Shown here piece by piece: positions 1 through 64,000 of a DNA stretch of 64,000 nucleotides. The notes beneath the pieces are model-generated. The model saw nothing but the letters and a program-made list of their open reading frames with translations. It was not told the DNA's origin and did no database searches. How positions within the stretch are numbered: position 1 is the stretch's first letter; the number at the start of each line of letters is the position of its first letter. Source of the DNA: a virus. A program made the translations under genes and the position numbers. The stretch is from positions 20,008 to 84,007 of the IMG/VR virus record IMGVR_UViG_3300028608_000011. One strand, given 5' to 3'.

Positions 1-3000
1 CTGGGTATGGCGGGCCTTTCCGCCAACCAGGCACTGGTTGCACTCAAGCCTTCCCTGCAGCTGGCCAACCTTGCGAACGTGTCGATGGCGCGTTCGGCCG
101 ATATCTCGACCAACGTCCTCATGACCTTCGGCATGCAGGCCAAGGAGCTGCAGAGCGTTGTCGACCTGATGGCGACCGCGGTCAACAACTCCAACGCCGA
201 CATCGAGCAGCTGGCCAACTCGCTGAGCTACGCAGGCCCGGCGGCGAAGACCGCAGGCTTCTCTATTCAGGACACCACGGCGGCCATCGAGACGATGGCG
301 AACTCGGGCATCAAGGGTTCGCGCTCCGGCTCGGCGCTGCGCCGCATGTTCACCAGCTTGCTGAACCCTACCAAGAAGGGTGCCGAGGTCATCCAGAAAT
401 ACGGCCTCGACATCCTCGACGCGGAGGGCAACACCCGCTCGCTGACCAACATCATCAATCAGATGAGCAACGCCTTCAAAGATCTGCCCGGGCCTGAGCG
501 GCTGGCTGCGATCACCAACCTGGTTGGCGTGTACGCTTCCTCCGCGGTAACTGGTCTGGTGGACAACGCGAGCCAGTACAACCAGTTTGCCGAGCAGAAC
601 CAGAACGTGGCCGGCGCCGGCGACCGGATGGAAAAGATCATCTCGGACAACCTCAAGTTCGACTGGAAAGAGATGCTGTCCAGCCTTGAGGAAGTCCAGC
701 TGCAGGCGTTCAGCTCTCTGGATGGGAAGCTGCGCCTGGCTACCGCGCAGATGTCCAAGTACGTGCTGGACATGATGGAGCCGTACAAGGAAGGAACCGA
801 CATCACCGGCCTGGATCGTCTGTTGGTGCAGGCGCAAACCACGGCTGAAGCGTTTGCCCGTGTCGTAGCTGGCATCGTGGCCTACAAGTTTGCCAGCGGC
901 AGTGTCTTCGCGGCTTTCTCTGCTGACGCCAAGGGTGCGGCAGAACGGCTGACGCTGGTCTCGGATCGCCTAAAAAGCACCTCGGCGAATTACCAGATCA
1001 TGGGCATGGCCACGAGCGTGGCGCGCACCAACACCGAGATGCTCAACGCCACGATCGGCCGCTCGGTCGGCATAATGGGGGGAGTGACTGCGGCCTCGGC
1101 TACAGCAGCAGCAGGGTTGGCTCGGTTCGCCGCCGCTGCAGGCTTGGTGATGCGCGCGCTGGGCTGGGTAGGCCTGATCTACGGCATCGGCTCTGCGATC
1201 TGGGAGGTGTTCAGCACCAACACAGATGACGAAGTGTTGAAGCACCGGGATTCGGTGGACGACGTCAAGAGCAGCTATGACAAGCTGAAACAGTCGATTG
1301 AAGAGACTGGGCTGGCGCGCCAGCGTGCGGCCCTGAAAGAGCAGATCAAGGCTGATAAGCAGGGGTCTACTGACCTTTCCTCGCAGATCGCCAAGCAGGT
1401 CAACCTGATCAACAACGCGCGCGGTGCTGGCGTCTCCGAGGAGAACCTAGCGCCTCTTGAAAAGCGTCTTGAAAGTCTGCGCGGCCTGGTAGGCACCTAC
1501 GACCAAAAGGTCAAAGATTCCGAAGAGTCGCTGTCCAAGCTCGGCACCACCACAAACGACTACTCGACCGAGGCTGATTACCAAGCGCGGCGGATCGAGA
1601 AACTGATCGGCCTGACCAATGATCTGACCCTCGCTCAGGCGAAACTCGAGCAGAGCCAGAGCCGCAGCGGCATCGGGTTCAGCAACCTCGCGCTGGCGCA
1701 AAACGTCGGCAGGCTGACGCAGGAAAAAGCGCTGGCACAACGGCAGGTCGAACTCGGCACCGGCCAGCTGCTGCGCACCCAGAGCAACGTCCGCCCATTC
1801 TCCGAGACGATCAGCAGCCTGGAAGATGACGCCAAAAAAGCGGCCGACGCCAAGGTCTACAAAGACGTCACCTCGAATGCCCAACAGTTGCTCGACGTCG
1901 AGAACAAGATCACCGAGGCCAAGGCTGCGCAGGCCAAGCTCATTCAGCAGGACAAGGATGCGATCGCCGCAGGCAATACGGACATGCGCCCTGGTCTGCA
2001 GCTTGCTGAGGTGTCGGTAAGAACCATCGCCAAACTGGAAGCCGACCGAGCCAAAATCCAGGAGAAGGTCACCGACGAAGAAAACAAACTCGTCGAGGCG
2101 CGCCAAGCAGCGGCCGCGGTAACCCGCAGCGATACGGAGAACATGGCGGCGTACCAGAAGCAGGCTGCGGACATCGCCGCGAAGATCAAAGCGGCGGAGA
2201 ACCCCGGCGACGGCAAGGCCATGGACGTCAAAGCCGTCACGGAGCTGTACAAGGATCAGGCCAAGGTTCTTGGGCAGATCAAAGGGCTGGAATCGAAGAG
2301 CACCAAAGCCAGCGACAAGGCTGGCCGCAAGGATGACCGCCAAGCTTCCGAAGACCTGCGCACCTACACCGCGCTGGCCAAAAAATTCGATGAGGCCAGC
2401 TATGCCCAGCTTGAACTGCAGAAGGGCACCGAAGCCATGCAGCGGCTGCGCGCGGCCGGCACCATCACCATGGATCAGGAGAACAAGGCACTTGGCGAGC
2501 TGAACCTGACTCACTACAAGGCCATCCTCGCGCTGGACAAAGAGGCGACGGCGCTGGAGAAACTGCGAGACTCCTACGCCAACTCGCCATTCGGCGCCGC
2601 TGCCAACGATCTGGCTGTCCTGCAAAAAGGCCTGAATGACGGCAAGGTCAGCCTTGAAGAATTCAACCGGATCTACGGCCAGATCCGCAGTAAACAGCTG
2701 GATCAGGCCACTTCTGGGCTGCCTGAAGCGAACCTGCAGGTTGGTGATGCCTCAAGCTCGCCGTTTACCGACTGGGTATCCACTGAGGTTGAGCGGGCCA
2801 AGGGTCTGGGTGAGTTCGACAAGCGCCAGAAAGAGCTGGAGACCAGCCTTGAAATTCAGCAGGCTGCCAACCAGCGCGAACGCGACATGCAGATGGAGCA
2901 GCTCAACGCCAAGAAGCTGGCGGCCGAGGCTCACTCCACTGAGATGTTGCGCATCGAGCAGACCTATCAGGATCAGAAGTCGGCTATCGAGCGTACCGCG

Positions 3001-3693
3001 GGTGAGCAGCAGGCGGCTGTAGCAGCAAGCCAGGCCAAGTACACCGAGCAGATGGCGACCATGGCGATGATGTCGGCCATGGGCTCGCTGTCCAACATCC
3101 TCGGCACGTTCGCCAGCGCGGCAGAGGATGCCACAGCCGGCCAGAAGGCCGCGTTCATCGCACAGAAGGCGATCGCGATCGCCCAGATCATCATGTACAC
3201 CGAGCTGGCCGCTGCGCAGGCCATGGCGCTGTCGGGTAACCCGATGGTTGTTGGTATCCCTCTGGCTACCTTCATCCGCGCCACCGGTTATGCCAACGCC
3301 GGTTTGGTGGCTGCTCTGGCCATTGGTGAAGTTGCCAGCGGTGGCAAGTCCAGCAGCGGTAGCGGCACCACGATGTATGACACCGGAGGCTATATCCCGT
3401 ATAACCGAACCGGGATCGTCGGCGAATATGGCCCTGAGCTGGTAACCGGCCCAGCGCACGTTACAGGCCGAGGGAACAGCGCCTCGAAGATCAATCAGGC
3501 AGGCAGCGGCGGGAACGTCTACCAGATCACCTTGGCCCCGGTAATTTCCGTAGGAATGGATGGCGGTGCAGGCGATTCCAGCAAGGCCAGCCGAGAGGTT
3601 GCGGATACGGTGAAAACCGTAGTCATCCAAGTAATGCAAGAGCAGATCAGGCCTCAAGGGCTGCTGGATAACTGGATCAGATCAAGGGAATAA
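1..3693 (+). CDS. Tail tape measure protein (TP901-like), 5' truncated by window edge
   Basis: Frame open from base 1; Ala-rich helical protein with TP901-type core (LANSLSYAGPAAK..GIKGSRSGSALR); C-terminal YDTGGY..VGEYGPELV motif; precedes M/L/K/I/J. Confidence 0.93.
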   Translation: MGMAGLSANQALVALKPSLQLANLANVSMARSADISTNVLMTFGMQAKELQSVVDLMATAVNNSNADIEQLANSLSYAGPAAKTAGFSIQDTTAAIETMANSGIKGSRSGSALRRMFTSLLNPTKKGAEVIQKYGLDILDAEGNTRSLTNIINQMSNAFKDLPGPERLAAITNLVGVYASSAVTGLVDNASQYNQFAEQNQNVAGAGDRMEKIISDNLKFDWKEMLSSLEEVQLQAFSSLDGKLRLATAQMSKYVLDMMEPYKEGTDITGLDRLLVQAQTTAEAFARVVAGIVAYKFASGSVFAAFSADAKGAAERLTLVSDRLKSTSANYQIMGMATSVARTNTEMLNATIGRSVGIMGGVTAASATAAAGLARFAAAAGLVMRALGWVGLIYGIGSAIWEVFSTNTDDEVLKHRDSVDDVKSSYDKLKQSIEETGLARQRAALKEQIKADKQGSTDLSSQIAKQVNLINNARGAGVSEENLAPLEKRLESLRGLVGTYDQKVKDSEESLSKLGTTTNDYSTEADYQARRIEKLIGLTNDLTLAQAKLEQSQSRSGIGFSNLALAQNVGRLTQEKALAQRQVELGTGQLLRTQSNVRPFSETISSLEDDAKKAADAKVYKDVTSNAQQLLDVENKITEAKAAQAKLIQQDKDAIAAGNTDMRPGLQLAEVSVRTIAKLEADRAKIQEKVTDEENKLVEARQAAAAVTRSDTENMAAYQKQAADIAAKIKAAENPGDGKAMDVKAVTELYKDQAKVLGQIKGLESKSTKASDKAGRKDDRQASEDLRTYTALAKKFDEASYAQLELQKGTEAMQRLRAAGTITMDQENKALGELNLTHYKAILALDKEATALEKLRDSYANSPFGAAANDLAVLQKGLNDGKVSLEEFNRIYGQIRSKQLDQATSGLPEANLQVGDASSSPFTDWVSTEVERAKGLGEFDKRQKELETSLEIQQAANQRERDMQMEQLNAKKLAAEAHSTEMLRIEQTYQDQKSAIERTAGEQQAAVAASQAKYTEQMATMAMMSAMGSLSNILGTFASAAEDATAGQKAAFIAQKAIAIAQIIMYTELAAAQAMALSGNPMVVGIPLATFIRATGYANAGLVAALAIGEVASGGKSSSGSGTTMYDTGGYIPYNRTGIVGEYGPELVTGPAHVTGRGNSASKINQAGSGGNVYQITLAPVISVGMDGGAGDSSKASREVADTVKTVVIQVMQEQIRPQGLLDNWIRSRE

Positions 3694-3698
3694 TTTTT

Positions 3699-4064
3699 AT
3701 GGCAGGGACATTTCCACCGCCAAGTCAGCCAAATTTTCCGGCACCGGACTGGGGCTTTGCCCAGTCACCGGAGGCCAACGTCGACGTCCAAAAGCTGGGG
3801 GACGGATACGAGTCGAGGGAATCAGTCGGGCTGAACTCCATTCGCGAAACTTTCCCTGTCAAATACTCAACGCTGGACAAGGGGGTGGGCCAGGCGGCCT
3901 ACGACTACCTCAAGCCAAAACTGAACAAGGAGAGTGTGACTTGGGTACACCCGGTCACCGGCGTGACCTACAAGGTCATACCCGAGTCCCTCAGCCTGAC
4001 CTATGACACATGGAACAACGAAGTGCTGGAGATCACCTTCCGCCAAGACTTCAACCCGGGTTAA
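3699..4064 (+). CDS. Distal tail protein, lambda gpM-like
   Basis: 121 aa, LGDGYE..GLN motif, C-terminal FRQDF; follows TMP. Confidence 0.85.
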   Translation: MAGTFPPPSQPNFPAPDWGFAQSPEANVDVQKLGDGYESRESVGLNSIRETFPVKYSTLDKGVGQAAYDYLKPKLNKESVTWVHPVTGVTYKVIPESLSLTYDTWNNEVLEITFRQDFNPG

Positions 4065-4074
4065 GGACTGACTC

Positions 4075-4782
4075 ATGGAAATGATTGCAACGGACGCCCA
4101 GCGGCTGGTAAAGGAACCCAAAATCGTTCTCTTCGAGATCGACGCACGGGCCTACGGCGACACAGTGCTGCGCTTCACCCCAGTGGTAGATGGGAGTAAC
4201 TGGGATGTGCAGTTCGGGGGCAACATCTATCGCAGGCTGCCCATCACAGCATCCGGCTTTACATGGAATGGCACCGGGACGGCGCCGCGACCTTCGATCA
4301 GCCTGGCTGCGCAGGATCTGGTATTCCTCAGCCTGATCGTAAACGGCGATGACCTTATCGGCTGCCCTGTGCGCCGCATCCGAACCTACCGAAAATACCT
4401 CGACGACGGCGACAGCCCAAACCCTTCTGCGACTTTCCCGATCGACCATTTCGTCATTGAGAAAAAGACCAAACAGGTCAGGAAGCAGCTGTCGTTTGAA
4501 CTGTCCACGCCTATCGACCAACAGGGCAGGAAGATTCCTGCTCGACAAGTAATCCGCGATACCTGCCTCAACCGGTTCCGCTACTGGGCCAATGGCCGCT
4601 GGAACTATGACGGTGTGACCTGCCCATACGCTGGCGCAGCGATGTTCGAACCAAATGGCGATCCGACTTCAGACCCAACTAAAGCAAAGTGCGGTAAGCG
4701 ACTGAGCGACTGTGAAAAACATTTCGGTGTTGGCGCTGTGCTACCAATATTTGCCTTCCCCGGTGTCGGGCGGATAAGCTAG
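4075..4782 (+). CDS. Minor tail protein L (Fe-S tail tip protein)
   Basis: GTAPRPSI, RIRTYRKYLD, Cys cluster C..CPY..CGKRLSDC, FPG end. Confidence 0.92.
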   Translation: MEMIATDAQRLVKEPKIVLFEIDARAYGDTVLRFTPVVDGSNWDVQFGGNIYRRLPITASGFTWNGTGTAPRPSISLAAQDLVFLSLIVNGDDLIGCPVRRIRTYRKYLDDGDSPNPSATFPIDHFVIEKKTKQVRKQLSFELSTPIDQQGRKIPARQVIRDTCLNRFRYWANGRWNYDGVTCPYAGAAMFEPNGDPTSDPTKAKCGKRLSDCEKHFGVGAVLPIFAFPGVGRIS

Positions 4783-4802
4783 CGCAATCAGGGAGATTCA
4801 GC

Positions 4803-5540
4803 ATGCTTCAGTTCTATCCAGAACATCTCGAACAGATCCGCGCTGAGGCATTGGAAGCCTACCCAGAAGAAGGGGCTTGGCTCATCACCAAGGCCGGGTG
4901 TCGCCGAGTTCCTAACAACGCGGAAGACCCGGAGAATTTCTTCGACATCTCCCAAAGCGAGATCAAGAAAGCCCGAAAAGAAGGGCTTCTTGCCGTCGTG
5001 CATAGCCACACCAACGGCAATGAGTACCCCAGTGAAATGGACATGCAGTACCAGATCAACACGGCAGTGCCGTGGGGGCTTCTGGCCTGTGACGGCGTCA
5101 ACTCGACAGGCATCACCTGGTGGGGCGGGCGCGGCGAAGGCAACACCGAGGATCTGCTCAATCGCACGTTCTGCCACGGGGTTACCGATTGTTACGCGCT
5201 GGTGCGTGACTACTACGACCAGAAGTTCGATATCCAGCTGCCGGAGATGCCGCGCGAGTGGAAATGGTGGGAGACCAACGAGACGTTCATGCCTGACGGT
5301 CTCGAGCAAACAGGGTTCAGCCGTGTCCGAGATGAGCCGAAGCCCGGCGATATCTGGCTGGCCAGCATCGGTGTGCGCACCGGAGCGATCACCCATTGCG
5401 GAATCCTTCTGGAAGACGGCCTCACCATCCACCACCCGGGCAGCGGCGCCCCGGTCAGCCAGCGCAAGGCTGTGATCGAACCCATCTACCGTTACATCAG
5501 CATGATTTCAATGTGGGTAAGGCACAAGGATCGAGCATGA
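4803..5540 (+). CDS. Tail assembly protein K (JAB/MPN + NlpC/P60)
   Basis: YPEE, VHSH..PSEMD JAB motif; DCYALVRDYY and HCGI NlpC motifs. Confidence 0.92.
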   Translation: MLQFYPEHLEQIRAEALEAYPEEGAWLITKAGCRRVPNNAEDPENFFDISQSEIKKARKEGLLAVVHSHTNGNEYPSEMDMQYQINTAVPWGLLACDGVNSTGITWWGGRGEGNTEDLLNRTFCHGVTDCYALVRDYYDQKFDIQLPEMPREWKWWETNETFMPDGLEQTGFSRVRDEPKPGDIWLASIGVRTGAITHCGILLEDGLTIHHPGSGAPVSQRKAVIEPIYRYISMISMWVRHKDRA

Positions 5541-6106
5541 AAACCATTTACCTCCATGGATCGGCGGCGCAGTTCGGCGACAAGTTCGAGCTGGATATCA
5601 AGACCCCTCGCGAAGCCCTACACGCGCTTGCTGTGCAGATTGAGGGTTTCCGCAGCATGGTCAGGGACGGGGAGTGGTTCATGTTCCGCGGCCCTCTCGA
5701 GAATGAAGCTGACGACGATGAAGAAAGCATCGATCTAGCCCTCGGCGATGTTGACGAAATCCACCTGATGCCGGCTATCCGCGGCGCGGGCGGTGGCAAC
5801 GGAGGCATGTTCTCGATCATCCTGGGGATCGTGGCTATTGTGGCTGCGCCGTTCACCGGTGGTGCCTCTCTTGCGATGTACGCGGCAGGCGCAGGTCTTA
5901 TCGTGGGCGGCCTTATCCAGATGACCATGAAGGTGCCTGGCGTCAGCGACACTTCTAACTCCACGGCTGACAGCAAAGCGTCGTTCCTCTTCCAAGGGCC
6001 ACGAAATCAATCCACTCAAGGGGTGGCCGTGCCGCGCGGCTATGGCCGCATCCGCACCGGCAGCATCGTGATCAGCGCAGGACTATACGCGGAGCGTATC
6101 CTTTGA
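5537..6106 (+). CDS. Tail assembly protein I
   Basis: ATGA overlap with K; TIYLHG N-terminus, hydrophobic Gly-rich middle, QGVAVPRGYG C-terminus. Confidence 0.9.
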   Translation: MKTIYLHGSAAQFGDKFELDIKTPREALHALAVQIEGFRSMVRDGEWFMFRGPLENEADDDEESIDLALGDVDEIHLMPAIRGAGGGNGGMFSIILGIVAIVAAPFTGGASLAMYAAGAGLIVGGLIQMTMKVPGVSDTSNSTADSKASFLFQGPRNQSTQGVAVPRGYGRIRTGSIVISAGLYAERIL

Positions 6107-9100
6107 CGGCTCAACAGAAAATCAGCTGGGAATCTCCGCACCAAAAGTGGCCTTCGGAGTCTTTGGCTTACCCGCAACCAGAGCTGATCAAAGGCGCTGG
6201 CGGCGGTGGCGGGGACACCGGGCAGGCCCACACCCCGGTGGAGGCCCCCAACACGCTGCAGAGCGTGATCAAGGGCCGTATCCTTGACCTGATTGCCTAC
6301 GGGCCGGTCTACGGCCTGGTGGACGGCCTGAAGTCCGTGTATCTGGACAAGACCCCGGTGATGAACGCTGACGGGTCGTACAACTTCTCCGGCTGCAAGC
6401 TGACCACACGGGAAGGCTACCCATGGCAGACGCCGATTGAAGGATTCCCCGCGGTAGAAACCACTTTCGAGATCAACTCCGAGGTGCTGTTCGCCACCCC
6501 CGTTATTCGCTCGGTCAGCAACAATAACGCGGACGCTGCCCTGGTGACCATTCAGGTCGCCGCGCTGTGGGAGCAGCAGACCAATGGTGACACCGTCGGC
6601 TACAGGGTCGGCGTTGCGATCGACGTCAGAACCAACGGCGGTGCATGGAACACCATGGCTGCTGAGGAGATCGCGGGTAAAACTACCTCGCCATTCCCGG
6701 TCACCTACCGCGTCCCCCTATATGGCGACGGCCCGTTTGATATCCGGGTGCGCCGCTACGCACCTGAGAGCACTGTCAACAACAAGCAGGACAAGATCAC
6801 CTGGACGCTGCTGACTGAAGTGATCGACAAGCGTCTCAGCTATCCGAACATGGCCATGGTGGGGATCGAGATCGACTCCAAGCTGTTTGGGTCGTCGATC
6901 CCTGAGCGCAGCTATGACATGAAGCTGTCGATCATCAGCGTGCCAAGCAACTATGACCCCTTGACCCGGGTATACACCGGCATCTGGGATGGTACGTTCA
7001 AGCAGGCTTGGTCAGACAACCCGGCGTGGTGCTACTACGACCTCGCCACGCATCCGGTGATCGGAGCGGGCCTTGGCGACGTTGATAAGTGGATGATCTA
7101 CCGCATCGGCCAATACTGCGACCAGCTTGTGCCGGACGGCTACGGCGGCATGGAGCCGCGATTCACCTGCAACACCGTGTTCGCTGAGCAGGAAGACGCC
7201 ATTGTTGCGCTGAACACTTTCGCCAGCTGCTTCCGCGGCATGGCCTACTGGGGAACCAACACGATGGTGGCGGTGGCTGACATGCCTACCACCCCTGTGA
7301 AGATTGTCGGCCCTGCCAACGTCGTCGACGGTGACTTCGAATACACCGGCACCAGCCTGCGCGAGCGTCACTCAGTGGCTGTGGCAATGTGGAACGACCC
7401 GGATGATGAAGGCCGGGCAATCCCGGAAGTTTACGAAGACCCGCTCAGCATCGAGATGTATGGCTGGAAGGAGACCCGGGTCACTGCGGTGGCTTGCAAC
7501 TCTCGCGGCCAGGCACGCAGGCTGTGCAAGTGGATCCTCTACTCCGAGCGCCAAGAGACCCAGACGGTCAACTACAAGGCTACGCTTGACCACGCGGATG
7601 TCCGCCCCGGCGACATCGTGGAGATCGGCGACCCCTACCATCAGGGGGCAAGGATGGTTGGCCGGGTCACGCTGCCTGGCAACAAAATCCTTCAGCTCGA
7701 TGCGACTCCAGGCCCCGATATTCTGGCTATCACCCAGAACTGGTACCTCAGCGTCCAGATGCCGGATGGAACCATCCCGCGGATACCTGTCAGCTCGTTC
7801 AACGGCAATCAGGTGATTCTCAGCCTGACCTTGCCCGACACCCCCATTCCGGGCGCCATGTGGGCGCTAAGCGCCACGGCGCTGGAGCTGCCGCAGTTCC
7901 GTATTGTCAGCGTTACTGAGGACGACAGCGGTTCCTACTACAGCATCACCGCCACCGAGTACGACCCGCGCAAGTACGACATTGTCGAGCTGGATCTGGT
8001 TCTGCCTGATCGCCCTACCAGCGCCCTTCCAACGGGGCCGATCGCGCCGCCACTGGATCTGTCCTTCCAGGCCTACACGTACTTTGCAGGGGCTACCCGT
8101 CACCAAGGGCTGATCATCAGCTGGACGCCACCGAAAGACGTCCGTGTGAACGAGTACATCCTCGATGTCATGGCACCAAATGACGGAGGGTTCCGCACGG
8201 CCTACGTCGGTTCTGGCACCTCTTTCGATTTGAAAGACGCCATGGGCGGAGAGTGGACTATTCGCGTGCGCTCTCTGGCATCGGGGATCCCGGGGCCGTG
8301 GGTGTCGAGAACTGTGCAGATCGCGATGCTGCTGATGCCTGTTCCTCCTGATTCGATCCTGGTTACCGAAGGCACGTTCTCGATCACACTGACACCCTCC
8401 AGTGCGTACCCTGACGCTCTGTGGGAATTCTGGCGCAGCGATGTGCCCCTGTCACAGGACATGATCGAGAGCAACGCCATCAAGTTGCCGATCGGCCAGT
8501 ACCTGGTCGATACGCCGCTACGCGCCGGACGGACGTATTTCTACTATGTCCGCGGCACCAACCAGTACGGCAAGTCAGCCTGGTATGCGACTCAGGGCAC
8601 CACCCTGATGGACTTCGATGACATCCTTGAGGCAGTGAAGGACGACATCCTGAACGGTGACCTCTATGAGGAGCTGAACAACATCATCGTGCCGATCGCT
8701 ACCGACACTGCAACGGCCGTGGTAAACGAAGCCGTGGCTGACCTGCAGGAGCAGATCGACAACCTGCAGGACGCGCTGGCCTACGACAAGGACAAGGACT
8801 ATGTCAAAAACGCGGTAGTGCGAGAAGGCAGCGTGCTGTACCAATCCATCGCCGAGGTTCCGGCTGCCGCCGACGGCAGCAACGCCCCTCCAAACCCGCT
8901 CTACTGGAAGTCGGTAGGCGAGATCCTCGAGGACGCCAACGGCCTGATCGTGCAGGTGCAGCAGAACACCACCGACATCATCAAGGTCGATGACAAGCTG
9001 ACCTACACGGCGTCCCAGTTGACCAGCCTGCAGGCTGCCTGGCGTGATGATGACGCGGAGGGTGACCTCGACTCTGCGATGGATGCCTACGAGAGCAAAG

Positions 9101-10308
9101 CGTTCTTCAACCAGCGCATCAAGGTGCTGGCGGAAGAAGATCTGGCCTTGGCCCAGCGCATCACTGACATGGGCGCCGAATTAACCGAGAACATCAATGC
9201 CTCGCTGACCATCCTTGAGCAGACCATGGCTACGGCGGATGAGGCGCTGTCTCAGCGCATCATCGAGATGGAAGCTCAGTTCAACGAGGACAATCAGGAA
9301 ATCCACGCGGCCATTCAGGAAGAGCAAACCGCGCGGGCGAACGCTGACCAGGCGGAGGCTACGGCACGGCAGACGCTGACCACCGAATATAACAACAACA
9401 AGGCGGTCGTGCAGCTGACCCTTAACGGCTTGGCCACGCAGGACGCAGCCTTTGCCAGCAGCATCAGTACGCTGCAGGCGGGGGTCGGTTCCAACACCGC
9501 CTCGATCCAAGTGGTGCAGAATGCCCAAGCCAGCCTGAAGACCGGCCTTGAGGCGCTGTACGCGATCAAGCTACAGACCACCGTGGATGGCCGCACTTAC
9601 GCTGCGGGTATGGGCATCAACATCACCACCAACGGCGGGATCACCCAGAGCCAGATCATCTTCCAGGCCGACCGGTTCGCACTGCTAAGCACCGCCAGCG
9701 GCATTGTCACGCTTCCGTTCTTTGTCGAGGGCAACAGCACCTTCATCACCAACGCCATGATCAAGGATGCTTCGATCGGCACTGCAAAAATCACGGATGC
9801 GGCGATCACCAACGCCAAGATCCAGAACCTCGCGGTGGATGAGGCGAAGATCCAGAACCTGGCTGTGACTACCGCCAAGATCCGTGATTTGTCGGTGGAG
9901 ACATTGAAGATCGCCGGTCGCGCCGTTACGCTGCCGCTGGGCTATTACGATGTAGGGACTGTTCAGGTTGGTGGTAGCTTGTCGGGGACTTACTACGACC
10001 TGTCGGTCGTGTCGTGGAACGCATCTGGTTATGAGGTTACGGTAACCATCACCTGCCAATATGCCGCAAAAAGGGGTGAGATTGGCTGGAGGGTGCTGCT
10101 TAACGGAGGTGTTTATATAGCCGGCACTGTCGGTCAGAACACACAGGAAGACCAATATCGGGACAGCTTCTCTACCAGTTTTGTTGTTGCGCTTGGAGGG
10201 CCAGTTACAGTCCAGTTCCAGATGCGCCCGCCGTTAGTTAACGACGCCACCAACTACGGGATGGCTGTGTCCAACCGCTCGATGACCATCATGGAGACCA
10301 AACGATGA
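6103..10308 (+). CDS. Central tail fibre / tip attachment protein J
   Basis: 1401 aa; WSDNPAWC, EPRFTCN, PGDIV, FnIII-like region, coiled coil, FQADRF, 10-aa (I..A.IT.AK) beta-helix repeats. Confidence 0.94.
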   Translation: MTAQQKISWESPHQKWPSESLAYPQPELIKGAGGGGGDTGQAHTPVEAPNTLQSVIKGRILDLIAYGPVYGLVDGLKSVYLDKTPVMNADGSYNFSGCKLTTREGYPWQTPIEGFPAVETTFEINSEVLFATPVIRSVSNNNADAALVTIQVAALWEQQTNGDTVGYRVGVAIDVRTNGGAWNTMAAEEIAGKTTSPFPVTYRVPLYGDGPFDIRVRRYAPESTVNNKQDKITWTLLTEVIDKRLSYPNMAMVGIEIDSKLFGSSIPERSYDMKLSIISVPSNYDPLTRVYTGIWDGTFKQAWSDNPAWCYYDLATHPVIGAGLGDVDKWMIYRIGQYCDQLVPDGYGGMEPRFTCNTVFAEQEDAIVALNTFASCFRGMAYWGTNTMVAVADMPTTPVKIVGPANVVDGDFEYTGTSLRERHSVAVAMWNDPDDEGRAIPEVYEDPLSIEMYGWKETRVTAVACNSRGQARRLCKWILYSERQETQTVNYKATLDHADVRPGDIVEIGDPYHQGARMVGRVTLPGNKILQLDATPGPDILAITQNWYLSVQMPDGTIPRIPVSSFNGNQVILSLTLPDTPIPGAMWALSATALELPQFRIVSVTEDDSGSYYSITATEYDPRKYDIVELDLVLPDRPTSALPTGPIAPPLDLSFQAYTYFAGATRHQGLIISWTPPKDVRVNEYILDVMAPNDGGFRTAYVGSGTSFDLKDAMGGEWTIRVRSLASGIPGPWVSRTVQIAMLLMPVPPDSILVTEGTFSITLTPSSAYPDALWEFWRSDVPLSQDMIESNAIKLPIGQYLVDTPLRAGRTYFYYVRGTNQYGKSAWYATQGTTLMDFDDILEAVKDDILNGDLYEELNNIIVPIATDTATAVVNEAVADLQEQIDNLQDALAYDKDKDYVKNAVVREGSVLYQSIAEVPAAADGSNAPPNPLYWKSVGEILEDANGLIVQVQQNTTDIIKVDDKLTYTASQLTSLQAAWRDDDAEGDLDSAMDAYESKAFFNQRIKVLAEEDLALAQRITDMGAELTENINASLTILEQTMATADEALSQRIIEMEAQFNEDNQEIHAAIQEEQTARANADQAEATARQTLTTEYNNNKAVVQLTLNGLATQDAAFASSISTLQAGVGSNTASIQVVQNAQASLKTGLEALYAIKLQTTVDGRTYAAGMGINITTNGGITQSQIIFQADRFALLSTASGIVTLPFFVEGNSTFITNAMIKDASIGTAKITDAAITNAKIQNLAVDEAKIQNLAVTTAKIRDLSVETLKIAGRAVTLPLGYYDVGTVQVGGSLSGTYYDLSVVSWNASGYEVTVTITCQYAAKRGEIGWRVLLNGGVYIAGTVGQNTQEDQYRDSFSTSFVVALGGPVTVQFQMRPPLVNDATNYGMAVSNRSMTIMETKR

Positions 10309-10664
10309 TTTGTGTCAGCTACAACAAAGAAACTGGCGAGATCGGGGCAGTCGTTACTTACCCTCTTGCCGACTATGAGGAGAGATACCCCGGATGGCTT
10401 TATCTCGGCAACACCGCTTTGGTCAACGCCAATTTCCATTATGTGGTCGATGGCAAGGTAGTCGACAGGCCTGTGCAGCCTATCGAGCTTGAAAACGGGG
10501 TTCTGCGAGGGGTAGCAAAAGGATCGAATATCTCAATCGAAGATCGCACGTACATCGCCGACGGCACCGACATTGAGCTGTCTTTCGGCCATACCGGGCT
10601 GTTCACTATCGTGATCACCCTGTTCCCATTTCAGGAAACACGGGTCTACCACCATGAAACTTGA
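10305..10664 (+). CDS. Tail-associated hypothetical protein
   Basis: ATGA overlap with J; YVVDGKVVDRP motif typical of post-J genes. Confidence 0.7.
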   Translation: MICVSYNKETGEIGAVVTYPLADYEERYPGWLYLGNTALVNANFHYVVDGKVVDRPVQPIELENGVLRGVAKGSNISIEDRTYIADGTDIELSFGHTGLFTIVITLFPFQETRVYHHET

Positions 10665-10836
10665 GCACAAATGTAACTACGACGAACGACGCGAAAAAGC
10701 GTATCCTTCCGTCACCGAGCAGCTGGACATGCTCTGGCATGGAATGAACAACGGCGAAGCCCCAAAGCTTGAGCCGTTCTACTCAGAGATCAAGGCCATC
10801 AAGGACAAGTTCCCGAAGCCGGCCGAGGAAGAGTGA
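10654..10836 (+). CDS. Small tail-fibre assembly-like protein
   Basis: Y..RREKAYPSVTEQLDMLWH..IKAIKDKFPKP pattern of small fibre-associated proteins. Confidence 0.65.
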   Translation: MKLEHKCNYDERREKAYPSVTEQLDMLWHGMNNGEAPKLEPFYSEIKAIKDKFPKPAEEE

Positions 10837-11099
10837 TGAAAGGACTTCTCGTTGTACTGGCTGCACTGGCGCTCACAGGATGTGCCTCGAACTGGAAGGA
10901 CTACTCGGACGCCAACCACTGCCAAGCCACCGAGAAGACCACACGCAAAGCCGTGGCCAACAGCTTTTCCACTACCTCATACGCCGGCCCGGTGCCGATG
11001 AACGTGCCTGGCATGGATCTGCGCTACCAGCCTTACCGTCTGTACCACTGCAGCAATGGCCCGATCTGGGGGCCTATCACCACTGACTCAAAGGAATAA
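10836..11099 (+). CDS. Outer-membrane lipoprotein, Cor-like superinfection exclusion candidate
   Basis: Signal peptide with lipobox LTG-C, two further Cys, TGATG coupling, located between J and the side fibre. Confidence 0.65.
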   Translation: MKGLLVVLAALALTGCASNWKDYSDANHCQATEKTTRKAVANSFSTTSYAGPVPMNVPGMDLRYQPYRLYHCSNGPIWGPITTDSKE

Positions 11100-11102
11100 G
11101 CC

Positions 11103-13370
11103 ATGTGGTACAACGAAGGCACAGTATCGCTCGTGCAAGGCTCGGTAACCGTCATCGGCGTCGGCACTGATTTCGTTTCCAACAGCCGGTCTGCGGACAT
11201 GTTCGTAGGCCCTGATGGGCGTATCTACGAAGTCGTGAACTACACCAACGAGAAGACCCTGGCCATCAAACCGGCCTACCTCGGCCCTTCTATTTCGAAC
11301 AGCCCTGATTTTTTCGTGGTACCTATTCAGGGCTACACGAAGTTGGCCGCAGACCGCCTGCACAAGATCACCTTGAGCATCGGCAACATCGAAGGCGACG
11401 TTGCAGCATCTGCGCAGAACGCCGCAGAGGCTAAGGCCGCGCGCGATGCCGCGGAAGCGTCTGAGGCCGCTGCCAAGATTTCTGAAGACAACGCCAAGGC
11501 TAGCGAGGCCGGTGTGGCGCAGTCCGCCGCATCAGCATTGAGCAGCAAGAACGCGGCTGCCAGCTCCGAATCGGTTGCCTCGACGAAGGCTGCCCAAGCC
11601 GCAGCGTCTCAGGCAGCAGCGCAAGACAGTGAAGAGGCCGCGGCAGCCTCTGCGCTCGCCGCACATAACAGCCAGGTATCCGCAGCCTCTTCTGAGGCGG
11701 TAGCAATCAGTAAAGCTACCATTGCCTCGGACAAGGCGGATATCGCCATCACCAAGGCAAACGAGGCCTCACTCTCGGCGTCTGATGCGCTGGACAGCAA
11801 GAATGCCGCTGCCCAGTCGGAGACCAATGCCAACAATGACGCTATAGCGACATCAGCTGACCGTATTCAGGTTGCCAATGACAAGGCCGTAACTACAGCG
11901 GCGCGTGATGAGGCGGTGGCTGCTGCAGCAACTGTTACCGGATCGGTTATCGACAAAGGCTACATCGACTTGTCCGGGGGCGCTTACCCAGCCAAGCCCG
12001 CTTTCTCAGCCTTCTGGAAAGTCACTGTTGGTGGCACCGTCGGCGGCGAGGAATACGGTATTGGCGACACGCTGGTGTACACCAAGCCACAAGACACCTT
12101 TTACAAGATCGACAACACCGAGAGCGTCAGCTCGGTAGCCGGGTTCAAGGGCGCGGTTACCAAAGCTCAGCTCGGTATTGACCAGATCGACAACACCCCA
12201 GATGCGGCCAAGCCTGTGAGTACACCGCAGGCTACCGCCCTGGCGCTAAAGGTAGCGATCGCTGATATCGTCGATAATCTGGCCAGCACTGCGGTAGATA
12301 AACCTCTATCCGCCAAGCAGGGCAAGGTGCTCTATGACATGGTGCAATCGAACAACACTACGATTGTTCGCTACACCTACTTCGCTACTGCGGGTCAAAC
12401 CACTTTCACCGGCGCGGATGCCAATGGCAAGACGCTGTCTTACGTTCCAGGCATTCCACTTATCGTAACGCTTAACGGCGTTGATCTTGAGATTACCGCG
12501 GATTACCTCGCTACGAGTGGATCGTCTTTGGTGCTGACAGAGGGCGCAGCGCTAGGAGAGCAGCTGACGATTACTACGTTTGGCGCTTTCTCGGTGGTAA
12601 ACCACTATACAATCGCCCAAGAGGATGCCCTGTTTGCCCAGCGTTACTTGAAATCTGAAACAGACGCACTGCTAGCCAACAACTTGAACCTGGTGCCGCA
12701 AGGGTTCATTGAAGGGCTTCAATTGGTATGGAATAGTGGCACAAGTATTAGCGTCAGGGCTGGTAGTGCCTATATCCCATCTATTGGTAAGAGGGTCAGT
12801 TACGCTGGCGGAACTATAGCGCCTATCACAGTTCCCGTTATCAACACTTTCATACACCTGTATATCAATGCGGCGGGCGCCATTGTTCAATCACTTACAG
12901 TGCCTGTGAAATATTACAACACCGCCTGGGCAATGACAGGGGATAACTCTAATCGCTATATAGGCAGTATGCTTATTTCCACCAACGCAGCGGGCGCTTA
13001 TAAGTTCCGGCAGGATCTTACCAGTAACAAGCTGTGGTATATCCAAGCTAACCCTACTTCAGCTCCGTTCCGTGCCATTTCTTCACAAACAACTCCTGCC
13101 ACTGTCAGCCTGTCCTCAGTTGTTCCGGTTACGGGTGTAACAGTTTTGGGTGTTTTCCAAAACGCCGGGGCGCTCGGTAACATTGTGTACTTCACCCCAG
13201 CTGACGCCGGAACTCCCGTGAGCGATACAGGCTGGATGATTTACTTGACGGGAGGGGCAGTGCAAAACGCAGAATGTCCGCTGTCCTCAGCCGGGGCTAT
13301 TAGTATTGGGGGTAACGGAGCGTCATGGTCGGCTAACCTTTATTGCAACGGTTACCAATTCGAACGATAA
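11103..13370 (+). CDS. Side tail fibre protein
   Basis: WYNEGTVS anchor domain, Ala/Ser-rich coiled-coil repeats, IDNTPDAAKPVS and KPLSAKQGKVL fibre motifs, distinct C-terminal receptor-binding domain. Confidence 0.9.
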   Translation: MWYNEGTVSLVQGSVTVIGVGTDFVSNSRSADMFVGPDGRIYEVVNYTNEKTLAIKPAYLGPSISNSPDFFVVPIQGYTKLAADRLHKITLSIGNIEGDVAASAQNAAEAKAARDAAEASEAAAKISEDNAKASEAGVAQSAASALSSKNAAASSESVASTKAAQAAASQAAAQDSEEAAAASALAAHNSQVSAASSEAVAISKATIASDKADIAITKANEASLSASDALDSKNAAAQSETNANNDAIATSADRIQVANDKAVTTAARDEAVAAAATVTGSVIDKGYIDLSGGAYPAKPAFSAFWKVTVGGTVGGEEYGIGDTLVYTKPQDTFYKIDNTESVSSVAGFKGAVTKAQLGIDQIDNTPDAAKPVSTPQATALALKVAIADIVDNLASTAVDKPLSAKQGKVLYDMVQSNNTTIVRYTYFATAGQTTFTGADANGKTLSYVPGIPLIVTLNGVDLEITADYLATSGSSLVLTEGAALGEQLTITTFGAFSVVNHYTIAQEDALFAQRYLKSETDALLANNLNLVPQGFIEGLQLVWNSGTSISVRAGSAYIPSIGKRVSYAGGTIAPITVPVINTFIHLYINAAGAIVQSLTVPVKYYNTAWAMTGDNSNRYIGSMLISTNAAGAYKFRQDLTSNKLWYIQANPTSAPFRAISSQTTPATVSLSSVVPVTGVTVLGVFQNAGALGNIVYFTPADAGTPVSDTGWMIYLTGGAVQNAECPLSSAGAISIGGNGASWSANLYCNGYQFER

Positions 13371-13391
13371 ACAAAACGGAGAGTTACCGAG

Positions 13392-13817
13392 ATGGCTGAC
13401 CAAAATAGCGATGTGAATGAAGCCGCTGAAGCCGCTGCGGAGATTACCAACGGGTACGCTGTTAATCAAAACGGCGGCTGGAGAGCAGTAACCTCTGACA
13501 TGGAGCTGTTTGACGACGAGGTTTTCTACCAAGATGTCCCTCAATGGGCGTATGACAAGCAAGAGGCTGACCGCATAAAAGCGGAAAAGACCGCCGCAGA
13601 AAATTCATGGCGAGACCTTGAGATTGCCGCCATCGCTAATCAGCTGATGGCGATAGAGGAGGCGGAAGCTGCGGAGGAAGCCGGCGAAGAACCTCCGGCG
13701 GATCTACTGCCAGGCACGCGGACTCAGTGGCTGTCGTACCGCACCAAGGTTCGCGCCTGGAAGGAAGGCAATGTAAACTTCCCTGACGAAACCAAACGCC
13801 CAGTACGCCCTGAGTAA
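13392..13817 (+). CDS. Tail fibre assembly chaperone-like protein
   Basis: ENSWRD..W.SYR..VRAW...FPD..RPVRP pattern; directly after fibre. Confidence 0.75.
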   Translation: MADQNSDVNEAAEAAAEITNGYAVNQNGGWRAVTSDMELFDDEVFYQDVPQWAYDKQEADRIKAEKTAAENSWRDLEIAAIANQLMAIEEAEAAEEAGEEPPADLLPGTRTQWLSYRTKVRAWKEGNVNFPDETKRPVRPE

Positions 13818-13845
13818 GGGCGTCACCACCACCAAGGAGTAGGTA

Positions 13846-14601
13846 ATGGGATCAATCGCGCGGGCGCTTGCCAAACTCAGGAACCCCCTTACTGCCTCCA
13901 TGGGTGGGGTCTCCCCTGGCTATATTGAAGGGCTGAATTACCGTTGGACAGCAGCTGAGCAAATCACTATCGATAGCGGTGCGGCTTGGTGCCCTTATAC
14001 CTCTAACCCCCATGTGGTAGTGCTGGCATCACCTCTAGTTTTGAGTGTGCCAGTGGGTACCGCGTTATCTCGCACCAACCTTTGGCTTCACGACGATAAC
14101 GGCGTTCCAACAGTAGTATCTGATGATTTCAGCGTGTTAACGGACAACTATTTTGGAAGTGCTTTCCGCCACCCTACTAATAAAGGGTGGCGCTATATCG
14201 GCTCTCTTATGCGCAACAGCCTTGGAGGCCTTTTTGCCCAGGGGGCAGAGAATGGGGTGCACACCTACTACGCGCATATGGCTCAGGCGCCCTTCGAGGC
14301 GCTTAATACCACGGCACAAACAGCGGCCAGAACCGTAAACCTGAACTCGGTTATTCCAGCTTCTGCCATTTCTGTAATAGCCCAGTTAACCGCTTCTGCA
14401 GCCGTTCTTAGAGTTGCGGCCTCCAGCGCAACCGCTGCGGGTAACACAGTATCTAGCGGCTGGTATGTAGCCCTTGTGTTAAGTGGCGCATCATCCGTAA
14501 TTGACGTGCCTTTAGGCAGAGATCAGGCCATGCAGTACGCTAGCGATGCAGCTACGGGCACGCTAACAATGCGCTGCATCGGCTACCGATACAGGCGGTG
14601 A
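13846..14601 (+). CDS. Second, stand-alone receptor-binding tail fibre protein (paralog of the fibre C-terminal domain)
   Basis: Colinear motifs with the fibre C-terminus: GYIEGL/GFIEGL, RYIGSL/RYIGSM, APF, TVNLNSVIP/TVSLSSVVP, CIGYRYRR/CNGYQFER; AGGAG RBS. Confidence 0.8.
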   Translation: MGSIARALAKLRNPLTASMGGVSPGYIEGLNYRWTAAEQITIDSGAAWCPYTSNPHVVVLASPLVLSVPVGTALSRTNLWLHDDNGVPTVVSDDFSVLTDNYFGSAFRHPTNKGWRYIGSLMRNSLGGLFAQGAENGVHTYYAHMAQAPFEALNTTAQTAARTVNLNSVIPASAISVIAQLTASAAVLRVAASSATAAGNTVSSGWYVALVLSGASSVIDVPLGRDQAMQYASDAATGTLTMRCIGYRYRR

Positions 14602-14645
14602 GCAGCTTATGGATCCAACCTCCGACGGATGCCACTCTGCCTTCC

Positions 14646-14674
14646 TTGTGGGCACAGTGGCAAACGGCTATCCT
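14646..14674 (+). promoter_or_regulatory. Possible sigma70 promoter for the lysis cassette
   Basis: TTGTGG-N17-TATCCT in the 100-bp gap before the holin; weak -35. Confidence 0.3.
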
Positions 14675-14705
14675 GCGCGCACACGTTATAAGGAAATAGC
14701 CGCTG

Positions 14706-15101
14706 ATGACTACTGATCCAGCTTCGAGCACAGGATGGCTGACGGTATCTGCAGTCTACGTGTGGGCAGTTCTAGAGCAGCTGCACCCCGGCTCCGCAAT
14801 GGGGGCTTCGTTCGGTTGCGTATTCTTCATTCTTCTCCCGGATCCTGTCGTTTCTTCCTGGTTCCTAAAACTTATTCGCAAAATCGGACTCACAATCGTG
14901 TCCTGGGGTTTCGGCTACGCTGTCGGGATAGCCTTCTCCAGCAACAGTTCGATGTTGGTGGCAGTCATTGGGGCTGCGGTAGCGTCCGGGGTTCTCGGCG
15001 CCATCAATCTGATGGTCAAGAACGATGGCGATCTTCCGCAGTGGATGTCTTCACTGATTAACGCAATCCTACGGTTAAAGCGAGGCGGCGATGAGCAATG
15101 A
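14706..15101 (+). CDS. Putative holin (3-4 TM)
   Basis: Hydrophobic TM segments, basic C-terminus, first gene of lysis cassette. Confidence 0.75.
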   Translation: MTTDPASSTGWLTVSAVYVWAVLEQLHPGSAMGASFGCVFFILLPDPVVSSWFLKLIRKIGLTIVSWGFGYAVGIAFSSNSSMLVAVIGAAVASGVLGAINLMVKNDGDLPQWMSSLINAILRLKRGGDEQ

Positions 15102-15408
15102 TCCTACTTACGGGGAAGTGCTTCTGAGCATTCGCATAGTTCTTCACATGATCACTTTTCTGTCGGTGATCGCTTACACCAGCGAACACCGCACCCGGTG
15201 GTTCTCCAGCTTCCTGGCCTTCCTACTGGCCGGTACTTCTCTGGCCCTGGCCACACAGGGCTACTCCGGGTTCGCGAAGATCGCACCCAACTCCGAAATC
15301 TGGCTGGTGCTGTTCGTAGCAGTGGTCACGGTTCTGGTTGTCGCCAACGGCGGCAACGTCGCAAAAGTCTTGCACAACACCCGGAAGAGACTCCCCTATG
15401 GACGATAA
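15091..15408 (+). CDS. Putative 3-TM holin (DUF754-like)
   Basis: Three TM segments, C-terminal GGNVAKVL motif, directly before the endolysin. Confidence 0.75.
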   Translation: MSNDPTYGEVLLSIRIVLHMITFLSVIAYTSEHRTRWFSSFLAFLLAGTSLALATQGYSGFAKIAPNSEIWLVLFVAVVTVLVVANGGNVAKVLHNTRKRLPYGR

Positions 15409-15940
15409 AACGCTGGCGGCTGCGGCAGGCATTCCTTTGGCTCTCGCACAGAAGTGGGTAGAACCGATCAACGAGGCGTTGAAGTACGCTGACATCACTC
15501 TGGCCAGGTCGATCGCTTCGTTCATCGCCCAGACCGGGCATGAAAGCCTGGGCTTCTCGGTGACCAAGGAGATGGGCAGCGACAAATACCTGAGCAAGTA
15601 CGACACCGGCAAGCTGGCTGCCAATCTCGGCAACACGCCAGAAGCCGACGGTGACGGTCAGCTGTACGCCGGCCGCGGCCTGATTCAGGTCACGGGCAAG
15701 CGCAACTACGCCAAGTGTAGCCAGGCACTGTTCGGTGATGACCGCCTGCTACAGCATCCGGAGATCCTCGAGCAGCCAAAGTATGCCGCGCTGTCCGCAG
15801 CCTGGTACTGGAAGCTGAACAACCTGAACCGGCTCTCGAACGACATCATGGCCCAGACCAAGGCGATCAACGGTGGCTACAACGGCATCGAAGACCGCAA
15901 GGAGCGGTTCGCGCGCGCGATGAAGGTGTTGGCCGCGTGA
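15398..15940 (+). CDS. Endolysin, glycoside hydrolase family 19
   Basis: FIAQTGHES, GDGQLYAGRGLIQVTGKRNY, SAAWYW, TKAINGGYNG. Confidence 0.93.
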   Translation: MDDKTLAAAAGIPLALAQKWVEPINEALKYADITLARSIASFIAQTGHESLGFSVTKEMGSDKYLSKYDTGKLAANLGNTPEADGDGQLYAGRGLIQVTGKRNYAKCSQALFGDDRLLQHPEILEQPKYAALSAAWYWKLNNLNRLSNDIMAQTKAINGGYNGIEDRKERFARAMKVLAA

Positions 15941-16470
15941 TCGAGATCAAGGCGGTGATCATCGCCGTCGGCGCTGCTCTGGTAATCGGGGCGGGCGCCG
16001 GCGGCTACGCTGCCTGGCAGTACCGGGCAATGAAGGCTGACAACGATCTGCTCGATCTGCGCAACACGTTCGACAGCGCCACCGCCGCGGCCAAAGAGCA
16101 GTCGCTGGGCGTAGAGCGAGAGCTGCAGGCCCAGATCAACCAGGTGAGTCAGAAGGGTCGAGATGAAAACCAGAAGATCGAATCTAACGCTGCTGTGGCT
16201 GCTTCCACTACTGGCAGCCTGCTCGCGGCAGCCGATCAGCGTTTCAGTGCCACCGCCTGTGATCCCGGAGTTGCCCGCCGAGGCGCGGCAGCAACCTCGG
16301 CCGCGTATCTGTATTCCCAGCTGCTTGGAGAATCTCAGCGCCTGGCAGAAGGGTTGGCAAAAGAAGCTGACAGCGCCCGAAGCCGAGGGCAGTCTTGTGA
16401 AGCCGCTTACGACACAGTGAGAAGGGGATTGGATTTGTTGCGGAAGGGGGCGGCTGTAACCGCTGGGTGA
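15937..16470 (+). CDS. Rz: Inner-membrane spanin (Rz-like, DUF2514-type)
   Basis: N-terminal TM followed by coiled coil; ADSARSRGQSCEAAYD. Confidence 0.85.
   Translation: MIEIKAVIIAVGAALVIGAGAGGYAAWQYRAMKADNDLLDLRNTFDSATAAAKEQSLGVERELQAQINQVSQKGRDENQKIESNAAVAASTTGSLLAAADQRFSATACDPGVARRGAAATSAAYLYSQLLGESQRLAEGLAKEADSARSRGQSCEAAYDTVRRGLDLLRKGAAVTAG
16163..16420 (+). CDS. Rz1: Outer-membrane spanin lipoprotein embedded in Rz (+1 frame)
   Basis: Lipobox LAA-C, Pro-rich mature part, fully nested in Rz. Confidence 0.8.
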   Translation: MKTRRSNLTLLWLLPLLAACSRQPISVSVPPPVIPELPAEARQQPRPRICIPSCLENLSAWQKGWQKKLTAPEAEGSLVKPLTTQ

Positions 16471-16474
16471 TGGG

Positions 16475-16499
16475 GAGGGCAGCGATCGCTGCCCTCTTT
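16475..16499 (+). terminator. Hairpin terminator between the convergent late and replication modules
   Basis: GAGGGCAGCG-AT-CGCTGCCCTC followed by TTT. Confidence 0.7.
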
Positions 16500-16503
16500 G
16501 CTG

Positions 16504-16797
16504 CTATGGATGTGTCCACCAGAACTTGCCGAACACCGTGCTGCCATCCAGCAGCCGGTACTCCATGTTGCCCTCGCGCTCCGACAGATGCCGGGTGCGG
16601 AACGCAATGACCACTTTGTCCGACTCGCTCAGCTTGGAAAGCGGAATGCCTTCCTCGTGAACTTTGGTGCCGGCTGGCAGCTTGATGTACATCCAGCTGC
16701 CTACCGGCGCCAGCTTGCCAGGGTCATTCCAGTGGGTGGTCTCATCGACGTGCCCACAGTGCGCGCAGACCGCGCCCTGAATTTTGTTCAGGCTCAT
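16504..16797 (-). CDS. Hypothetical protein
   Basis: ORF with CxxC, adjacent to upstream gene. Confidence 0.65.
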   Translation of the reverse strand: MSLNKIQGAVCAHCGHVDETTHWNDPGKLAPVGSWMYIKLPAGTKVHEEGIPLSKLSESDKVVIAFRTRHLSEREGNMEYRLLDGSTVFGKFWWTHP

Positions 16798-16798
16798 T

Positions 16799-17047
16799 TC
16801 AGCCCTCACATTTGACGTGGTAGATGGTTTCGTTCTTGTCCCGGTAGGCCTTGGCCTGCGCTGACAGTTCGTCCTGAATCTCTCTGCGAGTCTTTACCGA
16901 GCCGTCGGCGTTGGTGTTGAAGGGGTTGAGGGTCTGCATGAACTCCTTCGTCCGGGTGCATTTCTTGCCGCACTTTCCGCACGGCGCCGTGGTCTTGTTG
17001 GTCAGCTTGACCACTTCAAAGGTTTGTCGGGTGGTACGCATACTCAC
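16799..17047 (-). CDS. Small zinc-finger-like hypothetical protein
   Basis: CGKCGKKC...HVKC; overlaps the sbcC stop. Confidence 0.65.
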   Translation of the reverse strand: MSMRTTRQTFEVVKLTNKTTAPCGKCGKKCTRTKEFMQTLNPFNTNADGSVKTRREIQDELSAQAKAYRDKNETIYHVKCEG

Positions 17048-19308
17048 TCTCCTACGTTGACGATGTTTTCGGCCAGCGCCTGGTCTGTCTCGCGGTGGGT
17101 GATCAGCAGCACCTGCTTGGCGCTGACAGCGATCATCGCGGCGAGGGACGCAGCGTTGTGTTCACGGCACGACTCAGTCGGCTCATCGAAGATCAGCAGG
17201 CTGTCCTTGCCGTACAGTGCACGGGCCAGGCCCACACGCAGTGACACGCCGATCATGGCCTTCTGAGCGCCGGAAGCACTGGCGGTTGGCGCCATGATCC
17301 CGTCCTCTTCGAACAGGAACTCGCCATCCTCGTTGGTGATCTTGGTGATCAGATCCTTCGAGGCGGTGCGCACCAGGCGGCTGGACACACCCATAACGGT
17401 GTCCCAGACTTCCTTCAGGTACTGCTGGCGGCGCTCGCGCAGGAACTGCACCAGCCGACCGTATTTCTTGGCCAGCACGGTGTGCTCCAGAGCCGCAGCG
17501 TTGCGAGCCTGCAGACCTTCGAGCTTTTCCTTCGCCAGTTTCAGCAGCTGCGATTGGTGCTTGAGGGTTTGCTCGGCGGCGGCCACTGCCGACTGGAGTT
17601 CCTGGCGCTTCTCCTTCCACATCGTGAGGGCATCGCGGTAGGTGATCTCCAGAGCTTCAGCTGCGCTCACCTCTTCGTCGGTTGGCGGCTCAGGCATGGC
17701 CTCCAGCTGGTCGTTGAGCAGCTGCAGGGTGACCTCGTTATCAGTCAGCGCCTTCTCAGCCTTGGCCAGGGCGTCCTTGTCGGTGTTGAACACCGAGTTG
17801 GCTTCGTTCACGCCCTTCAGCTTGGCGTTGAGATCCGCATAGGCCTCGCGGCTGGCCGTCAGTGCAGCGGTGGCTGCATCCAGCTCGGCCTGGATCACGT
17901 CAGCCTTGCGCAGCTTGGCCAGCGCCTCGGTGTTGGCCTTGTAACCTTCGTTGGCGCTGTCCACGGCCGCTGCAGCCTTGTTGTAGGCAGCCAGCTTGTC
18001 CTGCAGCTCAGTGCGGCGGGACTTGCTGGCGGTGATGCCCTTCTGCAGCTCAGCCACGGACGTCTTGCGACCTTCCCAGTAGACGCGAGCCTCTTCAGCC
18101 TCCGCTGCCAGCTTGACCGGGTCGTGCTCTTCCTTGGCGCGGTTGCAGGTTGGGCACACGGCGCCGTCGGACAGCATGATTAGGTTGTCGTAGGCACCCT
18201 TGGCCTTGCCTACTTCTTCCTGGCGCGCTGCGAGATCTTCCTCGGCGGCAGGGATGGCCTTGTCGAGCAAGGTCACCTCAGCCATCAGCTCGTCTTCCTC
18301 GAACTCAGCCCAGTTGGCGGTGAACTCGACCTGACGGGTGTTCAGCGTGAGATCCGACTCGTCGGTGTCCTGCTGCACAGCCTTGCGGTGTGAGGCCTCG
18401 TCCTGCAGGTTCTTTTCCTTTACCGCCAGCTCTCCGCCAGCAGTCTTGGCTTTTTGCAGCTCAGCCTGCAGCGCCGCAGCGTCTTGCAGTTCGCGACCTT
18501 CAAGACGTTTCTTCGCCTCGTCGACGCGCTCCTGCATGTTTTTGACCTGAACCTCGGCCACGCCGATCTTGTTCGACAGGGTGACGACGTCGGCCAACTG
18601 CTGACGCATTGCGGAGGAGGATGCAGGCTGCTCCATGGTGAACTCGCCGTGCAGATCCAGTGCACCGTTGGCATCTTCCAGCGCAATGCAGGCCTGCTGT
18701 TCAGAGTCGCTCGCTGTCTGCAGGTCACGCTGCACCGCTTCCATGTCCTCGGCAGACACTTCTTTGGCATCGGCTTGGCTGGTGTTCATGGTGGCCTGAC
18801 GCTGTGCTTCGACCTGCACCTTGTCGATCAGGTCAACGCCGGCGAACTCTTCGACCTTCTTGTTCAGCGCGGTGGCGCCGAAGTCGAGGATGCCGGCCGA
18901 GGAGCCCTGACGGGACTGCACGAACAGGTTCCAGTCCTTGGCTGCCAGCCCCAGCATTTCTTCCACAGCGGCGGTCACCGGCGTGTTGCCGTTGGCCACC
19001 AGCTCAACGGTGCCGTCGGCATTCAGGCGGCTGAGCTTGGCCGAGTTGTTGTTGCGGGACAGGGTGTAGATCCCGCCGTGCAGCTCGTACTTCAGCTCGA
19101 TGGTGAACTTGGTCTGGCCCCAGGTCGGGATGTTTTCTTTCTTGCCTGGCACCACAGTCACACCGAACAGCGCGGCTTCTACAGCCTGCAGCAGGGTGGA
19201 CTTGCCGCGAGCGTTGTCGCCGGCGATGACGTTCAGACCGTTGGTGAAATCCGCGGTGAAGTTGCCCAACTTCTTGAAGTGGGTGGTGACGAGTGATAAC
19301 AGACGCAT
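17044..19308 (-). CDS. sbcC: SbcC/Rad50-like recombination ATPase
   Basis: Walker A GDNARGKST, coiled coil with CPTC zinc hook, signature ASGAQ, Walker B LLIFDEPT; AGGAGG RBS. Confidence 0.93.
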   Translation of the reverse strand: MRLLSLVTTHFKKLGNFTADFTNGLNVIAGDNARGKSTLLQAVEAALFGVTVVPGKKENIPTWGQTKFTIELKYELHGGIYTLSRNNNSAKLSRLNADGTVELVANGNTPVTAAVEEMLGLAAKDWNLFVQSRQGSSAGILDFGATALNKKVEEFAGVDLIDKVQVEAQRQATMNTSQADAKEVSAEDMEAVQRDLQTASDSEQQACIALEDANGALDLHGEFTMEQPASSSAMRQQLADVVTLSNKIGVAEVQVKNMQERVDEAKKRLEGRELQDAAALQAELQKAKTAGGELAVKEKNLQDEASHRKAVQQDTDESDLTLNTRQVEFTANWAEFEEDELMAEVTLLDKAIPAAEEDLAARQEEVGKAKGAYDNLIMLSDGAVCPTCNRAKEEHDPVKLAAEAEEARVYWEGRKTSVAELQKGITASKSRRTELQDKLAAYNKAAAAVDSANEGYKANTEALAKLRKADVIQAELDAATAALTASREAYADLNAKLKGVNEANSVFNTDKDALAKAEKALTDNEVTLQLLNDQLEAMPEPPTDEEVSAAEALEITYRDALTMWKEKRQELQSAVAAAEQTLKHQSQLLKLAKEKLEGLQARNAAALEHTVLAKKYGRLVQFLRERRQQYLKEVWDTVMGVSSRLVRTASKDLITKITNEDGEFLFEEDGIMAPTASASGAQKAMIGVSLRVGLARALYGKDSLLIFDEPTESCREHNAASLAAMIAVSAKQVLLITHRETDQALAENIVNVGE

Positions 19309-19328
19309 GGCGCCTCCTAGTGAGGATT

Positions 19329-19346
19329 CTTCGCTGATTAGCGAGG
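19329..19346. promoter_or_regulatory. Palindromic operator-like motif, copy 1 (CCTCGC-TAATCA-GCGAAG on - strand)
   Basis: One of six intergenic copies; 20 nt upstream of sbcC. Confidence 0.65.
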
Positions 19347-19523
19347 TTACATTGATTTGATGGCGTCAGCTACAGCCAAGGAAAGGGGATGAGGGTTGCG
19401 ATTGGTTCTAGTTATTGAACCAATCAGCTGCTCAAGCTTGGCCAGTTTGGCTTCAGACCACCCGCACTGTGCGAATTTATTGAACAGTGCGGGGTGATCT
19501 GTGGGCACCCAGCCCACGTTCAC
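19347..19523 (-). CDS. Small hypothetical protein (58 aa, MNVGWVPTDH...), not in the ORF track
   Basis: GTG start overlaps the TGA of the upstream MazG-like gene; fills the gap exactly. Confidence 0.45.
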   Translation of the reverse strand: MNVGWVPTDHPALFNKFAQCGWSEAKLAKLEQLIGSITRTNRNPHPLSLAVADAIKSM

Positions 19524-20116
19524 AGGGCCTCCATTGCAGCCATGTAATCGCCGAAGTCCTCGCCCTGGTGGTGCGTGTAGGACAACTTCTTGATGAACGC
19601 CTTCTGGATCGCTGCGTCCGCAGCCTGCGCCACTTCGGCGTCGACTTCCACGCCTTGGCCCAGCTCCGGCAAGTCAATGTCGATCAGCATGGCAGCTGCC
19701 TTGACGTCGAACAGCTCGCGGATCAGCGCCTGGCGATTGGTCTCTTGGCTGTGGCCATACGGGCTGACGCTTTCGAAGCCGTGGCGGAGGATCTTGCCGA
19801 TGACCTGCACCACCTCGCCGCACTCTTCCATCAGGATGGCCAGGCGCTCAGCCTGCGCCGGTGACAGCCCGTTGAAGTGGGCGTCGGCCAGCTGACCAAT
19901 CCACGGCGCTGGCTCCTCGCTCTGCGGCCGCAGGAACAGCTCAGCCTTGCCAGCTGCCCGCTCCAGACGCTCGATGTCACCCTCCGGCAGGATGCCTTTG
20001 CTGGACAGTGTGTCCACCTCGTCGATCAGCTCGTCGAGGATGTTGTCGACCTTGTCGACGGCGCCCGGAATGCCCTGAGCGATGTTGCAGTAACCGTTGA
20101 ATCGGAAATTATTCAT
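19520..20116 (-). CDS. MazG-like nucleotide pyrophosphohydrolase domain protein
   Basis: ILMEECGEVVQVIGKILRHG ... RELFDV (EExxE..ExxD). Confidence 0.7.
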   Translation of the reverse strand: MNNFRFNGYCNIAQGIPGAVDKVDNILDELIDEVDTLSSKGILPEGDIERLERAAGKAELFLRPQSEEPAPWIGQLADAHFNGLSPAQAERLAILMEECGEVVQVIGKILRHGFESVSPYGHSQETNRQALIRELFDVKAAAMLIDIDLPELGQGVEVDAEVAQAADAAIQKAFIKKLSYTHHQGEDFGDYMAAMEAL

Positions 20117-20852
20117 GAGTTTTCTCCGGTGCGGCGAGTAGTGGGTTGATGCGGCTTTCCAGCGCAAGCTTCAGGGCTTCAGGCGGCTGTCCGAAGAAGT
20201 CGTGCATACGCTGGCCGATGCCTTCGATGGACGCCTTGAACGCTGCACAGGCAGCCTCCGCTTCGGCACTCCACACGATGGTCTGCCCAGCGTGGAAGCG
20301 GTCGTTGCTGAAGTTGGTGGTGCTCAAAGTTTCCTTCTCGTGGTCATCGGCGTCTTCGACGATCTCCAGCTCGTACAGCTTGTTGTCCACCAGATAACGG
20401 ACGCCGTAGTGGAAGCCGAGCACGGGAATCTCTTGGAACGACGGCTGCCCTTTGGATACCGAACGACCATCTGCGTCACGGGCAACGTAGGCCACGGTAT
20501 AGGCGATGACCTTGACCCGCGAGGCATGCAGCACCCGCTCATAGAACTCGCGTCCAATCGCACGCAGCAACTTTTCCATGGTGTCCAGGCTGGACTTGGT
20601 GCGGACGAAGTAGGTGCCGGTCTTTGGGTCTCGGTCGATAGGCTCCTGCCGGAACAGCGGGATGTAGCTGCCGAAGAACTTGGCGTAGTGGTCAGGCATA
20701 GCTGCCACAAACGACGTGTCGCCGCGCGGGTCGAGGTAAATCGCTGTCTTGCCCTGAATGTAGTTAGGCTCTCGACCAATGCAGTCCTCGAAGTAGCCTA
20801 CGCCGACGTCCTTCAGCTTCTTGTACGGAGCTGGGAATGGCTTATGGCTCAT
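20109..20852 (-). CDS. Hypothetical protein
   Basis: 247-aa ORF overlapping both neighbours in the operon. Confidence 0.75.
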   Translation of the reverse strand: MSHKPFPAPYKKLKDVGVGYFEDCIGREPNYIQGKTAIYLDPRGDTSFVAAMPDHYAKFFGSYIPLFRQEPIDRDPKTGTYFVRTKSSLDTMEKLLRAIGREFYERVLHASRVKVIAYTVAYVARDADGRSVSKGQPSFQEIPVLGFHYGVRYLVDNKLYELEIVEDADDHEKETLSTTNFSNDRFHAGQTIVWSAEAEAACAAFKASIEGIGQRMHDFFGQPPEALKLALESRINPLLAAPEKTHE

Positions 20853-21934
20853 GCGTTCACCTTCTGTACCAGTTCAGCGAAGAGAGGGGCGAGGTCGCTG
20901 CCTTCCAGATCGCGTGCAATCCGGGTCTGCAGATCTTCGGCGACCACACCCTCGATGTCGGTGTCCACGTCCTTCAGGGAGTCGAGCAGCTCGACCTTGT
21001 TGCGCACGGCGAACAGGTCGTTGCAAGTCTGCAGCTCAGTGCCTGCCGGGCCGCAAGCTTGGTACTCGCCGGCCTTCCAGATCTCGCGGATGAACTCGCT
21101 GACCTCCACCGCGCTGGACACGCTCTCGGCGCCGGTGACGTCAACGAACTGTACGCCTCTGAGATCGGGGATATCGCCGCCCAGCTTGATCTCGCAGTAG
21201 CTCTGTGTCTCCGACCAGATCAGCTCTTTGGTCAGCGTGGCGGTGTCCAGCTCCAGGTGGTAGATGAACTTGTCGCCGATGTCGTGGAAGCTGGTAGGGT
21301 GAGTGTTTCCCAGCACCACGACCTGGCCGCCGAGGTCTGTCGAACCATTGTGCTCATGGCCGATGAAGATGTAATCGAACGATGCGATCAACTCTTTGGC
21401 CAGGTCACGGCTCAGGTTAAGCGTGCTGTCCTCGGTGTTAAGCTCGAAGTTGTAGTTGCAGTGCAGGAACAGGTAGCTGGCCAGGCCGTCACGGTGCGCC
21501 GCTGCGTGCTCTGCTGCCTGGCGCATCGCGACTTCGAAAGTCTCTTGGCTGGCGTGGTGCGGCACGAAGTACAGCGACTCGTGGCAATCGAAGAACGGAT
21601 CTGTCAGGTTTGGCACCGCGATGATCGGTGCCCCCATGTCTCGGATCGCCCGAAGCGAGGTCACAGTGCCTTCGCGGTTGGTCTCATCGTGGTTGCCCGC
21701 CAACGTCCAGCGGCAGCCGCTGGCCACGTTGAACCCCTGCACGATGACCTCTTCGCTGTTGAACGACTTGTCGAACAGGTCGCCAACACAGATCAGCGGG
21801 TTGGTCGCGGTGTTGACGATGGTCATCGCTTGGTCGTACAGCGCCTGCTTCAGCCTGGCCGAAGACTCCCGAGTGGTGTGCGCTGCCCGGGAAGTCCCCA
21901 GATGGGGGTCGGTGAAGATGGTGATGTTTTTCAT
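20849..21934 (-). CDS. sbcD: SbcD/Mre11-like metallophosphoesterase nuclease
   Basis: TDPHLG, VGDLFD, AGNHD, FLH, GHEH motifs. Confidence 0.92.
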   Translation of the reverse strand: MKNITIFTDPHLGTSRAAHTTRESSARLKQALYDQAMTIVNTATNPLICVGDLFDKSFNSEEVIVQGFNVASGCRWTLAGNHDETNREGTVTSLRAIRDMGAPIIAVPNLTDPFFDCHESLYFVPHHASQETFEVAMRQAAEHAAAHRDGLASYLFLHCNYNFELNTEDSTLNLSRDLAKELIASFDYIFIGHEHNGSTDLGGQVVVLGNTHPTSFHDIGDKFIYHLELDTATLTKELIWSETQSYCEIKLGGDIPDLRGVQFVDVTGAESVSSAVEVSEFIREIWKAGEYQACGPAGTELQTCNDLFAVRNKVELLDSLKDVDTDIEGVVAEDLQTRIARDLEGSDLAPLFAELVQKVNA

Positions 21935-22047
21935 TGAAACAGTCCTTTCACGAAATGGTGAAGTGCAGAAAGGAGTGGGATCGCCGTGAACACGATGATC
22001 CCCTCGAGAATGAACAGCGCGAGTTTCTTCTTGACGTCGTTGGTCAT
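21931..22047 (-). CDS. Small membrane peptide (38 aa, MTNDVKKKLALFILEGIIVFTAIPLL...)
   Basis: KKK followed by one TM; stop overlaps the sbcD ATG; GGA-rich RBS. Confidence 0.5.
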   Translation of the reverse strand: MTNDVKKKLALFILEGIIVFTAIPLLSALHHFVKGLFQ

Positions 22048-22096
22048 GGTTCCATCCATTCAAGGTTGGGGCAGCGCGCTGCCCCGGGCTTTACGG

Positions 22097-23272
22097 TCAG
22101 GCGTTCTTGTCCGATTCCCAGCACTTCGATACCGGCAAGTTGGGGATGCCGTCCGGCGTGAAGCCGAAGTGGCGAACCACGTTGCGCTGGCCGACGTAGG
22201 AGTCACGCGCTTCCCACTGTGCGTTCTTTTGGTCTTTGGTGCCGTGGGCGGTAGCCTTGAAGGTACGGCCGGTGCCGTCGCCGACGTCCATTACCCAGAC
22301 AGGGACGCGGAGGTAGCCGGTGACAACGCCGTCTTCATCGCGGATCTCGTAGGGCGTGCCTTCCTCGTAACCGGTGACGGTGTACTCGTGGTCTTCCATG
22401 TCCTTGATCTTCAGCAGGCCCGTGCTGCGTTTACCATCGAGGTAGCCGCTGTCACCGTGGCGAACGATGCTGCCCTCGTAACCCTGCTCAAGGTACTGCT
22501 GGTGCAGATGCTTGGCGCCTTCCAGGCTGTCAACGCGCACCGTCGATACCAGCTTCAACGGCGAGCTGACGGTGGAGTGGGTTACCTGGTACGGAGTCTG
22601 CCCGAGAATGGCAGCCACGCGGGCATAGCGGTCGCTGAACTGGTCACCGGCGACCATGTCGTAGATGTGGTATTCGATCACCGCGGACTCTTCGCGAGGA
22701 TCCTTGATCAGGCTGCCGATCTCTTGCAGCGAGATCCCGTGGCAGTACAGCTCACCGTCAAGGTGCACGTCGCCGAGAAGCGCCAGGGCTTCAGCGATGT
22801 GAGGCAAGTTGATCGGCTTGCCGTTGCGGCTGTACATCAGGCCGTTCTTCGACAGGCAGCGGTGGCCATCCAGCTTCGGCTGCACGAAAGCGTTGCTCCA
22901 GTCCACCTTCTCCGGCTTCACCTTGTCGATGGGGTGGGCCAGCATTGGCATTTCATTGCCGCTTGCGTTGGTGGCCGGCGCGGTGGCTGCTTCCTCGGTT
23001 TCAACGTAGCCCTTGTCGAGCTGTTTTTTCCAGCGCGACTCGGCTTCAGCGATCGCTTGCTGTGCCGGAGTGGTCTCGTTGGCTTTGCCGATATTCACTC
23101 CCTTCACCGCAGTGTTCTTCTCGACCGCCGCGCCGTCCATGGTCTTGGCGAACGTAATGTTCAGCGCTGCTTTGCCGTCTTCCAGCTCTCGGGCTTCCAC
23201 CTTCCACCAGCCCGTGGATTTGCCGTGGTTCTTGTACAGCGTCTTGCTCGACAGCGTTTTGAAATCAGTCAT
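22097..23272 (-). CDS. ATP-dependent DNA ligase
   Basis: QPKLDGHR (KxDG), LDGELY, YEGSIVR, LLKIK, C-terminal OB domain. Confidence 0.93.
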   Translation of the reverse strand: MTDFKTLSSKTLYKNHGKSTGWWKVEARELEDGKAALNITFAKTMDGAAVEKNTAVKGVNIGKANETTPAQQAIAEAESRWKKQLDKGYVETEEAATAPATNASGNEMPMLAHPIDKVKPEKVDWSNAFVQPKLDGHRCLSKNGLMYSRNGKPINLPHIAEALALLGDVHLDGELYCHGISLQEIGSLIKDPREESAVIEYHIYDMVAGDQFSDRYARVAAILGQTPYQVTHSTVSSPLKLVSTVRVDSLEGAKHLHQQYLEQGYEGSIVRHGDSGYLDGKRSTGLLKIKDMEDHEYTVTGYEEGTPYEIRDEDGVVTGYLRVPVWVMDVGDGTGRTFKATAHGTKDQKNAQWEARDSYVGQRNVVRHFGFTPDGIPNLPVSKCWESDKNA

Positions 23273-23297
23273 CAGTCCATACCCCAAAAATTAGAAA

Positions 23298-23315
23298 CCC
23301 CGCTACTTAGCGGGA
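23298..23315. promoter_or_regulatory. Palindromic operator-like motif, copy 2 (TCCCGC-TAAGTA-GCGGGG on - strand)
   Basis: Variant copy upstream of the ligase, overlapping the resolvase stop. Confidence 0.5.
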
Positions 23316-23828
23316 TTTGTTCAGTGTATCCGCATGTGAAGGTATGCGGAAGTAGTCAGAGATCAGATCAACCACACGCTGCCTTTGCAGCTTGTTGATG
23401 ACCCCCACATTTGCCCAGGTGGCGAGCAGGTGGCGTTTGTCGATCCGCGCTGTGTCGTGTACGGCGATGCCGTCCCACAGCTGGATCACGCCGTTCTGCG
23501 CGTCCCAGAACAGGATGTAGTAGGGAATGCCCAGCAGGAACCTGAACCGGGCGATCGCTCCACGCTGCGCCGGCCGAACCGCGGCCTTGGGCATCGTGCT
23601 GTGTTCCTCACTGGCTTTCACCTCGAGGAAACACAGCCTCTGGCCGTCCTGCAGGTTCTGACACCCTGCAGGCAGGCCGAGGAGGTAATCGCTGGGCTGC
23701 TCAGCAACGATGGAGCCGGCGGCCCCGGAGTCCGAGAGGCGGTGGTAGCTGACAAGGCGCTGATCAAACAGCATCTTGAACACCTGCACCATTTCCTTCT
23801 CGAACACCTTCCCGATGCTTGCAGCCAT
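23307..23828 (-). CDS. Holliday junction resolvase (PD-(D/E)xK, RecU/D14-like)
   Basis: GKVFE, PSDY, FLEVK motifs. Confidence 0.75.
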   Translation of the reverse strand: MAASIGKVFEKEMVQVFKMLFDQRLVSYHRLSDSGAAGSIVAEQPSDYLLGLPAGCQNLQDGQRLCFLEVKASEEHSTMPKAAVRPAQRGAIARFRFLLGIPYYILFWDAQNGVIQLWDGIAVHDTARIDKRHLLATWANVGVINKLQRQRVVDLISDYFRIPSHADTLNKSR

Positions 23829-23830
23829 GG

Positions 23831-24397
23831 TCAGCCTTCCTTGAGCTGGTCGATCAACCCCATCAGGCTGATGTCGAAGTCGGTCAGCGACCCGTCGTTG
23901 ACGATGGTGTGGGTGATGTAGGAGCGAGCAATACCCTTCTCGCTGACATGCCCCTCAAGGCCTACGGCGGTCTTCACCTTCTCCACCAGGCTGTGGTGCT
24001 CCGGCCGGACGATCTCGATGATCACCCCGCCATTGAGCGTGATCCACTCCGCCTCGGAGTCGAATCGCACATCGCTGAGCACCATGCCGTCGATAGCCGG
24101 TAGGCTGTTGATCTCCTTCCAGCGCCTGGCCACCAGATTCACCCAGATCTGTGGGTTCATCAGCTCCCGGCCCCACTCGGTGCCGAGCGTCTGCATCATC
24201 ACCCGGTACGACTTGCAGGTTTCAGGGCAGATGTCCGAGCGATCGCCTTCGTGAAAGTGATCGCCGAAGACCGACTTCAGCATGGTCTTCAGCGGCTCCG
24301 CGAAAGCGTACTGACTGAGCGCCAGGTGTCGGGCCAGATAGCGCGCTGCGTGATCTTTACCCGACCTGGCCAGGCCGGTCACGCCGAGCAGCATCAC
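23831..24397 (-). CDS. Deoxynucleoside monophosphate kinase
   Basis: GLARSGKD, FAEPLK, MQTLGTEWGR, SDVRF, HVSE, NDG. Confidence 0.92.
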   Translation of the reverse strand: MMLLGVTGLARSGKDHAARYLARHLALSQYAFAEPLKTMLKSVFGDHFHEGDRSDICPETCKSYRVMMQTLGTEWGRELMNPQIWVNLVARRWKEINSLPAIDGMVLSDVRFDSEAEWITLNGGVIIEIVRPEHHSLVEKVKTAVGLEGHVSEKGIARSYITHTIVNDGSLTDFDISLMGLIDQLKEG

Positions 24398-25140
24398 AGC
24401 GGCTGCTCAACGCGGAGTTTCAGGGCCTGTGTCAGCTCATCGCTGAACAGCATTTCGCACTTGTCGCTGAGCAGCCACTTGCAATAGTCACGGCCGAGGT
24501 TCTTCACCTTGCTGCCCTTGTGCTGGCCGAAGCCGATCTTCATTTCCAGCGTGCCGTCGTCACCCTGCATCCAGGCCATCAGCTGGTCGAGGTTCTCGAC
24601 CTTTGCCCAGCCGAACAGCGGCTTGATGCAGATCAGGGTGCCTTCAACGTCGGCGAAGGCGTCATGCGCCTTGCCCAGCGGTTCGCCCACCAGGTGCTCG
24701 TAGAAGTGAACCAGCTTGGCGCTCGGCCACTTGTGTTCGCTCTTGAGCTTTCGTGCAGCCTTCATCAGGTCGATGGACTTCGGTGCACGAAGGCCGACCC
24801 GCGCTGCAATCCGGTTGTCGAACGAGCCGCTGTTGTAGCCGATCACGGCATCCAGCTTCATCTCGTTGACGGTTTCCATCTGCTCGCGCAGATACTCTTC
24901 CCACGGCTTTTCATCGATCAGGTCGTGGGCGTAATAGCCGTGAACTTTCGAGGCTTCCGGGTGGATCTCCTGCCCGGGGTTCAACAAGGTCACGTCCTTG
25001 TCGTGGATTTCAAACTCACCATTCTGGTGAACGGTCACGATACACAGGGCTGACTGCAGAACGCCGCAGGTTGCGGCATCCACCCCCGTGGTTTCGTAGT
25101 CGTGCGCTAATGCCTTGACGCTCTGTCCATTGAAGCTCAT
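24394..25140 (-). CDS. DEDDh 3'-5' exonuclease (DnaQ/ExoX-like)
   Basis: DYETTG, GYN..FD, AHDAFADV, C-terminal FGQHKG. Confidence 0.88.
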   Translation of the reverse strand: MSFNGQSVKALAHDYETTGVDAATCGVLQSALCIVTVHQNGEFEIHDKDVTLLNPGQEIHPEASKVHGYYAHDLIDEKPWEEYLREQMETVNEMKLDAVIGYNSGSFDNRIAARVGLRAPKSIDLMKAARKLKSEHKWPSAKLVHFYEHLVGEPLGKAHDAFADVEGTLICIKPLFGWAKVENLDQLMAWMQGDDGTLEMKIGFGQHKGSKVKNLGRDYCKWLLSDKCEMLFSDELTQALKLRVEQPL

Positions 25141-25436
25141 TTGGCTTTCCTTTCTGCTGTGAAGAAGTCTTTGTGGATGGCCGGCCATTTACGGCGGAAC
25201 GCCTCAATCCGCCTAGCCATGAGTGACTCGTTGTGCTGGGAGTCAGCGAGCTGCTTGCGCAGCTCACGGACTTTTGCAGCGGTTTCCCGCAGGCGCTGGT
25301 TCTCCACCAGCAGTCGGGTGTTGTCGGCGAGCAGCTGATCAACATCAATCGGCTTGGCTGGTGCGGGATCCGGGAGGTTGAGAACAGCCTCCCGAAATTT
25401 TTCCCACCAGCCGCCCTTAGTCGGCGATGTTTTCAA
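25137..25436 (-). CDS. Hypothetical coiled-coil protein (start uncertain)
   Basis: Fills the gap between polA and the exonuclease; ATGA overlap at 3' end. Confidence 0.55.
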   Translation of the reverse strand: MKTSPTKGGWWEKFREAVLNLPDPAPAKPIDVDQLLADNTRLLVENQRLRETAAKVRELRKQLADSQHNESLMARRIEAFRRKWPAIHKDFFTAERKAK

Positions 25437-28400
25437 CCTCCACCTCTTCGTCTTCGTCGGCTTCGATGTAGGTGGCCTTGCGGATCGGATCGAACGGTTC
25501 CAGCACGTCCTTCTCCCAGATGTCGCGGCCTTCTTCCAGCGCCTCTGCGACAAATTTGGCCACGTTCTCTGGGCTGATGTCACGGCCCAGCTCCTGCACT
25601 CTACCCCAGTCACAGCCGATAGAAAACTCCGGTACTTGTCGAACTTTGTGCCCCGGAGGGGTTGACTCTTCCATGAACCGTCCGACCTCTTGGCAATACG
25701 CCAGAACGTCGTCCTTGTGTACCCACGACACGACTTCATCGTAGATCGGCGCGAAGAACACCATCCGCAGGCGATCCATGATCCCGCTGTCGGCGATCCG
25801 GGTCAGCACGATGCGCAACATCTGCGCGGCGCTGCCCTGGATGGTGGCGTTGGTGCCTTGGCGATGCTGCCGAGCGACCTTGCCGCCGTCGTTGCTGAAA
25901 ATGTCCGGCGTAGCGTGACGCTTGGTGCCGAACGCTGTCAGCGTGAAGCCGTTCTTCTCCATGAAGCGGGCTGTCTCTTCCTGCCACGGGCGGATCCGCC
26001 AGTACAGGGCCATGGTCTGCTCCAGCAGCTGTTTCGCTTCCTCGAATGGTGCGATGAGGTTGCGAGACAGGGTGCCAGCCCCGGCGCCGTAAGCCATGCC
26101 GAAGTTGATCGTCTTGGCCTTGCCGCGAATCGCCACCGCCAGCTTGTGCAGAGGGTGATCCTTGGTGTCCTTGGCCAGGCAGAACTCCATGTAGTCCATC
26201 TTCGCGATACCGGCGCCAGTCATACTGTGCAGGTCTTTCTCGTTGCCTGGTTCATACACCGACAGCATCACCGGGTCGTTGGCGAGGTTAGCCATGAGAC
26301 GGATCTCTTGGCCGTTGAAGTCGATCGCCACACACAAGTAGTCCTTGTTGGGTGGAATGTAGATCGACCGCATGACCTTGCCTTCGCCTTTCTTCGGCAC
26401 CTGCAGGCTGTTCGGCGCGCTCGCCGTTGGCCGGGTGGTGTCGGTGCCCGCGTCGGTAACGATCGGGTGAACGTTGCCGTCTCGGTGACGCCACATCGGG
26501 TACTTGTCGTGGAACAGGCTGCAGCGTGTGCTGGCCGACTTCACCACTCGCAGTACCTGCAGCGCTTCCCGTTGCCAGCAGTCGTTCGGCACATCGTTAG
26601 CCAGCGCGGTGAGGATCGCTTGCTCATCGGTGGATGGGCCTGCTTCCTTGATGCCGATGGACAGCCGACCTTTGCCTGGCGACTTGCCACGCAGCCGCAC
26701 CGGCACGCCAATCTTGCAATACAGCAGTTGCTGCATCTGTGCCGGGCTGCCCACGTTCAGTGGATCGCCGAACTGCACAGTCCGCGGCTCAACCCCGGCC
26801 AACCGCTGAATCAGCTCAGCCAGCTTGTCAAAAGTCTTTTCCGCGGCTTCCAGCTTGGCACCGTCGGTGTCTTCTGCCGACTCCGACTCTTCTGCTTTGC
26901 GACGTAGGTCACCCATTTTCAGGCAGCCGGCGTTCACCGCCGCGGCGATCATATCGACAACTTCGGCCTGCTCCTTGGTGAGTTTCCACTCATCGCGGAA
27001 GCCTGCCGCGCCCGCCGCGTCGAACCACTCGGTGATTGCTTTGAGCGTTACCTTCTCGATCTCAGGCAACCCCACCGCCTTGAAGGCCGGATTCAACTGC
27101 AGAGGCGTGAAGGCAAACGTCGGCATCACCGACTCTTCGCGGTACGGCGTGTACTGGCAGGCTGCTTCGACCTTCTTGCGCCACTCTGCGACCTTGGCCC
27201 CGGCCTGATCCACGTCACCATCAGCTTTCTTCTTGGCCGAGCGGAACATGTAGTCCTTCTCGGCTTCGATCAGCGACTTGGCGCCTTCCGTGATGTTGCC
27301 GGTGACGTTCTTCTCAAGGATCTCGCGAAGCTCGATCATGCCGACGCGGATGGTTTCCAGATCCTTGGTATGGATGCGCTTCTGCAGTGCCCAGTTCATG
27401 TTCGAACCAGCCACGTAGGCACGCTGCAGCACTTCGGTTGGGCGCACTGCCCACTGCTGGTAGAAGTCCCACTGCCCATCCAGTTGCAGCAACAGCTGCA
27501 GCAGGTCGTGCAGGTGGCCGGTCACCAGGCTGTCATCGGTGCCGTAGGTGAAGGTTTCATCGGCGGTCAGCTCGCACATCATCCGCACGCCTTGCCCACC
27601 GTTACCGGCGGCCAGCGTGTCGGCGAAGGAGGTCTGCTCGTAAGCCAGGTAGTTCAGCGAGATCGCCTTCAGGCCCGCTTCCATGTTTTCGTCGTAGAAC
27701 CGCTGCATCATCCGGGTGTCTTGGATGTTTTTCAGCCAGACACCGAGGTTGGTGTGCGAGACCACGCCTTCAAACAAGGCGTTGTGGGCGATCCGGGTAG
27801 TGTGCTCGCCGGCGAATTCCAGAATTTCCAGAATCACCGAGTTGTTCACGTTGGCGCTATCGCGGTGATCCACTGGAATGTAGATCACGTTCTCCAGATG
27901 TCGGCCGAACTGGAACGAGGCACCTGCCAGCTCCTGGCTGAGCATGTCGACGAAGTTGTTGCCCGCCTGAGACGCGCGGCGGAAGTCAGCGATCGGGTTC
28001 TTGTCCGAGGACTCATAGTCGAACGCGGTCTTGTCGCCTGCTTTGATCTCCTCGAAGATCGCCTCGCGCATCTCGGGCCAGTTGCTGGCGTCGACGATCA
28101 TCGGCACCGGCATCAGGTGGCTGTACTCAGCCTCCCACATATCCTCGCAGCCAACTTCCTTGAGGCAGTTGTACAGCTCGGTGGCGTTCGGCACGCGCTT
28201 GTGGATCTTCGGCTTGGTCAGCTTGCGCTGGCGAGGTTTCCAGCACAGGTCTGGCTTCAGGTTGGCCAGGCGCCAGCCCATCTTCCAGTCCGCGAAGTTC
28301 TCCTTCAACTTGATCAGGATCTTGTCGCCGGAGGCTTCAATGGTCTCGTCGAGCAGGTCGGTGTTGCCACTTTCGACGATCTCGCACAGCTGCTCCAGGC

Positions 28401-29073
28401 CGTCCACGTCGTACAGCTCCAGCAGCTTCAAGACTTTTGCCGGGCCGAGACCCGTCACGCCTTTATAGTTGTCGGAGTCGTCGCCCATGATTGACTTGGC
28501 GAAGCTGGTGAAGCGGTATGGCAGGCCCGCCAGCTTGTGCCCTTCGGGGTACACGCCGTCGGCGCCGTAGTGAGCCACGTTCTTCAGGGTGACGATGGTG
28601 TCACCGTCCACCAGCTGCAGCATGTCTTCGTCGACGGTGTGGATGTCCTTGGCACCCTTCACCATCTGGCAAACCCAGGCAATCAGGTCATCCGCTTCAA
28701 CGCCTTCAACGAACATCTGGGTCGCGCCCAGCGCCGAGAAGAAACGCTTGGCCCACGCCATCAGCAGTTTGTACTGCTCGATCTCGATGGGGCTTTTGTT
28801 CTCGTCCTTCTTTTCCTTCTGGCCTTTGTAGGCCGGGTAGAGCCCGAGTCGATAGGCTTTGCCTGCGTCGTGGGCAACCAGCATTTCACGCGGTGACGCG
28901 CCCTGTTCCAGCATTGGGCGGATGTAGCGGGTGAGGAAGTCGGCAGCCGCCGCTTCCCATTCCGCGAACTTGCGATCCAGCTTCACGCAGTGCAGGGTCT
29001 TGTCGCTGACCCCGTAATAAGCGTGTTTAACTGTGGCTCGGAAGTCGATGATTTGTAGAGGGTATTTGTTCAT
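25417..29073 (-). CDS. polA: DNA polymerase family A with fused 5'-3' exonuclease and 3'-5' exonuclease
   Basis: EADD and GDDSDNYKGVTGLG (5' nuclease); FDYES, HNALFE, YGTDD (proofreading); motif A DFNGQEIR, B KTINFGMAYG, C IYDE. Confidence 0.95.
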   Translation of the reverse strand: MNKYPLQIIDFRATVKHAYYGVSDKTLHCVKLDRKFAEWEAAAADFLTRYIRPMLEQGASPREMLVAHDAGKAYRLGLYPAYKGQKEKKDENKSPIEIEQYKLLMAWAKRFFSALGATQMFVEGVEADDLIAWVCQMVKGAKDIHTVDEDMLQLVDGDTIVTLKNVAHYGADGVYPEGHKLAGLPYRFTSFAKSIMGDDSDNYKGVTGLGPAKVLKLLELYDVDGLEQLCEIVESGNTDLLDETIEASGDKILIKLKENFADWKMGWRLANLKPDLCWKPRQRKLTKPKIHKRVPNATELYNCLKEVGCEDMWEAEYSHLMPVPMIVDASNWPEMREAIFEEIKAGDKTAFDYESSDKNPIADFRRASQAGNNFVDMLSQELAGASFQFGRHLENVIYIPVDHRDSANVNNSVILEILEFAGEHTTRIAHNALFEGVVSHTNLGVWLKNIQDTRMMQRFYDENMEAGLKAISLNYLAYEQTSFADTLAAGNGGQGVRMMCELTADETFTYGTDDSLVTGHLHDLLQLLLQLDGQWDFYQQWAVRPTEVLQRAYVAGSNMNWALQKRIHTKDLETIRVGMIELREILEKNVTGNITEGAKSLIEAEKDYMFRSAKKKADGDVDQAGAKVAEWRKKVEAACQYTPYREESVMPTFAFTPLQLNPAFKAVGLPEIEKVTLKAITEWFDAAGAAGFRDEWKLTKEQAEVVDMIAAAVNAGCLKMGDLRRKAEESESAEDTDGAKLEAAEKTFDKLAELIQRLAGVEPRTVQFGDPLNVGSPAQMQQLLYCKIGVPVRLRGKSPGKGRLSIGIKEAGPSTDEQAILTALANDVPNDCWQREALQVLRVVKSASTRCSLFHDKYPMWRHRDGNVHPIVTDAGTDTTRPTASAPNSLQVPKKGEGKVMRSIYIPPNKDYLCVAIDFNGQEIRLMANLANDPVMLSVYEPGNEKDLHSMTGAGIAKMDYMEFCLAKDTKDHPLHKLAVAIRGKAKTINFGMAYGAGAGTLSRNLIAPFEEAKQLLEQTMALYWRIRPWQEETARFMEKNGFTLTAFGTKRHATPDIFSNDGGKVARQHRQGTNATIQGSAAQMLRIVLTRIADSGIMDRLRMVFFAPIYDEVVSWVHKDDVLAYCQEVGRFMEESTPPGHKVRQVPEFSIGCDWGRVQELGRDISPENVAKFVAEALEEGRDIWEKDVLEPFDPIRKATYIEADEDEEVEVENIAD

Positions 29074-29075
29074 GG

Positions 29076-29351
29076 TCACTCCTGAATGAAGAGGGCGTGC
29101 AGTACGGACCCTCCCCCTTGGAGCTGGCACGTACCCAGGTTGCAGTAGTTCTTGCTTGGGTCGAGGTCTTCGCCGGTTACCGCGACATAGATTTCGGCTG
29201 GGACAGTGCGCTGTGTATCGTCTACCAGTGTCCACAGCTGCAACGGCTCCACTTGCCCTGCCTGATGCTGAACTGTGGTATCAGCCGACAGGCCGCCGGG
29301 GACGTGGATAACATTCATGCCTACATTCAGACCGTACTTGAGCATCTTCAT
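29076..29351 (-). CDS. Conserved phage hypothetical protein
   Basis: Q..LW..VD..TG..LGT.Q..GG.V.H pattern; GGAGG RBS. Confidence 0.7.
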   Translation of the reverse strand: MKMLKYGLNVGMNVIHVPGGLSADTTVQHQAGQVEPLQLWTLVDDTQRTVPAEIYVAVTGEDLDPSKNYCNLGTCQLQGGGSVLHALFIQE

Positions 29352-29353
29352 GG

Positions 29354-29962
29354 TCAAACCTCCGGGAACGCTTTGAAAATAATCTGCAGGCACTGCGCCT
29401 GATAGCGGGCATCATCCAGCGCATCATGGGCGACACCGCCTTCCCGATCCGGCATGTACAGCCCGCGGGACTCTGCGAACTCCACAAGCGTGCGCTGGTC
29501 ACGAACTTTACGAAACGAGTAGGGGACAGCGATACCCTCTCGCTTGTGTGCCTCTTCCAGCCACACGCTGTCACGGTCACCTCGTATCCACAGCTCACCG
29601 GTGAAGTTTGAGTTTCGGCCAATCGGCGTGGTGTCAGCCTGCAGCCATTGCCAGAGGGCGCGAAGGGCGTTGCCGAGGCTGATCCCGCCCTTTCCTTCCA
29701 GCGCAACTTGCTGCGTATTCCGGCTCTGTTCCAGCCACCAGTAGAAAGTGCTTGGGTCTATCGGTGCCTGGCCTTCCAGATTCACCGCGACATGGAACTC
29801 GTTGCTCACTCCCGCAGGCGGCCCAGCCAGTACCTGATTGGAGGGGTTGGGCGAGAAGCGCACCGCGCCGATCGCAATGATCGGCGCGGCAGGCCCGAGG
29901 CCCGCAGTTTCCAGGTCAATCGACACCGGGTATTCAGCGATGCTCTCGTAGTACATCGTCAC
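29354..29962 (-). CDS. DEDDh 3'-5' exonuclease (Exo VIII N-terminal / Rv2179c-like)
   Basis: IDLETAG, IGAV, STFYWW, RDQRT, HDALDDARYQA. Confidence 0.85.
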   Translation of the reverse strand: MTMYYESIAEYPVSIDLETAGLGPAAPIIAIGAVRFSPNPSNQVLAGPPAGVSNEFHVAVNLEGQAPIDPSTFYWWLEQSRNTQQVALEGKGGISLGNALRALWQWLQADTTPIGRNSNFTGELWIRGDRDSVWLEEAHKREGIAVPYSFRKVRDQRTLVEFAESRGLYMPDREGGVAHDALDDARYQAQCLQIIFKAFPEV

Positions 29963-30648
29963 TCTCCTGTCAGGGCGTTCCAGCTGTACGGGAAGAGGCT
30001 CTGCATGATCGGGCCGATCTCGCTGAACAGATCGTTCACTTCGCCCTGAGCGTGAGAGTCGGTGCGTTTGGCGTAGGCCGCGGCGTAGGCGTAAAGGCTG
30101 CCAGTCCAGTACCAGTTCACTTCGCAGCCCTGCGGAAGGGCGAAGCGGGCCTGCTCAGGCGCCACGCCCTGCTTCACCAGATCCTCGTAGAACTTGATCA
30201 TGTCCTCGCAGCGTTGTTTGTACGCCAGAAGCAGGGCAGTGCTGTCAGGGTGAGGCCCAGCACTGCCCTGTTTGACCTTGTCACCATCGGGAGCCAGGCG
30301 GAACTCTTTTGGCACAAACAACACCGGGCGATCGCTGATGTAGCGGCGGCTTTCTTCGTTCTCGACGAAGCCGACCTTGTGCTTGAAGCACTGGGTACGG
30401 ATCGGCACCGGCGCCGACATTTTCAGGGTGATCGAGGTGTGCGCGAATGGCGTCCAGTGGCCGTGCTTGGCTAGGTAGTTGATCAGCGCCTCGTGGGAGC
30501 GAACTTTCACGCCCTGCTCAACCGACAAAGCTTCTGCTACCGCTTCGGTCAGGAACATCTGCACCGAATCGTCGTTGGCGAAGCTGACCTTGGCAGCGCG
30601 GACAACCGACAGGTCGTTGCCCATGTGGTCGATATATTCTGCTTTCAT
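29959..30648 (-). CDS. thyX: Flavin-dependent thymidylate synthase
   Basis: VVRAAKVS, HWTPF, KHKVGFVENEESRRY, PEQARFALP, HAQ.E. Confidence 0.93.
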   Translation of the reverse strand: MKAEYIDHMGNDLSVVRAAKVSFANDDSVQMFLTEAVAEALSVEQGVKVRSHEALINYLAKHGHWTPFAHTSITLKMSAPVPIRTQCFKHKVGFVENEESRRYISDRPVLFVPKEFRLAPDGDKVKQGSAGPHPDSTALLLAYKQRCEDMIKFYEDLVKQGVAPEQARFALPQGCEVNWYWTGSLYAYAAAYAKRTDSHAQGEVNDLFSEIGPIMQSLFPYSWNALTGE

Positions 30649-30959
30649 TGTCCGAGCCCCTTGCGGTTGCCAAAAGTGTTTACCGAACCGTCATCGTTCC
30701 AGATCGGGACGCCGCCTACCGCCACCATGGCCCGGTTCATCTGGTCTCGATCCAGAACCTCACCCTTCAGCTCACTGTTTGGGTGGCTGCACAGAATAAG
30801 GCTGCGTTTTGGGTTGGCCGTGCCGGGAGTTCGGCTTCGAAGGAGTTCGCCGTCGTCGAAAACCCGGTCACAGTTGAAGTGCTTCTTCAGCGCTTCCTTG
30901 AAATGCGTCTTGCCGGTCGCAGCCGGCGAGCAAAAGATGATGTTCATTCCGTGCTCCAT
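30645..30959 (-). CDS. Small P-loop-containing hypothetical protein
   Basis: IIFCSPAATGKT Walker A-like; FDD. Confidence 0.6.
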   Translation of the reverse strand: MEHGMNIIFCSPAATGKTHFKEALKKHFNCDRVFDDGELLRSRTPGTANPKRSLILCSHPNSELKGEVLDRDQMNRAMVAVGGVPIWNDDGSVNTFGNRKGLGQ

Positions 30960-30965
30960 GTTCCA

Positions 30966-30993
30966 ATAAAAAGCCCCCGCCTATGGCAGGGGC
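30966..30993 (-). terminator. Rho-independent terminator
   Basis: GCCCCTGCC-ATA-GGCGGGGGC-TTTTTAT on - strand. Confidence 0.75.
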
Positions 30994-31005
30994 GCGGCGG
31001 ACTTT

Positions 31006-31272
31006 TTAGCCCCGCGGGGCGTCACGGCTTGGGCCACCGTTCTTGTCGCCCTGCACGGACTTACCGGTGATACCGTCACCAACGATATCGACGCGGCCGG
31101 TGTCGAACCACTGGGTAGGCTCAATCTTGCCCTCGGCGTTCACCTTGGGGGCCAGGCCGTACTGATCGCAGCCGGTGATGTAGCTGCAGCAGGCCGTGAT
31201 GATGCCGGTGAAACCGGTGATCTTGTCCTGGCCTTCTTTGCCCAGGTTTTCGCGTGGGTTGGCGGTGCTCAT
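31006..31272 (-). CDS. Conserved phage hypothetical protein
   Basis: DKITGFTG..YITGCDQY..WFD pattern. Confidence 0.75.
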   Translation of the reverse strand: MSTANPRENLGKEGQDKITGFTGIITACCSYITGCDQYGLAPKVNAEGKIEPTQWFDTGRVDIVGDGITGKSVQGDKNGGPSRDAPRG

Positions 31273-31274
31273 GA

Positions 31275-31919
31275 TTACTGACCCTCCGATTTGTCAGCGC
31301 GAGCCTGCGCGGCTTCGTCGCTGTAGCCGTTCTTGTAGCGCTTGCCCAGCAGCTTCACCTTGTTGGCCAGCTGCGCTTCGCCCAGGCTGGTTTGAATGCC
31401 GTTCAGCAGGCCCACGATGTAGAAAGTAGCATCGCCCGCTTCCTCGCGGACGTTCTCGCCGTCCAGCTCAGCGCCGAGGACGTGGCTGACCACCTGCTCG
31501 AGCATTTCAGCAGCTTCACCGGCCAGGCCTACCGCCATATGCAGCATGTGCATTTTTTCCGGGGTCAGGCCTTCGAAGGCTTCGCCCAGGCCTTGGCTAC
31601 TCGGCAACTTGAACGATTCAGGGTCTGCGCCATCGACCGGAGGTTTGTTGTAGACGATGACTTTCTTGGCGGCGTCGAGCTGATTGCCCTTGTTGACGAT
31701 GGCGGTACACAGGGTCAACAGCTGCAGAAAACCGGTGAACTTCAGGGTGTCCAGCATCGCTTGGCCGGGCTTTGCCAGCTCTCGCACCATGCCAGAGAAG
31801 CTGTGTTCAGCGATGCGCTGGCGGTTCTCTTCCGGGATATCGGAAAGGATCGCCGCGTTGCGCTCTTGAGAGAGTTGTTCGAAGGTTGAGGCCAAAGCTT
31901 GGTTGACTGGCTGGTTCAT
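31275..31919 (-). CDS. MazG-like NTP pyrophosphohydrolase
   Basis: HMAVGLAGEAAE, EEAGD..FY, N..KL..RY..GYS. Confidence 0.85.
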   Translation of the reverse strand: MNQPVNQALASTFEQLSQERNAAILSDIPEENRQRIAEHSFSGMVRELAKPGQAMLDTLKFTGFLQLLTLCTAIVNKGNQLDAAKKVIVYNKPPVDGADPESFKLPSSQGLGEAFEGLTPEKMHMLHMAVGLAGEAAEMLEQVVSHVLGAELDGENVREEAGDATFYIVGLLNGIQTSLGEAQLANKVKLLGKRYKNGYSDEAAQARADKSEGQ

Positions 31920-31942
31920 AGGTCTGTCTCGAAAATTTTTGA

Positions 31943-31975
31943 ATAAAAAGCCCGGCAGGATCACCGGCCGGGCTT
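31943..31975 (-). terminator. Rho-independent terminator after the SSB-like gene
   Basis: AGCCCGGC-N10-GCCGGGCT-TTTTA on - strand. Confidence 0.8.
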
Positions 31976-31992
31976 CAGTTCAGAGCGCGGTG

Positions 31993-32916
31993 TTACTCAA
32001 CCTTGCCGATGGCCTTGAAGTTCCACGGGCGGAAAGCTTCTTCGCCGGTGCCGATCTTCTTGCCCACGGTGCAGTTGATGAGCAGTTCACCCGGAGTGCA
32101 GCCGAACTTGCGGATACCCACTGCGAACGCACCGGAGAGGCGATCCTTCGACGCCGGTGGAATCGACAGCGAGACCATCTGGTCATCGAACTCGTCGTCA
32201 CGGTTCTTGATCTGAGCCATGCCTTCGATATAGGTCTTGATTTCCAGAGGGTGGCCTTCCACGCCGTAACCGTCACCGCGCCACTCGGCCAGAGTTTCTT
32301 CGGCGCTGGTGCCGTCGGTGAAGGTCAGACCTTTAGGGTCGTAGCTGTAGAACATTTCAGCGCCGTTGCCCGGGAACTGGCGGACGATGTAGATCGAGCG
32401 GGTGCTGAAGATCTGCACGTCTACCGAATCACCCAGGTTGGTTTCTTCGCTGCCCAGCTGGAACTGACCTTCGGCCAGCTTCATGCGGTCAAACGACATA
32501 CCGGTGAGGTTCAGGCCTTCAAAGCCTTGCGCGGCCATTTCTTCCTGGAACTGCTTGGCTGCGCCCGCTTGGCGTTCAGTGTTCGACAGAGCCACGCCGC
32601 TTTCAGTTTTCACTGCCACTTCCTGCGGCTTGATCTGCTCCGGCTCGATTTCTGCTTCCGGCTCTGCGGCGGCGGTGGTGGCGGTGGCTTCAGGTTCCAC
32701 TACCTGAGCGTCATCGGCTTCAGCATCCTTGTCTGCGCCTTCATTGGCCAGCGCCTGGTCGTTTTCTTTTTCCAGCAGTTCGCCTTCCTTGACCTGCGAA
32801 TCCTTCGCAGTTTCGACTACCGCTTCCTTGACGGTTTCGGTTTCCTTCACCGCGGTCTGTGCGGTGGTTTGTACTTCGGTGGTTTCTGCCGGTGCTGCTG
32901 CGCGTTTCAGTGCCAT
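31993..32916 (-). CDS. Putative single-stranded DNA-binding protein with long acidic N-terminal region
   Basis: Own promoter and terminator; E/A/T-rich N-terminus; beta-rich C-terminal domain (LSIPPAS, W.F); located in the replication module. Confidence 0.55.
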   Translation of the reverse strand: MALKRAAAPAETTEVQTTAQTAVKETETVKEAVVETAKDSQVKEGELLEKENDQALANEGADKDAEADDAQVVEPEATATTAAAEPEAEIEPEQIKPQEVAVKTESGVALSNTERQAGAAKQFQEEMAAQGFEGLNLTGMSFDRMKLAEGQFQLGSEETNLGDSVDVQIFSTRSIYIVRQFPGNGAEMFYSYDPKGLTFTDGTSAEETLAEWRGDGYGVEGHPLEIKTYIEGMAQIKNRDDEFDDQMVSLSIPPASKDRLSGAFAVGIRKFGCTPGELLINCTVGKKIGTGEEAFRPWNFKAIGKVE

Positions 32917-32963
32917 GATCGTTGTCTCTCTAAGTTAATTAGGTTTCGGTTCATCATCATTTT

Positions 32964-32981
32964 CATCGGCAACTAGCGAGG
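32964..32981. promoter_or_regulatory. Palindromic operator-like motif, copy 3 (CCTCGC-TAGTTG-CCGATG on - strand)
   Basis: About 20 nt downstream of the -10 of the SSB promoter. Confidence 0.55.
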
Positions 32982-33001
32982 AATCCGCTAGCGCAGGCTG
33001 A

Positions 33002-33031
33002 TTTATACAGAGACGCCCAACCCTCTGTCAA
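33002..33031 (-). promoter_or_regulatory. Sigma70 promoter for the SSB-like gene
   Basis: TTGACA-N18-TATAAA. Confidence 0.7.
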
Positions 33032-34719
33032 CCGAGTAATTCGTGGAGCAAGTCGTGCTTGTCCTTGATCGCTCGGTTGTTGCTTTCCTCGTTCGCCAAC
33101 AACGACTTGAAGTTCTTGTCGGACAGTGTCCGCAATACCCTCATGAAGTACACGTTGACGATGTTGATCTGCCCCTTGCGGTCAGCCCTTGCGATTGCCT
33201 GCTTCGCCGCTTTTGGCGACGTCGGGCACTCGTAAAAGATGATGTAGCCGGCGACCTGCAGGTTCAGCCCTGCGCCGCCGGATACCCACTGGATGATTAT
33301 TGTGTCGCACTCATCATCGCTTTGGAACTTGTCCAGCTGCTCCTGTCTGTTGTCGATCCCGCCGTAGATGATCGCCACCTTACGGTGAGCAAACTGCATG
33401 GCGAGCCCTTCAATAGCCTGCCTGTAAAACGCGAAGATGATCAGCTTGCGGCCTGGGCCGGGGTTGATCGTCTCCACCAGCTGTCCAGTTGCCTTTGCCA
33501 GTTCGTCACACTCTGTAAGGGTGGGGTCGAATTTGGTTGGGCAGCTGATCAGCTGCAAGGCCAGGTGCCGCAAAGCGCTGGCGCTGTCCGGCGCCAGAAC
33601 CCGGTCGCCGAGGACTGCAAAGCGATCGCGGATCACCTGCTGATAGAGCTTCAAGTGGCGTCCGGACAGCCTCACCGGCACCTCGCTGATGATCGGCTCA
33701 GGCATCTGGATGACGTCACGCTTCTGCACCCGGTGAGCATTTTTCCAGAGCGAGTCGTAGATCTTTTCGACGTCCTTGTAGCCGACGATGTTCTTGATCT
33801 TCTTGCTCTTGCCATTCGGCAGCGGGACTTTGAACTCCTCGATCTCGCAGTGCTGCCGGATGAACGACGCCTTATTCAGGTAGGCGCCGGGGTTGATCAG
33901 CCTGATCAGGCCATAGGCATTGTGCAGGTGAGTCGGGATCGGCGTGCCGGTGAGGACGTACAGCGCGACCTCGTCCTTCAGCCTCATGCTCATCTCGTAC
34001 ACCGACTCGGAAAGGATTGAGTCCATCCCGCATAGCGCATCGCCCTCATCAAAGAACTGCACATGGTAGTTCTGATGGTAGAGCAGCATCTGCTTGGGAT
34101 TCGGCGCGGTGCCATTCTTCGGATTGATCATCCGGCCGTCCTTGGTGTACGGCTGGGCGCCGGGGAAGCGCGGATCGCCCTTGTTGTCCCCTTCTTCAAT
34201 GAAATAGCTGGTAGCGAATTCTTTTTTCGTACCTATCTCTTTGATATTCCTTATTTTCCACAGATTATTTCCGATGTTTTTCCGTGGGTGCTTGGCGTTG
34301 TACATGCGGTAGATGTCGTAGGACATGACCAGAATATCTGGCCAGCCTTCGACGTCCCAGCGGGCTTCCTTTTTCTTTTTCTTGTCCGCGCTGCAGTCCA
34401 GATCCTCGATCTTCAGGTGCTTGCTGACACCGGGAAAGAACACCTCGAACTCAGCCATGAACTGCGGGATCAGCCCGGGCAGAGTGGTGAACACCACCCG
34501 GTTGCCCATGGCTGCCATGAAAATTGCGTGAACCTGAGCTGGGTAGGTCTTGCCTGCGCCTGGCTCAGAAAAATCCCCGTAACGATCGTTCCAGGGGTAG
34601 ATCTTGATCATGTCGAGTTGATGCGGCATGGGCCAGTTGGGTAGCTCTATCTGGCTGAACCAGTCGGGGTGGTTGCCCACCCCGACCTCGAGCATCAAGT
34701 CGTGAAGACTTCTGCTCAT
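33028..34719 (-). CDS. SNF2-like superfamily 2 helicase
   Basis: EPGAGKT, FFDEGD, LTGTP, GGAGLNLQ, QAIARADRKGQ. Confidence 0.9.
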   Translation of the reverse strand: MSRSLHDLMLEVGVGNHPDWFSQIELPNWPMPHQLDMIKIYPWNDRYGDFSEPGAGKTYPAQVHAIFMAAMGNRVVFTTLPGLIPQFMAEFEVFFPGVSKHLKIEDLDCSADKKKKKEARWDVEGWPDILVMSYDIYRMYNAKHPRKNIGNNLWKIRNIKEIGTKKEFATSYFIEEGDNKGDPRFPGAQPYTKDGRMINPKNGTAPNPKQMLLYHQNYHVQFFDEGDALCGMDSILSESVYEMSMRLKDEVALYVLTGTPIPTHLHNAYGLIRLINPGAYLNKASFIRQHCEIEEFKVPLPNGKSKKIKNIVGYKDVEKIYDSLWKNAHRVQKRDVIQMPEPIISEVPVRLSGRHLKLYQQVIRDRFAVLGDRVLAPDSASALRHLALQLISCPTKFDPTLTECDELAKATGQLVETINPGPGRKLIIFAFYRQAIEGLAMQFAHRKVAIIYGGIDNRQEQLDKFQSDDECDTIIIQWVSGGAGLNLQVAGYIIFYECPTSPKAAKQAIARADRKGQINIVNVYFMRVLRTLSDKNFKSLLANEESNNRAIKDKHDLLHELLG

Positions 34720-34943
34720 CAGTAGATCCTCTGTGACCTGCTTCGAAGGATTTTTTCGTGGTCGTCGCGACAGTCCGAATCACAGAAGCGCTGAGGCTCC
34801 GGGAGCGGCTCGTCGCAGTTGTAGCAGCTGCCTTTATAAGCCAGTGTCGCCACCGGCTTACGGGCCAAGCGCAGCTGCTCCTGCAGAATGTTCTCCTGCT
34901 CAACCCCTGCTCTATCAACCGGGTCTGCGTAATTCTCGGTCAT
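34719..34943 (-). CDS. TraR/DksA C4-type zinc finger protein
   Basis: ADPVDRA (DxxDxA) and CYNC...FCDSDC. Confidence 0.8.
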   Translation of the reverse strand: MTENYADPVDRAGVEQENILQEQLRLARKPVATLAYKGSCYNCDEPLPEPQRFCDSDCRDDHEKILRSRSQRIY

Positions 34944-37828
34944 TCCTCAGCCTCCGTGTCCTTGATGAAGTTGTTCAACAGCGTCCCTTTTTCGGTGAGC
35001 TTCTGCACACTGATCACGTAGACGTCGATTTCTGGGTTGTGTGGGTGGGGTTCGATGCGCAGGAAGTAAACTTCGCCCTCGATCAACTCGGCGAGCTGAT
35101 TGAAGTTTCGGATTACCGCCAGCTCGCCGACGTTTTTGGTGTGGGCTTGATAACGCGGCAGGCAGGATTGCAGCACCAGGTACAGCGAATCGCCTTGGCG
35201 CCAGTAATGCTTGCCTGCCACCAGACGCAGCCGCTCATCGAACGTAGCGTCAGCCAGGGTGTTCATCGTGCTCAGGACGCGGTCAACTTCCGAGGAAGAC
35301 TTGCCGCGCTCGACCTCGGTGACTCGGCCGCCGTAGTAGGTGATCAACTCACTTTCCAGCATGCGGACGCTTTCCACGCCGTCGACCTTGAACTCTTCCA
35401 TGGTGTGGATGAGCATGTGCAGTCCAGTCAGGCAGCACATCATTCCCCAGCGCGGCCGCTCCTCGACGCCCTTGTGGATCATGCTCGACTTGCTGTGCAG
35501 GATCTTCAGCAGCGCGCTCGGCGACGTGCCCAGTGCCACAGTGACCAATGCCCGAGCCATCCTCAGCAGAGCTGACCGGTTCTTCACCGCGATGCGGTAA
35601 TTGTCCCGGTAGGTTTGGTTCTGCAGCGCCTTGGCCTGAAGCCGGACTTCTACCGAACGGCTGCGCAGCGCTGGCACCGATGCCGACTGCTCACTGGTGT
35701 ACACCAGCGGCGCCGATACCCGATCTTCGGTCACAGTCAGCTCGCGCTGGCTGTTGATGTTGCCCCGTTGGATCGGCGCGTGGCTCCAAGCTGCCTTCAG
35801 GATGCCGACGATCTGGCCGTAGCGAGTGTTGCCCAGTTGCACCGGGTTCACCTCTTCGATCAGCCGTGGCACCGTCGTGCTGCTGCTCACATAGCGGGTC
35901 AGCGGGAACAGCGTGCCGACCTCCACGTTCTGCAGCTCAGCCTTGTTGTAGTCGATCCCGTTGATCATCGCCATCAGCGTGGCCAGGCAGGATTTGCCCG
36001 CCCCGGCGTTGCCGAAGATGTTGAGCAGCGGGAATTGAGGCTCTTCGAACTGGATGTGCTGGCGGAAGTGGCACGAGACAAACCACCCCAGCATCTGCGC
36101 GACCTGAACCGGTTCGTTCACTTCGCACAGGGCGCGGATGGCCTCGGCCAGCTGCTCATCATCCTCCAGCGGATTGCTGCCGCCGATCAATGCGGGGGAC
36201 TGCCGAGCATTGCCGTCGAAGCGGAAAGGGCTGCGCCCACCAAGACCGGTGATGGCTGCCCCAGCTTCAACATAGTGCGCGACCGTGCCCCGCTCGCTGC
36301 GATCTAAAACGATCCCGCAGACGTTCGCACGAATCATCTTGTCCAACTCTTTATCCTCAGCCTTTTCCCTGGAAAATTTCAGCAGGGCCACCAGCATCTT
36401 CTGGATTTCTCCGTCGCCGGCGTACACCGCCGCGTCCCGGCCTTTCACCGCCGAGATCAGGTCACGCTTGGAACTCCACGAACGCTCGGACAAGGCGATC
36501 TCGCTGACCGTCTCGCTGCCCGACACCTTGAGGGTGCCGACCAGTTCCTTGCGCTCACTGTTACGCCAGCTGGTATGGCCACTGGCGTTGGTGTAGGACT
36601 CCAGCTCAAACACTTCCAGCGTGGGCCAGAACGTGAAGTTGGTCAGCTGCCGGCTGTTCTCCTCGCCGACCAGGTGATAGCCGCTCTCGTCATAGCGGAT
36701 CCGCACCTCGGAGTTGTAGTTGCCCACGTTCTCCTGAGTGGTTTCGCCACTGGCAACGTCAGATCGGCAGATCGGGCACTGGCGGCAGGGGGTGCCGATG
36801 GTGGCGATCAGCGCGCCGGGAGCGAACTTGATGGAGCCGTTGAAGGTTCGGTGCAGCTGCCCTTGGACATGCTTGAGTCGCTCGACTTCAGAAGGCCGGC
36901 TGCTCGATTCGACATTCTTCACGAATGGCCGAACCAGCGTCTCCATGTACTCCTTCTCTTCCGACTTCTCGTAGCGGGCAGCGATGTACGCTGCCAGCTG
37001 CATGGCCGCTTGGTTCCAGTTTGAGTTGCCTGAATCACCATCGGTGATCAGCTTCTGGATGCAGCCCGGAATACCTTCCCACTCCCGCATCGCTTCTTTC
37101 GGCACGACACAGGCCGCGCTCATGGCCTTCACTTTGCGGGACGCCGCAACGCGGGCAGCCTTCAGCAACTGCTCGGCTTTCGCGTAAGTGACGTTCTTGC
37201 CTGGCTGTGGAGTTGCCAGCGCCGGCCGAGGGGAAGCCACGATGGCGTGGTACTCCTCGCTGTTCATATCGGCCAGCTCGTTCGGCGTGGTGCCAACCTT
37301 GTAGGTGCCGCTGCCCGGGCGAGGAACACCCTCACAACGCCACATCCGGCCACGGCCGCAGGAGTACACCGATTCATCCAGGCTGCACGGCGATTGAAGG
37401 CCAGCACCTTTGAGGATGGTCAGCATGATCTCGCGGTAGATCATCGGCAGGAACTTTGTAGGCTTCTTGACGCCAAACACCTGAGCCGGGATGGTGATGT
37501 GCACACCCTTGCCGCCGGACAGCCAGCAGTGGATGAACTCAGACGGGATGTCCAGCTTGTTCATCAGGTAGTCAATCACAGCGTTGACGTCAGCGAGCAC
37601 CTGATCAATGTCATCGGCGTCGTCGAAGTCCAGGTACATCGGGCCCATGTACAAAACGGTCTCTACAGCGTTGAGACCGTTTTCAGTAACGTCTTCCGGG
37701 TTTTGATCGACCATCAGGACAGTTTTGAACGCAGGCGGGCCTGGAAGCTCAGCTCTCTCAAGCTGCTCTTCTGTGTAAAGCCGCCATGGTTCCTTCTTGT
37801 CCGGTTTGAACTGAAGGAAATAATACAT
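34940..37828 (-). CDS. Primase-helicase (AEP-type primase + P-loop helicase)
   Basis: YLDFDD, SGGKGVH, D.SVY..R..R primase motifs; CRQCPIC; GNAGAGKS Walker A, IEE. Confidence 0.85.
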   Translation of the reverse strand: MYYFLQFKPDKKEPWRLYTEEQLERAELPGPPAFKTVLMVDQNPEDVTENGLNAVETVLYMGPMYLDFDDADDIDQVLADVNAVIDYLMNKLDIPSEFIHCWLSGGKGVHITIPAQVFGVKKPTKFLPMIYREIMLTILKGAGLQSPCSLDESVYSCGRGRMWRCEGVPRPGSGTYKVGTTPNELADMNSEEYHAIVASPRPALATPQPGKNVTYAKAEQLLKAARVAASRKVKAMSAACVVPKEAMREWEGIPGCIQKLITDGDSGNSNWNQAAMQLAAYIAARYEKSEEKEYMETLVRPFVKNVESSSRPSEVERLKHVQGQLHRTFNGSIKFAPGALIATIGTPCRQCPICRSDVASGETTQENVGNYNSEVRIRYDESGYHLVGEENSRQLTNFTFWPTLEVFELESYTNASGHTSWRNSERKELVGTLKVSGSETVSEIALSERSWSSKRDLISAVKGRDAAVYAGDGEIQKMLVALLKFSREKAEDKELDKMIRANVCGIVLDRSERGTVAHYVEAGAAITGLGGRSPFRFDGNARQSPALIGGSNPLEDDEQLAEAIRALCEVNEPVQVAQMLGWFVSCHFRQHIQFEEPQFPLLNIFGNAGAGKSCLATLMAMINGIDYNKAELQNVEVGTLFPLTRYVSSSTTVPRLIEEVNPVQLGNTRYGQIVGILKAAWSHAPIQRGNINSQRELTVTEDRVSAPLVYTSEQSASVPALRSRSVEVRLQAKALQNQTYRDNYRIAVKNRSALLRMARALVTVALGTSPSALLKILHSKSSMIHKGVEERPRWGMMCCLTGLHMLIHTMEEFKVDGVESVRMLESELITYYGGRVTEVERGKSSSEVDRVLSTMNTLADATFDERLRLVAGKHYWRQGDSLYLVLQSCLPRYQAHTKNVGELAVIRNFNQLAELIEGEVYFLRIEPHPHNPEIDVYVISVQKLTEKGTLLNNFIKDTEAEE

Positions 37829-37832
37829 GGCG

Positions 37833-38078
37833 TCAATCCTTGTTCATCGGGGCCTGTGACTCACGCTTGACGATGGTTTTGCCATCGCGATTGAATGCCA
37901 GAAAGTCGACCTCACGGCGAATGCCGCGGCGCTCGACCGCTTCTTTGAACAGGGTGATGTTGTAGACCTGATCCATCTCGACCGCGCCACCGATCTCCAG
38001 ACGGTTGTAATAATCAGCCAGCTTGTTGTAGTCGATAGGCGTGTTAGGGGTACGCTCTTCGTGTTCCACGACTTTCAT
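37833..38078 (-). CDS. Hypothetical protein (possible small DNA-binding protein)
   Basis: 81-aa ORF with AGGAG RBS. Confidence 0.7.
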   Translation of the reverse strand: MKVVEHEERTPNTPIDYNKLADYYNRLEIGGAVEMDQVYNITLFKEAVERRGIRREVDFLAFNRDGKTIVKRESQAPMNKD

Positions 38079-38102
38079 GTAAGGCTCCTGTGTCCGGGCC
38101 GC

Positions 38103-39431
38103 CTACGCGGTGAACCCGAACTTGTTGATGATCAATTCCTCTTGTGGCCGACTGAACGCCACGTACAAAAGCCGCTGCCGTTCACTGCGGACTGGGTTGT
38201 CCAGCAGATCCTTGACATCGACCATGACACGCTTGAAGGTGCTGCCCTGGCTGCGGTGGACGGTGATGCAGTAGCAGTATTTCAGATCCGCAAACAGGTC
38301 TTTGAACTGGTGAAGCGTCTTCCAATGATAGCCTGCGTTTCCGCCGCTCTTGCTGGCCTTCTTGGCTTTTTCAGCCAGCTCATTGGTGTAGCGCTGGTAA
38401 CGCTCGTATTCGTCCTCGTGAAGGACATGAGCGAAGACCTGGCGTGCATCAGCATACACAGGATTCAGGGTTACCAGCCACGTCTTCCACTTCTCGCTGG
38501 TCTGCTCATCGAACATGGTGCTCTCGCGCACCGAGGCGACCAGCGACTCTTCGTCAGTGGACAGCTCGACTTCGCCGCCCTTGGTGATCGGGCTGCCGGT
38601 TACCAGCCGCTCGCCGATCTCAAATCGCGCGGCCTTATCGCCGTAAATCTTGGCGCGAATGGCCTTGTTGATGTCGTCAACGCGGTAGTTACGCCAGGCC
38701 AGCACCCGGACATCTTCCAGATCGGTGTTCAGGTCGAACTCGGCGACCACCGCCTGCAGGAAGTCGGCAGCCTTGAGCACACGCACGTTGTGATCCGGGA
38801 TCACGTCGAACTTGAACGCGCGGTTTTCCTTGATCGCCTCGCGCAGCGGGTGGGTCAGCTGCAGGATCCCGTTGGCGGTGCCGTCAGGGTTGTTCTTCTG
38901 GCGCTCAACTTGGGTCAGCTCGCTGGTAGGGTAAAGCCCGAAAGCCTTGGAGTCCTTCTCCTTGACCGGAGGCAGCTGCATGTTGTCGCCCATCAGCAGG
39001 CAGAACACGCCGCAGTTTTCCAGCTCTGGCACCATGTAATCGAACAGGAAGGTCTCGCCGAGCATCGACGCTTCGTCGCAGACCACCATGTTGTAATCGC
39101 CGATGACGCTGTCACGCACCTGAGCGGCGTACTTGCGTTCATCGGTCGGCATCAGCGACAAGCCCAGCGCGCTGTGCGCGGTCTTGAAGCCGATCTTGTC
39201 CATCGGTAGGCCGTACTTGCGGGCTGCTTTCTCAAGCTGCTTCACCGCCTTGTTGGTCGGCGCTACGAAAAGAATCTTCAGTCCCCCGTCGAGGAGGATC
39301 ACTGCGACTTCCATCACAGAAAACGTCTTGCCGGTGCCGCCTTCGCCGATGATGGTGTAGCCCTTGCCGCCATTCTCATAAGCGTCAAGAGCTTTGTTTA
39401 CGGCAATGGCTTGGCCACTGTTCAGCTGCAT
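38103..39431 (-). CDS. dda: Dda/RecD-like superfamily 1B helicase
   Basis: GEGGTGKT, APTNKA, DEASM, GD..QLPPV, TVHRSQGST, YVAFSR. Confidence 0.92.
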   Translation of the reverse strand: MQLNSGQAIAVNKALDAYENGGKGYTIIGEGGTGKTFSVMEVAVILLDGGLKILFVAPTNKAVKQLEKAARKYGLPMDKIGFKTAHSALGLSLMPTDERKYAAQVRDSVIGDYNMVVCDEASMLGETFLFDYMVPELENCGVFCLLMGDNMQLPPVKEKDSKAFGLYPTSELTQVERQKNNPDGTANGILQLTHPLREAIKENRAFKFDVIPDHNVRVLKAADFLQAVVAEFDLNTDLEDVRVLAWRNYRVDDINKAIRAKIYGDKAARFEIGERLVTGSPITKGGEVELSTDEESLVASVRESTMFDEQTSEKWKTWLVTLNPVYADARQVFAHVLHEDEYERYQRYTNELAEKAKKASKSGGNAGYHWKTLHQFKDLFADLKYCYCITVHRSQGSTFKRVMVDVKDLLDNPVRSERQRLLYVAFSRPQEELIINKFGFTA

Positions 39432-39471
39432 GGGTTATCCCCTTATAAATTTATACACTTATAGGGTGGGC

Positions 39472-39500
39472 ACGATAATGAACCGTGCCCTCCCGGTCAA
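39472..39500 (-). promoter_or_regulatory. Sigma70 promoter upstream of dda
   Basis: TTGACC-N17-TATCGT, followed by AT-rich palindrome TATAAATTTATA (39444-39455). Confidence 0.55.
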
Positions 39501-39823
39501 GCGTTCTTTTTGAAGATGCTCACCACGTTGGGTGAATCCGGTAACGCCTGCTTGATGATCGGCCGTGAAGTGCCGAGGGGATGGAACAGGTAGATCACCT
39601 GCTCCAGGCTGTCAGCCAGACTAAGGCCTTCGCTGTAGCCCTGGATGAACGCGACATACGCCGGCCGGAGCTGCTCAGCGCTGAAAGAGTTGATGCCCTG
39701 CTCCGTGAGGCTGTACTTCAGCCCCTCGAAGAATTTATCAATCCAGCGCGTCTGCTGCTCCGTTGTGCCTATGTCGCCGAGCCCCTTGCCGATCATCAAC
39801 AGCTCAGTCTTCAGTTGTTCCAC
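39497..39823 (-). CDS. Hypothetical protein
   Basis: GTG start with AGGAG RBS (alternative TTG at 39850). Confidence 0.7.
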   Translation of the reverse strand: MEQLKTELLMIGKGLGDIGTTEQQTRWIDKFFEGLKYSLTEQGINSFSAEQLRPAYVAFIQGYSEGLSLADSLEQVIYLFHPLGTSRPIIKQALPDSPNVVSIFKKNA

Positions 39824-39860
39824 GCCTTCTCCTTCCTGGCCTGTGGCCAAGTGTTTCTGG

Positions 39861-40670
39861 TTAGTCAGGGATGCCTGTCAGCAGTAGGGCACTGGCACGC
39901 TGCACCAGCTTTGGATCCGCCAGCTGCTTGACGTTGGGCTTGCGCTCGAGGAACTCAGCCGGCAGGTATTGCACCGCGTCAGGGAACTGGGCTTCCAGGT
40001 GCTTCAGGGTGCGAATCGGTGCGAGGATCTTGGTCAGGTCTTCGTACAGTTCGCCGGCAGCGGTGATCACCGCGAAGTACGCCTGCATCAGCCGGTCTGC
40101 CTGAACGCTAAGGGAATAGGCTTCAACGGAGTAGGGCAGGCGGTACTGATCGTCCTTCTTCACCTCGACTTCTGGGTGAAATATTTTGCCCAGGCCCGGG
40201 ATGCTGGGGAGATCCGCGTGGCTGCACTTCCAGCTGTAGTGGAAGTCGTAGCTACCGGTGTACTTGTTTGTGAAGTTGAGGAAGCTGCTCCACTCCTGCT
40301 CCACGGCTTCACGCACCAGCTGCCATTTCTGCATATCTTTTTCGCGTATTTTGCAGACTCCCCGGCCTTCGTAACTGAGGCCGACCTTGCCCACCGCCGT
40401 GCTCTCGGTGGTGTTGAACTTGTCGTTCGGCTTGACCGTTATGACGTCGATGTTGCCCTTCAGGCTGCTGAAGATGCCGTCCTGAATCAACGGGGCCCAG
40501 CGGCTCTGTGGCACCTCGGGGATCTTCAGCGAGATCTGCTTGGCGAACAGCTGGCGCCAGAGTTTGTCCAGCGCTCGAGCGGCCTTGGTGGTGCTGGCTG
40601 CCTGGCGCTTGGAGGCTTGACGCAGCAATGACACGATCAGGTCGCGTTTGACTTCGTTGGTGATGTTCAT
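39861..40670 (-). CDS. Nmad5-like (nucleotide modification associated domain 5) protein
   Basis: N-terminal ITNEVKRDLI and C-terminal IRTLKHLEAQFPDAVQYLP motifs. Confidence 0.7.
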   Translation of the reverse strand: MNITNEVKRDLIVSLLRQASKRQAASTTKAARALDKLWRQLFAKQISLKIPEVPQSRWAPLIQDGIFSSLKGNIDVITVKPNDKFNTTESTAVGKVGLSYEGRGVCKIREKDMQKWQLVREAVEQEWSSFLNFTNKYTGSYDFHYSWKCSHADLPSIPGLGKIFHPEVEVKKDDQYRLPYSVEAYSLSVQADRLMQAYFAVITAAGELYEDLTKILAPIRTLKHLEAQFPDAVQYLPAEFLERKPNVKQLADPKLVQRASALLLTGIPD

Positions 40671-41032
40671 GCTTTACCGCCGTAAATGTTGTTGAAGTGT
40701 TTGAGGATGAGCGGGTACAGCGCTCCGGGTTCTTCGATCTCCAGATCCTTGCGAATCTGTTCGCACTCGGCCTCTGTCCAGATGGCCATGAGTGCGGCCT
40801 CGCTCGGCACCTCCCACATGGCGCCGGGCGTGTAGAGCATCGTGAAGTTCAACGTCTTCCCTACGTTGCTGCGCTGTCGCTTGCAGACCTTGCTGTAGGG
40901 TAGGCCGAGGATCACAGCCGCCGTGATGGTGTGGATGTCCAGCAGCTTTGACGATTTGTACAGCTCCCCGGAGCTGGCCAGCCGCCGCTCGATAGCGGCG
41001 TAATCGACTTCGTGTTGGATCGGCTTGATCAT
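40667..41032 (-). CDS. Mini-protein comprising PolA motif A and fingers/O-helix (motif B) only
   Basis: DYAAIERRLA...DIHTITAAVILGLP..V..QR..GKTLNFTMLY aligns by eye with Pol I DYSQIELR...[29 protein letters not shown]. Confidence 0.75.
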   Translation of the reverse strand: MIKPIQHEVDYAAIERRLASSGELYKSSKLLDIHTITAAVILGLPYSKVCKRQRSNVGKTLNFTMLYTPGAMWEVPSEAALMAIWTEAECEQIRKDLEIEEPGALYPLILKHFNNIYGGKA

Positions 41033-41460
41033 TTATGGGCCTCGGGGTCTTTGATGTGCTTGTCGAACAATTTCTTGTGACGACGAGCAAAGCGGGCGGT
41101 GTGGGCGATGGCATACAACAGGGCCAGCGACAGCACGATAGGGTAAAAATTTACGGTGACGCAGATAGCCATCGGAATAGCCCCGACAACTACACACGAT
41201 CGCGCAAGCAGGTCGGCGCCGCGAATATCCTCCTTGCCTTCCTTCTGGAATCGCTCGTAGGAGTCGCTGTACTCGTAGCCGCACAGCGTGCCGATCAACG
41301 TCATCATCGGCCATGGGCCTTCAGGCTTGCGGTCATCTACCCATAACAGCGCGGTTTTCACCGCCTCTGTGGCTGCCGAGAGGGTGAAGAACAGCGCGGC
41401 CATTGCCACGCCCATCAGGATCATGGCGAGGAACATTCTTTCCGGTGGTAGATCAGTCAC
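41029..41460 (-). CDS. Membrane protein
   Basis: 2-3 hydrophobic segments, basic C-terminus; overlaps both neighbours. Confidence 0.7.
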   Translation of the reverse strand: MTDLPPERMFLAMILMGVAMAALFFTLSAATEAVKTALLWVDDRKPEGPWPMMTLIGTLCGYEYSDSYERFQKEGKEDIRGADLLARSCVVVGAIPMAICVTVNFYPIVLSLALLYAIAHTARFARRHKKLFDKHIKDPEAHK

Positions 41461-41879
41461 TTTAGGTACTCCTTTCTGATTCGCCGAAGCGAGGTTGCAT
41501 GGCTCAAGCCCTTCCAGGCGTAGAGCCTGGCCGAGCCGTCTGCCAAGAAGTGGATCTGCTCCGTCCAGCTGTAGGTGTAGGCACCTGACAGGCTCAGCGA
41601 CTGGTCGGCACGTTTGGCCAGCGCCAGACGAGTTTCTTCGCCGGTGCCGGCCGCAAACAGTTCGAATATTCCGCGCTGCGCCGCGGGGGTCAGCATCACG
41701 GAGCAAAAGCGCGGGTCTTTGGCAAATTCAAGCAGCTGGTCGTAGGGGATGAACTTCTCCTTTTCCCAGCGCTTTATGAATTTTTCCAATGCCTTGCGTG
41801 AACTTCTTGTAGCTGTTTCAAGCAGCGACTGGCCCGGACGTGCCGGCCAGGTAGGCTGCAATATCGTGTTGACGTCCAC
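41457..41879 (-). CDS. Hypothetical protein (start uncertain)
   Basis: GTG start with GAGGAG RBS; coupled downstream. Confidence 0.6.
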   Translation of the reverse strand: MDVNTILQPTWPARPGQSLLETATRSSRKALEKFIKRWEKEKFIPYDQLLEFAKDPRFCSVMLTPAAQRGIFELFAAGTGEETRLALAKRADQSLSLSGAYTYSWTEQIHFLADGSARLYAWKGLSHATSLRRIRKEYLK

Positions 41880-42408
41880 GCTCTTGCTCCTCGGTGCGGT
41901 TCGGTACGAAGACCCAGGCCTGCACAAAGCAGCCCTGTTCGATCGGCATGACTTCAGGGTTGGCGTCCAGCACCACGATGTCGGAAGCCGCTTTGGCAAT
42001 TTCCTTGGCCCGCTCCCTCGCATCCGCCATCTTCAGCCGGTTGCGCATCACTTCAGCGTTGACCTTGAGCAGTTTGCTGAGAGGGTATTGCTGGCCGATG
42101 ACCAGCAGCAGTTCAAGATCTTGCTCGCTCAAGCCCTCCATCGGCTTGGTGCCCTTCTCGAAGAAGCGGATCAGCTCGGCCCGCCAGTATTTAGGCGACA
42201 GCTGCATGCACTTCATCAGCACCAGACACTGCTCCACTGACAGCTCGCCGTGCTTCGTCAACGGGACGACTCGAAAACCGGCGTCCTTGTCGGTGTTTAC
42301 GCGCAGCTCTGCGTAGAGCTGCGCCTCTTCCTCGGAGCTGAACTTGCCGCCCGGAGACCAGTAGCCTTTACGGCGCCACTGGATTTGATGGGTGAAAGCA
42401 CAGCTCAT
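41818..42408 (-). CDS. Hypothetical protein
   Basis: ATGA coupling to upstream gene. Confidence 0.7.
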   Translation of the reverse strand: MSCAFTHQIQWRRKGYWSPGGKFSSEEEAQLYAELRVNTDKDAGFRVVPLTKHGELSVEQCLVLMKCMQLSPKYWRAELIRFFEKGTKPMEGLSEQDLELLLVIGQQYPLSKLLKVNAEVMRNRLKMADARERAKEIAKAASDIVVLDANPEVMPIEQGCFVQAWVFVPNRTEEQERGRQHDIAAYLAGTSGPVAA

Positions 42409-42803
42409 GGTTCAACCCCAAATATCGCTTCCAGATTGTCCAGCAGTGGATAAATATCCACTCCACCGAGGAACGCCGCATCCGCTCCGACGTTTTTCAC
42501 TTTCTGCAGGGCAAACAGCAGGCTGCGAAGCGGTGCTTCATGTTCCTTGCCTATACCCTTCGGCGTTTTGGAATCGAGCAGCGCTTGAGCCTTGGCACGG
42601 TCGAGCCAGACGATGAAAGCCATCTTCTGCATCTTCATCTGGCCTAGCAGCGCGCCCATGTCATCGAGCTTTTCTTCCGTGACGAAGGTCACGTCTGCAT
42701 TCGCCCCCTTGTTGCGGCTCTGGTACTTGAGCATGCACTGATCAAGTGCCTGAATGCCGCTGTCATGATCCATCAGCACCATGTTTTGAATTGATACACC
42801 CAT
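42405..42803 (-). CDS. Hypothetical protein
   Basis: GAGGTG RBS. Confidence 0.7.
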   Translation of the reverse strand: MGVSIQNMVLMDHDSGIQALDQCMLKYQSRNKGANADVTFVTEEKLDDMGALLGQMKMQKMAFIVWLDRAKAQALLDSKTPKGIGKEHEAPLRSLLFALQKVKNVGADAAFLGGVDIYPLLDNLEAIFGVEP

Positions 42804-42811
42804 GATTCACC

Positions 42812-43291
42812 TCAGATAACGAGAGCAGGTTGAGCGGTGGTTTCATCGAAGCCGGCGTTGAGGGCCAGCACCAGGTCAATGGCACGTTCGCAGGCGTCTT
42901 CGTCGGTCAAGGGCTCGGCCGATTCGATGACGACGTAGTGGTTCAAGCTGTGGTATCCCTCGCGCGGCGGCCGCGGGTTCAGGAACTTCACCACCTTGGT
43001 CACCACGGGTTCTTCGAAGTCCCAGCAGACGATCTTGTGGAAATGGCCACCGTAGTGGTGGTTGTCGGCGTGCAGCTTGTAATCAGCTGGGTTGAAGTCC
43101 GGCATCTCTACCTGCCGCCAGTCCTCGCCGGTTTCATCCGACGGGTGAGCGTGGGCCAGGTGAGGCTTACCGTCGGTGTAATGCACGCCTTCGTTCATCC
43201 ACACCGTGCGGTAGTCAACGCCCTTGGGGGTGCCGCGGTAAACATGCAGGTGCTCGGCAACGAGCGCTTTGATCTGGTCAATCTGCAGCAT
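42812..43291 (-). CDS. Hypothetical protein
   Basis: GGAG RBS; His-rich. Confidence 0.7.
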   Translation of the reverse strand: MLQIDQIKALVAEHLHVYRGTPKGVDYRTVWMNEGVHYTDGKPHLAHAHPSDETGEDWRQVEMPDFNPADYKLHADNHHYGGHFHKIVCWDFEEPVVTKVVKFLNPRPPREGYHSLNHYVVIESAEPLTDEDACERAIDLVLALNAGFDETTAQPALVI

Positions 43292-43739
43292 TTTCGGAAC
43301 TCCGCAGGTCAACAATCAGTTGGTCGATGGGGTTGCGTGGCTCGCTGTCGGCTGTGGGCAGCCCGCGGGTCACCTGTATCTCACGGATCAGGTGAGGCTG
43401 TTCTGGTGTGGACAAGGCCTTGAGCAACTTGTCCAGCGCGCTGCGATCGACCACACAAGTGGTCTGGAAGTAGCCATACTTGCGGAGAGCGTGGAACAGA
43501 GCCAAGACATCTGCATCACTAAGCGGCTCATTCTCGGCCTCTACGCACTTCAGCAGCTCCCGCATCAGGGCATTTGCCGTGGTTTTCCCAAGGTCTACAG
43601 CCTGGTGCTGGCCCTCATGGATCCGTCGCTCCTGCAGTTCATCGCACAGCAGGATTACGTCGCCGAAGCCATACGTTTGGTCGTTGTCTTCGGCAGCCGC
43701 GCGGATCGCGGCGATGTGTTTGTCACTCAGTCGTGGCAT
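43278..43739 (-). CDS. Hypothetical protein
   Basis: Tiled operon ORF; QPHLIREIQVTR..NPI motif. Confidence 0.7.
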   Translation of the reverse strand: MPRLSDKHIAAIRAAAEDNDQTYGFGDVILLCDELQERRIHEGQHQAVDLGKTTANALMRELLKCVEAENEPLSDADVLALFHALRKYGYFQTTCVVDRSALDKLLKALSTPEQPHLIREIQVTRGLPTADSEPRNPIDQLIVDLRSSENAAD

Positions 43740-44307
43740 GTTGGTGCTCCGGGTGTCGGCTGCACTTGCAGCTGGCCAGGTATTTTTTCACCGCGGTCTT
43801 CGCTGAGACCTTGGCGGGCTGTTTCGGGATCTTGCAATCGAGGATGCACAGGCAGCCGCTCTCGAAGTAATCCCGGGTCAGTTCGTCGTCCGACTTGCGA
43901 ACCGCGAAGGCCCGTTGCACGCTGTCCAGCTCTGCTTCGCGGCCGGCGCGGTCAGTGGCACCGAACCAGCCAACCTCGCCGCTGGCCGTGAACTGCTGAA
44001 TGAACACCATGTGCTCGCGCGGGATCACCTTCCCGGCCTCGAGAATCTTCCAGCCCTCCGGTGGTGGAGGCACCGGAATGCCGTGGCGCATCGTTCGGTA
44101 TCGGCCTTTGCAGCGCATCTGGTCGCGCTCGCTGCCCCACTCAACCCACTCCCACAACGGCTTGCCGTTGCTGACCATGCACATGCCGGCGTAGCGCCGC
44201 TGCTGGCGCACCATCAGCACGCCCTTGACGTACTTCTCGTCGCCGGCCTTTGGAGTACGGCGCTCAGGGCCGTAGCTGTAGGTGATTCGGTCAATCCGCG
44301 GTTCCAT
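43723..44307 (-). CDS. Hypothetical protein
   Basis: AGGAGG RBS; tiled operon ORF. Confidence 0.7.
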   Translation of the reverse strand: MEPRIDRITYSYGPERRTPKAGDEKYVKGVLMVRQQRRYAGMCMVSNGKPLWEWVEWGSERDQMRCKGRYRTMRHGIPVPPPPEGWKILEAGKVIPREHMVFIQQFTASGEVGWFGATDRAGREAELDSVQRAFAVRKSDDELTRDYFESGCLCILDCKIPKQPAKVSAKTAVKKYLASCKCSRHPEHQHATTE

Positions 44308-44563
44308 CAGGCACCTCCTGAAGTGGCGGTAGCGTGCTCACGTCAAAGTCCAGGTTCTTCAACTGCTCAAGCATTACCCGCGATTTTTCTTGCAGGGTCT
44401 TCTTGGCCTCGCGAATAGCCCCTTTTCGGAACTCATCTTTGTAGGTGCCAAGAACCTGCACGGTCAGGTTACTGCCGGTCTGGACGGTCTCGTACAGCTT
44501 GGCGAGCGCCTCCCAGTCGCAGAGCAGGTCATGAATCTTTTTGTGATTCTGCAGGGTCAGCAT
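44291..44563 (-). CDS. Hypothetical protein
   Basis: AGGAG RBS. Confidence 0.65.
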   Translation of the reverse strand: MLTLQNHKKIHDLLCDWEALAKLYETVQTGSNLTVQVLGTYKDEFRKGAIREAKKTLQEKSRVMLEQLKNLDFDVSTLPPLQEVPDGTAD

Positions 44564-44894
44564 CAGCCTTCTCCTTTTTGGCGATCACCCGGATGTCCTG
44601 ACCCCGCACCGTGAACTCGCGGTTCTTGCGCTTGGAGAGGACGCGGTACTTGTCGGCGCGCTCGTCATAGCTGACGACTTTGCCCTTGTCAGTCTCGGTG
44701 CCGACGTTCCAGGTGACCACCTGGTTGACCTCGATGTCCGGCACCGGCATACCGGCGTTGGTCAGCGCGATGTCGATCGCCTTGCGGAAGTTCTTCGAGG
44801 ACAGGTTGGTGATGTCGGTCGGCAGCTTGGCCAGCACGTCGATCTGTGCCTGGCTCAGCGCCTGCCCTTTGAAGATCATTTCGTGGTCGAGCAT
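44529..44894 (-). CDS. Hypothetical protein with SH3/KOW-like C-terminus
   Basis: VNQVVTW..GKVV..YRV pattern; GGAG RBS. Confidence 0.65.
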   Translation of the reverse strand: MLDHEMIFKGQALSQAQIDVLAKLPTDITNLSSKNFRKAIDIALTNAGMPVPDIEVNQVVTWNVGTETDKGKVVSYDERADKYRVLSKRKNREFTVRGQDIRVIAKKEKADADPAESQKDS

Positions 44895-45778
44895 GGTGGA
44901 TTCTCCAGATCGTGGATTTTTTGAGTGAGGTCATCGATCTCTTCGCAGATCTCGCCATACTCACCTTCGGTGGTGTCACCGGTCATTGTGCCGTGCTGGT
45001 CAGCACGCTCCTGCAACTGGCCGCGGCGCTCCCGCAGCTGCTCAGCTGTAGGGACGTCGATCGTCCCGTACTCGCGCATGTTGCTGTTCATTCGGTCAGC
45101 GTCTTCCAAGGCCTCGGCCATCTCCTTTGGCGAGGGGATGTACTCGTCGCCGTGCACACCGTCACCGCCCGCGGCCGGATCACCCGGGGTCATTGCCGCG
45201 TCGAAACGGAACCCCACCCCGCCGGGAATGCACTCGGTGCACGCCGTTTCAATCGGCTGCCCTTCGTGATCCTTGTCGGTAGTGGTCAGCACGCGGCTAC
45301 CCTTGCAGGCTGCACAGTCCCATGTCACCGCCTCGGTGCCGGGTGAAAGCTGCGCTGGGTCACCCTTTGCAGTGACCTCGAATTCTTTCAGCTTGCTCAT
45401 GTCCATGGACAGGCTGGCCACGCTCATCTGGGCGACGACCATGGCCTGCAGAAAGTTCATCGCCCCGACCTTTTTGAAGATCAGGTGATGCAGGGATGCG
45501 CGAGCCAGCCGCCGTACTGCATCGCTGGACATACTCGCAGCGGAGTTCTCGGTCAGCCGGTTCCGGCTGTTGGGATGCAGCAAGACCGCCTTTACATCGT
45601 AACCGGTGCCCAGCTCGCTGATCGCCAAGGGACGCTGCAGGCCCTTGATACGCCCAGCCTTTGGATGCAGGGCGAATTCAAACTCCACCCCGCCGATGTT
45701 GAGCTTCCACTGATGGAAGCAGGGCACATCGACCAAGCCCGTAACGGTGCGGATTTGCACAATGCTTTTAGGTTTCAT
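44876..45778 (-). CDS. Hypothetical protein with zinc finger
   Basis: CAACKG...CTEC; acidic C-terminus. Confidence 0.7.
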   Translation of the reverse strand: MKPKSIVQIRTVTGLVDVPCFHQWKLNIGGVEFEFALHPKAGRIKGLQRPLAISELGTGYDVKAVLLHPNSRNRLTENSAASMSSDAVRRLARASLHHLIFKKVGAMNFLQAMVVAQMSVASLSMDMSKLKEFEVTAKGDPAQLSPGTEAVTWDCAACKGSRVLTTTDKDHEGQPIETACTECIPGGVGFRFDAAMTPGDPAAGGDGVHGDEYIPSPKEMAEALEDADRMNSNMREYGTIDVPTAEQLRERRGQLQERADQHGTMTGDTTEGEYGEICEEIDDLTQKIHDLENPPCSTTK

Positions 45779-46212
45779 TTCCAGTCCTTGCTATCGAGCC
45801 AGCGGTTGATGTCGTACTTCATGCTCGGGCAGACCTTGTGGTCGTCGAGCGCTGCCGCCATCCAGCCACCTACCAACAGGTCTTCGGGGCTGACAGGGTA
45901 GGCGCGACTTGGCAGGCCGAGGATCTCGACCTTGCGCGCCGTGGTGCGGTTGATCTTGCGATTGTCGATGACCGCCTGCCAGCTGGCCGCCACCTCTTGG
46001 GCGGTGGCCAGATCCGGCGCTACCTCGAAAGCCTCTCGGCCGCCGACGTCGGTGACCATGACGCCCAGCGGCACGTCGATCTGGACGTTACGCAGTGAGG
46101 ACTGGCCATGCCACCAGTCCGCGTGGCGTTTGGCTCTTTCCGGGTCGGTGAACCACTCGGTGTGGCCAGGCAGGTTGCCGTTGGTGTTGTCAGCAGTTAC
46201 ACGGATTCGCAT
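45775..46212 (-). CDS. Hypothetical protein
   Basis: Tiled operon ORF. Confidence 0.65.
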   Translation of the reverse strand: MRIRVTADNTNGNLPGHTEWFTDPERAKRHADWWHGQSSLRNVQIDVPLGVMVTDVGGREAFEVAPDLATAQEVAASWQAVIDNRKINRTTARKVEILGLPSRAYPVSPEDLLVGGWMAAALDDHKVCPSMKYDINRWLDSKDWK

Positions 46213-46682
46213 GCGTCACCGCCTTTCGCTTCAACTGTCATTTCGAAACCCACGAACACCGCGCCGCTGGCGTCCATCGGCCCGCCGCTACCCTCCGCGG
46301 TGTGCTGATTGGCAAAGCCGGCCAGGTGATCCTCGAGGGCAGCCTTGGCTGCCTCGATGTTCTTGCCTTCTACGTTCACCTTGCCTACGAAGCGCAGGCT
46401 GTAGCTCAGGTGCTGCACACCCGCCACAGACGCATCGGGCTGGCAGGTGGGTTGGGCAACCACCTTCCAAGCCACGTTGTGGCCTGGCAGATCGCCCAGC
46501 ATGCAGTTGCTGGCGCAGTTGCCGTGGGGGTCAACCTGAATAGGGCCGCAGCCCTCGCAGATTGTGGATACGGCCAGCCCTTTATCCCAGCTCTCGTGAG
46601 AGGTAAGGCCCGCGAGGTCATTTTGTTCAGCCGCTTCTGGGCCGAACATGTCTTCCGTGCACTTCTTGCAAAAGTCAGCCAT
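46197..46682 (-). CDS. Cys-rich conserved phage hypothetical protein
   Basis: MADFCKKC...CEGCG...GNC..C; TAATG coupling to the methyltransferase. Confidence 0.75.
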   Translation of the reverse strand: MADFCKKCTEDMFGPEAAEQNDLAGLTSHESWDKGLAVSTICEGCGPIQVDPHGNCASNCMLGDLPGHNVAWKVVAQPTCQPDASVAGVQHLSYSLRFVGKVNVEGKNIEAAKAALEDHLAGFANQHTAEGSGGPMDASGAVFVGFEMTVEAKGGDACESV

Positions 46683-48790
46683 TACGCGGTCTCCGCCATT
46701 TTGTTGTCCAGCGCCCAGCGCGGGATGTTTGCTGCTACCAGTGCCCGAGCCAATCCCGGAGGCACCGAGTTGCCTACCATGCGCACCTGTGCATGCTTGG
46801 CCAGTTTCTTGCCCATCACCACCTCGTGCTGGTAATCAGCCGGGAAGCCTTGGCAGCGGTACAGCTCGTGCGGCTCCAGCATTCGCATGCCGATGTCGAC
46901 GATCTGGTAGTCCTGCCCGTGGATGGTGACGATGCCAAAGCGCGCCTTGGCGGTGATGGTGTCCAGCGGCTCATCGCAGCTGACTGCGCCGCCGGTGCCG
47001 TAGAACTTGATTAGGAAGGCCTGCACCTCGGCAAAGTGATTGCCCTGCGCAGCGATCGCATCCAGCGGGCGGTCAAGTGACTGACCGTGCTGGCAGGTGC
47101 CTTTGAGTTTCACCAAGCTGCTGGCGACCAGCGCCGACTTGCCCCCGCCACCGGCGGTGATTGCACCCAGCGGCTCATCGGCGCCGTGGCCGACGCTGTT
47201 ACCGAAGTCGCGCTGGATATGCGCAACGTCGATGGCCTCGTTCAGATCCTGCACCGCATCGATCGGCTCCAGCGCGGCGGTCATCACCGAGTTGTGATCC
47301 TTGGAGGTGATCGTCGGCAGGGGTTTGTCCAGGTGCTGGCCGACCACACCAGTGTAATGCTTGAGCAGCGCGGCAACCTGAATGTGCCGGGCCTTGCTGG
47401 TGACCACTGACAGGGGTTCGTCGAAGCCTTTGGAGGTGTCGCCGCTGCTCTGGTGGTCGATGGTGGTGATGCAGCCCAGTTGAATCGGCTGCAGCTGGGC
47501 TTCCAGCACGCCAAGGGCGTGCGGTGCCCCTGCTGGCCGTGCTGCGCCGCCCCCGGCGGTGATCACCGGCAGAGGGGCATTGCAGCTGGCGCCGCCGGAA
47601 TCACCGCGGAACTTCATGATGGCTGCGGCGGACTGCAGTTCGGCTTCCACCACTGCAAATCGGGTGGCACCCGCCATGACGGTGTCCAGCGGCGCGTCAG
47701 CGCTCTGGCCGACGCTGTTCTGGTTGAACTTGCTCAGCGACACGGCCGTCAGCGCGGTGCCCAGCTTGCTGGTGAGGGTCTGCAGCGGCTCCTCCAGCGA
47801 CTGCCCGCGGAACTGGTCGTAGGCGTGGTTTGTCTTCACGAGGAAGGCGTCGTCACCGGCGCCGATCACGAACTTCTCGATGCCCTTGAAGATTCGCGCC
47901 AGTGTCTTGTCGGCCAGCGGCTTCTTGCGGTCGAAGATAGACGGGCACGGCAGGCTGAAGTCCAAGTTCTCGCCGGCGGTCTTCCACGGCTGCAACTTGC
48001 CCGGGTGGGCCAGGGCCAGCTTCTTCGGTGCGTGGGTAGGTTCCGGCCAGATGATTGGCAGCCCGTCCTTGCGGGCCATCAGGAAGAAGCGGTTGCGGGT
48101 GGTGGGGTCGCCGTAGTCGCAGGCGTTCAGGCCTTTCTCTTTCCACTCGACGGTGTAGCCAGCGGCGCGCAGCTGCTTGATGAACTGCTTGAAGATGCTG
48201 CCCGAACGCTTCTTGTCCGGCACCAGCGCCTGCTCCCAGTAGGGCACGTACTCGCCGGGCTCGCTGACCACTTCGTTCATCACAGGGTCGCCGTTCTTGT
48301 CCTTCTTTTTGTCATCGGCAACCAGTTTGATGACGCGGCCGGTCTTCTTGCAGCGCTTGGCTATGAGAGGGCCCCACGTCATGAATTCCTTCACGTTTTC
48401 CATGAAGAGCATGGCCATGTCGGACTGGCCGATCCACTTCTTGACGATCCAGGCCAGGCCGCGGATCGCTTTCTTCACCGGCTTCCCGCCCTTGGCCACG
48501 CTGAAGTGGGTGCAGTCAGGGCTGAACCAGCCCATCAAGGCTGGCTCGCCGTTCAACGCCGAGAGGATGTCGATGTCCCAGACCGACTCGTTGTAGTGCT
48601 TCGTCTCTGGGTGGTTCTGCTCGTGCATCATCAGCGCTTCGGCGTTGTGATTCACGGCGATGTCTGGGGAGCGGCCATTGGCCTGGGCGATGCCGGTGGA
48701 AGCACCGCCGCCACCTGCGAAGTTGTCGACGACCTTGCCGCCTATCCAGCGATACCCGGCGGGCACCGGGTAACTGTTGATGTCTCGCAT
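46682..48790 (-). CDS. dcm: DNA (cytosine-5) methyltransferase with repeat-containing variable region
   Basis: Motif I FAGGGG, IV SPDCTHFS, VI ENV, VIII R.RFF, IX/X RML.P.EL..CQGF..GNSV. Confidence 0.92.
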   Translation of the reverse strand: MRDINSYPVPAGYRWIGGKVVDNFAGGGGASTGIAQANGRSPDIAVNHNAEALMMHEQNHPETKHYNESVWDIDILSALNGEPALMGWFSPDCTHFSVAKGGKPVKKAIRGLAWIVKKWIGQSDMAMLFMENVKEFMTWGPLIAKRCKKTGRVIKLVADDKKKDKNGDPVMNEVVSEPGEYVPYWEQALVPDKKRSGSIFKQFIKQLRAAGYTVEWKEKGLNACDYGDPTTRNRFFLMARKDGLPIIWPEPTHAPKKLALAHPGKLQPWKTAGENLDFSLPCPSIFDRKKPLADKTLARIFKGIEKFVIGAGDDAFLVKTNHAYDQFRGQSLEEPLQTLTSKLGTALTAVSLSKFNQNSVGQSADAPLDTVMAGATRFAVVEAELQSAAAIMKFRGDSGGASCNAPLPVITAGGGAARPAGAPHALGVLEAQLQPIQLGCITTIDHQSSGDTSKGFDEPLSVVTSKARHIQVAALLKHYTGVVGQHLDKPLPTITSKDHNSVMTAALEPIDAVQDLNEAIDVAHIQRDFGNSVGHGADEPLGAITAGGGGKSALVASSLVKLKGTCQHGQSLDRPLDAIAAQGNHFAEVQAFLIKFYGTGGAVSCDEPLDTITAKARFGIVTIHGQDYQIVDIGMRMLEPHELYRCQGFPADYQHEVVMGKKLAKHAQVRMVGNSVPPGLARALVAANIPRWALDNKMAETA

Positions 48791-48829
48791 CGTATATCCT
48801 TGAGACGCCACTGGGCGTCCTTGTCGTGG

Positions 48830-49180
48830 TTAAATTCCTACAGCCTTGAGCCAGCCGATAACGACCAGTCTGACTTCCTCTTTGGCTGGCATGTCCGTAA
48901 CAAGCAGATCGACCAGCCTATCCGCCAGCGACCCTTTACCTGCCTGGCTTAACAGCTCGTACCACACCACTCCGTCCCAGTCCTCTGGGTGCTCTCGGTG
49001 CATCTTGCTGATCAGTTTCAGCGCGCGCTTTGCGGCGATGTAAAACTCGCCATTATCTGACTGCGGCGTCCGGCTGATCTCGCCTTCCTGCACCAGCTCT
49101 TCCAGCTCGTTGCTGACCATCATCGCCGAGACCAAGGCGACGATGTCGTTGGTATCGACTTTAAATTGGTTGAGAATCAT
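48830..49180 (-). CDS. Hypothetical protein
   Basis: GAGG RBS. Confidence 0.7.
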   Translation of the reverse strand: MILNQFKVDTNDIVALVSAMMVSNELEELVQEGEISRTPQSDNGEFYIAAKRALKLISKMHREHPEDWDGVVWYELLSQAGKGSLADRLVDLLVTDMPAKEEVRLVVIGWLKAVGI

Positions 49181-49211
49181 GCTGTGCCTCTTTTAATCGT
49201 GCACGCAGATA

Positions 49212-49229
49212 CCTCGCCAACTGGCGAAG
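49212..49229. promoter_or_regulatory. Palindromic operator-like motif, copy 4 (CTTCGC-CAGTTG-GCGAGG on - strand)
   Basis: Intergenic; symmetry extends to GATAC...GTATC. Confidence 0.65.
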
Positions 49230-49262
49230 TATCCTATGCAATGGGTTTGTTTGGCTAGACGG

Positions 49263-49472
49263 TTAGGAAGATTTTTCTTCCGGCTCCGGCACGACGCCGG
49301 GGATGGTGTCCATCTCGTCCATGTCGACGAAGGCGTTGAGGATCTGGCCGCAGCCTTTGCACTCAATGACCAGGTCGATCAGGGTGATGTCGTGGCAGGC
49401 TTGGCTGGCGTCCAGCGTCAGCTCACCACCGCAGGCCTTGCACTTGGTACGTTCATCCATTGGCTCGGCCAT
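49263..49472 (-). CDS. Small zinc-ribbon protein
   Basis: CKACGG...CKGCG. Confidence 0.6.
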   Translation of the reverse strand: MAEPMDERTKCKACGGELTLDASQACHDITLIDLVIECKGCGQILNAFVDMDEMDTIPGVVPEPEEKSS

Positions 49473-49474
49473 GA

Positions 49475-49678
49475 TTACTCCCCGTCGTCTTCTACAAAGA
49501 ACGATCCGCACTTGTTGCCGTTGATGTCGCGGATCGGCACTTCACCGTCCGGGTAATCCTGGTTCTCGATGCGCAGCGCGACATCCCGCAGAATGCGGGC
49601 AATCTCGCTGGCAGCAGCGTCCTCCTCGAACGCCGCGTTGCCATTGGTTTCCACGTTGACGCTGATTTTGACTGCCAT
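49475..49678 (-). CDS. Conserved small acidic phage protein
   Basis: NAAF..EIARILR..RDINGN.CG pattern. Confidence 0.7.
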   Translation of the reverse strand: MAVKISVNVETNGNAAFEEDAAASEIARILRDVALRIENQDYPDGEVPIRDINGNKCGSFFVEDDGE

Positions 49679-49681
49679 GAT

Positions 49682-49891
49682 TCACCCCAGCCGGTTTGAC
49701 GGCCACATTGATTTTTTGCCTTTCCCTTGAACCTCGACCCAGACGTACTCGACGCCGTCGATGTTCTTGGAGATGGTCTTGGAGCTGTTGCAGTTGTGCG
49801 TGACCTTCCCGGTAAAGGGCGGATCACCTCGGTCAGCAGGGCAATGCACCGTGTCACCGACCTTGAGCAATAGGGCCTTGTCGATCTTCAT
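49682..49891 (-). CDS. Small SH3-like hypothetical protein
   Basis: LKVGDTV..GKV..WVEV; GGAGG RBS. Confidence 0.65.
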   Translation of the reverse strand: MKIDKALLLKVGDTVHCPADRGDPPFTGKVTHNCNSSKTISKNIDGVEYVWVEVQGKGKKSMWPSNRLG

Positions 49892-50199
49892 GACAGCCTC
49901 CCGCGGAACAGTTCAATGACCCGGCGTGCGCGCTGCGACAACGTGCTGGCGCTGCGAGACAGCGTCAGCTCGATACGGCAGCCAGTCGGGCCCCACTGCC
50001 ATGCCTGGCGGATATGCAGCGCCGTGACGATGTTCTTCGGTGTGGTGAAGGGGCCTTCCAGCTTGCTGTCCTCTATCAGCACGCGACAGGCATGCTCCTC
50101 GAGGAATTTATTGAGTGACTCCAGCTGCGCAGCATGGGACTGGTTGAGCAGGTCGATCGCGTCGGCGCGGATCTCCTCGATGCGTTCCTGAGCGCTCAT
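49888..50199 (-). CDS. Hypothetical protein
   Basis: Coupled at both ends. Confidence 0.65.
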   Translation of the reverse strand: MSAQERIEEIRADAIDLLNQSHAAQLESLNKFLEEHACRVLIEDSKLEGPFTTPKNIVTALHIRQAWQWGPTGCRIELTLSRSASTLSQRARRVIELFRGRLS

Positions 50200-50552
50200 T
50201 TGTAGAACCTCGCCTTGGGGAATTCTTCCAGCACCTTGAGTTTTGCCGCGCGGCGGGTGACGCCGCGGACAAACATCTCGATGTGCACCACGTCACCGTC
50301 TTCGTCCTCGCCGTAATACCAAGCTCGGTACAGCCAACCGGTCTTTGGCGTGGCGGCGCCCCAGTAGGCGCCGCCGCGGTCGTAGTCACCGTCGATCATC
50401 GGCACCACCGTCAGGTGCATGGTGCCGTGGAAGTGCTCGCGGTCGGCGTCCATGGTATTGCGCCGGCCCATGGGCGCGCCGAACTTGCACGACAGCTGAG
50501 ACAACGGCTCAGGCTGTTTGGACTTGGTGTAGCAGGAGGCAATAGCGTTCAT
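50196..50552 (-). CDS. Conserved phage early protein
   Basis: GAPMGRR...DGDYDRGGAYWG motif. Confidence 0.7.
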   Translation of the reverse strand: MNAIASCYTKSKQPEPLSQLSCKFGAPMGRRNTMDADREHFHGTMHLTVVPMIDGDYDRGGAYWGAATPKTGWLYRAWYYGEDEDGDVVHIEMFVRGVTRRAAKLKVLEEFPKARFYK

Positions 50553-50553
50553 G

Positions 50554-50751
50554 TCAGCTCCGAGGAACGGGGGTTGGGTCTTTCTCTGGCAGCGCGATGA
50601 CTGCCTTGTTGTAGGAGGCATAGCCGCACTGCTGCGCGGCCTGCTCCAGAGATTTGAAGTGTGGAAGGGTCTCGCCCTTGGCCCGCGCCGTGCGGCGCAG
50701 GTTGCGGGCGATCTGTTTGATATGGCCGAGGGATCGCGCTTGTTCAACCAC
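50554..50751 (-). CDS. Small helical protein (glyoxalase-superfamily-associated N-terminal domain-like)
   Basis: IKQIARNLRR..H..SLEQAA..GY.SYN pattern. Confidence 0.55.
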   Translation of the reverse strand: MVEQARSLGHIKQIARNLRRTARAKGETLPHFKSLEQAAQQCGYASYNKAVIALPEKDPTPVPRS

Positions 50752-51010
50752 CGGTGGGATCCTCCGCATCGGTGATCGTCAGGGTCAGGGTGAACTTCTT
50801 CCACTCGCCGTTGAACTTGGCGATGAATTCGTCCTTGCGGTTGGGCAGCGATTCGATGCGCTCTACCACCGCTTTGACCGCGTCGGCGGTGAAGTCCTTA
50901 GACTCCAGCGCCACCTCCTCGGAGGTCTTGCCCATGCGGTAGACCAGGATGCGGTTGCTCAGCGGCGATCGGCCGAGGCGCAGGTTGTCCATCAGTTTGG
51001 TTTTAGCCAT
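50744..51010 (-). CDS. Conserved phage hypothetical protein
   Basis: SPLSNRI...KDFT..AV pattern. Confidence 0.65.
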   Translation of the reverse strand: MAKTKLMDNLRLGRSPLSNRILVYRMGKTSEEVALESKDFTADAVKAVVERIESLPNRKDEFIAKFNGEWKKFTLTLTITDAEDPTGG

Positions 51011-51464
51011 TGGACACCTTCCCGTCGTTGTCGGCCGACCAGTCACCGTAGTAGTGACCCTCGAAGAACAGCATGTCCTCGACGTAGGGAACCAGCAGCT
51101 CGTCCCAGCCGTCGCCAGTGGCGTGATAGTTGATTACCTTGACGCCTTCCGTGCAGAAGTACAGCGCGTCACCGCGCGGCGGTACATGGCCTTCGATGGA
51201 GTCGGCGCCGTATCCGAAGCCGTTCATCTCTTCCTGCGGCGTGGCGCGGCCATGGTTCATGTTCAGCCACAGCTTGTGTCCCGGCATTTCCGGCTCGACC
51301 AGTACACTTTCCGGGTTGCGGATCTCGGTGTGAGGGTCTTCGCCGGAGATACCCACCCGCAGATTGCTGCGGTAGGTCATGGCGGCGTACTGATCCACCT
51401 TAAGGCGCACAGTGATGCCTGGCTGAGTGGTGTTATGAAGTTTGCAGTGAGGGGCTAAGTTCAT
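51003..51464 (-). CDS. Hypothetical protein
   Basis: Tiled ORF ending YYGDWS. Confidence 0.7.
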   Translation of the reverse strand: MNLAPHCKLHNTTQPGITVRLKVDQYAAMTYRSNLRVGISGEDPHTEIRNPESVLVEPEMPGHKLWLNMNHGRATPQEEMNGFGYGADSIEGHVPPRGDALYFCTEGVKVINYHATGDGWDELLVPYVEDMLFFEGHYYGDWSADNDGKVSNG

Positions 51465-51655
51465 GATTTACCTTCTTTTTTGCAGTAAATACCGATGATT
51501 TGCTTGGCGGCTTGCACGCTCTTTGCCGAACGTGCCTTATCACCTTCGTAGCGCTGCACCTTGACCTCGGACTTGCCGGTGGTGCGGTTCTCGCAGCAGT
51601 GGATGAAGCCGCAGCGATACCCGAAGGTGTGGAACGTGTCTTTGACGTCAGTCAC
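51461..51655 (-). CDS. Small hypothetical protein
   Basis: GTGA coupling, GGAGG RBS. Confidence 0.6.
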   Translation of the reverse strand: MTDVKDTFHTFGYRCGFIHCCENRTTGKSEVKVQRYEGDKARSAKSVQAAKQIIGIYCKKEGKS

Positions 51656-51969
51656 GAGAACACCTCCCCGACCGTCACCTGCAGGATGCTGTTGAAGCTG
51701 ATAACCACCGCGTGGAACGCCGACTGGCCGGCGATCCCGCCCCACCCAGCCTCCTGCAGCATGCTGCCTTCACCGGTGGTCAAGAAATCACAGAACCCGT
51801 ACAGCTGGCCTTTGAAACGGAAGAACGCATGACCGTCCAGCTCGTCGCCGAGGTGGTCATATTCCTTGCGCTCTTGAGCCGTCAGCTCGTCGCCGGGGAA
51901 GGTGTCGCGGGCAATCAGGTTGGTGCGCACGGCGGTGCCGTCGCTGAGTATTCGTTTTGGCTTGGTCAT
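51652..51969 (-). CDS. Hypothetical protein
   Basis: FFRFKG..Y..DF..GW.G pattern. Confidence 0.7.
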   Translation of the reverse strand: MTKPKRILSDGTAVRTNLIARDTFPGDELTAQERKEYDHLGDELDGHAFFRFKGQLYGFCDFLTTGEGSMLQEAGWGGIAGQSAFHAVVISFNSILQVTVGEVFS

Positions 51970-51972
51970 GGT

Positions 51973-52173
51973 TCACTCCATATGCTTGCTGTGCTGCTGT
52001 ATCTGGGAGATTCGAGAGTCGAGCTGGTAGAACAGAGCCGCCAAGAGCGGCGCGATCTTGTAGACCGAGGCCTCTGTCAGGCGGTATCCGTTATACGGGT
52101 TCCTCCCGGTGAGGTCGTTGGCAGTGAGGACTGAGTAGCCAGGCTCCCACGGGGTGTGTGCAATTCTCGCCAT
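51973..52173 (-). CDS. Hypothetical protein (uncertain)
   Basis: Fills gap; overlaps upstream ORF. Confidence 0.4.
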   Translation of the reverse strand: MARIAHTPWEPGYSVLTANDLTGRNPYNGYRLTEASVYKIAPLLAALFYQLDSRISQIQQHSKHME

Positions 52174-52334
52174 TCCTGCAGACTCCGGCGCGTAACCACC
52201 GGTGACTTGCGTTTCCGGTCTGCCATGCGCATGACTTCGATGAATTTGTGGCACGCGCCGCGGGTGCCTTGGTAGGCCTCCTCCCATGTGCCGTCAGGTT
52301 TGCGGGTGACCACCCGATGCTGGTTGTACTTCAC
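52077..52334 (-). CDS. Hypothetical protein
   Basis: GTGA coupling to upstream gene. Confidence 0.55.
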   Translation of the reverse strand: MKYNQHRVVTRKPDGTWEEAYQGTRGACHKFIEVMRMADRKRKSPVVTRRSLQEWRELHTPRGSLATQSSLPTTSPGGTRITDTA

Positions 52335-53002
52335 ACCCGGTCACCTTCTGCTGTGAACTCAACATCGTTCGCTTCCAGCGATTCGGCCACCGCTTCATCG
52401 CTGGTCAGGTAGTCGTAGGAGCGCCCAAGGGTGCTGTAGATCCAGTCCATGAAGTCACGGAGCAGCTGGGCCACTTCGCCTTCGGCGTCACCGATGTCGC
52501 GGTACTGGTCTTCAGCGTCGGTCACTTCAATACGGGTGCAGCCGCTGTGGCTGTAGTGACCGTAGGCGGTGACCTCAGCCTCCAGACGGTAGAAGTGTTT
52601 CTTCTGGACGGCGGTCAGAGCCTTGCAGATCCGGTGCAATTCGGCGTTGTTCTCGTTCAGGACTTTCTTACCGGTTTCGTCGCGGTGGAACTCCGGCGCC
52701 TGGCCATTCAGTTCGGTTCGGCTGCCCTTGCGGTAGCTGTACGAGCCTTCGAAGCTGGCGCCATCGCCTTGGCTGCTGAACCCGCTGAAGTAGATCGAGG
52801 GCTCTTTTCCGCCGCCTTTGCGGGTGTCGATGGAGATACCCAGGCAGTCGGCGATGCGAATCGCGTCTTCGTAGACTCCGTCCCACCAATTGTGGTCTAC
52901 GTTCCAGTCGCGGTTCTTGTCCAGCGCCCGGGCCTTGGCCTCCTCGCTGAGCTGGTTGAACTTGAAAACCGGTGTTTTTATGGTGCGGTGTGACGTCCCC
53001 AT
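52331..53002 (-). CDS. Conserved mobile-element protein (family often auto-annotated 'antitoxin of toxin-antitoxin stability system')
   Basis: F.QLSEEAK..A, FSGFSSQGDGASF, ELHRI, YDYLTSDEAV...N..EFT.EG. Confidence 0.65.
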   Translation of the reverse strand: MGTSHRTIKTPVFKFNQLSEEAKARALDKNRDWNVDHNWWDGVYEDAIRIADCLGISIDTRKGGGKEPSIYFSGFSSQGDGASFEGSYSYRKGSRTELNGQAPEFHRDETGKKVLNENNAELHRICKALTAVQKKHFYRLEAEVTAYGHYSHSGCTRIEVTDAEDQYRDIGDAEGEVAQLLRDFMDWIYSTLGRSYDYLTSDEAVAESLEANDVEFTAEGDRV

Positions 53003-53078
53003 GAGAGGTACTCCGTTGGGTGTGGTGTTTCAGATGGCTCAAGTGACAAGGCTCTGGAATCCAGAGCCCTGCCTTGAA

Positions 53079-53240
53079 TCAACTGCCTTTCTTTTTGCGC
53101 AGCTTGCGCAGATGCCACCAGGCCAACACGGCAGCCAGCACCACGGCGCAGAGCACCGTGATGGCCCCGGCGATCAGGCCGATCAGTTTGATGATCAGCC
53201 ACGCCATGACGATGCAGCTGACCATCGTCAGCCAGTTCAT
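53079..53240 (-). CDS. Small membrane protein (53 aa, MNWLTMVSCIVMAWLII...RKLRKKKGS), not in the ORF track
   Basis: About 40 hydrophobic residues plus basic tail; TGATG coupling to the TAXI-like gene. Confidence 0.65.
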   Translation of the reverse strand: MNWLTMVSCIVMAWLIIKLIGLIAGAITVLCAVVLAAVLAWWHLRKLRKKKGS

Positions 53241-54154
53241 CAGCGCACGACCTTGACCGTGCTGTTGATGCCTTTGTCCACCGCGCGGCGAACCGCCGTG
53301 GTTTCGGCTTCATCCAGACCGGTCAGGTAGGCGTTGTTGAAGACCACCTGAGCACGCAGGCAGTAGGTCTTGACGTCGCTGAAGGTGCCCGGGCCTTCAA
53401 GGCCAGACGTCTTGCCTTTCGGGATCGCGCAGTGGGTGTACAGCGGATTGCCGTTGGCGTCCTTGGCATTTTCGAACGAGCTGTCGTCGACGCCGCCGAC
53501 CATGAGCTGGTTGCCGAAGTCGGACGTGATATCAGCCGGCAACATGCCTAGGCGGCCGATGTAAAGCATGCCTGCGATATCGACCCGCACGCCGCTGTCC
53601 ATCGTAAAACCCTGCGCCACGGCTTCTGCCGCGCTGTACCAGTCCTTGAACTCGACCGGCACGGCGCCGGCGTAGTCCTTGTCGGTTTTGATCCAGTTGT
53701 TGAGGGTCACGCTGGCGCCGCTGCCTTTGACGGTGGCGAAGGCGTACTTCTTCATCACCTTGTCGTCTTCCATGTCGCCAAAGTCGTCCACCTCGCCGCC
53801 CTTTGGGTAGAGCCAGTAGACGACTTCCTCGTGGGCGTTGATCGCCTTGAACGAAGCCGGCATGGGTTGGGTGATCACGGCGTCGGCCTGGATGATCGCG
53901 ATGTCGCACTCGCCAGCCTTCAGCTTCTTGGCGTTGTCGACACTGCCGCCGGTGGTCATCACCTTCAGCGTGTTGCCGACCTCGTTGGTGATCTTGCCGC
54001 CGATGCTGGTGGCCAGACCTTCGTAGAAGCCACCGACGCCGCCGGAGCAGAACTTCAGGGTGTCAGGTGGGGCGGCGTATGCCAGGCAGGAGGCAATCGA
54101 GAGCATGGCGCTGACAATCAGGCCTTGCCAGTGGCGGGACGTGGTGTGTCGCAT
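53240..54154 (-). CDS. TAXI-family (TRAP) periplasmic solute-binding protein-like
   Basis: Signal peptide (AYA-A), SGGVGGFY, TGGSVDN..L..G..DIAIIQAD, GSGA. Confidence 0.75.
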   Translation of the reverse strand: MRHTTSRHWQGLIVSAMLSIASCLAYAAPPDTLKFCSGGVGGFYEGLATSIGGKITNEVGNTLKVMTTGGSVDNAKKLKAGECDIAIIQADAVITQPMPASFKAINAHEEVVYWLYPKGGEVDDFGDMEDDKVMKKYAFATVKGSGASVTLNNWIKTDKDYAGAVPVEFKDWYSAAEAVAQGFTMDSGVRVDIAGMLYIGRLGMLPADITSDFGNQLMVGGVDDSSFENAKDANGNPLYTHCAIPKGKTSGLEGPGTFSDVKTYCLRAQVVFNNAYLTGLDEAETTAVRRAVDKGINSTVKVVR

Positions 54155-54194
54155 GGGGCATTTCCTTTTGGTTGGGGGTTGTAAAGCTGAGGTT

Positions 54195-54212
54195 TCTCGG
54201 GAGATTGCGAGG
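54195..54212. promoter_or_regulatory. Palindromic operator-like motif, copy 5 (CCTCGC-AATCTC-CCGAGA on - strand)
   Basis: Intergenic, upstream of the TAXI-like gene; shares the GTAA flank with copy 1. Confidence 0.55.
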
Positions 54213-54221
54213 TTACTCTGG

Positions 54222-54581
54222 TTACTCGGCCATTGGAACATCGCCGAGCGTGATGAGGATTGCCGGGTCACCGTCGTGGTAATAACGGCCATACAGCGCC
54301 GTCTCCCACTCCTCGGCCGACGGAATATCGCAGCCATCGGCATCGGTCAGCAGCAGGTACTCGCCGCACGGCAGCATCTTGCGCAGCGCCATGCAGCCGC
54401 CGCCGGTGTGGAACTCATCGAACCCGTAGCTGCGGGGGTCGACCGTGCAGCGCCCGCATTCCGACAGCATCGGGTTGCGGATCTGCATTTCCTGATGGGT
54501 GAACGCCAGCAGGTCGGCGGAGTAGGGCACCTTCACCTCGTTGCCGCTGGCCAGGTAGAGCGTGCAGGGGAGATTGGCCAT
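54222..54581 (-). CDS. Hypothetical protein
   Basis: HTGGGCMA...LLTD motif; GGAG RBS. Confidence 0.7.
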   Translation of the reverse strand: MANLPCTLYLASGNEVKVPYSADLLAFTHQEMQIRNPMLSECGRCTVDPRSYGFDEFHTGGGCMALRKMLPCGEYLLLTDADGCDIPSAEEWETALYGRYYHDGDPAILITLGDVPMAE

Positions 54582-54582
54582 G

Positions 54583-54786
54583 TCAGTCTCCCGCCAGTGC
54601 TTCTAGAGCTTCGTTGATGTCCTTTGCCAGCTGCCTGGCTTCCATCGGGCTGAATAAATACGGCGGCCCTGCCGGTTTTTCACGGCCCGGGTAGATCATC
54701 ACGCAGGGGTCGCCGACTGCGTTGGCGATCACATGTGCTTTGCGTGGCACCATCGCTGGGCTACTGATTCGTTTTGAACCTTTCAT
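54583..54786 (-). CDS. Hypothetical protein
   Basis: ATGA coupling, GGAGG RBS. Confidence 0.6.
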   Translation of the reverse strand: MKGSKRISSPAMVPRKAHVIANAVGDPCVMIYPGREKPAGPPYLFSPMEARQLAKDINEALEALAGD

Positions 54787-55148
54787 TGAGCCTCCTCGGC
54801 GTTACGCCGTTCGGCAAAGGTGATGGCGCGCTCCAGCATCCCGTCAAAGGCCTCGCGCCAGCGCCGTGGCACAGAGTTGCTGAACTCGACGATGTACTTG
54901 CCACCCTGCTTGAGGATCTTCGGCCGCCACATCGGCGGGATGCCGCAACCCCGGTGCCACGCCTGTTTGTTCCACATGCGCAGGTCGTCCTCATCGGCCA
55001 GGCGCATACGGTAATTTTCGCTGATGTAGGTGGTGCCACCCATGCACTGGTCAGCGTGCCAGCCGCCTACATGGGGCGACACCAGCTGCGCCAGCGCCGT
55101 GCAGCCGTGGTTGTAGCGGACGATGTCGCCGGCTTTGAACTCACTCAT
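54783..55148 (-). CDS. Hypothetical protein
   Basis: FKAGDIVR SH3-like start. Confidence 0.65.
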   Translation of the reverse strand: MSEFKAGDIVRYNHGCTALAQLVSPHVGGWHADQCMGGTTYISENYRMRLADEDDLRMWNKQAWHRGCGIPPMWRPKILKQGGKYIVEFSNSVPRRWREAFDGMLERAITFAERRNAEEAQ

Positions 55149-55338
55149 CGGGTTCATCCTCTTCGACCTGGCTGACGCGCCGATCAATTGCGTGATCGGA
55201 CTGCATCATCCAGTCCTGTGGATCGGTAGGTGCCTTGGCCATGGCAAATGCCTCGGCCTGCTCCTTGTTCTCGGCCTCGACCTCCACGTAGGTGAAGATC
55301 GTGGCCTCGGCCAGCAGGGTCACGGTGAATTTCGGCAT
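55141..55338 (-). CDS. Small acidic protein (VEVEA-x-x-x-x-x-A module)
   Basis: KFTV..VEVEAENKEQA. Confidence 0.65.
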   Translation of the reverse strand: MPKFTVTLLAEATIFTYVEVEAENKEQAEAFAMAKAPTDPQDWMMQSDHAIDRRVSQVEEDEPDE

Positions 55339-55595
55339 GTCGCGTTCCTGTTTTCGATGGCCGCCTTGATCTTTTCGATCGTGTCCGGGTGGGCGTAGTA
55401 GGTGCCGTTGAAGCAGATGATTTCATCGCTGGCTACCCACTTCGTCACGTACTTGGTCTTCTTGAACGGCTGCCATGGCCAGCTGAACAAGCGCTCTTTC
55501 CAGCTGCGCTCAATTTCTTCATTTCTGGGCACGCTGAGCAGTTCGTTCGGGTAAAACCGCTGCCCGTTGAGGATGGTGCTAAGTGGCTGCGGCAT
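55320..55595 (-). CDS. Hypothetical protein
   Basis: RSWKERLFSWPWQP motif; TAATG coupling. Confidence 0.7.
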   Translation of the reverse strand: MPQPLSTILNGQRFYPNELLSVPRNEEIERSWKERLFSWPWQPFKKTKYVTKWVASDEIICFNGTYYAHPDTIEKIKAAIENRNATCRNSP

Positions 55596-55981
55596 TACAC
55601 ACCTCGGTCTGTGCAGGCTGAGTCATGCGCCGGCAGGAGCCCGTTGCATTTCTCACAGTGTGGTGGGCGAATGTCCAACCCGTAGGCTGACAGGTAGTTA
55701 CCCACCGTCTCGCAGGTGTCGGCCGACCACTCTTCGCCGTCCATTTCGATACGCACGGCGTCGAGGCATTCCAGCATTTCGGCGGTGCGCCAGAGCTGCT
55801 TACGGTTGGGCACCCGCTTGCTGCCCGGCACCGCCGAATCTTTCAACAGCTGTGCCAGATAGGCCGGGGTCATGCCGGAGGCCTCGGCCTCCTCGCGGGT
55901 CTTGAACAGGGTGTGGACGTCGCTGTACTCGAAGACAGACGACTCAACCTGTTGCGTTTGCGGGTTCAGGAAGTAGCGCAT
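55595..55981 (-). CDS. Hypothetical protein
   Basis: GGAGG RBS; EWSADT motif; C-terminal CxxC..H..C. Confidence 0.65.
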   Translation of the reverse strand: MRYFLNPQTQQVESSVFEYSDVHTLFKTREEAEASGMTPAYLAQLLKDSAVPGSKRVPNRKQLWRTAEMLECLDAVRIEMDGEEWSADTCETVGNYLSAYGLDIRPPHCEKCNGLLPAHDSACTDRGV

Positions 55982-56784
55982 GGAGCCTCCCAGACGAAGC
56001 ATCCGGTGGATTCGATGGCGGCTTTGAACTCCGCCACCATGTTCGGCAGGCGAGCCTCCAGCAGGGCTGTCAGCTCTTCCTTGGGCATGCTGAGTTGCTC
56101 GTCGGTGGCGTCCGGCCAGATCCCGCAGTTGCGGGCGGCGGCGAAGTCGCGCTCTTTACCCTCGCCAACCTTCCAGCACGGCTCCCAGAACAGGCGAGGC
56201 ACCGTCGATGGCATCTGCGCCGAATCGAGCATGTCCTGCAAGCGATAGAGCGGCAAGTTGCTGATGTCTTCATCGGCACTGAGCGCGGTCTTCAATGCGC
56301 AGCCTGTGGCGTCGGCACGCAGGCTCCACACTGGCTCCTTCGACCGCCCGTTGACGATCTGGCGTTTCTCGCCTTTGGCAAGCCCCCAGCAATCTTTGTC
56401 GCTGGCGTGATACACAGTGTTGGCCACGTAGTGCATCGGGCTGTCGCTCGACATCAGGTGCCACTTGATCAGGTGCTTCAGCTCCGGGAAGACCTTGGCG
56501 ATCTCTTCGTGGCAGCACCCGCCGAAGTCCCAGTCTCGGGACTTCCAGTGGTCATACCAGCCATGGCCAGTCACCGCGAAGCTGTTGTGGCCGTTCTTGC
56601 AGTTGTCGTCGAAGCGCACCTCGGCGTGCATCAAGATCTTTTCGCCTTTCACCGTCTTGGTGCGGCGCTCGCTCACCCACTTCTGATGCATAAACAGGCC
56701 GGGCTTGCCGTCACGGCTTTGGCTGCCCCACGGTACAACGGTCAGCGTGCCAGGCACGCCGCAGAGAGTGGCTTTGGTTTCCAT
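55966..56784 (-). CDS. Conserved phage hypothetical protein (paralog of next gene)
   Basis: RFDDNCKNGH, GGCCHEEI..FPEL..LIKWHL..PMHY. Confidence 0.75.
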   Translation of the reverse strand: METKATLCGVPGTLTVVPWGSQSRDGKPGLFMHQKWVSERRTKTVKGEKILMHAEVRFDDNCKNGHNSFAVTGHGWYDHWKSRDWDFGGCCHEEIAKVFPELKHLIKWHLMSSDSPMHYVANTVYHASDKDCWGLAKGEKRQIVNGRSKEPVWSLRADATGCALKTALSADEDISNLPLYRLQDMLDSAQMPSTVPRLFWEPCWKVGEGKERDFAAARNCGIWPDATDEQLSMPKEELTALLEARLPNMVAEFKAAIESTGCFVWEAPCATS

Positions 56785-56796
56785 GATTGCTCCGAG

Positions 56797-57339
56797 TTAC
56801 GGGTGAAGTTTGAGGCCGGTAGCGGCCAGGTCGTCACGAAATTGCTGTTGGAGGGAAGGCAGGCGATCGCGCAAGGCCTGCGCCAGCACCGAAGGCTCTC
56901 CTAGGATCACCGACTCCGGCGCGTCCAGCCATTTGGCGGTCTTGCGAGCGAACTCAGTGTTGCCTTGCGCTGCCCAGTACAGTGTGTTGTCGAGGTAGTG
57001 CATCGGCTCGCCGTCAGATGACAGGTGCCACTTCACCAGATGGGCCAGCTCCGGCCAGAACTCTGTGGCCTGCTCAATATCCATAGGCCCGGTCACGCCA
57101 TCGAAGTCGCGGACGATGACAAAGGTGTTGGAGAGGTTGCTGAGGTGGCCACGAGCATACGAGATGCACACCTCGAAGCGTCCGCCCTTGCCGGGGAAGT
57201 CCCGGTACGCCACGAACATCTGTGGCTCCCACAACGTCCCGCCTGCTGACTTTCGCGACAGCAGGCCTTCGATGCCGAGTAGCGTGTGAGGAACCGCGAT
57301 GCTGTTGGCCTTTAGAAAGGCTGATTTGAAAGTGTTCAC
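56797..57339 (-). CDS. Hypothetical protein (paralog of previous gene)
   Basis: WPELAHLVKWHL..PMHYLDNT; AGGAG RBS. Confidence 0.72.
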   Translation of the reverse strand: MNTFKSAFLKANSIAVPHTLLGIEGLLSRKSAGGTLWEPQMFVAYRDFPGKGGRFEVCISYARGHLSNLSNTFVIVRDFDGVTGPMDIEQATEFWPELAHLVKWHLSSDGEPMHYLDNTLYWAAQGNTEFARKTAKWLDAPESVILGEPSVLAQALRDRLPSLQQQFRDDLAATGLKLHP

Positions 57340-57740
57340 GCTGACTCCTTGGCCAGTTGCTTTCTGACCTTGCTGACCAGCCGCCGGCTGATCGGAATGA
57401 TGTGAGGGCAGGCGCCGAGTCGGTCACCGAAGCGCACGCTGGTGATCACCTCGAACACCCAGTGGCTGCCTTTTCGCCAGTTGCTGCGCCCGGGCAGAAT
57501 CCCGGTCATTACCAGATAAGCGCGGTGGACGCGCATCACCTTGTCGCCCAGCGTGGCCTCGATCTCCACCAGCGGGATGTCGAGGGTGAACGAGCCGTTG
57601 CTCTTGGTGTGGGCCACGACCGCTTTGTGCTCGGCCTGGAAGAACGCGATGTTGTCGATCGGCGTCCTGATGAAGACGCCCAACCTGTACGCTTCGATGT
57701 ATTCAGGGGTGACGGCGTCGGGGTGTTTGAGGTTCGGCAT
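57336..57740 (-). CDS. Stand-alone LytTR DNA-binding domain protein (AlgR-like)
   Basis: IAFFQAEHK.V, LDIPL..E..G...RVHR.YLV, ISRR.V..VR. Confidence 0.82.
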   Translation of the reverse strand: MPNLKHPDAVTPEYIEAYRLGVFIRTPIDNIAFFQAEHKAVVAHTKSNGSFTLDIPLVEIEATLGDKVMRVHRAYLVMTGILPGRSNWRKGSHWVFEVITSVRFGDRLGACPHIIPISRRLVSKVRKQLAKESA

Positions 57741-58032
57741 AGGGCAGTCCTATGAGCAGGGCGTTCACGCACCGCAGCAGTTGGAGGTGGTACTTCATGG
57801 TCTTCGGCACGCAGTTGTCGTCCAGCCGTTTCGGTGTGAGGCTGCGGGACTTCGCCCACCATGGGCTGGCCCTGCCTTCCCACAGCGCGCTGACCAGTTC
57901 CTTGTGGGAGCGGCCCACCCAGTCTTCCAGCGCCGGGCTGGCGTAGGTGATCACGCCGTTGAGCTCGTACCAGTGGGAGGCGAGAGGGCGGCCTTCTTTA
58001 CCCTTCTGCCAGTAGACTGTGTAGTGGGCCAT
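57703..58032 (-). CDS. Hypothetical protein
   Basis: Tiled ORF. Confidence 0.6.
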   Translation of the reverse strand: MAHYTVYWQKGKEGRPLASHWYELNGVITYASPALEDWVGRSHKELVSALWEGRASPWWAKSRSLTPKRLDDNCVPKTMKYHLQLLRCVNALLIGLPYAEPQTPRRRHP

Positions 58033-58035
58033 GTC

Positions 58036-58344
58036 TCACCCCCAGACCACAAAGCGGTGCGGGTGCCATTCGTTGGGGAAGGTGTAGCTGTGCTCGGCTA
58101 CGTTGTGTTTGAGGCGGCCGTCCACTACCCGAACATCCGGCAGTAGGTCAACCGTCTCTACCCAGCATCCCTTAACGCCTACCAACTTGGCCATAGGCTT
58201 GAGCTGCAAAGTGCCTTGGACGTCGAAGTCCATCACTATCTTGCTCTGGTCGTCCACCGTAGGAACCATGTTGATGGGGCTGATGACGGTGCCGGCCGGC
58301 ATCAGCGAGAGCTGGGCCAGGGTGATGATGCGGAGTGGTTTCAT
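58036..58344 (-). CDS. Hypothetical protein
   Basis: TGATG coupling; L..MPAGTV. Confidence 0.65.
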   Translation of the reverse strand: MKPLRIITLAQLSLMPAGTVISPINMVPTVDDQSKIVMDFDVQGTLQLKPMAKLVGVKGCWVETVDLLPDVRVVDGRLKHNVAEHSYTFPNEWHPHRFVVWG

Positions 58345-58982
58345 CAGATGAACCCCTTGAACGCCACGTCGATGCGCAACGGGCGCGATTCATAGAAGAA
58401 CGTGCCGTTGCAATACGGGCACGTCGCCAGGCTGTCCCACATCTCGCCGCTACCCTTGGCAGGGCGGGCGATTTTCAGCCGGTGATCACAGCCGCCCGTG
58501 TTGGGGCAGTCAATCTCGTGGTGGGACTTGGTCAGGCAGCGCTGCCAGTAATCCTCGTAGCGCTGGATGGCGGCGGCCTTGTCTTCAGCGCTGCGCAGAT
58601 CCTGCGAGGTGGCCATCTCGCGGGGCAGGTCGCGCTGCTGGCTGACCTCGTACTCGGCGTCCATCATGTTCCAGCGCTTTTCAATGGCCGGGCCGGCGAT
58701 GCAGGCGCTGTAGCCCGCCTGAATGCACTCGTGCAGGGTCTGGTCGGGGAAGAAGCCTCGCGACCAGCCATCGGCGATGATGGTCTGCATCTTGGTGCCG
58801 GGCGCCCAGGCGCCGGCTGCCATTGCCAGTCGAGTGGCGATGGCGGGAAGCACGAGTCGGCCCGTTACTGTCGGCGCTACCGGCGGCTTCTGAATTCCTA
58901 GCCCGTTGCACGCTGTGCAAGTGTGGCCGGCACCGTCGTATTCGATCTTGGTGCCGTTGCAGGTTTTGCAGATGTTGTTCAT
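58344..58982 (-). CDS. Zinc-finger hypothetical protein
   Basis: CKTCNG..CTACNG and CP..C..CPYC. Confidence 0.7.
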   Translation of the reverse strand: MNNICKTCNGTKIEYDGAGHTCTACNGLGIQKPPVAPTVTGRLVLPAIATRLAMAAGAWAPGTKMQTIIADGWSRGFFPDQTLHECIQAGYSACIAGPAIEKRWNMMDAEYEVSQQRDLPREMATSQDLRSAEDKAAAIQRYEDYWQRCLTKSHHEIDCPNTGGCDHRLKIARPAKGSGEMWDSLATCPYCNGTFFYESRPLRIDVAFKGFI

Positions 58983-59452
58983 GGCTGCTCCCGGCTCTTG
59001 TATTTGTCGATTTTCGTAGTCAAGGTCGAAGTAGCGGGTGGCGGCGCCACGTACCCGCTGTGCTTGTCCGCGTCGTAGGCGAGCATGTCAGGCTCCTCAG
59101 CCAGCTCACCGATCAGCCAGCGCACGCAGTCCGCTTCGTAGCGCACCCGGTCGGGGTACTCGGAGCGGGCGATGGTGAACCCGTTGGTCATTTCCTGCAG
59201 GAACGTACCGCCACCTTTGCGCATGAGGATGGCGGTGAAGTTGGACTTGCCGTTTGACTCGGGCATTGGCCCTTCCCAGACGGTGAGGATAGGGCGCTCG
59301 GTCAGGTACTTCAGACCCAGGTCTCGAAGGCGCTGGATCTCGTCCAGCAGCTCCTGCACCACGCTGGCGGTGAAACAGCTGTCCTGCGCCACCAGCTGGA
59401 TGATCTGGTCATGCCGGTGGGAGTCGAGCGGTTTGATAATGCGATCGGTCAT
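58979..59452 (-). CDS. Conserved phage protein (Ead/Ea22-associated type domain)
   Basis: LLDEIQRL; W.GPMPESNGK.NFTAIL..RSEYPDRVRYEAD. Confidence 0.7.
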   Translation of the reverse strand: MTDRIIKPLDSHRHDQIIQLVAQDSCFTASVVQELLDEIQRLRDLGLKYLTERPILTVWEGPMPESNGKSNFTAILMRKGGGTFLQEMTNGFTIARSEYPDRVRYEADCVRWLIGELAEEPDMLAYDADKHSGYVAPPPATSTLTTKIDKYKSREQP

Positions 59453-59628
59453 GGCTTGGCTTCCAGTTTGGCGATCAGCGCCTTGTTGTTGGCGGTCAGG
59501 ATGTCCTTGGTCTCGCGGATCATCAGCGATTCCACGATGTTCAGGCAGTCCTGATACGAATAGTCGATGTTGAAGTGCCCGCGGATGATCGCCACGAGCT
59601 GCTCCGGGGTGTGGGCTTGGATGTTCAT
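59449..59628 (-). CDS. Small hypothetical protein
   Basis: ATGA coupling at both ends. Confidence 0.6.
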   Translation of the reverse strand: MNIQAHTPEQLVAIIRGHFNIDYSYQDCLNIVESLMIRETKDILTANNKALIAKLEAKP

Positions 59629-59984
59629 GCTCGGGCATCCTCTTCCAGCTGGTGCATCACCCACTCCCAGTAGCCGAGCAGGCTTTCCTCCCGATCGACT
59701 GCCTGGCGCCACTGGTACTGCTGATAGTCGGGGTGCTCGCTGGCAAACATCTTGCGCAACTGAGTTGGCGTGAGCGCTGCGGCGATCTTTGACAGGTCGA
59801 TTACCTCGCCGTCGTCCGATTCCCACGATGGCTCGCCGTCCTTCTCAACCTGAAACACGCAAGCCGTACCTTCGCGGCCTTGCTGGATGCGGCTCTGGAA
59901 GTAGTCGGCCGCCGTGTTAATGGCGGCATCCACGGCAGTTTCTGCCTCGACGTTGATCTCCCACTTTACGAGATACTGGTTCAT
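59625..59984 (-). CDS. Hypothetical protein
   Basis: WEINVEAET..DAA and HPDY..WR..V...LGYWEWV modules; AGGAG RBS. Confidence 0.7.
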   Translation of the reverse strand: MNQYLVKWEINVEAETAVDAAINTAADYFQSRIQQGREGTACVFQVEKDGEPSWESDDGEVIDLSKIAAALTPTQLRKMFASEHPDYQQYQWRQAVDREESLLGYWEWVMHQLEEDARA

Positions 59985-59996
59985 GCTGTTTCACTC

Positions 59997-60494
59997 CTAC
60001 AGGATCCCCTTGAGGATCAGTGATGCGTAAGCGTCAGGTTCATTGCAGCCGTCGGCGATTTGTTGCAGCGCGGCGCGCAGGCGGTCTGTCTCTTTGACCC
60101 GCTCCTCGGCGGCGTGCACGGTCTCGCCGCGCAACTCCACCTCGATCTTCTGACGCATCTGCTCCCGATCGTAGGCGGTGGTTTCTACGCCTTGACCGAC
60201 ACTGTTGAGCGTCCAATCGGTGAGGTAATGCTCGGCCAGGTTGAGCAGGTGGATCAGGCGTTCGACCTTCACCACCTGCTCGCGGTACAGGGTGTACTGC
60301 GGCGTCGGCCACATGGTGTGCTTGTTCTTGTCGCCGTCCATGCACACCATGCAGTTGTAGGTCAGCGGCTTGGGGCCATCGCTGGCCGAGGCACCTCCCT
60401 GCCCGCAGAGAATGCAGCGGTACTGCTGGCCCCTGTTCGGGGCCGCGTAGAAAGACTGCCAGCCGTTTTCGGCGTGCCCGATGGGGTAGGTCAT
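59997..60494 (-). CDS. Hypothetical protein with zinc finger
   Basis: CILC..CMVC; coiled-coil C-terminus. Confidence 0.7.
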   Translation of the reverse strand: MTYPIGHAENGWQSFYAAPNRGQQYRCILCGQGGASASDGPKPLTYNCMVCMDGDKNKHTMWPTPQYTLYREQVVKVERLIHLLNLAEHYLTDWTLNSVGQGVETTAYDREQMRQKIEVELRGETVHAAEERVKETDRLRAALQQIADGCNEPDAYASLILKGIL

Positions 60495-60772
60495 GGCTCC
60501 CTCCGAAGTACATGCTCAGGTTTCGGCCGCCGTCCTTCACCGAACAGCACAAGGCGATCCAGCTGGCTGAGTTTCGCCAGCGCCTCGTTGCGCGCCACCT
60601 CGACGTCAACCACCTGCGGCTCGATCTTGTAGCGGCAGTCGATGCCGTACTTGCCTTGGGTTGCGGCCTTATCGAAAGAGGCGGACACCAGCGTTCCGCC
60701 TTTGTCGGTGTTGTCCATCCCGTCGACCCCGCCACCGGCGGAGAGAACGAGGTAAACGATGCGGTCGGTCAT
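60491..60772 (-). CDS. Hypothetical protein
   Basis: GAGGTG RBS; ALAKLS.LDRLVL. Confidence 0.7.
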   Translation of the reverse strand: MTDRIVYLVLSAGGGVDGMDNTDKGGTLVSASFDKAATQGKYGIDCRYKIEPQVVDVEVARNEALAKLSQLDRLVLFGEGRRPKPEHVLRREP

Positions 60773-60773
60773 G

Positions 60774-61880
60774 TCACTTCACCTCTTCGATGTCGCACTT
60801 GTCGATGCGGGTGGTGATGAATCCCTCGGTGCCGATGAAGGTGCCGACCTGCTGCAACCAGACCCAGTCACCCCAGTAGCCGCGGATGTCGCAGAGCACC
60901 GGGTCAAGGCGGCTGAAGCCCCATATGGTGTTGTGCGGGGTGACCAGCGCGCGGCTGCCTACCTCGGGCCAGACTTCTGGCGGAGTGATGGCAGGTTCTG
61001 CGCTAGTTAGCGCGTCTTCTGCGGTTGTGACGGCGGGAATCTCGGTCATCGCCGCGCTCGCAATTTCAGCGCCTTCCAGACCCAGCCAGCCGATCACGTC
61101 GGGCACCCCCTCCGGGTTGTCTCGCAGCCAGATCTTCAGGGCGTCCTTGATGCAGGCTGCGTGGCTGGCGTGACCACCGACGGTGAGGGTTCCGAGCGTC
61201 CAGCATTCGCCTTCACTCTTCAAGTTGGTGAACCGGAACCCTTGCTTGATCAGCATGCGCTTTATGGCGCCGAGTACCGGGCCTTCGGGGTTCATGTTGT
61301 GGCCCGGAAACTTGTCGGAGAAGGTTTCGTAACGCTTGGAGGGCTGGCTCTGGCTGTGCGGGCGCATCCGAGGATTGCGCGCCCAGACCTCTTCCATGGT
61401 GGTGATCGCGTCACGCCAGGCAGCTTCCTCGGTGGGGAACAACGCGCTGACCCGGTGGTTATGCTCGGCGCGCCAGTAGTGGGTTCCCTCGCCGATGGTG
61501 TGGGGCTCGACCTTGATGCCGGCGCTCTGCGCGGTGCGGATACCGTCGTACAGGCCGATGAGGTGCCAGTAGGCATTCTTCGCCGCGGCTTCCAGCGTGT
61601 GGAAATGCGACCCGGTCGTGCCGAACTTGGTCAGGTGATCCCAGCCCCAGCGCCGCTCGGCCACATCAAGGTTGTTGCCGTGATCGAAAGTGAACTCGAA
61701 GCCTTCCTTGTCCAGCAACACAAAGTGCTGCGGCATCGACGGGAAGTTGGGGTAGGTGCCGTGGAGCAGGTGCTGATCCATCTCGTCCTTGCTGGGGTAG
61801 GCGTGCTGCGAGGTGTAGGCGCGGTTGCGCCACAACGCGATGATGTTGCAATCCTTCAGGCGATGCTCGACTTTGCTCAT
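60774..61880 (-). CDS. Multidomain hypothetical protein
   Basis: 368-aa ORF with AGGA RBS. Confidence 0.75.
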   Translation of the reverse strand: MSKVEHRLKDCNIIALWRNRAYTSQHAYPSKDEMDQHLLHGTYPNFPSMPQHFVLLDKEGFEFTFDHGNNLDVAERRWGWDHLTKFGTTGSHFHTLEAAAKNAYWHLIGLYDGIRTAQSAGIKVEPHTIGEGTHYWRAEHNHRVSALFPTEEAAWRDAITTMEEVWARNPRMRPHSQSQPSKRYETFSDKFPGHNMNPEGPVLGAIKRMLIKQGFRFTNLKSEGECWTLGTLTVGGHASHAACIKDALKIWLRDNPEGVPDVIGWLGLEGAEIASAAMTEIPAVTTAEDALTSAEPAITPPEVWPEVGSRALVTPHNTIWGFSRLDPVLCDIRGYWGDWVWLQQVGTFIGTEGFITTRIDKCDIEEVK

Positions 61881-61895
61881 AATTCTTAGTCCTAA

Positions 61896-62366
61896 TTAAA
61901 TGCCCAACTCGTTGATATGGTTGACTATCTCCGGGAAATCCCGAGGGTAGTCCTTCCACAGTTCCTGATCCTTGCGGGTGTACCCGTACAGCTTCTGGGC
62001 CTCCCAGCGGATCCAGGTGCGCGCCTCCTCCTTGTCACGGAAGTGGCGGTAGATCTTGGCCAGCGCCGCGAACGACGCATCCCCGCGCGAGGTCAGGGGC
62101 AGGCCAAGGAACGCCGCGATGGCGCCCTCGGCCTTGAACCCGCCGTACTCGACAAAGCCGCGGTGGTTCCAGTGCAGACCCGCCTTGTGGAAGCGCGGAT
62201 CGTGCGAGGCGAAATACCGGAACAGCTCCTCCAGCATTTCGTGAGAGTGCAGGGTGTCCCCGTGCCTGCCGAGGTACACCTCATCAAACAGACAGTCCAC
62301 CATCCCCCAGTGATCTCGGATAATTGGCTGCGTGTGCATTGCTACGACCTTGGGAACCTCACCCAT
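61896..62366 (-). CDS. Hypothetical protein
   Basis: 156-aa ORF between intergenic gaps (start may be internal). Confidence 0.7.
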   Translation of the reverse strand: MGEVPKVVAMHTQPIIRDHWGMVDCLFDEVYLGRHGDTLHSHEMLEELFRYFASHDPRFHKAGLHWNHRGFVEYGGFKAEGAIAAFLGLPLTSRGDASFAALAKIYRHFRDKEEARTWIRWEAQKLYGYTRKDQELWKDYPRDFPEIVNHINELGI

Positions 62367-62387
62367 TTGTGAGGATTGGTTAGGTTA

Positions 62388-62405
62388 TCTCGCTCAATAG
62401 CGAGG
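62388..62405. promoter_or_regulatory. Palindromic operator-like motif, copy 6 (CCTCGC-TATTGA-GCGAGA on - strand)
   Basis: Intergenic, 21 nt upstream of the 62366 start. Confidence 0.65.
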
Positions 62406-62409
62406 GATC

Positions 62410-63675
62410 TTAGTCTTCAGAGACACGGTACGGCTTGTGCTTGAAGGTGGGCAATCCGTGGCTGTCACGTCCGCTCTGGTAGAGCAGGCCATTGGTACTC
62501 CACAGCGGCTGGCGTGTCGACCGAAGCCGGCGCGCCCATGCCGCTTTCTCCGTGGAGGCAAACTTGATCTGCGTGGCCGCGTCGTACATGGCCTCGCCAC
62601 AGCGGAAGTGCGGGGACACCTCGGCAATGGCGATCGCTTCCTCAATTGCCTCGGCCGTGATGAACGTCTCCCCTCTCCTGCGTAGATCATAGACGGCAAA
62701 TTCCGTCCAGTTGGCAATGGATACGCCGGTAAGGAGCGAGATACCGACCAGAGTTTGCGCGCTCATCTTGTCGGCGCTGGCGAAGTTCTTGATCAGCTCA
62801 CGGGCGATCAGCACCTCGGCGTCGTGGTGGAACTGCTGCTGATCCCCGCGCAGATCCAGATCGGCCCACGGCTTTTCAAACACGCGGCGCACCGCCCGGT
62901 TGAACATCAGCGGAGTGATCTTGACCGGCGCGCGCTGCTCGGCAGCGAACTCACCCATCTCACCACCGTCCGGATCGAGCAGCCGCTCGACCTCGTGGAT
63001 GATGTCCGGTTGCAGCTTGGCGATCTTCTCCCGGGTGGAAGCGGCGTAGGCACCGTGGTCAATGAGCAGCCGGGCATACGACCCGGTGCGCGGCAACTCC
63101 AGCAGGTATTCCTGCCGCCGGCTGAGGTGGTTGTAGCGTTTGACGGCCTCCACGTCGTGGTGGATGTGCGGCCGGGCGCCGAAGCCGACCAAAGCCAGCG
63201 CGTTGGGCAGCGTGCACACCTTCAAGGGGGAGGGGAAGAACTCCATCACCTCCAGCGCGCGGTGGGCCAGCTTCTCGACCGTCTTGATCGGGATGCCGCC
63301 GAGCAGGTAGGGCACCAATGCCGGGCTGATGAGGTCAGCGCCGGGCAAACCGAAGGCCGGCTTCTGCAGCCAGGCGCAATACTGCGCGAGGATCCGGTCG
63401 CTGTAACGGGCCGGGCCGATGAGGATTCGCTCAGGCGCACCGGTGTCGAGACCCAGCGCATCGAGCAGGGAGCCTGCAAAAAGGGAGGCGGCAGTGAGCA
63501 TCTCGGGGCTGTCGTCACCGAGGTGAGAACCGAGGATGCGGTAGGCGGGCCGGGCCTCTCCGGCGGGCAGGTAGCAGCCGAAATTGGCCATGCGGGGGCG
63601 CCTCAAACTTTTCTGTCTTTGGGGGTTGACAGTGCCGAGAAGTTCTGAAACTTCGATTTTGGTCAAATTTCGCAT
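62410..63675 (-). CDS. Hypothetical protein, first gene of the leftward early region
   Basis: 421-aa ORF following the non-coding leader. Confidence 0.75.
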   Translation of the reverse strand: MRNLTKIEVSELLGTVNPQRQKSLRRPRMANFGCYLPAGEARPAYRILGSHLGDDSPEMLTAASLFAGSLLDALGLDTGAPERILIGPARYSDRILAQYCAWLQKPAFGLPGADLISPALVPYLLGGIPIKTVEKLAHRALEVMEFFPSPLKVCTLPNALALVGFGARPHIHHDVEAVKRYNHLSRRQEYLLELPRTGSYARLLIDHGAYAASTREKIAKLQPDIIHEVERLLDPDGGEMGEFAAEQRAPVKITPLMFNRAVRRVFEKPWADLDLRGDQQQFHHDAEVLIARELIKNFASADKMSAQTLVGISLLTGVSIANWTEFAVYDLRRRGETFITAEAIEEAIAIAEVSPHFRCGEAMYDAATQIKFASTEKAAWARRLRSTRQPLWSTNGLLYQSGRDSHGLPTFKHKPYRVSED

Positions 63676-63802
63676 GTTTATACGGCCTTTAAGCAGGGAG
63701 TCTTATGAAGTTAGCATAAAACGATAAAAAACGCCCCATTTCTGGTGAGAAAGAGGGAAAATCAGGGTTGTATAAAAGCATCATTAGAGCAAATGCTCGA
63801 AC

Positions 63803-63817
63803 TGTGGATAATTGACA
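63803..63817. promoter_or_regulatory. Perfect DnaA box (TGTGGATAA) abutting a TTGACA hexamer in the AT-rich non-coding region
   Basis: 63803-63811 is the reverse complement of TTATCCACA; TTGACA at 63812-63817. Confidence 0.45.
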
Positions 63818-64000
63818 AATAAAAAATTGACCTTTAAGTCAGGGCCGACGAACGGTGAGCAACCACCTTGAAGTATAAGGTGAGATGGTCAGGGTAGGTG
63901 CCGGGTTTACTGGCTGCGAGGCGGGCGCTGAAGAAAAAGAGGTGAGTTTCGGGGTGGGTGGAGATGTAGGTGATAGAGGGGTTGAAGGGGAAGGTGAGGG

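Follow-up and report, generated by a model that had tools for sequence, protein, structure and literature searches.

Hairpin-forming palindromes at gene junctions of a soil Pseudomonas phage look more like transcript punctuation than like docking sites of a repressor

The window, that is, the whole 64,000-nucleotide stretch of phage DNA analyzed here, carries a leftward gene array with about 17 real gaps between genes, about 12 of which hold a hairpin: five of these belong to the family described below and two are canonical intrinsic terminators. The phage is part of a clade of soil Pseudomonas phages, and we compared it with five relatives (PMBT3, Lana, UAntarctica, and two IMG/VR records, G001 and G002) whose nucleotide divergence is roughly 20–25%. 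Neither the PMBT3 nor the Lana paper mentions a junction palindrome in its main text. A sequence-only reading had proposed that six gene leaders of the window share a palindromic operator, CCTCGC-N6-GCGAGR, and all six strings are present as written on the - strand, to which the coordinates of the elements described below refer. The proposed spacing of 20–47 nt to a start codon holds for sites 1–5 (20, 25, 47, 31, and 40 nt), while site 6 lies either 21 nt from an ATG without SD or 48 nt from an SD-led ATG. Four of the six sites (1, 2, 4, and 6) form a genuine family of small GC-stemmed, hairpin-forming palindromes, which also includes a site before dcm that the sequence-only reading had not listed. 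These five copies share the top CGCY-N4-RGCG on a 5–12 bp GC-rich stem with a tetraloop; across the family the apical pairs are usually C-G, G-C, C-G, and Y-R, the loop reads A-A-(not A)-Y, and the tail is often (U/A)(U/A)UC(Y). The upstream stop codon is either within a few nucleotides of the start of the stem or enclosed by the stem: at sites 1, 2, 5, and 6, at the dcm site, and at site A after terL, the stop is part of the loop or 0–12 nt away from the stem.

Site 1 (19329-19346), 3 nt past the upstream TAA and 20 nt ahead of the sbcC-like start, consists of the 5-bp core UCGCU/AGCGA and the tetraloop AAUC (gap fold −9.6 kcal/mol, z = −1.1; covariance model 31.5 bits). Its orthologues have the loops ACTT in G001, GTTT in PMBT3, AACT in both Lana and G002, and AGGC in UAntarctica, where a CG-to-GC flip is seen as well. 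Site 2 (23295-23318) has a 10-bp stem, AAAUCCCGCU/AGCGGGGUUU, the tail CUAAUUUUU, and a tetraloop, AAGU, which contains the stop codon of the resolvase gene (−16.2 kcal/mol, z = −2.1; 33.9 bits); it is kept in 5/5 relatives, and the metagenome contig L095 has it as CGGU/ACCG. The dcm site (48803-48820), GACGCC-CAGU-GGCGUC, is located 15 nt ahead of the start of a dcm-type methyltransferase gene (24.6 bits, E = 8e-5) and is kept in G001, PMBT3, Lana, and G002. Site 4 (49207-49234), the longest hairpin of the family, combines a 12-bp stem, GGAUACUUCGCC/GGCGAGGUAUCU(C), with the tetraloop AGUU (−29.1 kcal/mol, z = −3.8, an equally good fold arising in 1 of 200 shuffles; 31.6 bits). It has orthologues in the same four genomes as the dcm site, and the change of its loop-closing pair from C-G to U-A in PMBT3 is compensatory. 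Site 6 (62389-62404), 7 nt past the upstream TAA, shows the 6-bp stem CUCGCU/AGCGAG and the tetraloop AUUG (−8.8 kcal/mol, z = −2.8; 24 bits), and G001, Lana, and G002 have orthologues; the corresponding junction of PMBT3 is without a gap. The same gap contains a second, unrelated hairpin (62357-62374), CCUCAC-AAAUGG-GUGAGG, whose counterparts are CCCCAC-AUCU-GGGG in Lana and an identical copy in G002.

The remaining two sites are of a different kind. A hairpin is predicted at site 3 (32969-32994), at the 5' end of the leader of the SSB-like gene, with GCGCUAGCGG paired with UCGCUAGUUGC; the proposed arms CCTCGC/CCGATG do not pair with each other, GCGCUAGCGG pairing with CCUCGCUAGUUGC instead (z = −1.1). 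PMBT3 and Lana have exactly this sequence, and a single A-to-G change in G001 yields a G-U pair in this fold. We rejected site 3 as a family member, as the covariance model gives no hit there at E <= 10: it is a hairpin of another type, in the 5'UTR belonging to a sigma70-like promoter, TTGACA-17-TATAAA (33003-33031), which lies upstream, is conserved in relatives, and was omitted by our promoter scan because the rule of the scan demands T at the last -10 position. Site 5 (54195-54212) is a degenerate copy with only a 4-bp CUCG/CGAG stem and an 8-nt loop (z = −0.5; 10.6 bits, E = 4.4); the orthologous gap holds a good copy in Lana (CCCGCU-AACC-AGCGAG) and a differently decayed one in G001. The mismatches in these two copies had been taken as a case against an RNA hairpin, an argument without support: copy 3 pairs otherwise and copy 5 is a decayed form of the good Lana hairpin.

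Conservation across the divergence of the relatives applies to the sites other than site 5; as palindromes, sites 1, 2, 4, and 6 recur at orthologous junctions in 4 to 6 genomes, while sites 3 and 5 are unsupported. Further family copies, missed by the sequence-only reading, lie outside the window at genome positions 1511, 4504, 5238, 5533, 8927, and 17709. The phage carries about eight good and about six degenerate copies, distributed over both gene arms, five of the good ones in the window. The degenerate copies (genome 1511, 5238, and 5533; window sites 3 and 5) retain the left arm and loop, CCTCGCTAATC, of which there are three exact copies, without a pairing partner. A family copy is also found in coding sequence (60989-61024; core CGCTAACTAGCG at 61001-61012), within a 368-aa ORF (60774-61880) whose frame reads L-T-S over the core in a poorly conserved linker. 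This copy was absent from the training set and scores 24.4 bits (E = 9e-5); in Lana, an intergenic copy at 78073 is positioned just beyond the end of the gene matching the 368-aa ORF.

Counts of the consensus CCTCGC-N6-GCGAGG were controlled by 100 dinucleotide shuffles of the window. At <=1 mismatch there are 3 matches vs 0.59 expected (3 reached in 4/100 shuffles), at <=2 mismatches 7 vs 7.21 (7 reached in 59/100), and at <=3 mismatches 46 vs 66.4 (46 reached in 100/100). Site 2 of the sequence-only reading itself requires the tolerance of <=3 mismatches, and at the tolerance used by that reading no enrichment over shuffled DNA is seen. Its observation that N6 partners are nearly absent from coding sequences is borne out at <=2 mismatches, where one of the seven matches (at 41671) is coding and six fall in the non-coding ~3–4% of the leftward gene array, and fails beyond that tolerance. 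What can be retained is a palindrome that recurs at gene junctions of both gene arms and is conserved and non-random, as evidenced by its location and by orthologous copies in relatives.

The conserved property of this element is base-pairing, not sequence. Our alignment comprises 35 copies (33 distinct) out of five genomes and one contig; its inner pairs are set by the manner of copy selection and its orthologues are non-independent, and within these bounds paired cells amount to 72.7% vs 65.1% in shuffles and 34–45% in slid controls, and the covariation score to 0.272 vs 0.152 in shuffles, with 0/500 shuffles reaching either value. Pair 12-25 is UA in 16, CG in 5, GC in 2, and AU in 1 case, and pair 15-22 flips from CG to GC at three sites: UAnt_A, UAnt_1, and L095_2 have CGGU/ACCG in place of CGCU/AGCG, which UAnt_2 retains. 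After terL, one stem position reads C-G in the window genome, U-A in G001, and G-C in UAntarctica. Only two pairs are invariant, both fixed by the choice of copies; C13, G14, C23, and G24 are constant in 33/33 distinct copies, in part through selection. The outer arms and stem extensions (5–12 bp) are site-specific in sequence, and the loops vary freely between orthologues without internal covariation. The mean folding energy of the 36-mers is −10.9 kcal/mol vs −5.0 +/- 2.7 for shuffles. The arms covary rather than hold one sequence, and the proposed sequence-specific operator for a dimeric regulator is unsupported. A model built without G002 finds 10 places in that genome at E < 0.01, all of them, as judged from contexts read by eye, at gene junctions or after terminators.

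The aligned stems show no strand bias of the RNA type: there are 16 G-U-type and 21 A-C-type cells, the better-folding strand is the sense strand in 15/35 and the antisense strand in 19/35 copies, and the conserved C-A mismatches of sites 1 and B are G-U on the opposite strand. Polarity is weak (A at column 18 in 22/33 vs T at column 19 in 11/33), and TC in the tail occurs in 25/33 and 23/33 vs 18/33 and 19/33 for the partner positions, which corresponds to a tail conservation of 70–76%. The tails read TTATC at WIN_A, G001_A, UAnt_A, UAnt_1, and Lana_1, TATC at site 4 and Lana_A, TTTC at site 2, and AATC at sites 1 and B.

With intrinsic terminators, the family has in common a GC-rich hairpin that is co-oriented with the gene and located just downstream of it. 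By the rule of the terminator scan (at least 5 T in 8), only site 2 has a U-tract immediately behind the stem; with its U-rich tail, it is the sole family member that passes, and sites 1, 4, and 6 and the dcm site fail. The two canonical terminators of the leftward array, a 9-bp GC stem followed by UUUUUAUU (30973-30993) and the core CCGG-UGAUCC-UGCCGG within a longer stem, likewise followed by UUUUUAUU (31952-31967), directly precede promoter-less genes, in the former case starting about 14 nt on; a boxA-like CGCTCTTTAACAATC in the leftward leader would fit terminator read-through. Among the six sites, an association with promoters is limited to site 3: promoter-like sites are absent from window positions 44001-64000, a single unrelated one occurs in 16001-36000, 0/5 good window copies are at promoters, and the frequency of -35 boxes 16–18 nt ahead of the loop hexamer does not exceed that at random positions (at least 4/6 matching in 7/48 copies vs 0.10 background). 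After terL (site A), the hairpin is tandemly doubled in 4/6 genomes, and a conserved promoter-like TTGTAW-18-TAAACT follows the hairpins in 6/6, a layout that would read as terminator-then-promoter and would speak for an action on RNA.

Taken together, the sites look more like stem-loops punctuating long transcripts than like docking sites of a repressor. We infer that RNA is the working molecule and tentatively favor, at somewhat less than an even chance, intercistronic stem-loops that act as attenuators or 3'-end protectors. Host RNA polymerase would read the two long, nearly promoter-less gene arrays as polycistronic RNA, in which the stem-loops would form and serve as weak terminators or attenuators and, after processing, as barriers to 3' exonucleases; the relative dose of neighboring genes would thereby be set. 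We prefer this explanation because pairing is conserved over sequence, the loops are free, and the 36-mers fold better than shuffles, because the hits in the left-out genome lie at junctions and the gaps are mostly hairpin-bearing, and because of the layout after terL, the terminator-like site 2, and the phiKZ precedent discussed below. Against an action on RNA speak the missing strand bias and the U-tract in only 1/5 window copies. Additionally, the apical CGCY/RGCG is shared far beyond the need of a generic hairpin, a hint that the sequence itself is recognized or that the copies descend from one another, the degenerate copies keep CCTCGCTAATC unpaired, two copies sit just behind strong canonical terminators, where an extra terminator seems redundant, and the better arm of the genome 1511 copy is on the strand opposite to the local genes.

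Given the lack of an RNA-type strand bias in the stems, a global operator or roadblock of the stoperator type, in which a phage or host protein binds the palindrome as DNA, has to be weighed as an unlikely but serious explanation, including the variant of a structure-preferring binder such as a phage HU/IHF-like protein. The strand-symmetric cells and folds fit such a palindrome, as do the four invariant positions, partly owed to selection, and the partnerless CCTCGCTAATC; outside the window, the sigma70-like promoters at genome 4372, 4470/4504, and 5220 have copies lying across their -10 or start region. Possible binders are encoded: the LytTR protein named by the sequence-only reading is real (E = 6e-11), and an HU-like protein (PF00216, E = 1.4e-15), whose gene is preceded by a degenerate copy, was matched as well; a further match is a DksA-like protein. 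LytTR domains, however, bind direct repeats, and no HTH or RHH protein was found with 47 protein queries covering about half of the small ORFs; the other proposed candidate, an 81-aa ORF, has no detected family or fold relative, a 116-aa ORF has no detected relatives either, and no fitting regulator emerged. Compensatory changes and site-specific extensions of 5–12 bp are, moreover, unlike selection by a dimer with fixed half-sites: half-site conservation is not observed, UAntarctica has two core variants within one genome, and promoter overlap is confined to copies outside the window (genome 4372, 4504, and 5220). By its published account, PMBT3 is virulent and has neither repressor nor integrase (PMC8421299). 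It is doubtful that one phage or host protein reads the apical CGCY-N4-RGCG, as hairpin or as palindrome, at about 10 junctions in both arms; if it did, this virulent phage clade would possess a genome-wide structure-reading regulator, be it a roadblock, an antiterminator loader, or an RNA-binding translational or stability factor, and thus a palindromic lytic-phage counterpart of stoperators.

Quite improbable in our view is a composite resembling the PeSLs of T4-type phages, in which the element is a promoter/terminator unit with the AT-rich loop hexamer as -10 box and, in addition, a recombination point for gene shuffling. PeSLs are described with the arrangement seen here, from the stop codon through stem-loop and SD to the start (PMC2839356), and conserved host-RNAP promoters of phage YuA are reported to show no activity unless phage factors are present (PMC10914365). 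The loop hexamer forms the -10 of near-consensus sigma70 promoters at genome 4372 (TTGACA-17-TAATCT) and 5220 (TTGACG-17-TAATCT), the 5220 copy has GTAACCTCGCTAATC in common with site 1, and the two copies behind strong terminators would suit such a unit. Yet the -35 matches equal those at random positions, the loop hexamers match TATAAT at <=3/6 positions, mostly with A where T(-7) is expected, and a downstream promoter would not fit into the gaps at sites 1, 2, 4, and 6. Very unlikely, too, is a DNA hairpin or cruciform for replication, recombination, or packaging, or a functionless palindrome kept perfect by template-switch (quasi-palindrome) correction: covariation without strand bias would fit a two-strand structure or mutational homogenizing, and the orientation of transcription is that of forks leaving an iteron-rich region near genome 3 kb, but stems of 5–7 bp are short for cruciform extrusion, the strict stop-adjacent placement at gene junctions is left unexplained, and site 5 decays in two lineages while other sites are kept over the same divergence. 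Finally, chance resemblance among unrelated intergenic sequences would agree with consensus counts at or below expectation at 2–3 mismatches and with the non-membership of sites 3 and 5; it is nonetheless highly improbable overall, and is rejected for sites 1, 2, 4, and 6 because of their orthologous conservation in up to 6 genomes, their covariation, and the 10 matches in the left-out genome, with model E values of 1e-4 to 1e-8.

Among known systems, Rho-independent terminators and mRNA-stabilizing hairpins, of which the intercistronic hairpins of T4 are an example, share with the family the co-oriented GC-rich stem-loop after a stop codon and, at site 2, the U-rich tail; they differ in that 4/5 window copies have no U-tract and that a common apical sequence is foreign to generic terminators. 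The analogy to stoperators drawn by the sequence-only reading extends to short intergenic sites that occur genome-wide and correlate with the direction of transcription, as in Cluster A mycobacteriophages (L5 gp71 type, PMC9283540). According to the same source, however, stoperators are asymmetric conserved 13-mers bound by a monomeric immunity repressor with HTH and stoperator domains in temperate phages, whereas here the palindrome is dyad-symmetric and covarying, our protein scans revealed no such repressor, and PMBT3 is reported to be lytic. The closest known counterparts are the T4 PeSLs and the "hairpin+TTAT" terminators of phiKZ. PeSLs, whose stem-loop is placed over the -10 or in the interval from it to the -35 (Arbiol et al. 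2010, PMC2839356) and was shown to terminate or attenuate transcription (PMC2839356; Comeau et al. 2014, PMC4122927), are likewise repeated between small genes, and the position over the -10 box recurs here at genome 4372 and 5220; as described, their stems are polyG/polyC and are accompanied by a consensus sigma70 promoter with an AT-rich tract upstream, and the six window sites are without this promoter and tract. In phiKZ, terminators mapped by ONT-cappable-seq have in common a stem with a W-rich loop of 4 nt and, about 2 nt past the stem, TTAT as tail (Putzeys et al. 2024, PMC10914365). By that account, phiKZ has mapped 3' ends, about 60 or more copies, its own RNA polymerases, and the stem CCYCCCC/GGGRRGG, whereas our family, known from sequence alone, has about 8–14 copies, no RNA polymerase gene seen beside it, a stem off the published consensus (CYCGCY/RGCGRG), and a tail that varies between TTATC, TATC, TTTC, and AATC. 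Both nevertheless have a GC-rich stem (7–8 bp in phiKZ) with an A/T-rich loop of 4 nt and, here in part of the copies, a short (T)TAT(C)-type tail where a long U-tract would be expected, and in both a sequence-sharing motif is repeated at many junctions of one phage.

All six strings that the sequence-only reading had assigned to a palindromic operator, CCTCGC-N6-GCGAGR, on the minus strand (sites 1-6, from 19329 to 62405 in the window) were recovered where they had been placed. The unit that recurs is not the proposed 6-N6-6 arrangement: it is a stem topped by CGCY ... RGCG, with a 4-nt loop and one to eight outer pairs whose sequence is specific to each site. At the tolerance used for the six strings, the consensus CCTCGC-N6-GCGAGG is not over-represented, with 7 matches versus 7.21 expected at up to two mismatches and 46 versus 66.4 at up to three; at no more than one mismatch three matches were found versus 0.59 expected, a count reached in 4 of 100 shuffles. 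Site 2 fits only when three mismatches are allowed, and 45 other places then fit as well. The claim about location held better, as six of the seven matches with at most two mismatches lie in gaps, although the consensus count itself is no higher than in shuffles at two to three mismatches. In the annotated relatives such gaps account for about 3% of the leftward array (PMBT3, 1,287 of 45,066 nt; Lana, 1,756 of 51,855 nt; summed by hand over annotated gaps of at least 18 nt). Within crude gaps the words CTCGCT (13 versus 3.0) and TCGCTA (10 versus 2.3) are enriched, which is weak evidence because SD-like words rank above them and the genomes are related.

Good copies of this stem-loop family in the window are sites 1, 2, 4 and 6 and a previously unlisted copy before dcm (48803-48820). 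Beyond the window we found one copy after terL (genome 8927) and one before a 53-aa gene (genome 4504), as well as degenerate copies at genome 1511, 5238, 5533 and 17709. A covariance model trained on 35 copies, from which the related genome G002 was left out, gives eight hits at E < 0.01 in the window's genome, of which seven are training copies and the eighth lies within an ORF (window 60989-61024). Site 3 goes unreported by the model, and site 5 reaches 10.6 bits (E = 4.4). Applied to the left-out G002, it gives 10 hits at E < 0.01, all of them, judged by eye, at gene junctions or directly past terminators. Rfam, at its gathering threshold, gave no match in the whole window. The ORF hit by the model encodes 368 aa (60774-61880); a complete family copy, with its core from 61001, is read in frame there within a poorly conserved Ala/Thr/Pro linker. 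In tblastn the ORF's relatives break into two blocks at this copy, and Lana has an intergenic copy just beyond the gene end, which suggests a gene fusion or an extension over a former junction. Separately, a longer near-palindrome at 13633-13660, ATCGCTAATCAG|CTGATGGCGAT, lies within the plus-strand ORF 13392-13817 and has TCGCTAATCAG in common with the family.

The mismatched copies 3 and 5 had been taken to speak against a hairpin. This inference fails, since site 3 pairs in another way and site 5 is a decayed copy. Site 3 lies 7 nt past TTGACA-17-TATAAA, and RNAfold pairs GCGCUAGCGG with UCGCUAGUUGC while leaving the proposed arms unpaired; the hairpin is identical in PMBT3, Lana and the window, G001 (a whole relative from IMG/VR) having a single A-to-G (G-U) change. 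Site 3 is a leader hairpin close to a promoter. Site 5 folds weakly (z = -0.5); at the orthologous position Lana has a good family copy and G001 one that has decayed in a different way. The 304-aa protein encoded after site 5 (53240-54154) matches the NMT1_3 periplasmic binding family only just above threshold (27.9 bits versus a cut-off of 27), which would be unusual cargo for a lytic phage.

The phage record (L175; 84,007 bp, G+C about 60%), of which the window forms bases 20008-84007, has its structural genes on the plus strand, up to about 16.4 kb of the window, and its replication and early genes in a 47-kb array on the minus strand. Its clade, compared here across six related genomes with our own gene models for the window, has about 120 genes in two long arrays and very few recognisable promoters. 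By a 20-kb query, its closest relatives with names are the three Pseudomonas siphophages PMBT3 (78.5% identity, 63% of the query), Lana (80.9%, 45%) and UAntarctica (73.8%, 21%), to which IMG/VR adds the whole genomes G001 (83,664 bp) and G002 (87,406 bp). The orthologous gaps of PMBT3 and Lana carry it before sbcC, the ligase gene and the gene upstream of dcm; the same junction elements occur in G001 and G002 and, for three sites, in UAntarctica. A ligase-anchored search of viral contigs yielded one close relative among 80 loci kept, with the hairpin in a single locus (L008) of 16 read, and one of metagenome contigs yielded one informative fragment (L095) among 80. An exact-pattern scan of viral contigs returned eight stretches: five in the PMBT3, Lana and G001 records, one in G002, and two in unrelated 36%-GC contigs, which we take as chance.

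Among orthologues of site 1 the loop varies (AATC, ACTT, GTTT, AACT, AGGC) and the pairing of the stems is kept. One position of the post-terL stem is C-G, U-A or G-C across three genomes, and the core CGCU/AGCG becomes CGGU/ACCG in two UAntarctica copies (UAnt_A and UAnt_1) and in L095, where the altered 5' arm still codes for Arg through a synonymous codon; a third UAntarctica copy (UAnt_2) retains CGCU/AGCG. In a partly circular family alignment of 33 distinct rows, with most copies picked by the pattern CGC-N6-GCG and orthologues that are not independent, 72.7% of cells are paired versus 65.1% after shuffling (reached in 0 of 500) and 34-45% with partners slid by 1-3 columns, and the covariation score is 0.272 versus 0.152 (reached in 0 of 500); pairs 13-24 and 14-23 are uninformative because of the way in which copies were picked. 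Covarying arms of this type are the signature of selection on pairing, a pattern that template-switch correction of quasi-palindromes could also produce.

The best-supported account, which we hold tentatively and at a little under even confidence, is that of an intercistronic stem-loop family serving as putative attenuators and 3'-end protectors: within polycistronic RNA the stem-loops would attenuate transcription and would shield 3' ends. A protein-bound DNA palindrome, as in the proposed dimeric regulator, is unlikely but stays a live rival because of the strand symmetry of the element, the apical sequence common to its copies and the half-conserved state of the degenerate ones; the covarying arms, which keep their pairing while their sequence changes, argue against a protein that reads fixed half-sites. 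Strand symmetry emerged from a test that had been expected to favour RNA: 16 cells are of the G-U type versus 21 of the A-C type, with low power because independent events are few (about 7 versus 8 by hand count), and folding is better on the sense strand for 15 of the 35 copies and on the antisense strand for 19 (means -10.92 versus -10.81 kcal/mol; shuffles, -4.98). The strand comparison lends the RNA reading no support. Polarity is present but weak, the loop consensus being A (27/33), A (22/33), not-A (32/33) and Y (31/33), with T mirroring the second A in 11/33, and a T-C tail in columns 30-31 occurring in 25 and 23 of 33 copies (partner columns, 18 and 19); loop and tail polarity follow transcription on both arms, except in the genome 1511 copy. 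As to a cognate protein, 47 protein queries (37 to Pfam, 10 to PHROGs, some proteins in both) confirmed the LytTR domain of one suggested regulator (57336-57740; Pfam, E = 6.2e-11), whereas the other, an 81-aa ORF, has, like the 116-aa gene after site 4, no family relatives in Pfam or PHROGs and nothing usable in the protein atlas. Two further hits were a DksA-like zinc finger (34719-34943) and an HU/IHF-family protein (genome 5671-5961; PF00216, E = 1.4e-15). Among all these proteins, a 12-16 bp palindrome has no evident reader. The HU/IHF-type gene lies downstream of a strong terminator and of the degenerate copy at genome 5533. The sites do not fit the IHF consensus.

A third reading, a promoter/terminator cassette like the PeSL of T4-type phages, in which a stem-loop overlaps the -10 (PMC2839356), is improbable for the family and describes a few copies beyond the window. 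Two of these have that layout, as near-consensus promoters with the loop hexamer as -10: TTGACA-17-TAATCT (genome 4372) and TTGACG-17-TAATCT (genome 5220). Against an extension to the family, the best -35 matches at 16-18 nt from 48 copies are distributed as at random positions, and the loop hexamers match TATAAT at three of six positions at most; the loop as sigma70 -10 is thus retained for genome 4372 and 5220 only. At genome 4372-4480 the promoter is followed some 50-70 nt on by a strong terminator (4449-4477), a unit that would yield a short non-coding RNA. A sigma54 site at site 4 (TGGC-N9-TGC, by eye) was dropped because PMBT3 is without it, TANNNT -10-like hexamers in the 5' flank stand at inconsistent distances (0-10 nt) and are partly stop codons, and a GTG mini-ORF after site 4 is unconserved. 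Sigma70-like sites are scarce: the scan found none in window 44001-64000 and one in 16001-36000.

As context for the stem-loop account, hairpins are present in about 12 of the roughly 17 real gaps of the window's leftward array (five family copies, two canonical terminators and otherwise unrelated GC stems); these counts were read by hand from ORF calls in which long 'gaps' are probably coding. The gene callers were crude, over-extending starts and missing low-GC3 genes, and an annotation-free test of open-frame coverage was uninformative, as frames remain open through gaps. Genes start about 14-40 nt past the canonical terminators, which have U-tracts (30973-30993 and 31952-31967), with no promoter between. 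The leftward leader beyond the window contains CGCTCTTTAACAATC (genome 3600-3586, minus strand), which matches the boxA consensus, and such a boxA-like leader would fit a modified polymerase that reads through many weak stops. Around this sequence, some 1 kb of non-coding DNA at the left end of the genome (2940-3940) contains two tandem 28-nt repeats (about 3050-3110) besides three repeats of the type GTTAAAG(A/T)G...ATAAC; lying between the divergent arms, this region resembles an origin or an early control region. The post-terL hairpin is doubled in four of six genomes, and in the terL-portal gap (genome 8950-9050) it is followed in all six by TTGTAW-18-TAAACT, in a block (AAAGAACCCTTGTAWTTCAG, 18-nt spacer, TAAACT-CGCGCC-A) that can be read as a sigma70-like promoter whose discriminator is GC-rich. 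In the window gap 39432-39496, a terminator-like hairpin (GGGAGGGCACGG ... CGTGCCCACCC) and then a very AT-rich run, TATAAGTGTATAAATTTATAAGG, precede the following gene, and an internal promoter may lie here; the layout recurs in PMBT3 (56460-56523) and Lana (53005-53076). The site-6 gap holds a second hairpin (62357-62374); the ATG in its loop shares the frame of the downstream gene but lacks an SD, so that translation more likely starts at the ATG at 62339, which has one, and the gene is over-extended in the ORF list.

At the junctions that the family marks, attenuation, processing or protection of transcripts is probable, and PMBT3 and Lana, both in culture, offer precise sites for testing it. 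Should the elements be compact terminators that lack a U-tract, they would enlarge the small stock of terminator parts from Pseudomonas; should a protein read them instead, that protein would be a new global regulator, here of a lytic phage. In annotation, the model of the family indicates the true boundaries of genes and singles out window 61001, where an ORF now includes an intergenic element. The element is real and, by a partial literature check, apparently undescribed for the clade; the PMBT3 paper gives promoters and ARNold terminators only in its Online Resource 3 (PMC8421299), and that terminator list may include the hairpins. Known here from sequence, the element has its nearest experimentally mapped parallel in the phiKZ terminator motif, which consists of a stem, a 4-nt W-rich loop and then TTAT (PMC10914365); the stem sequence differs, and the element belongs to a familiar kind.

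Follow-up and report, generated by a model that had tools for sequence, protein, structure and literature searches.

A Stand-Alone Phage Protein Related to the Fingers of Family-A DNA Polymerase, with a Candidate Role in Nucleotide Binding

What might a phage do with a protein that matches the fingers of a DNA polymerase and is encoded as a gene of its own? To our knowledge, the fingers of polymerases have been described only within complete enzymes. The question is raised by a 121-aa open reading frame (ORF) in a 64-kb window of viral DNA—the whole stretch analyzed here, 64,000 nucleotides—which forms the right-hand portion of an 84-kb IMG/VR phage record that is 96% complete. The nearest cultured kin of this phage are the Pseudomonas phages Lana and PMBT3, with ~76% DNA identity across parts of the region around the ORF. 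An earlier note on this DNA had described the ORF as an intact gene for a polymerase-fingers mini-protein that overlaps both of its neighbors and cannot polymerize.

The ORF is present on the minus strand with the sequence quoted in that note, and it overlaps each neighbor through an ATGA junction (Table 1). The gene upstream encodes a small membrane protein and is translationally coupled to the mini-fingers gene; it has homologues in PMBT3 (AUM59664, E ~1e-26) and at positions 2570–3004 of L073, a related phage record considered below, and none in Lana. No convincing minus-strand promoter or terminator was found to break up the run of minus-strand genes. We regard the ORF as a genuine, independently translated accessory gene, judging from its sequence and those of its relatives.

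Table 1. Features of the mini-fingers locus and its surroundings; positions are those of the 64-kb window
Feature	Positions	Strand	Basis or remark
Small conserved gene	41457–42023	minus	First in a run of overlapping genes
Small membrane protein, ~135–143 aa, two hydrophobic segments	41029–41460	minus	Start at GTG 41460 or ATG 41436
ATGA, membrane-protein gene stop over mini-fingers start	41029–41032	minus	Sequence
Mini-fingers gene, 121 aa, stand-alone piece of family-A DNA polymerase	40667–41032	minus	ORF, PF00476, family profile
Residues 10–17, DYAAIERR, motif A remnant (D705, E710, and R712 equivalents)	40982–41005	minus	HMMER against Klenow
Residues 30–39, LLDIHTITAA, "DIH" helix (D732 and H734 equivalents), most conserved block of the family	40916–40945	minus	Alignments
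Residues 53–67, QRSNVGKTLNFTMLY, O-helix (motif B) equivalent	40832–40876	minus	Alignment to Klenow
Residues 68–121, family-specific helical C-terminal half	40670–40831	minus	Conserved in the family
ATGA, mini-fingers stop over Nmad5-family gene start	40667–40670	minus	Sequence
Nmad5-family protein, 269 aa, pI 9.1	39861–40670	minus	phrog_15487; transitive PF18757 homology
Acidic protein, 117 aa, conserved between the mini-fingers slot and the helicase	39497–39850	minus	Homologues in L013 and L030
Dda-like SF1 helicase, conserved anchor of the replication module	38103–39431	minus	Pfam AAA_30/UvrD_C_2; phrog_325, E 2e-92
ORF, 81 aa		minus	In the run between the Dda-like helicase and the primase-like gene
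Primase-like protein, 962 aa	34940–37828	minus	
Complete PolA of the phage, 1272 aa	25417–29235	minus	PF00476, E 2e-50; 5′ nuclease; 3′–5′ exonuclease

Sequence profiles relate residues ~1–70 to family-A polymerases, from motif A through the O-helix. Pfam PF00476 matches the single protein at E 2e-5 and 24.1 bits over profile positions 157–222 of 381, under its gathering score of 34.3 bits (21.8 bits in the whole-genome scan), and phmmer of the same sequence against Klenow returns a marginal E of 0.018. A profile built from 19 members of the family finds Klenow at E 2.1e-12, along chain positions 378–444, equivalent to Pol I 702–768, and hhalign pairs the family profile with an alignment of 38 PolA segments at a probability of 99.5% (E 4e-22). 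The similarity to polymerases is, by these scores, stronger for the whole family than for the single sequence. In hmmsearch with the family profile, mini-fingers proteins score 115–165 bits over their whole length and full-length polymerases 36–58 bits; the polymerases match profile positions 7–74 only, the stretch from motif A to where the O-helix ends. Descent from PolA fingers, as proposed in the earlier note, is borne out by the PF00476, Klenow, and hhalign matches.

What is kept of the polymerase is small: The ORF covers about one-sixth of the PF00476 model and stops past the fingers. Motif C, which carries the second catalytic Asp (HDE), is not found in the 121 residues, nor is the remainder of the palm or any thumb or exonuclease region; both exonucleases reside in the phage's own PolA. 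Because it has no motif C aspartate, thumb, or exonuclease, the product cannot polymerize, just as the earlier note had concluded. It is a segment of Pol I-type, family-A polymerase fingers that has been exapted, with the motif A strand and the helices as far as the O-helix, to which a family-specific helical tail is joined.

PF00476 matches only two proteins in the whole genome, the 1272-aa PolA and the mini-fingers protein, which share 26% identity over 61 aa. The family profile misses the phage's own PolA at E 1e-3 and matches cellular and other phage Pol I-type enzymes, and this PolA has 13 residues inserted ahead of the O-helix, with no counterpart in the mini-fingers protein. The latter is closer to cellular Pol I than to the polymerase of its own phage; the profile miss and the insertion argue against a recent copy, in agreement with the view that it is not a local duplication. 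Split family-A polymerase genes are a further point of comparison. They occur in phages, often interrupted by introns or homing-endonuclease genes, and our tblastn hits included split pieces labeled "DNA polymerase I / II" (e.g., in Bacillus phages). The mini-fingers gene resembles these in being a PolA segment with its own ORF. Unlike split polymerases, whose pieces sum to one working enzyme, it shares its genome with a complete PolA encoded at another site, and it is a member of a distinct, conserved family of short proteins. That it is a piece of a split polymerase was rejected, since PF00476 finds nothing further in the genome beyond this PolA.

The residues that are retained are informative about use. 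A HMMER alignment to Klenow equates D10 with D705, E15 with E710, H34 with H734, R54 with R754, K59 with K758, F63 with F762, and Y67 with Y766, with one extra residue between R54 and K59; a by-eye comparison had already listed all of these equivalents as retained except R754, which it placed one residue out of register. D10 and E15 are invariant in 27 of 27 close homologues and lost in several distant members, the motif A aspartate being invariant only in the Lana-like clade (L013 is among the members without it). L30–T37 and A39 do not vary in the close-homologue alignment. In the wide family, the columns without variation are D32, H34, A39, V49, R54, K59, and Y67; Q53 and P76 come close to this, and the F762-equivalent position is always aromatic. 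The one-residue insertion between R54 and K59 characterizes the subclade of the window: It is missing in PMBT3, P0027, and all distant members, which have the canonical spacing, and it is polymorphic among close kin (QRRVGK in PMBT3 versus QRSNVGK in P0023, the window, and Lana). In polymerase structures, H734, R754, and K758 make contacts to the triphosphate of the dNTP, with F762 stacked on the sugar and Y766 on the template base; D705 and the motif C aspartate bind the catalytic metals. Conservation in the family thus extends to the residues that grip the ligand but not to the catalytic residue.

The C-terminal half has conserved positions of its own—W73, P76, L81, I84, W85, E89, L105, Y106, and F113—and no PolA match in hmmsearch. 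Its last ~50 residues are colinear with the PolA helices after the O-helix at low confidence only; a by-eye match of its "LY..I...F" to PolA "YF..YPGV" was set aside, its support being no better than that colinearity. An AlphaFold2 (AF2) model of the protein is all-helical at pLDDT 71.8, with the N-terminal 25 residues, including the motif A remnant, poorly ordered. The top Foldseek hits of this model are all family-A polymerases, with weak scores (E ≥ 0.3, rmsd 10–12 Å), and the best row of the VIA search is E. coli Pol I (8oo6_A; Z 2.2, rmsd 3.4 Å over 50 residues), which lays model residues 18–69 on 715–767. A structural search of the ESM Atlas listed PolA clusters at TM ~0.36–0.58; the leads from the Atlas are weak and agree with PolA and Nmad5. 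Of the structural match to fingers that had been anticipated, the ranking holds, with PolA in the top Foldseek and VIA rows, and the superposition is weak. The predicted fold is consistent with PolA fingers, if weakly so, and we let the case for homology stand on the sequence profiles.

The family comprises at least 45 short phage proteins, nearly all of 99–155 aa. Its 27 close homologues span 119–129 aa with no truncations; a HMMER search of 1.8 billion representatives added ~20 more distant homologues, again nearly all of 99–155 aa. A scan of reference genomes with the family returned full-length cellular Pol I only, a metagenome scan returned one additional locus, L013, and IMG/VR scans that each started from one distant member (P0064, P0071, or P0079) returned nothing. 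Among cultured phages, Lana (gp58) and PMBT3 (AUM59663) are the only carriers, and both proteins are annotated as hypothetical. Two members, P0066 and P0070, are 236- to 237-aa proteins that combine the mini-fingers domain with weak HTH_38 and Sigma70_r4 matches.

None of the at least 45 homologues carries a frameshift or stop, at 30–50% overall identity, so that the gene described as intact belongs to a family that is near-constant in length and undecayed. By a crude NG86 (Nei–Gojobori) estimate across eight loci, dN/dS is 0.28–0.6 in most pairs for the mini-fingers gene, 0.34–0.6 in most pairs for the Nmad5-family gene, and 0.25 at the median for the helicase, all of these values being overestimates because dS is near saturation in this GC-rich DNA. 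At equal saturation, the mini-fingers value is about equal to that of the Nmad5-family gene and about twice that of the helicase. The comparison of dN/dS that the earlier note had suggested as a check thus gives values well below 1 across homologues, which points to purifying selection on the mini-fingers gene, with a constraint about half as tight as that on the helicase.

The coupling of the mini-fingers gene to its downstream neighbor is conserved in part. The ATGA junction recurs in seven related loci (L006, L007, L009, and L010 among them), and the much more distant L013 has TGATG as an eighth; within the Lana/PMBT3-like clade, the two genes are always adjacent with the ATGA overlap. They also occur apart. 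L073 (also G002) is a record of 83.7 kb, 96% complete, and its Nmad5-family protein shares 75% identity with that of the window. There, one ATGA links the membrane-protein gene to the Nmad5-family gene; what is absent is precisely the 363 nt of the mini-ORF, and no mini-fingers gene was found elsewhere in the genome. UAntarctica, KPP25, and phCDa likewise have Nmad5-like genes without it; the UAntarctica upstream gene uan_103 was considered as a diverged copy and rejected at an hhalign probability of 0.2%. Conversely, in L030, a complete 91.6-kb phage with terminal repeats, the mini-fingers domain is the C-terminal half of a 237-aa protein, encoded at positions 4617–5330 of L030, whose N-terminal half has weak helix–turn–helix (HTH) matches, and no Nmad5-like gene was found in the complete genome. 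In L013, the HTH region is a separate ORF upstream that overlaps the mini-fingers gene.

The contents of this position accordingly range from membrane protein, mini-fingers, and Nmad5 (the window and PMBT3) through mini-fingers and Nmad5 (Lana) and HTH, mini-fingers, and Nmad5 (L013) to the HTH–mini-fingers fusion without Nmad5 (L030) and Nmad5 alone (the L073 phage and UAntarctica). Because the mini-fingers and Nmad5-family genes are separable in both directions, the locus is best described as a variable slot in a conserved replication module, between the conserved small gene and the Dda-like helicase, and the mini-fingers gene as an accessory, dispensable cassette. Of the coupling first noted between the two genes, the overlapping junctions stand, in ATGA or TGATG form, and an obligate functional tie does not.

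The identity of the 269-aa neighbor needs care. It matches phrog_15487, labeled "DNA polymerase," at E 7e-53, and its homologues in PMBT3, the Lana RefSeq record, and KPP25 are also named DNA polymerase. Pfam, a PDB sequence profile, Foldseek, and an exhaustive VIA search gave no polymerase similarity, and the idea that it supplies the missing palm or thumb was rejected on that ground. Its AF2 model (pLDDT 85) has generic helical bundles as its best structural rows (Z ~5) and no informative PDB fold match. Nmad5 is a predicted domain. The copy in the window has no match to PF18757 (Nmad5) even at E 10; 21 of the 33 members of its family match at E ≤ 1, and several pass the 27-bit cut-off, including homologues at 56–64% identity (27.1–30.9 bits), L013 (30.4), and KPP25 (33.3). 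We assign the protein to the Nmad5 family as a divergent member by transitive homology, so the label "Nmad5-like" in the earlier note applies at the level of the family and finds no match in the window's own copy. The family alignment has no invariant acidic or histidine residues.

In M6-like phages, Nmad5 genes lie near polymerase and modification genes (PMC9476957), and in Dhillonvirus, a point mutation in nmad5 (K to E) allows escape from the Tmn defense, the gene itself being deletable (PMC11846954). HK578 gp04 and gp06, considered for placing the Tmn-escape lysine on the 269-aa protein, gave no Nmad5 match. Homologues of the 269-aa protein pass the PF18757 cut-off; the window's own copy is below the threshold, and no thymidine-hypermodification genes were found among the ORFs scanned. 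A link through Nmad5 to nucleotide-modification loci, suggested at the outset, is not upheld in this phage: In the scanned part of the phage's ORFs, no base-hypermodification genes (hydroxymethylase, aGPT-Pplase) were found, and the nucleotide genes present are an ordinary ThyX as thymidylate synthase, a dNMP kinase, two MazG-like pyrophosphatases, and a large C5 methyltransferase.

The mini-fingers protein is probably a non-catalytic binding module. Because the residues that are invariant family-wide—the equivalents of H734, R754, K758, and Y766—grip the triphosphate or stack on the template base, our main reading, which we put at roughly 35%, is a receptor for a nucleoside triphosphate or pyrophosphate-like ligand that serves as a sponge or a sensor. 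The ligand would be bound through the retained H/R/K/aromatic face, and the protein would either sequester it or report it to a partner; in some phages, the HTH domain fused to it would take that part, and in the window phage it may be the Nmad5-family protein, which is basic and co-translated. The conserved triphosphate-contact residues favor ligand binding, the motif A Asp that binds metal has been lost in parts of the family, and the HTH fusions have the layout of one-component regulators. The function is dispensable and varies between lineages, a pattern more usual for genes of host interaction or counter-defense than for core replication genes. Against a strictly Pol I-like triphosphate site, the R754–K758 spacing varies even between close relatives; against the receptor reading more generally, the model has a moderate pLDDT, and Foldseek gives no good global superposition of its helices on the fingers of Klenow. 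The polymerase residues could instead be kept for folding, DNA contact, or mimicry. An extended form of the receptor reading, which we think unlikely, would make the mobile fingers subdomain a plug-in NTP receptor used alone, co-translated with Nmad5, or fused to HTH, as a sponge for a triphosphate immune signal or unwanted dNTPs or as a one-component-style sensor through which gene expression follows the dNTP pool.

Whether a ligand is bound would not matter if the protein were a decoy or mimic of polymerase fingers that titrates a host factor or a defense targeting Pol I-type or phage fingers, or that disturbs host Pol I. Its patchy, dispensable distribution, its greater proximity to cellular Pol I-type fingers than to its own PolA, and its position as a small gene in an early/replication operon all fit. 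We nevertheless consider a decoy doubtful: PADLOC gave no meaningful match and no other defense-related similarity was seen for the protein, the invariant surface is the inward-facing nucleotide site with no obvious exposed epitope, the HTH-fused forms are hard to accommodate, and we know of no defense system that targets the fingers surface of a polymerase. Relic status would explain the sub-gathering PF00476 score, the loss without trace in L073, and the faster evolution relative to the helicase; the gene would then be decaying and retained only through its translationally coupled operon. Such decay is contradicted by the conservation of the family and can be taken as largely refuted and very improbable, given the many intact homologues of near-constant length, an invariant eight-residue block and invariant functional residues despite the low overall identity, the low dN/dS, the addition of a conserved C-terminal half, and the independent fusion to an HTH domain.

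Two further possibilities assign the protein a partner or a substrate in the replication module. As a dedicated subunit of the Nmad5-family protein, it would give the nucleotide-binding site to a two-protein nucleotide/DNA machine; adjacency with a 4-nt (or 1-nt) overlap is kept in eight loci across 26–75% Nmad5 identity, and the N-terminal 25 residues, an orphan motif A strand, are poorly ordered in the protein alone. This reading is weakened because the two genes are separable—Nmad5-family genes stand without the mini-fingers gene in the close relative L073 and in UAntarctica, KPP25, and phCDa, and the reverse holds in the complete 91.6-kb genome—and the Nmad5-family alignment offers no invariant acidic or histidine residues that would suggest catalysis, nor were modification genes found nearby; we judge it quite unlikely. 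Alternatively, the O-helix/Y766 face could lie on single-stranded template, making the protein a DNA-binding accessory of replication or transcription that aids an HTH or basic partner. HTH-like fusions in some phages, the location beside helicase and primase, and the basic character of the adjoining Nmad5-family protein speak for such a role, which is improbable for a protein that is itself neutral (pI 6.8), lacks the thumb and palm that make the main DNA contacts in polymerases, and is dispensable in a close relative.

Set against known systems, the mini-fingers protein is homologous to Pol I fingers (Klenow, Bst, KlenTaq; PF00476 ~157–222) from the motif A strand to the O-helix end, retains the equivalents of H734, R754, K758, F762, and Y766, and shares their helical content in the AF2 model. 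Unlike Pol I fingers, it is free-standing at 121 aa, without palm motif C, thumb, or exonucleases, and has an extra R–K residue in its subclade, a family-specific C-terminal half, and a predicted packing that superposes poorly. Tad1, Tad2, and Acb2 are small phage nucleotide sponges whose ligands are cyclic or ADPR-type immune signals. They offer an analogy of mechanism only, as small, non-enzymatic accessory phage proteins: The nucleotide binding of the mini-fingers protein is putative, and it has no sequence or fold relation to them. In the searchable literature, including that on Lana and PMBT3, neither this gene nor any free-standing protein made of family-A fingers was found described. 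We regard it as what appears to be a new family of short proteins whose parent domain is very well known.

The analysis corrects a propagated misannotation, in which the Nmad5-family gene is labeled "DNA polymerase (A)" and its true polymerase-derived neighbor is labeled hypothetical. A natural pair of phages with and without the gene (the window phage and the L073 phage), together with the cultured carriers Lana and PMBT3, makes its role directly testable. If the protein binds nucleotides, it would bring a new fold into the short list of phage proteins that bind or sense nucleotides and would provide a handle on the Nmad5 family, which is genetically tied to escape from the Tmn defense. A phage family of fingers alone would be a clear case of the substrate-gripping part of an enzyme reused as an independent module.

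Compared with the close relative L073 (2990-3010), the mini-ORF, whose first ~70 residues are homologous to PolA fingers from motif A to the O-helix, is a clean 363-nt presence/absence polymorphism with an ATGA at each edge; in L073 a single ATGA links the membrane-protein gene directly to the Nmad5-family gene. The upstream membrane protein, whose basic C-terminus is strongly conserved (AIAHTARFARRHKKLFD.H.KDP), is found in Pseudomonas phage PMBT3 and in L073, and is missing from phage Lana.

The mini-domain itself varies in sequence and in gene architecture. In mini residues 53-60 (window 40850-40876), a one-residue indel separates alleles of close relatives (QRSNVGK versus QRRVGK); it falls inside the O-helix equivalent, where it alters the spacing from the conserved Arg to the conserved Lys. 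At L030 4617-5330, part of a complete 91.6-kb phage genome, the mini-domain is fused to roughly 125 N-terminal aa that include two weak HTH-like motifs, whereas at the distant metagenome locus L013 (2118-2672) the counterpart of that N-terminal part is an overlapping ORF of its own; the two arrangements represent gene fusion/fission.

Features of the window (L001 and L004 are loci holding Nmad5-family homologues)
Feature	Position	Strand	Remark
NTP pyrophosphohydrolase	19520-20167	-	
dNMP kinase	23831-24397	-	
Phage's own PolA, 1272 aa	25417-29235	-	5' nuclease fused
ThyX	29959-30648	-	
MazG-like pyrophosphatase	31275-31964	-	
Primase-like protein, 962 aa	34940-37828	-	PHROG 'primase' family match, E 1e-60
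Nmad5-family gene	39861-40670	-	also L001 6348-7151, L004 3989-4750
Mini-ORF	40667-41032	-	
Small membrane protein	41029-41460	-	upstream of mini, translationally coupled

The phage's own PolA is of unusual length, and an insertion of 13 residues lies between its DLH motif and its O-helix. For the primase-like protein no Pfam match was obtained, and the homologue in PMBT3 bears the annotation 'RNA polymerase-binding transcription factor'. Among the ORFs scanned, the nucleotide-metabolism set consists of the NTP pyrophosphohydrolase, the dNMP kinase, ThyX and the MazG-like pyrophosphatase and included no pyrimidine hydroxymethylase, so nothing points to thymidine hypermodification, even though the phage carries an Nmad5-family gene.

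That gene is labeled 'DNA polymerase' or 'DNA polymerase A' in PMBT3, RefSeq Lana, KPP25, phiR18, and phrog_15487, a name unsupported by any search in the present analysis, and the neighboring mini, a gene of true polymerase descent, is annotated hypothetical. The polymerase label thus looks like a propagated misannotation.
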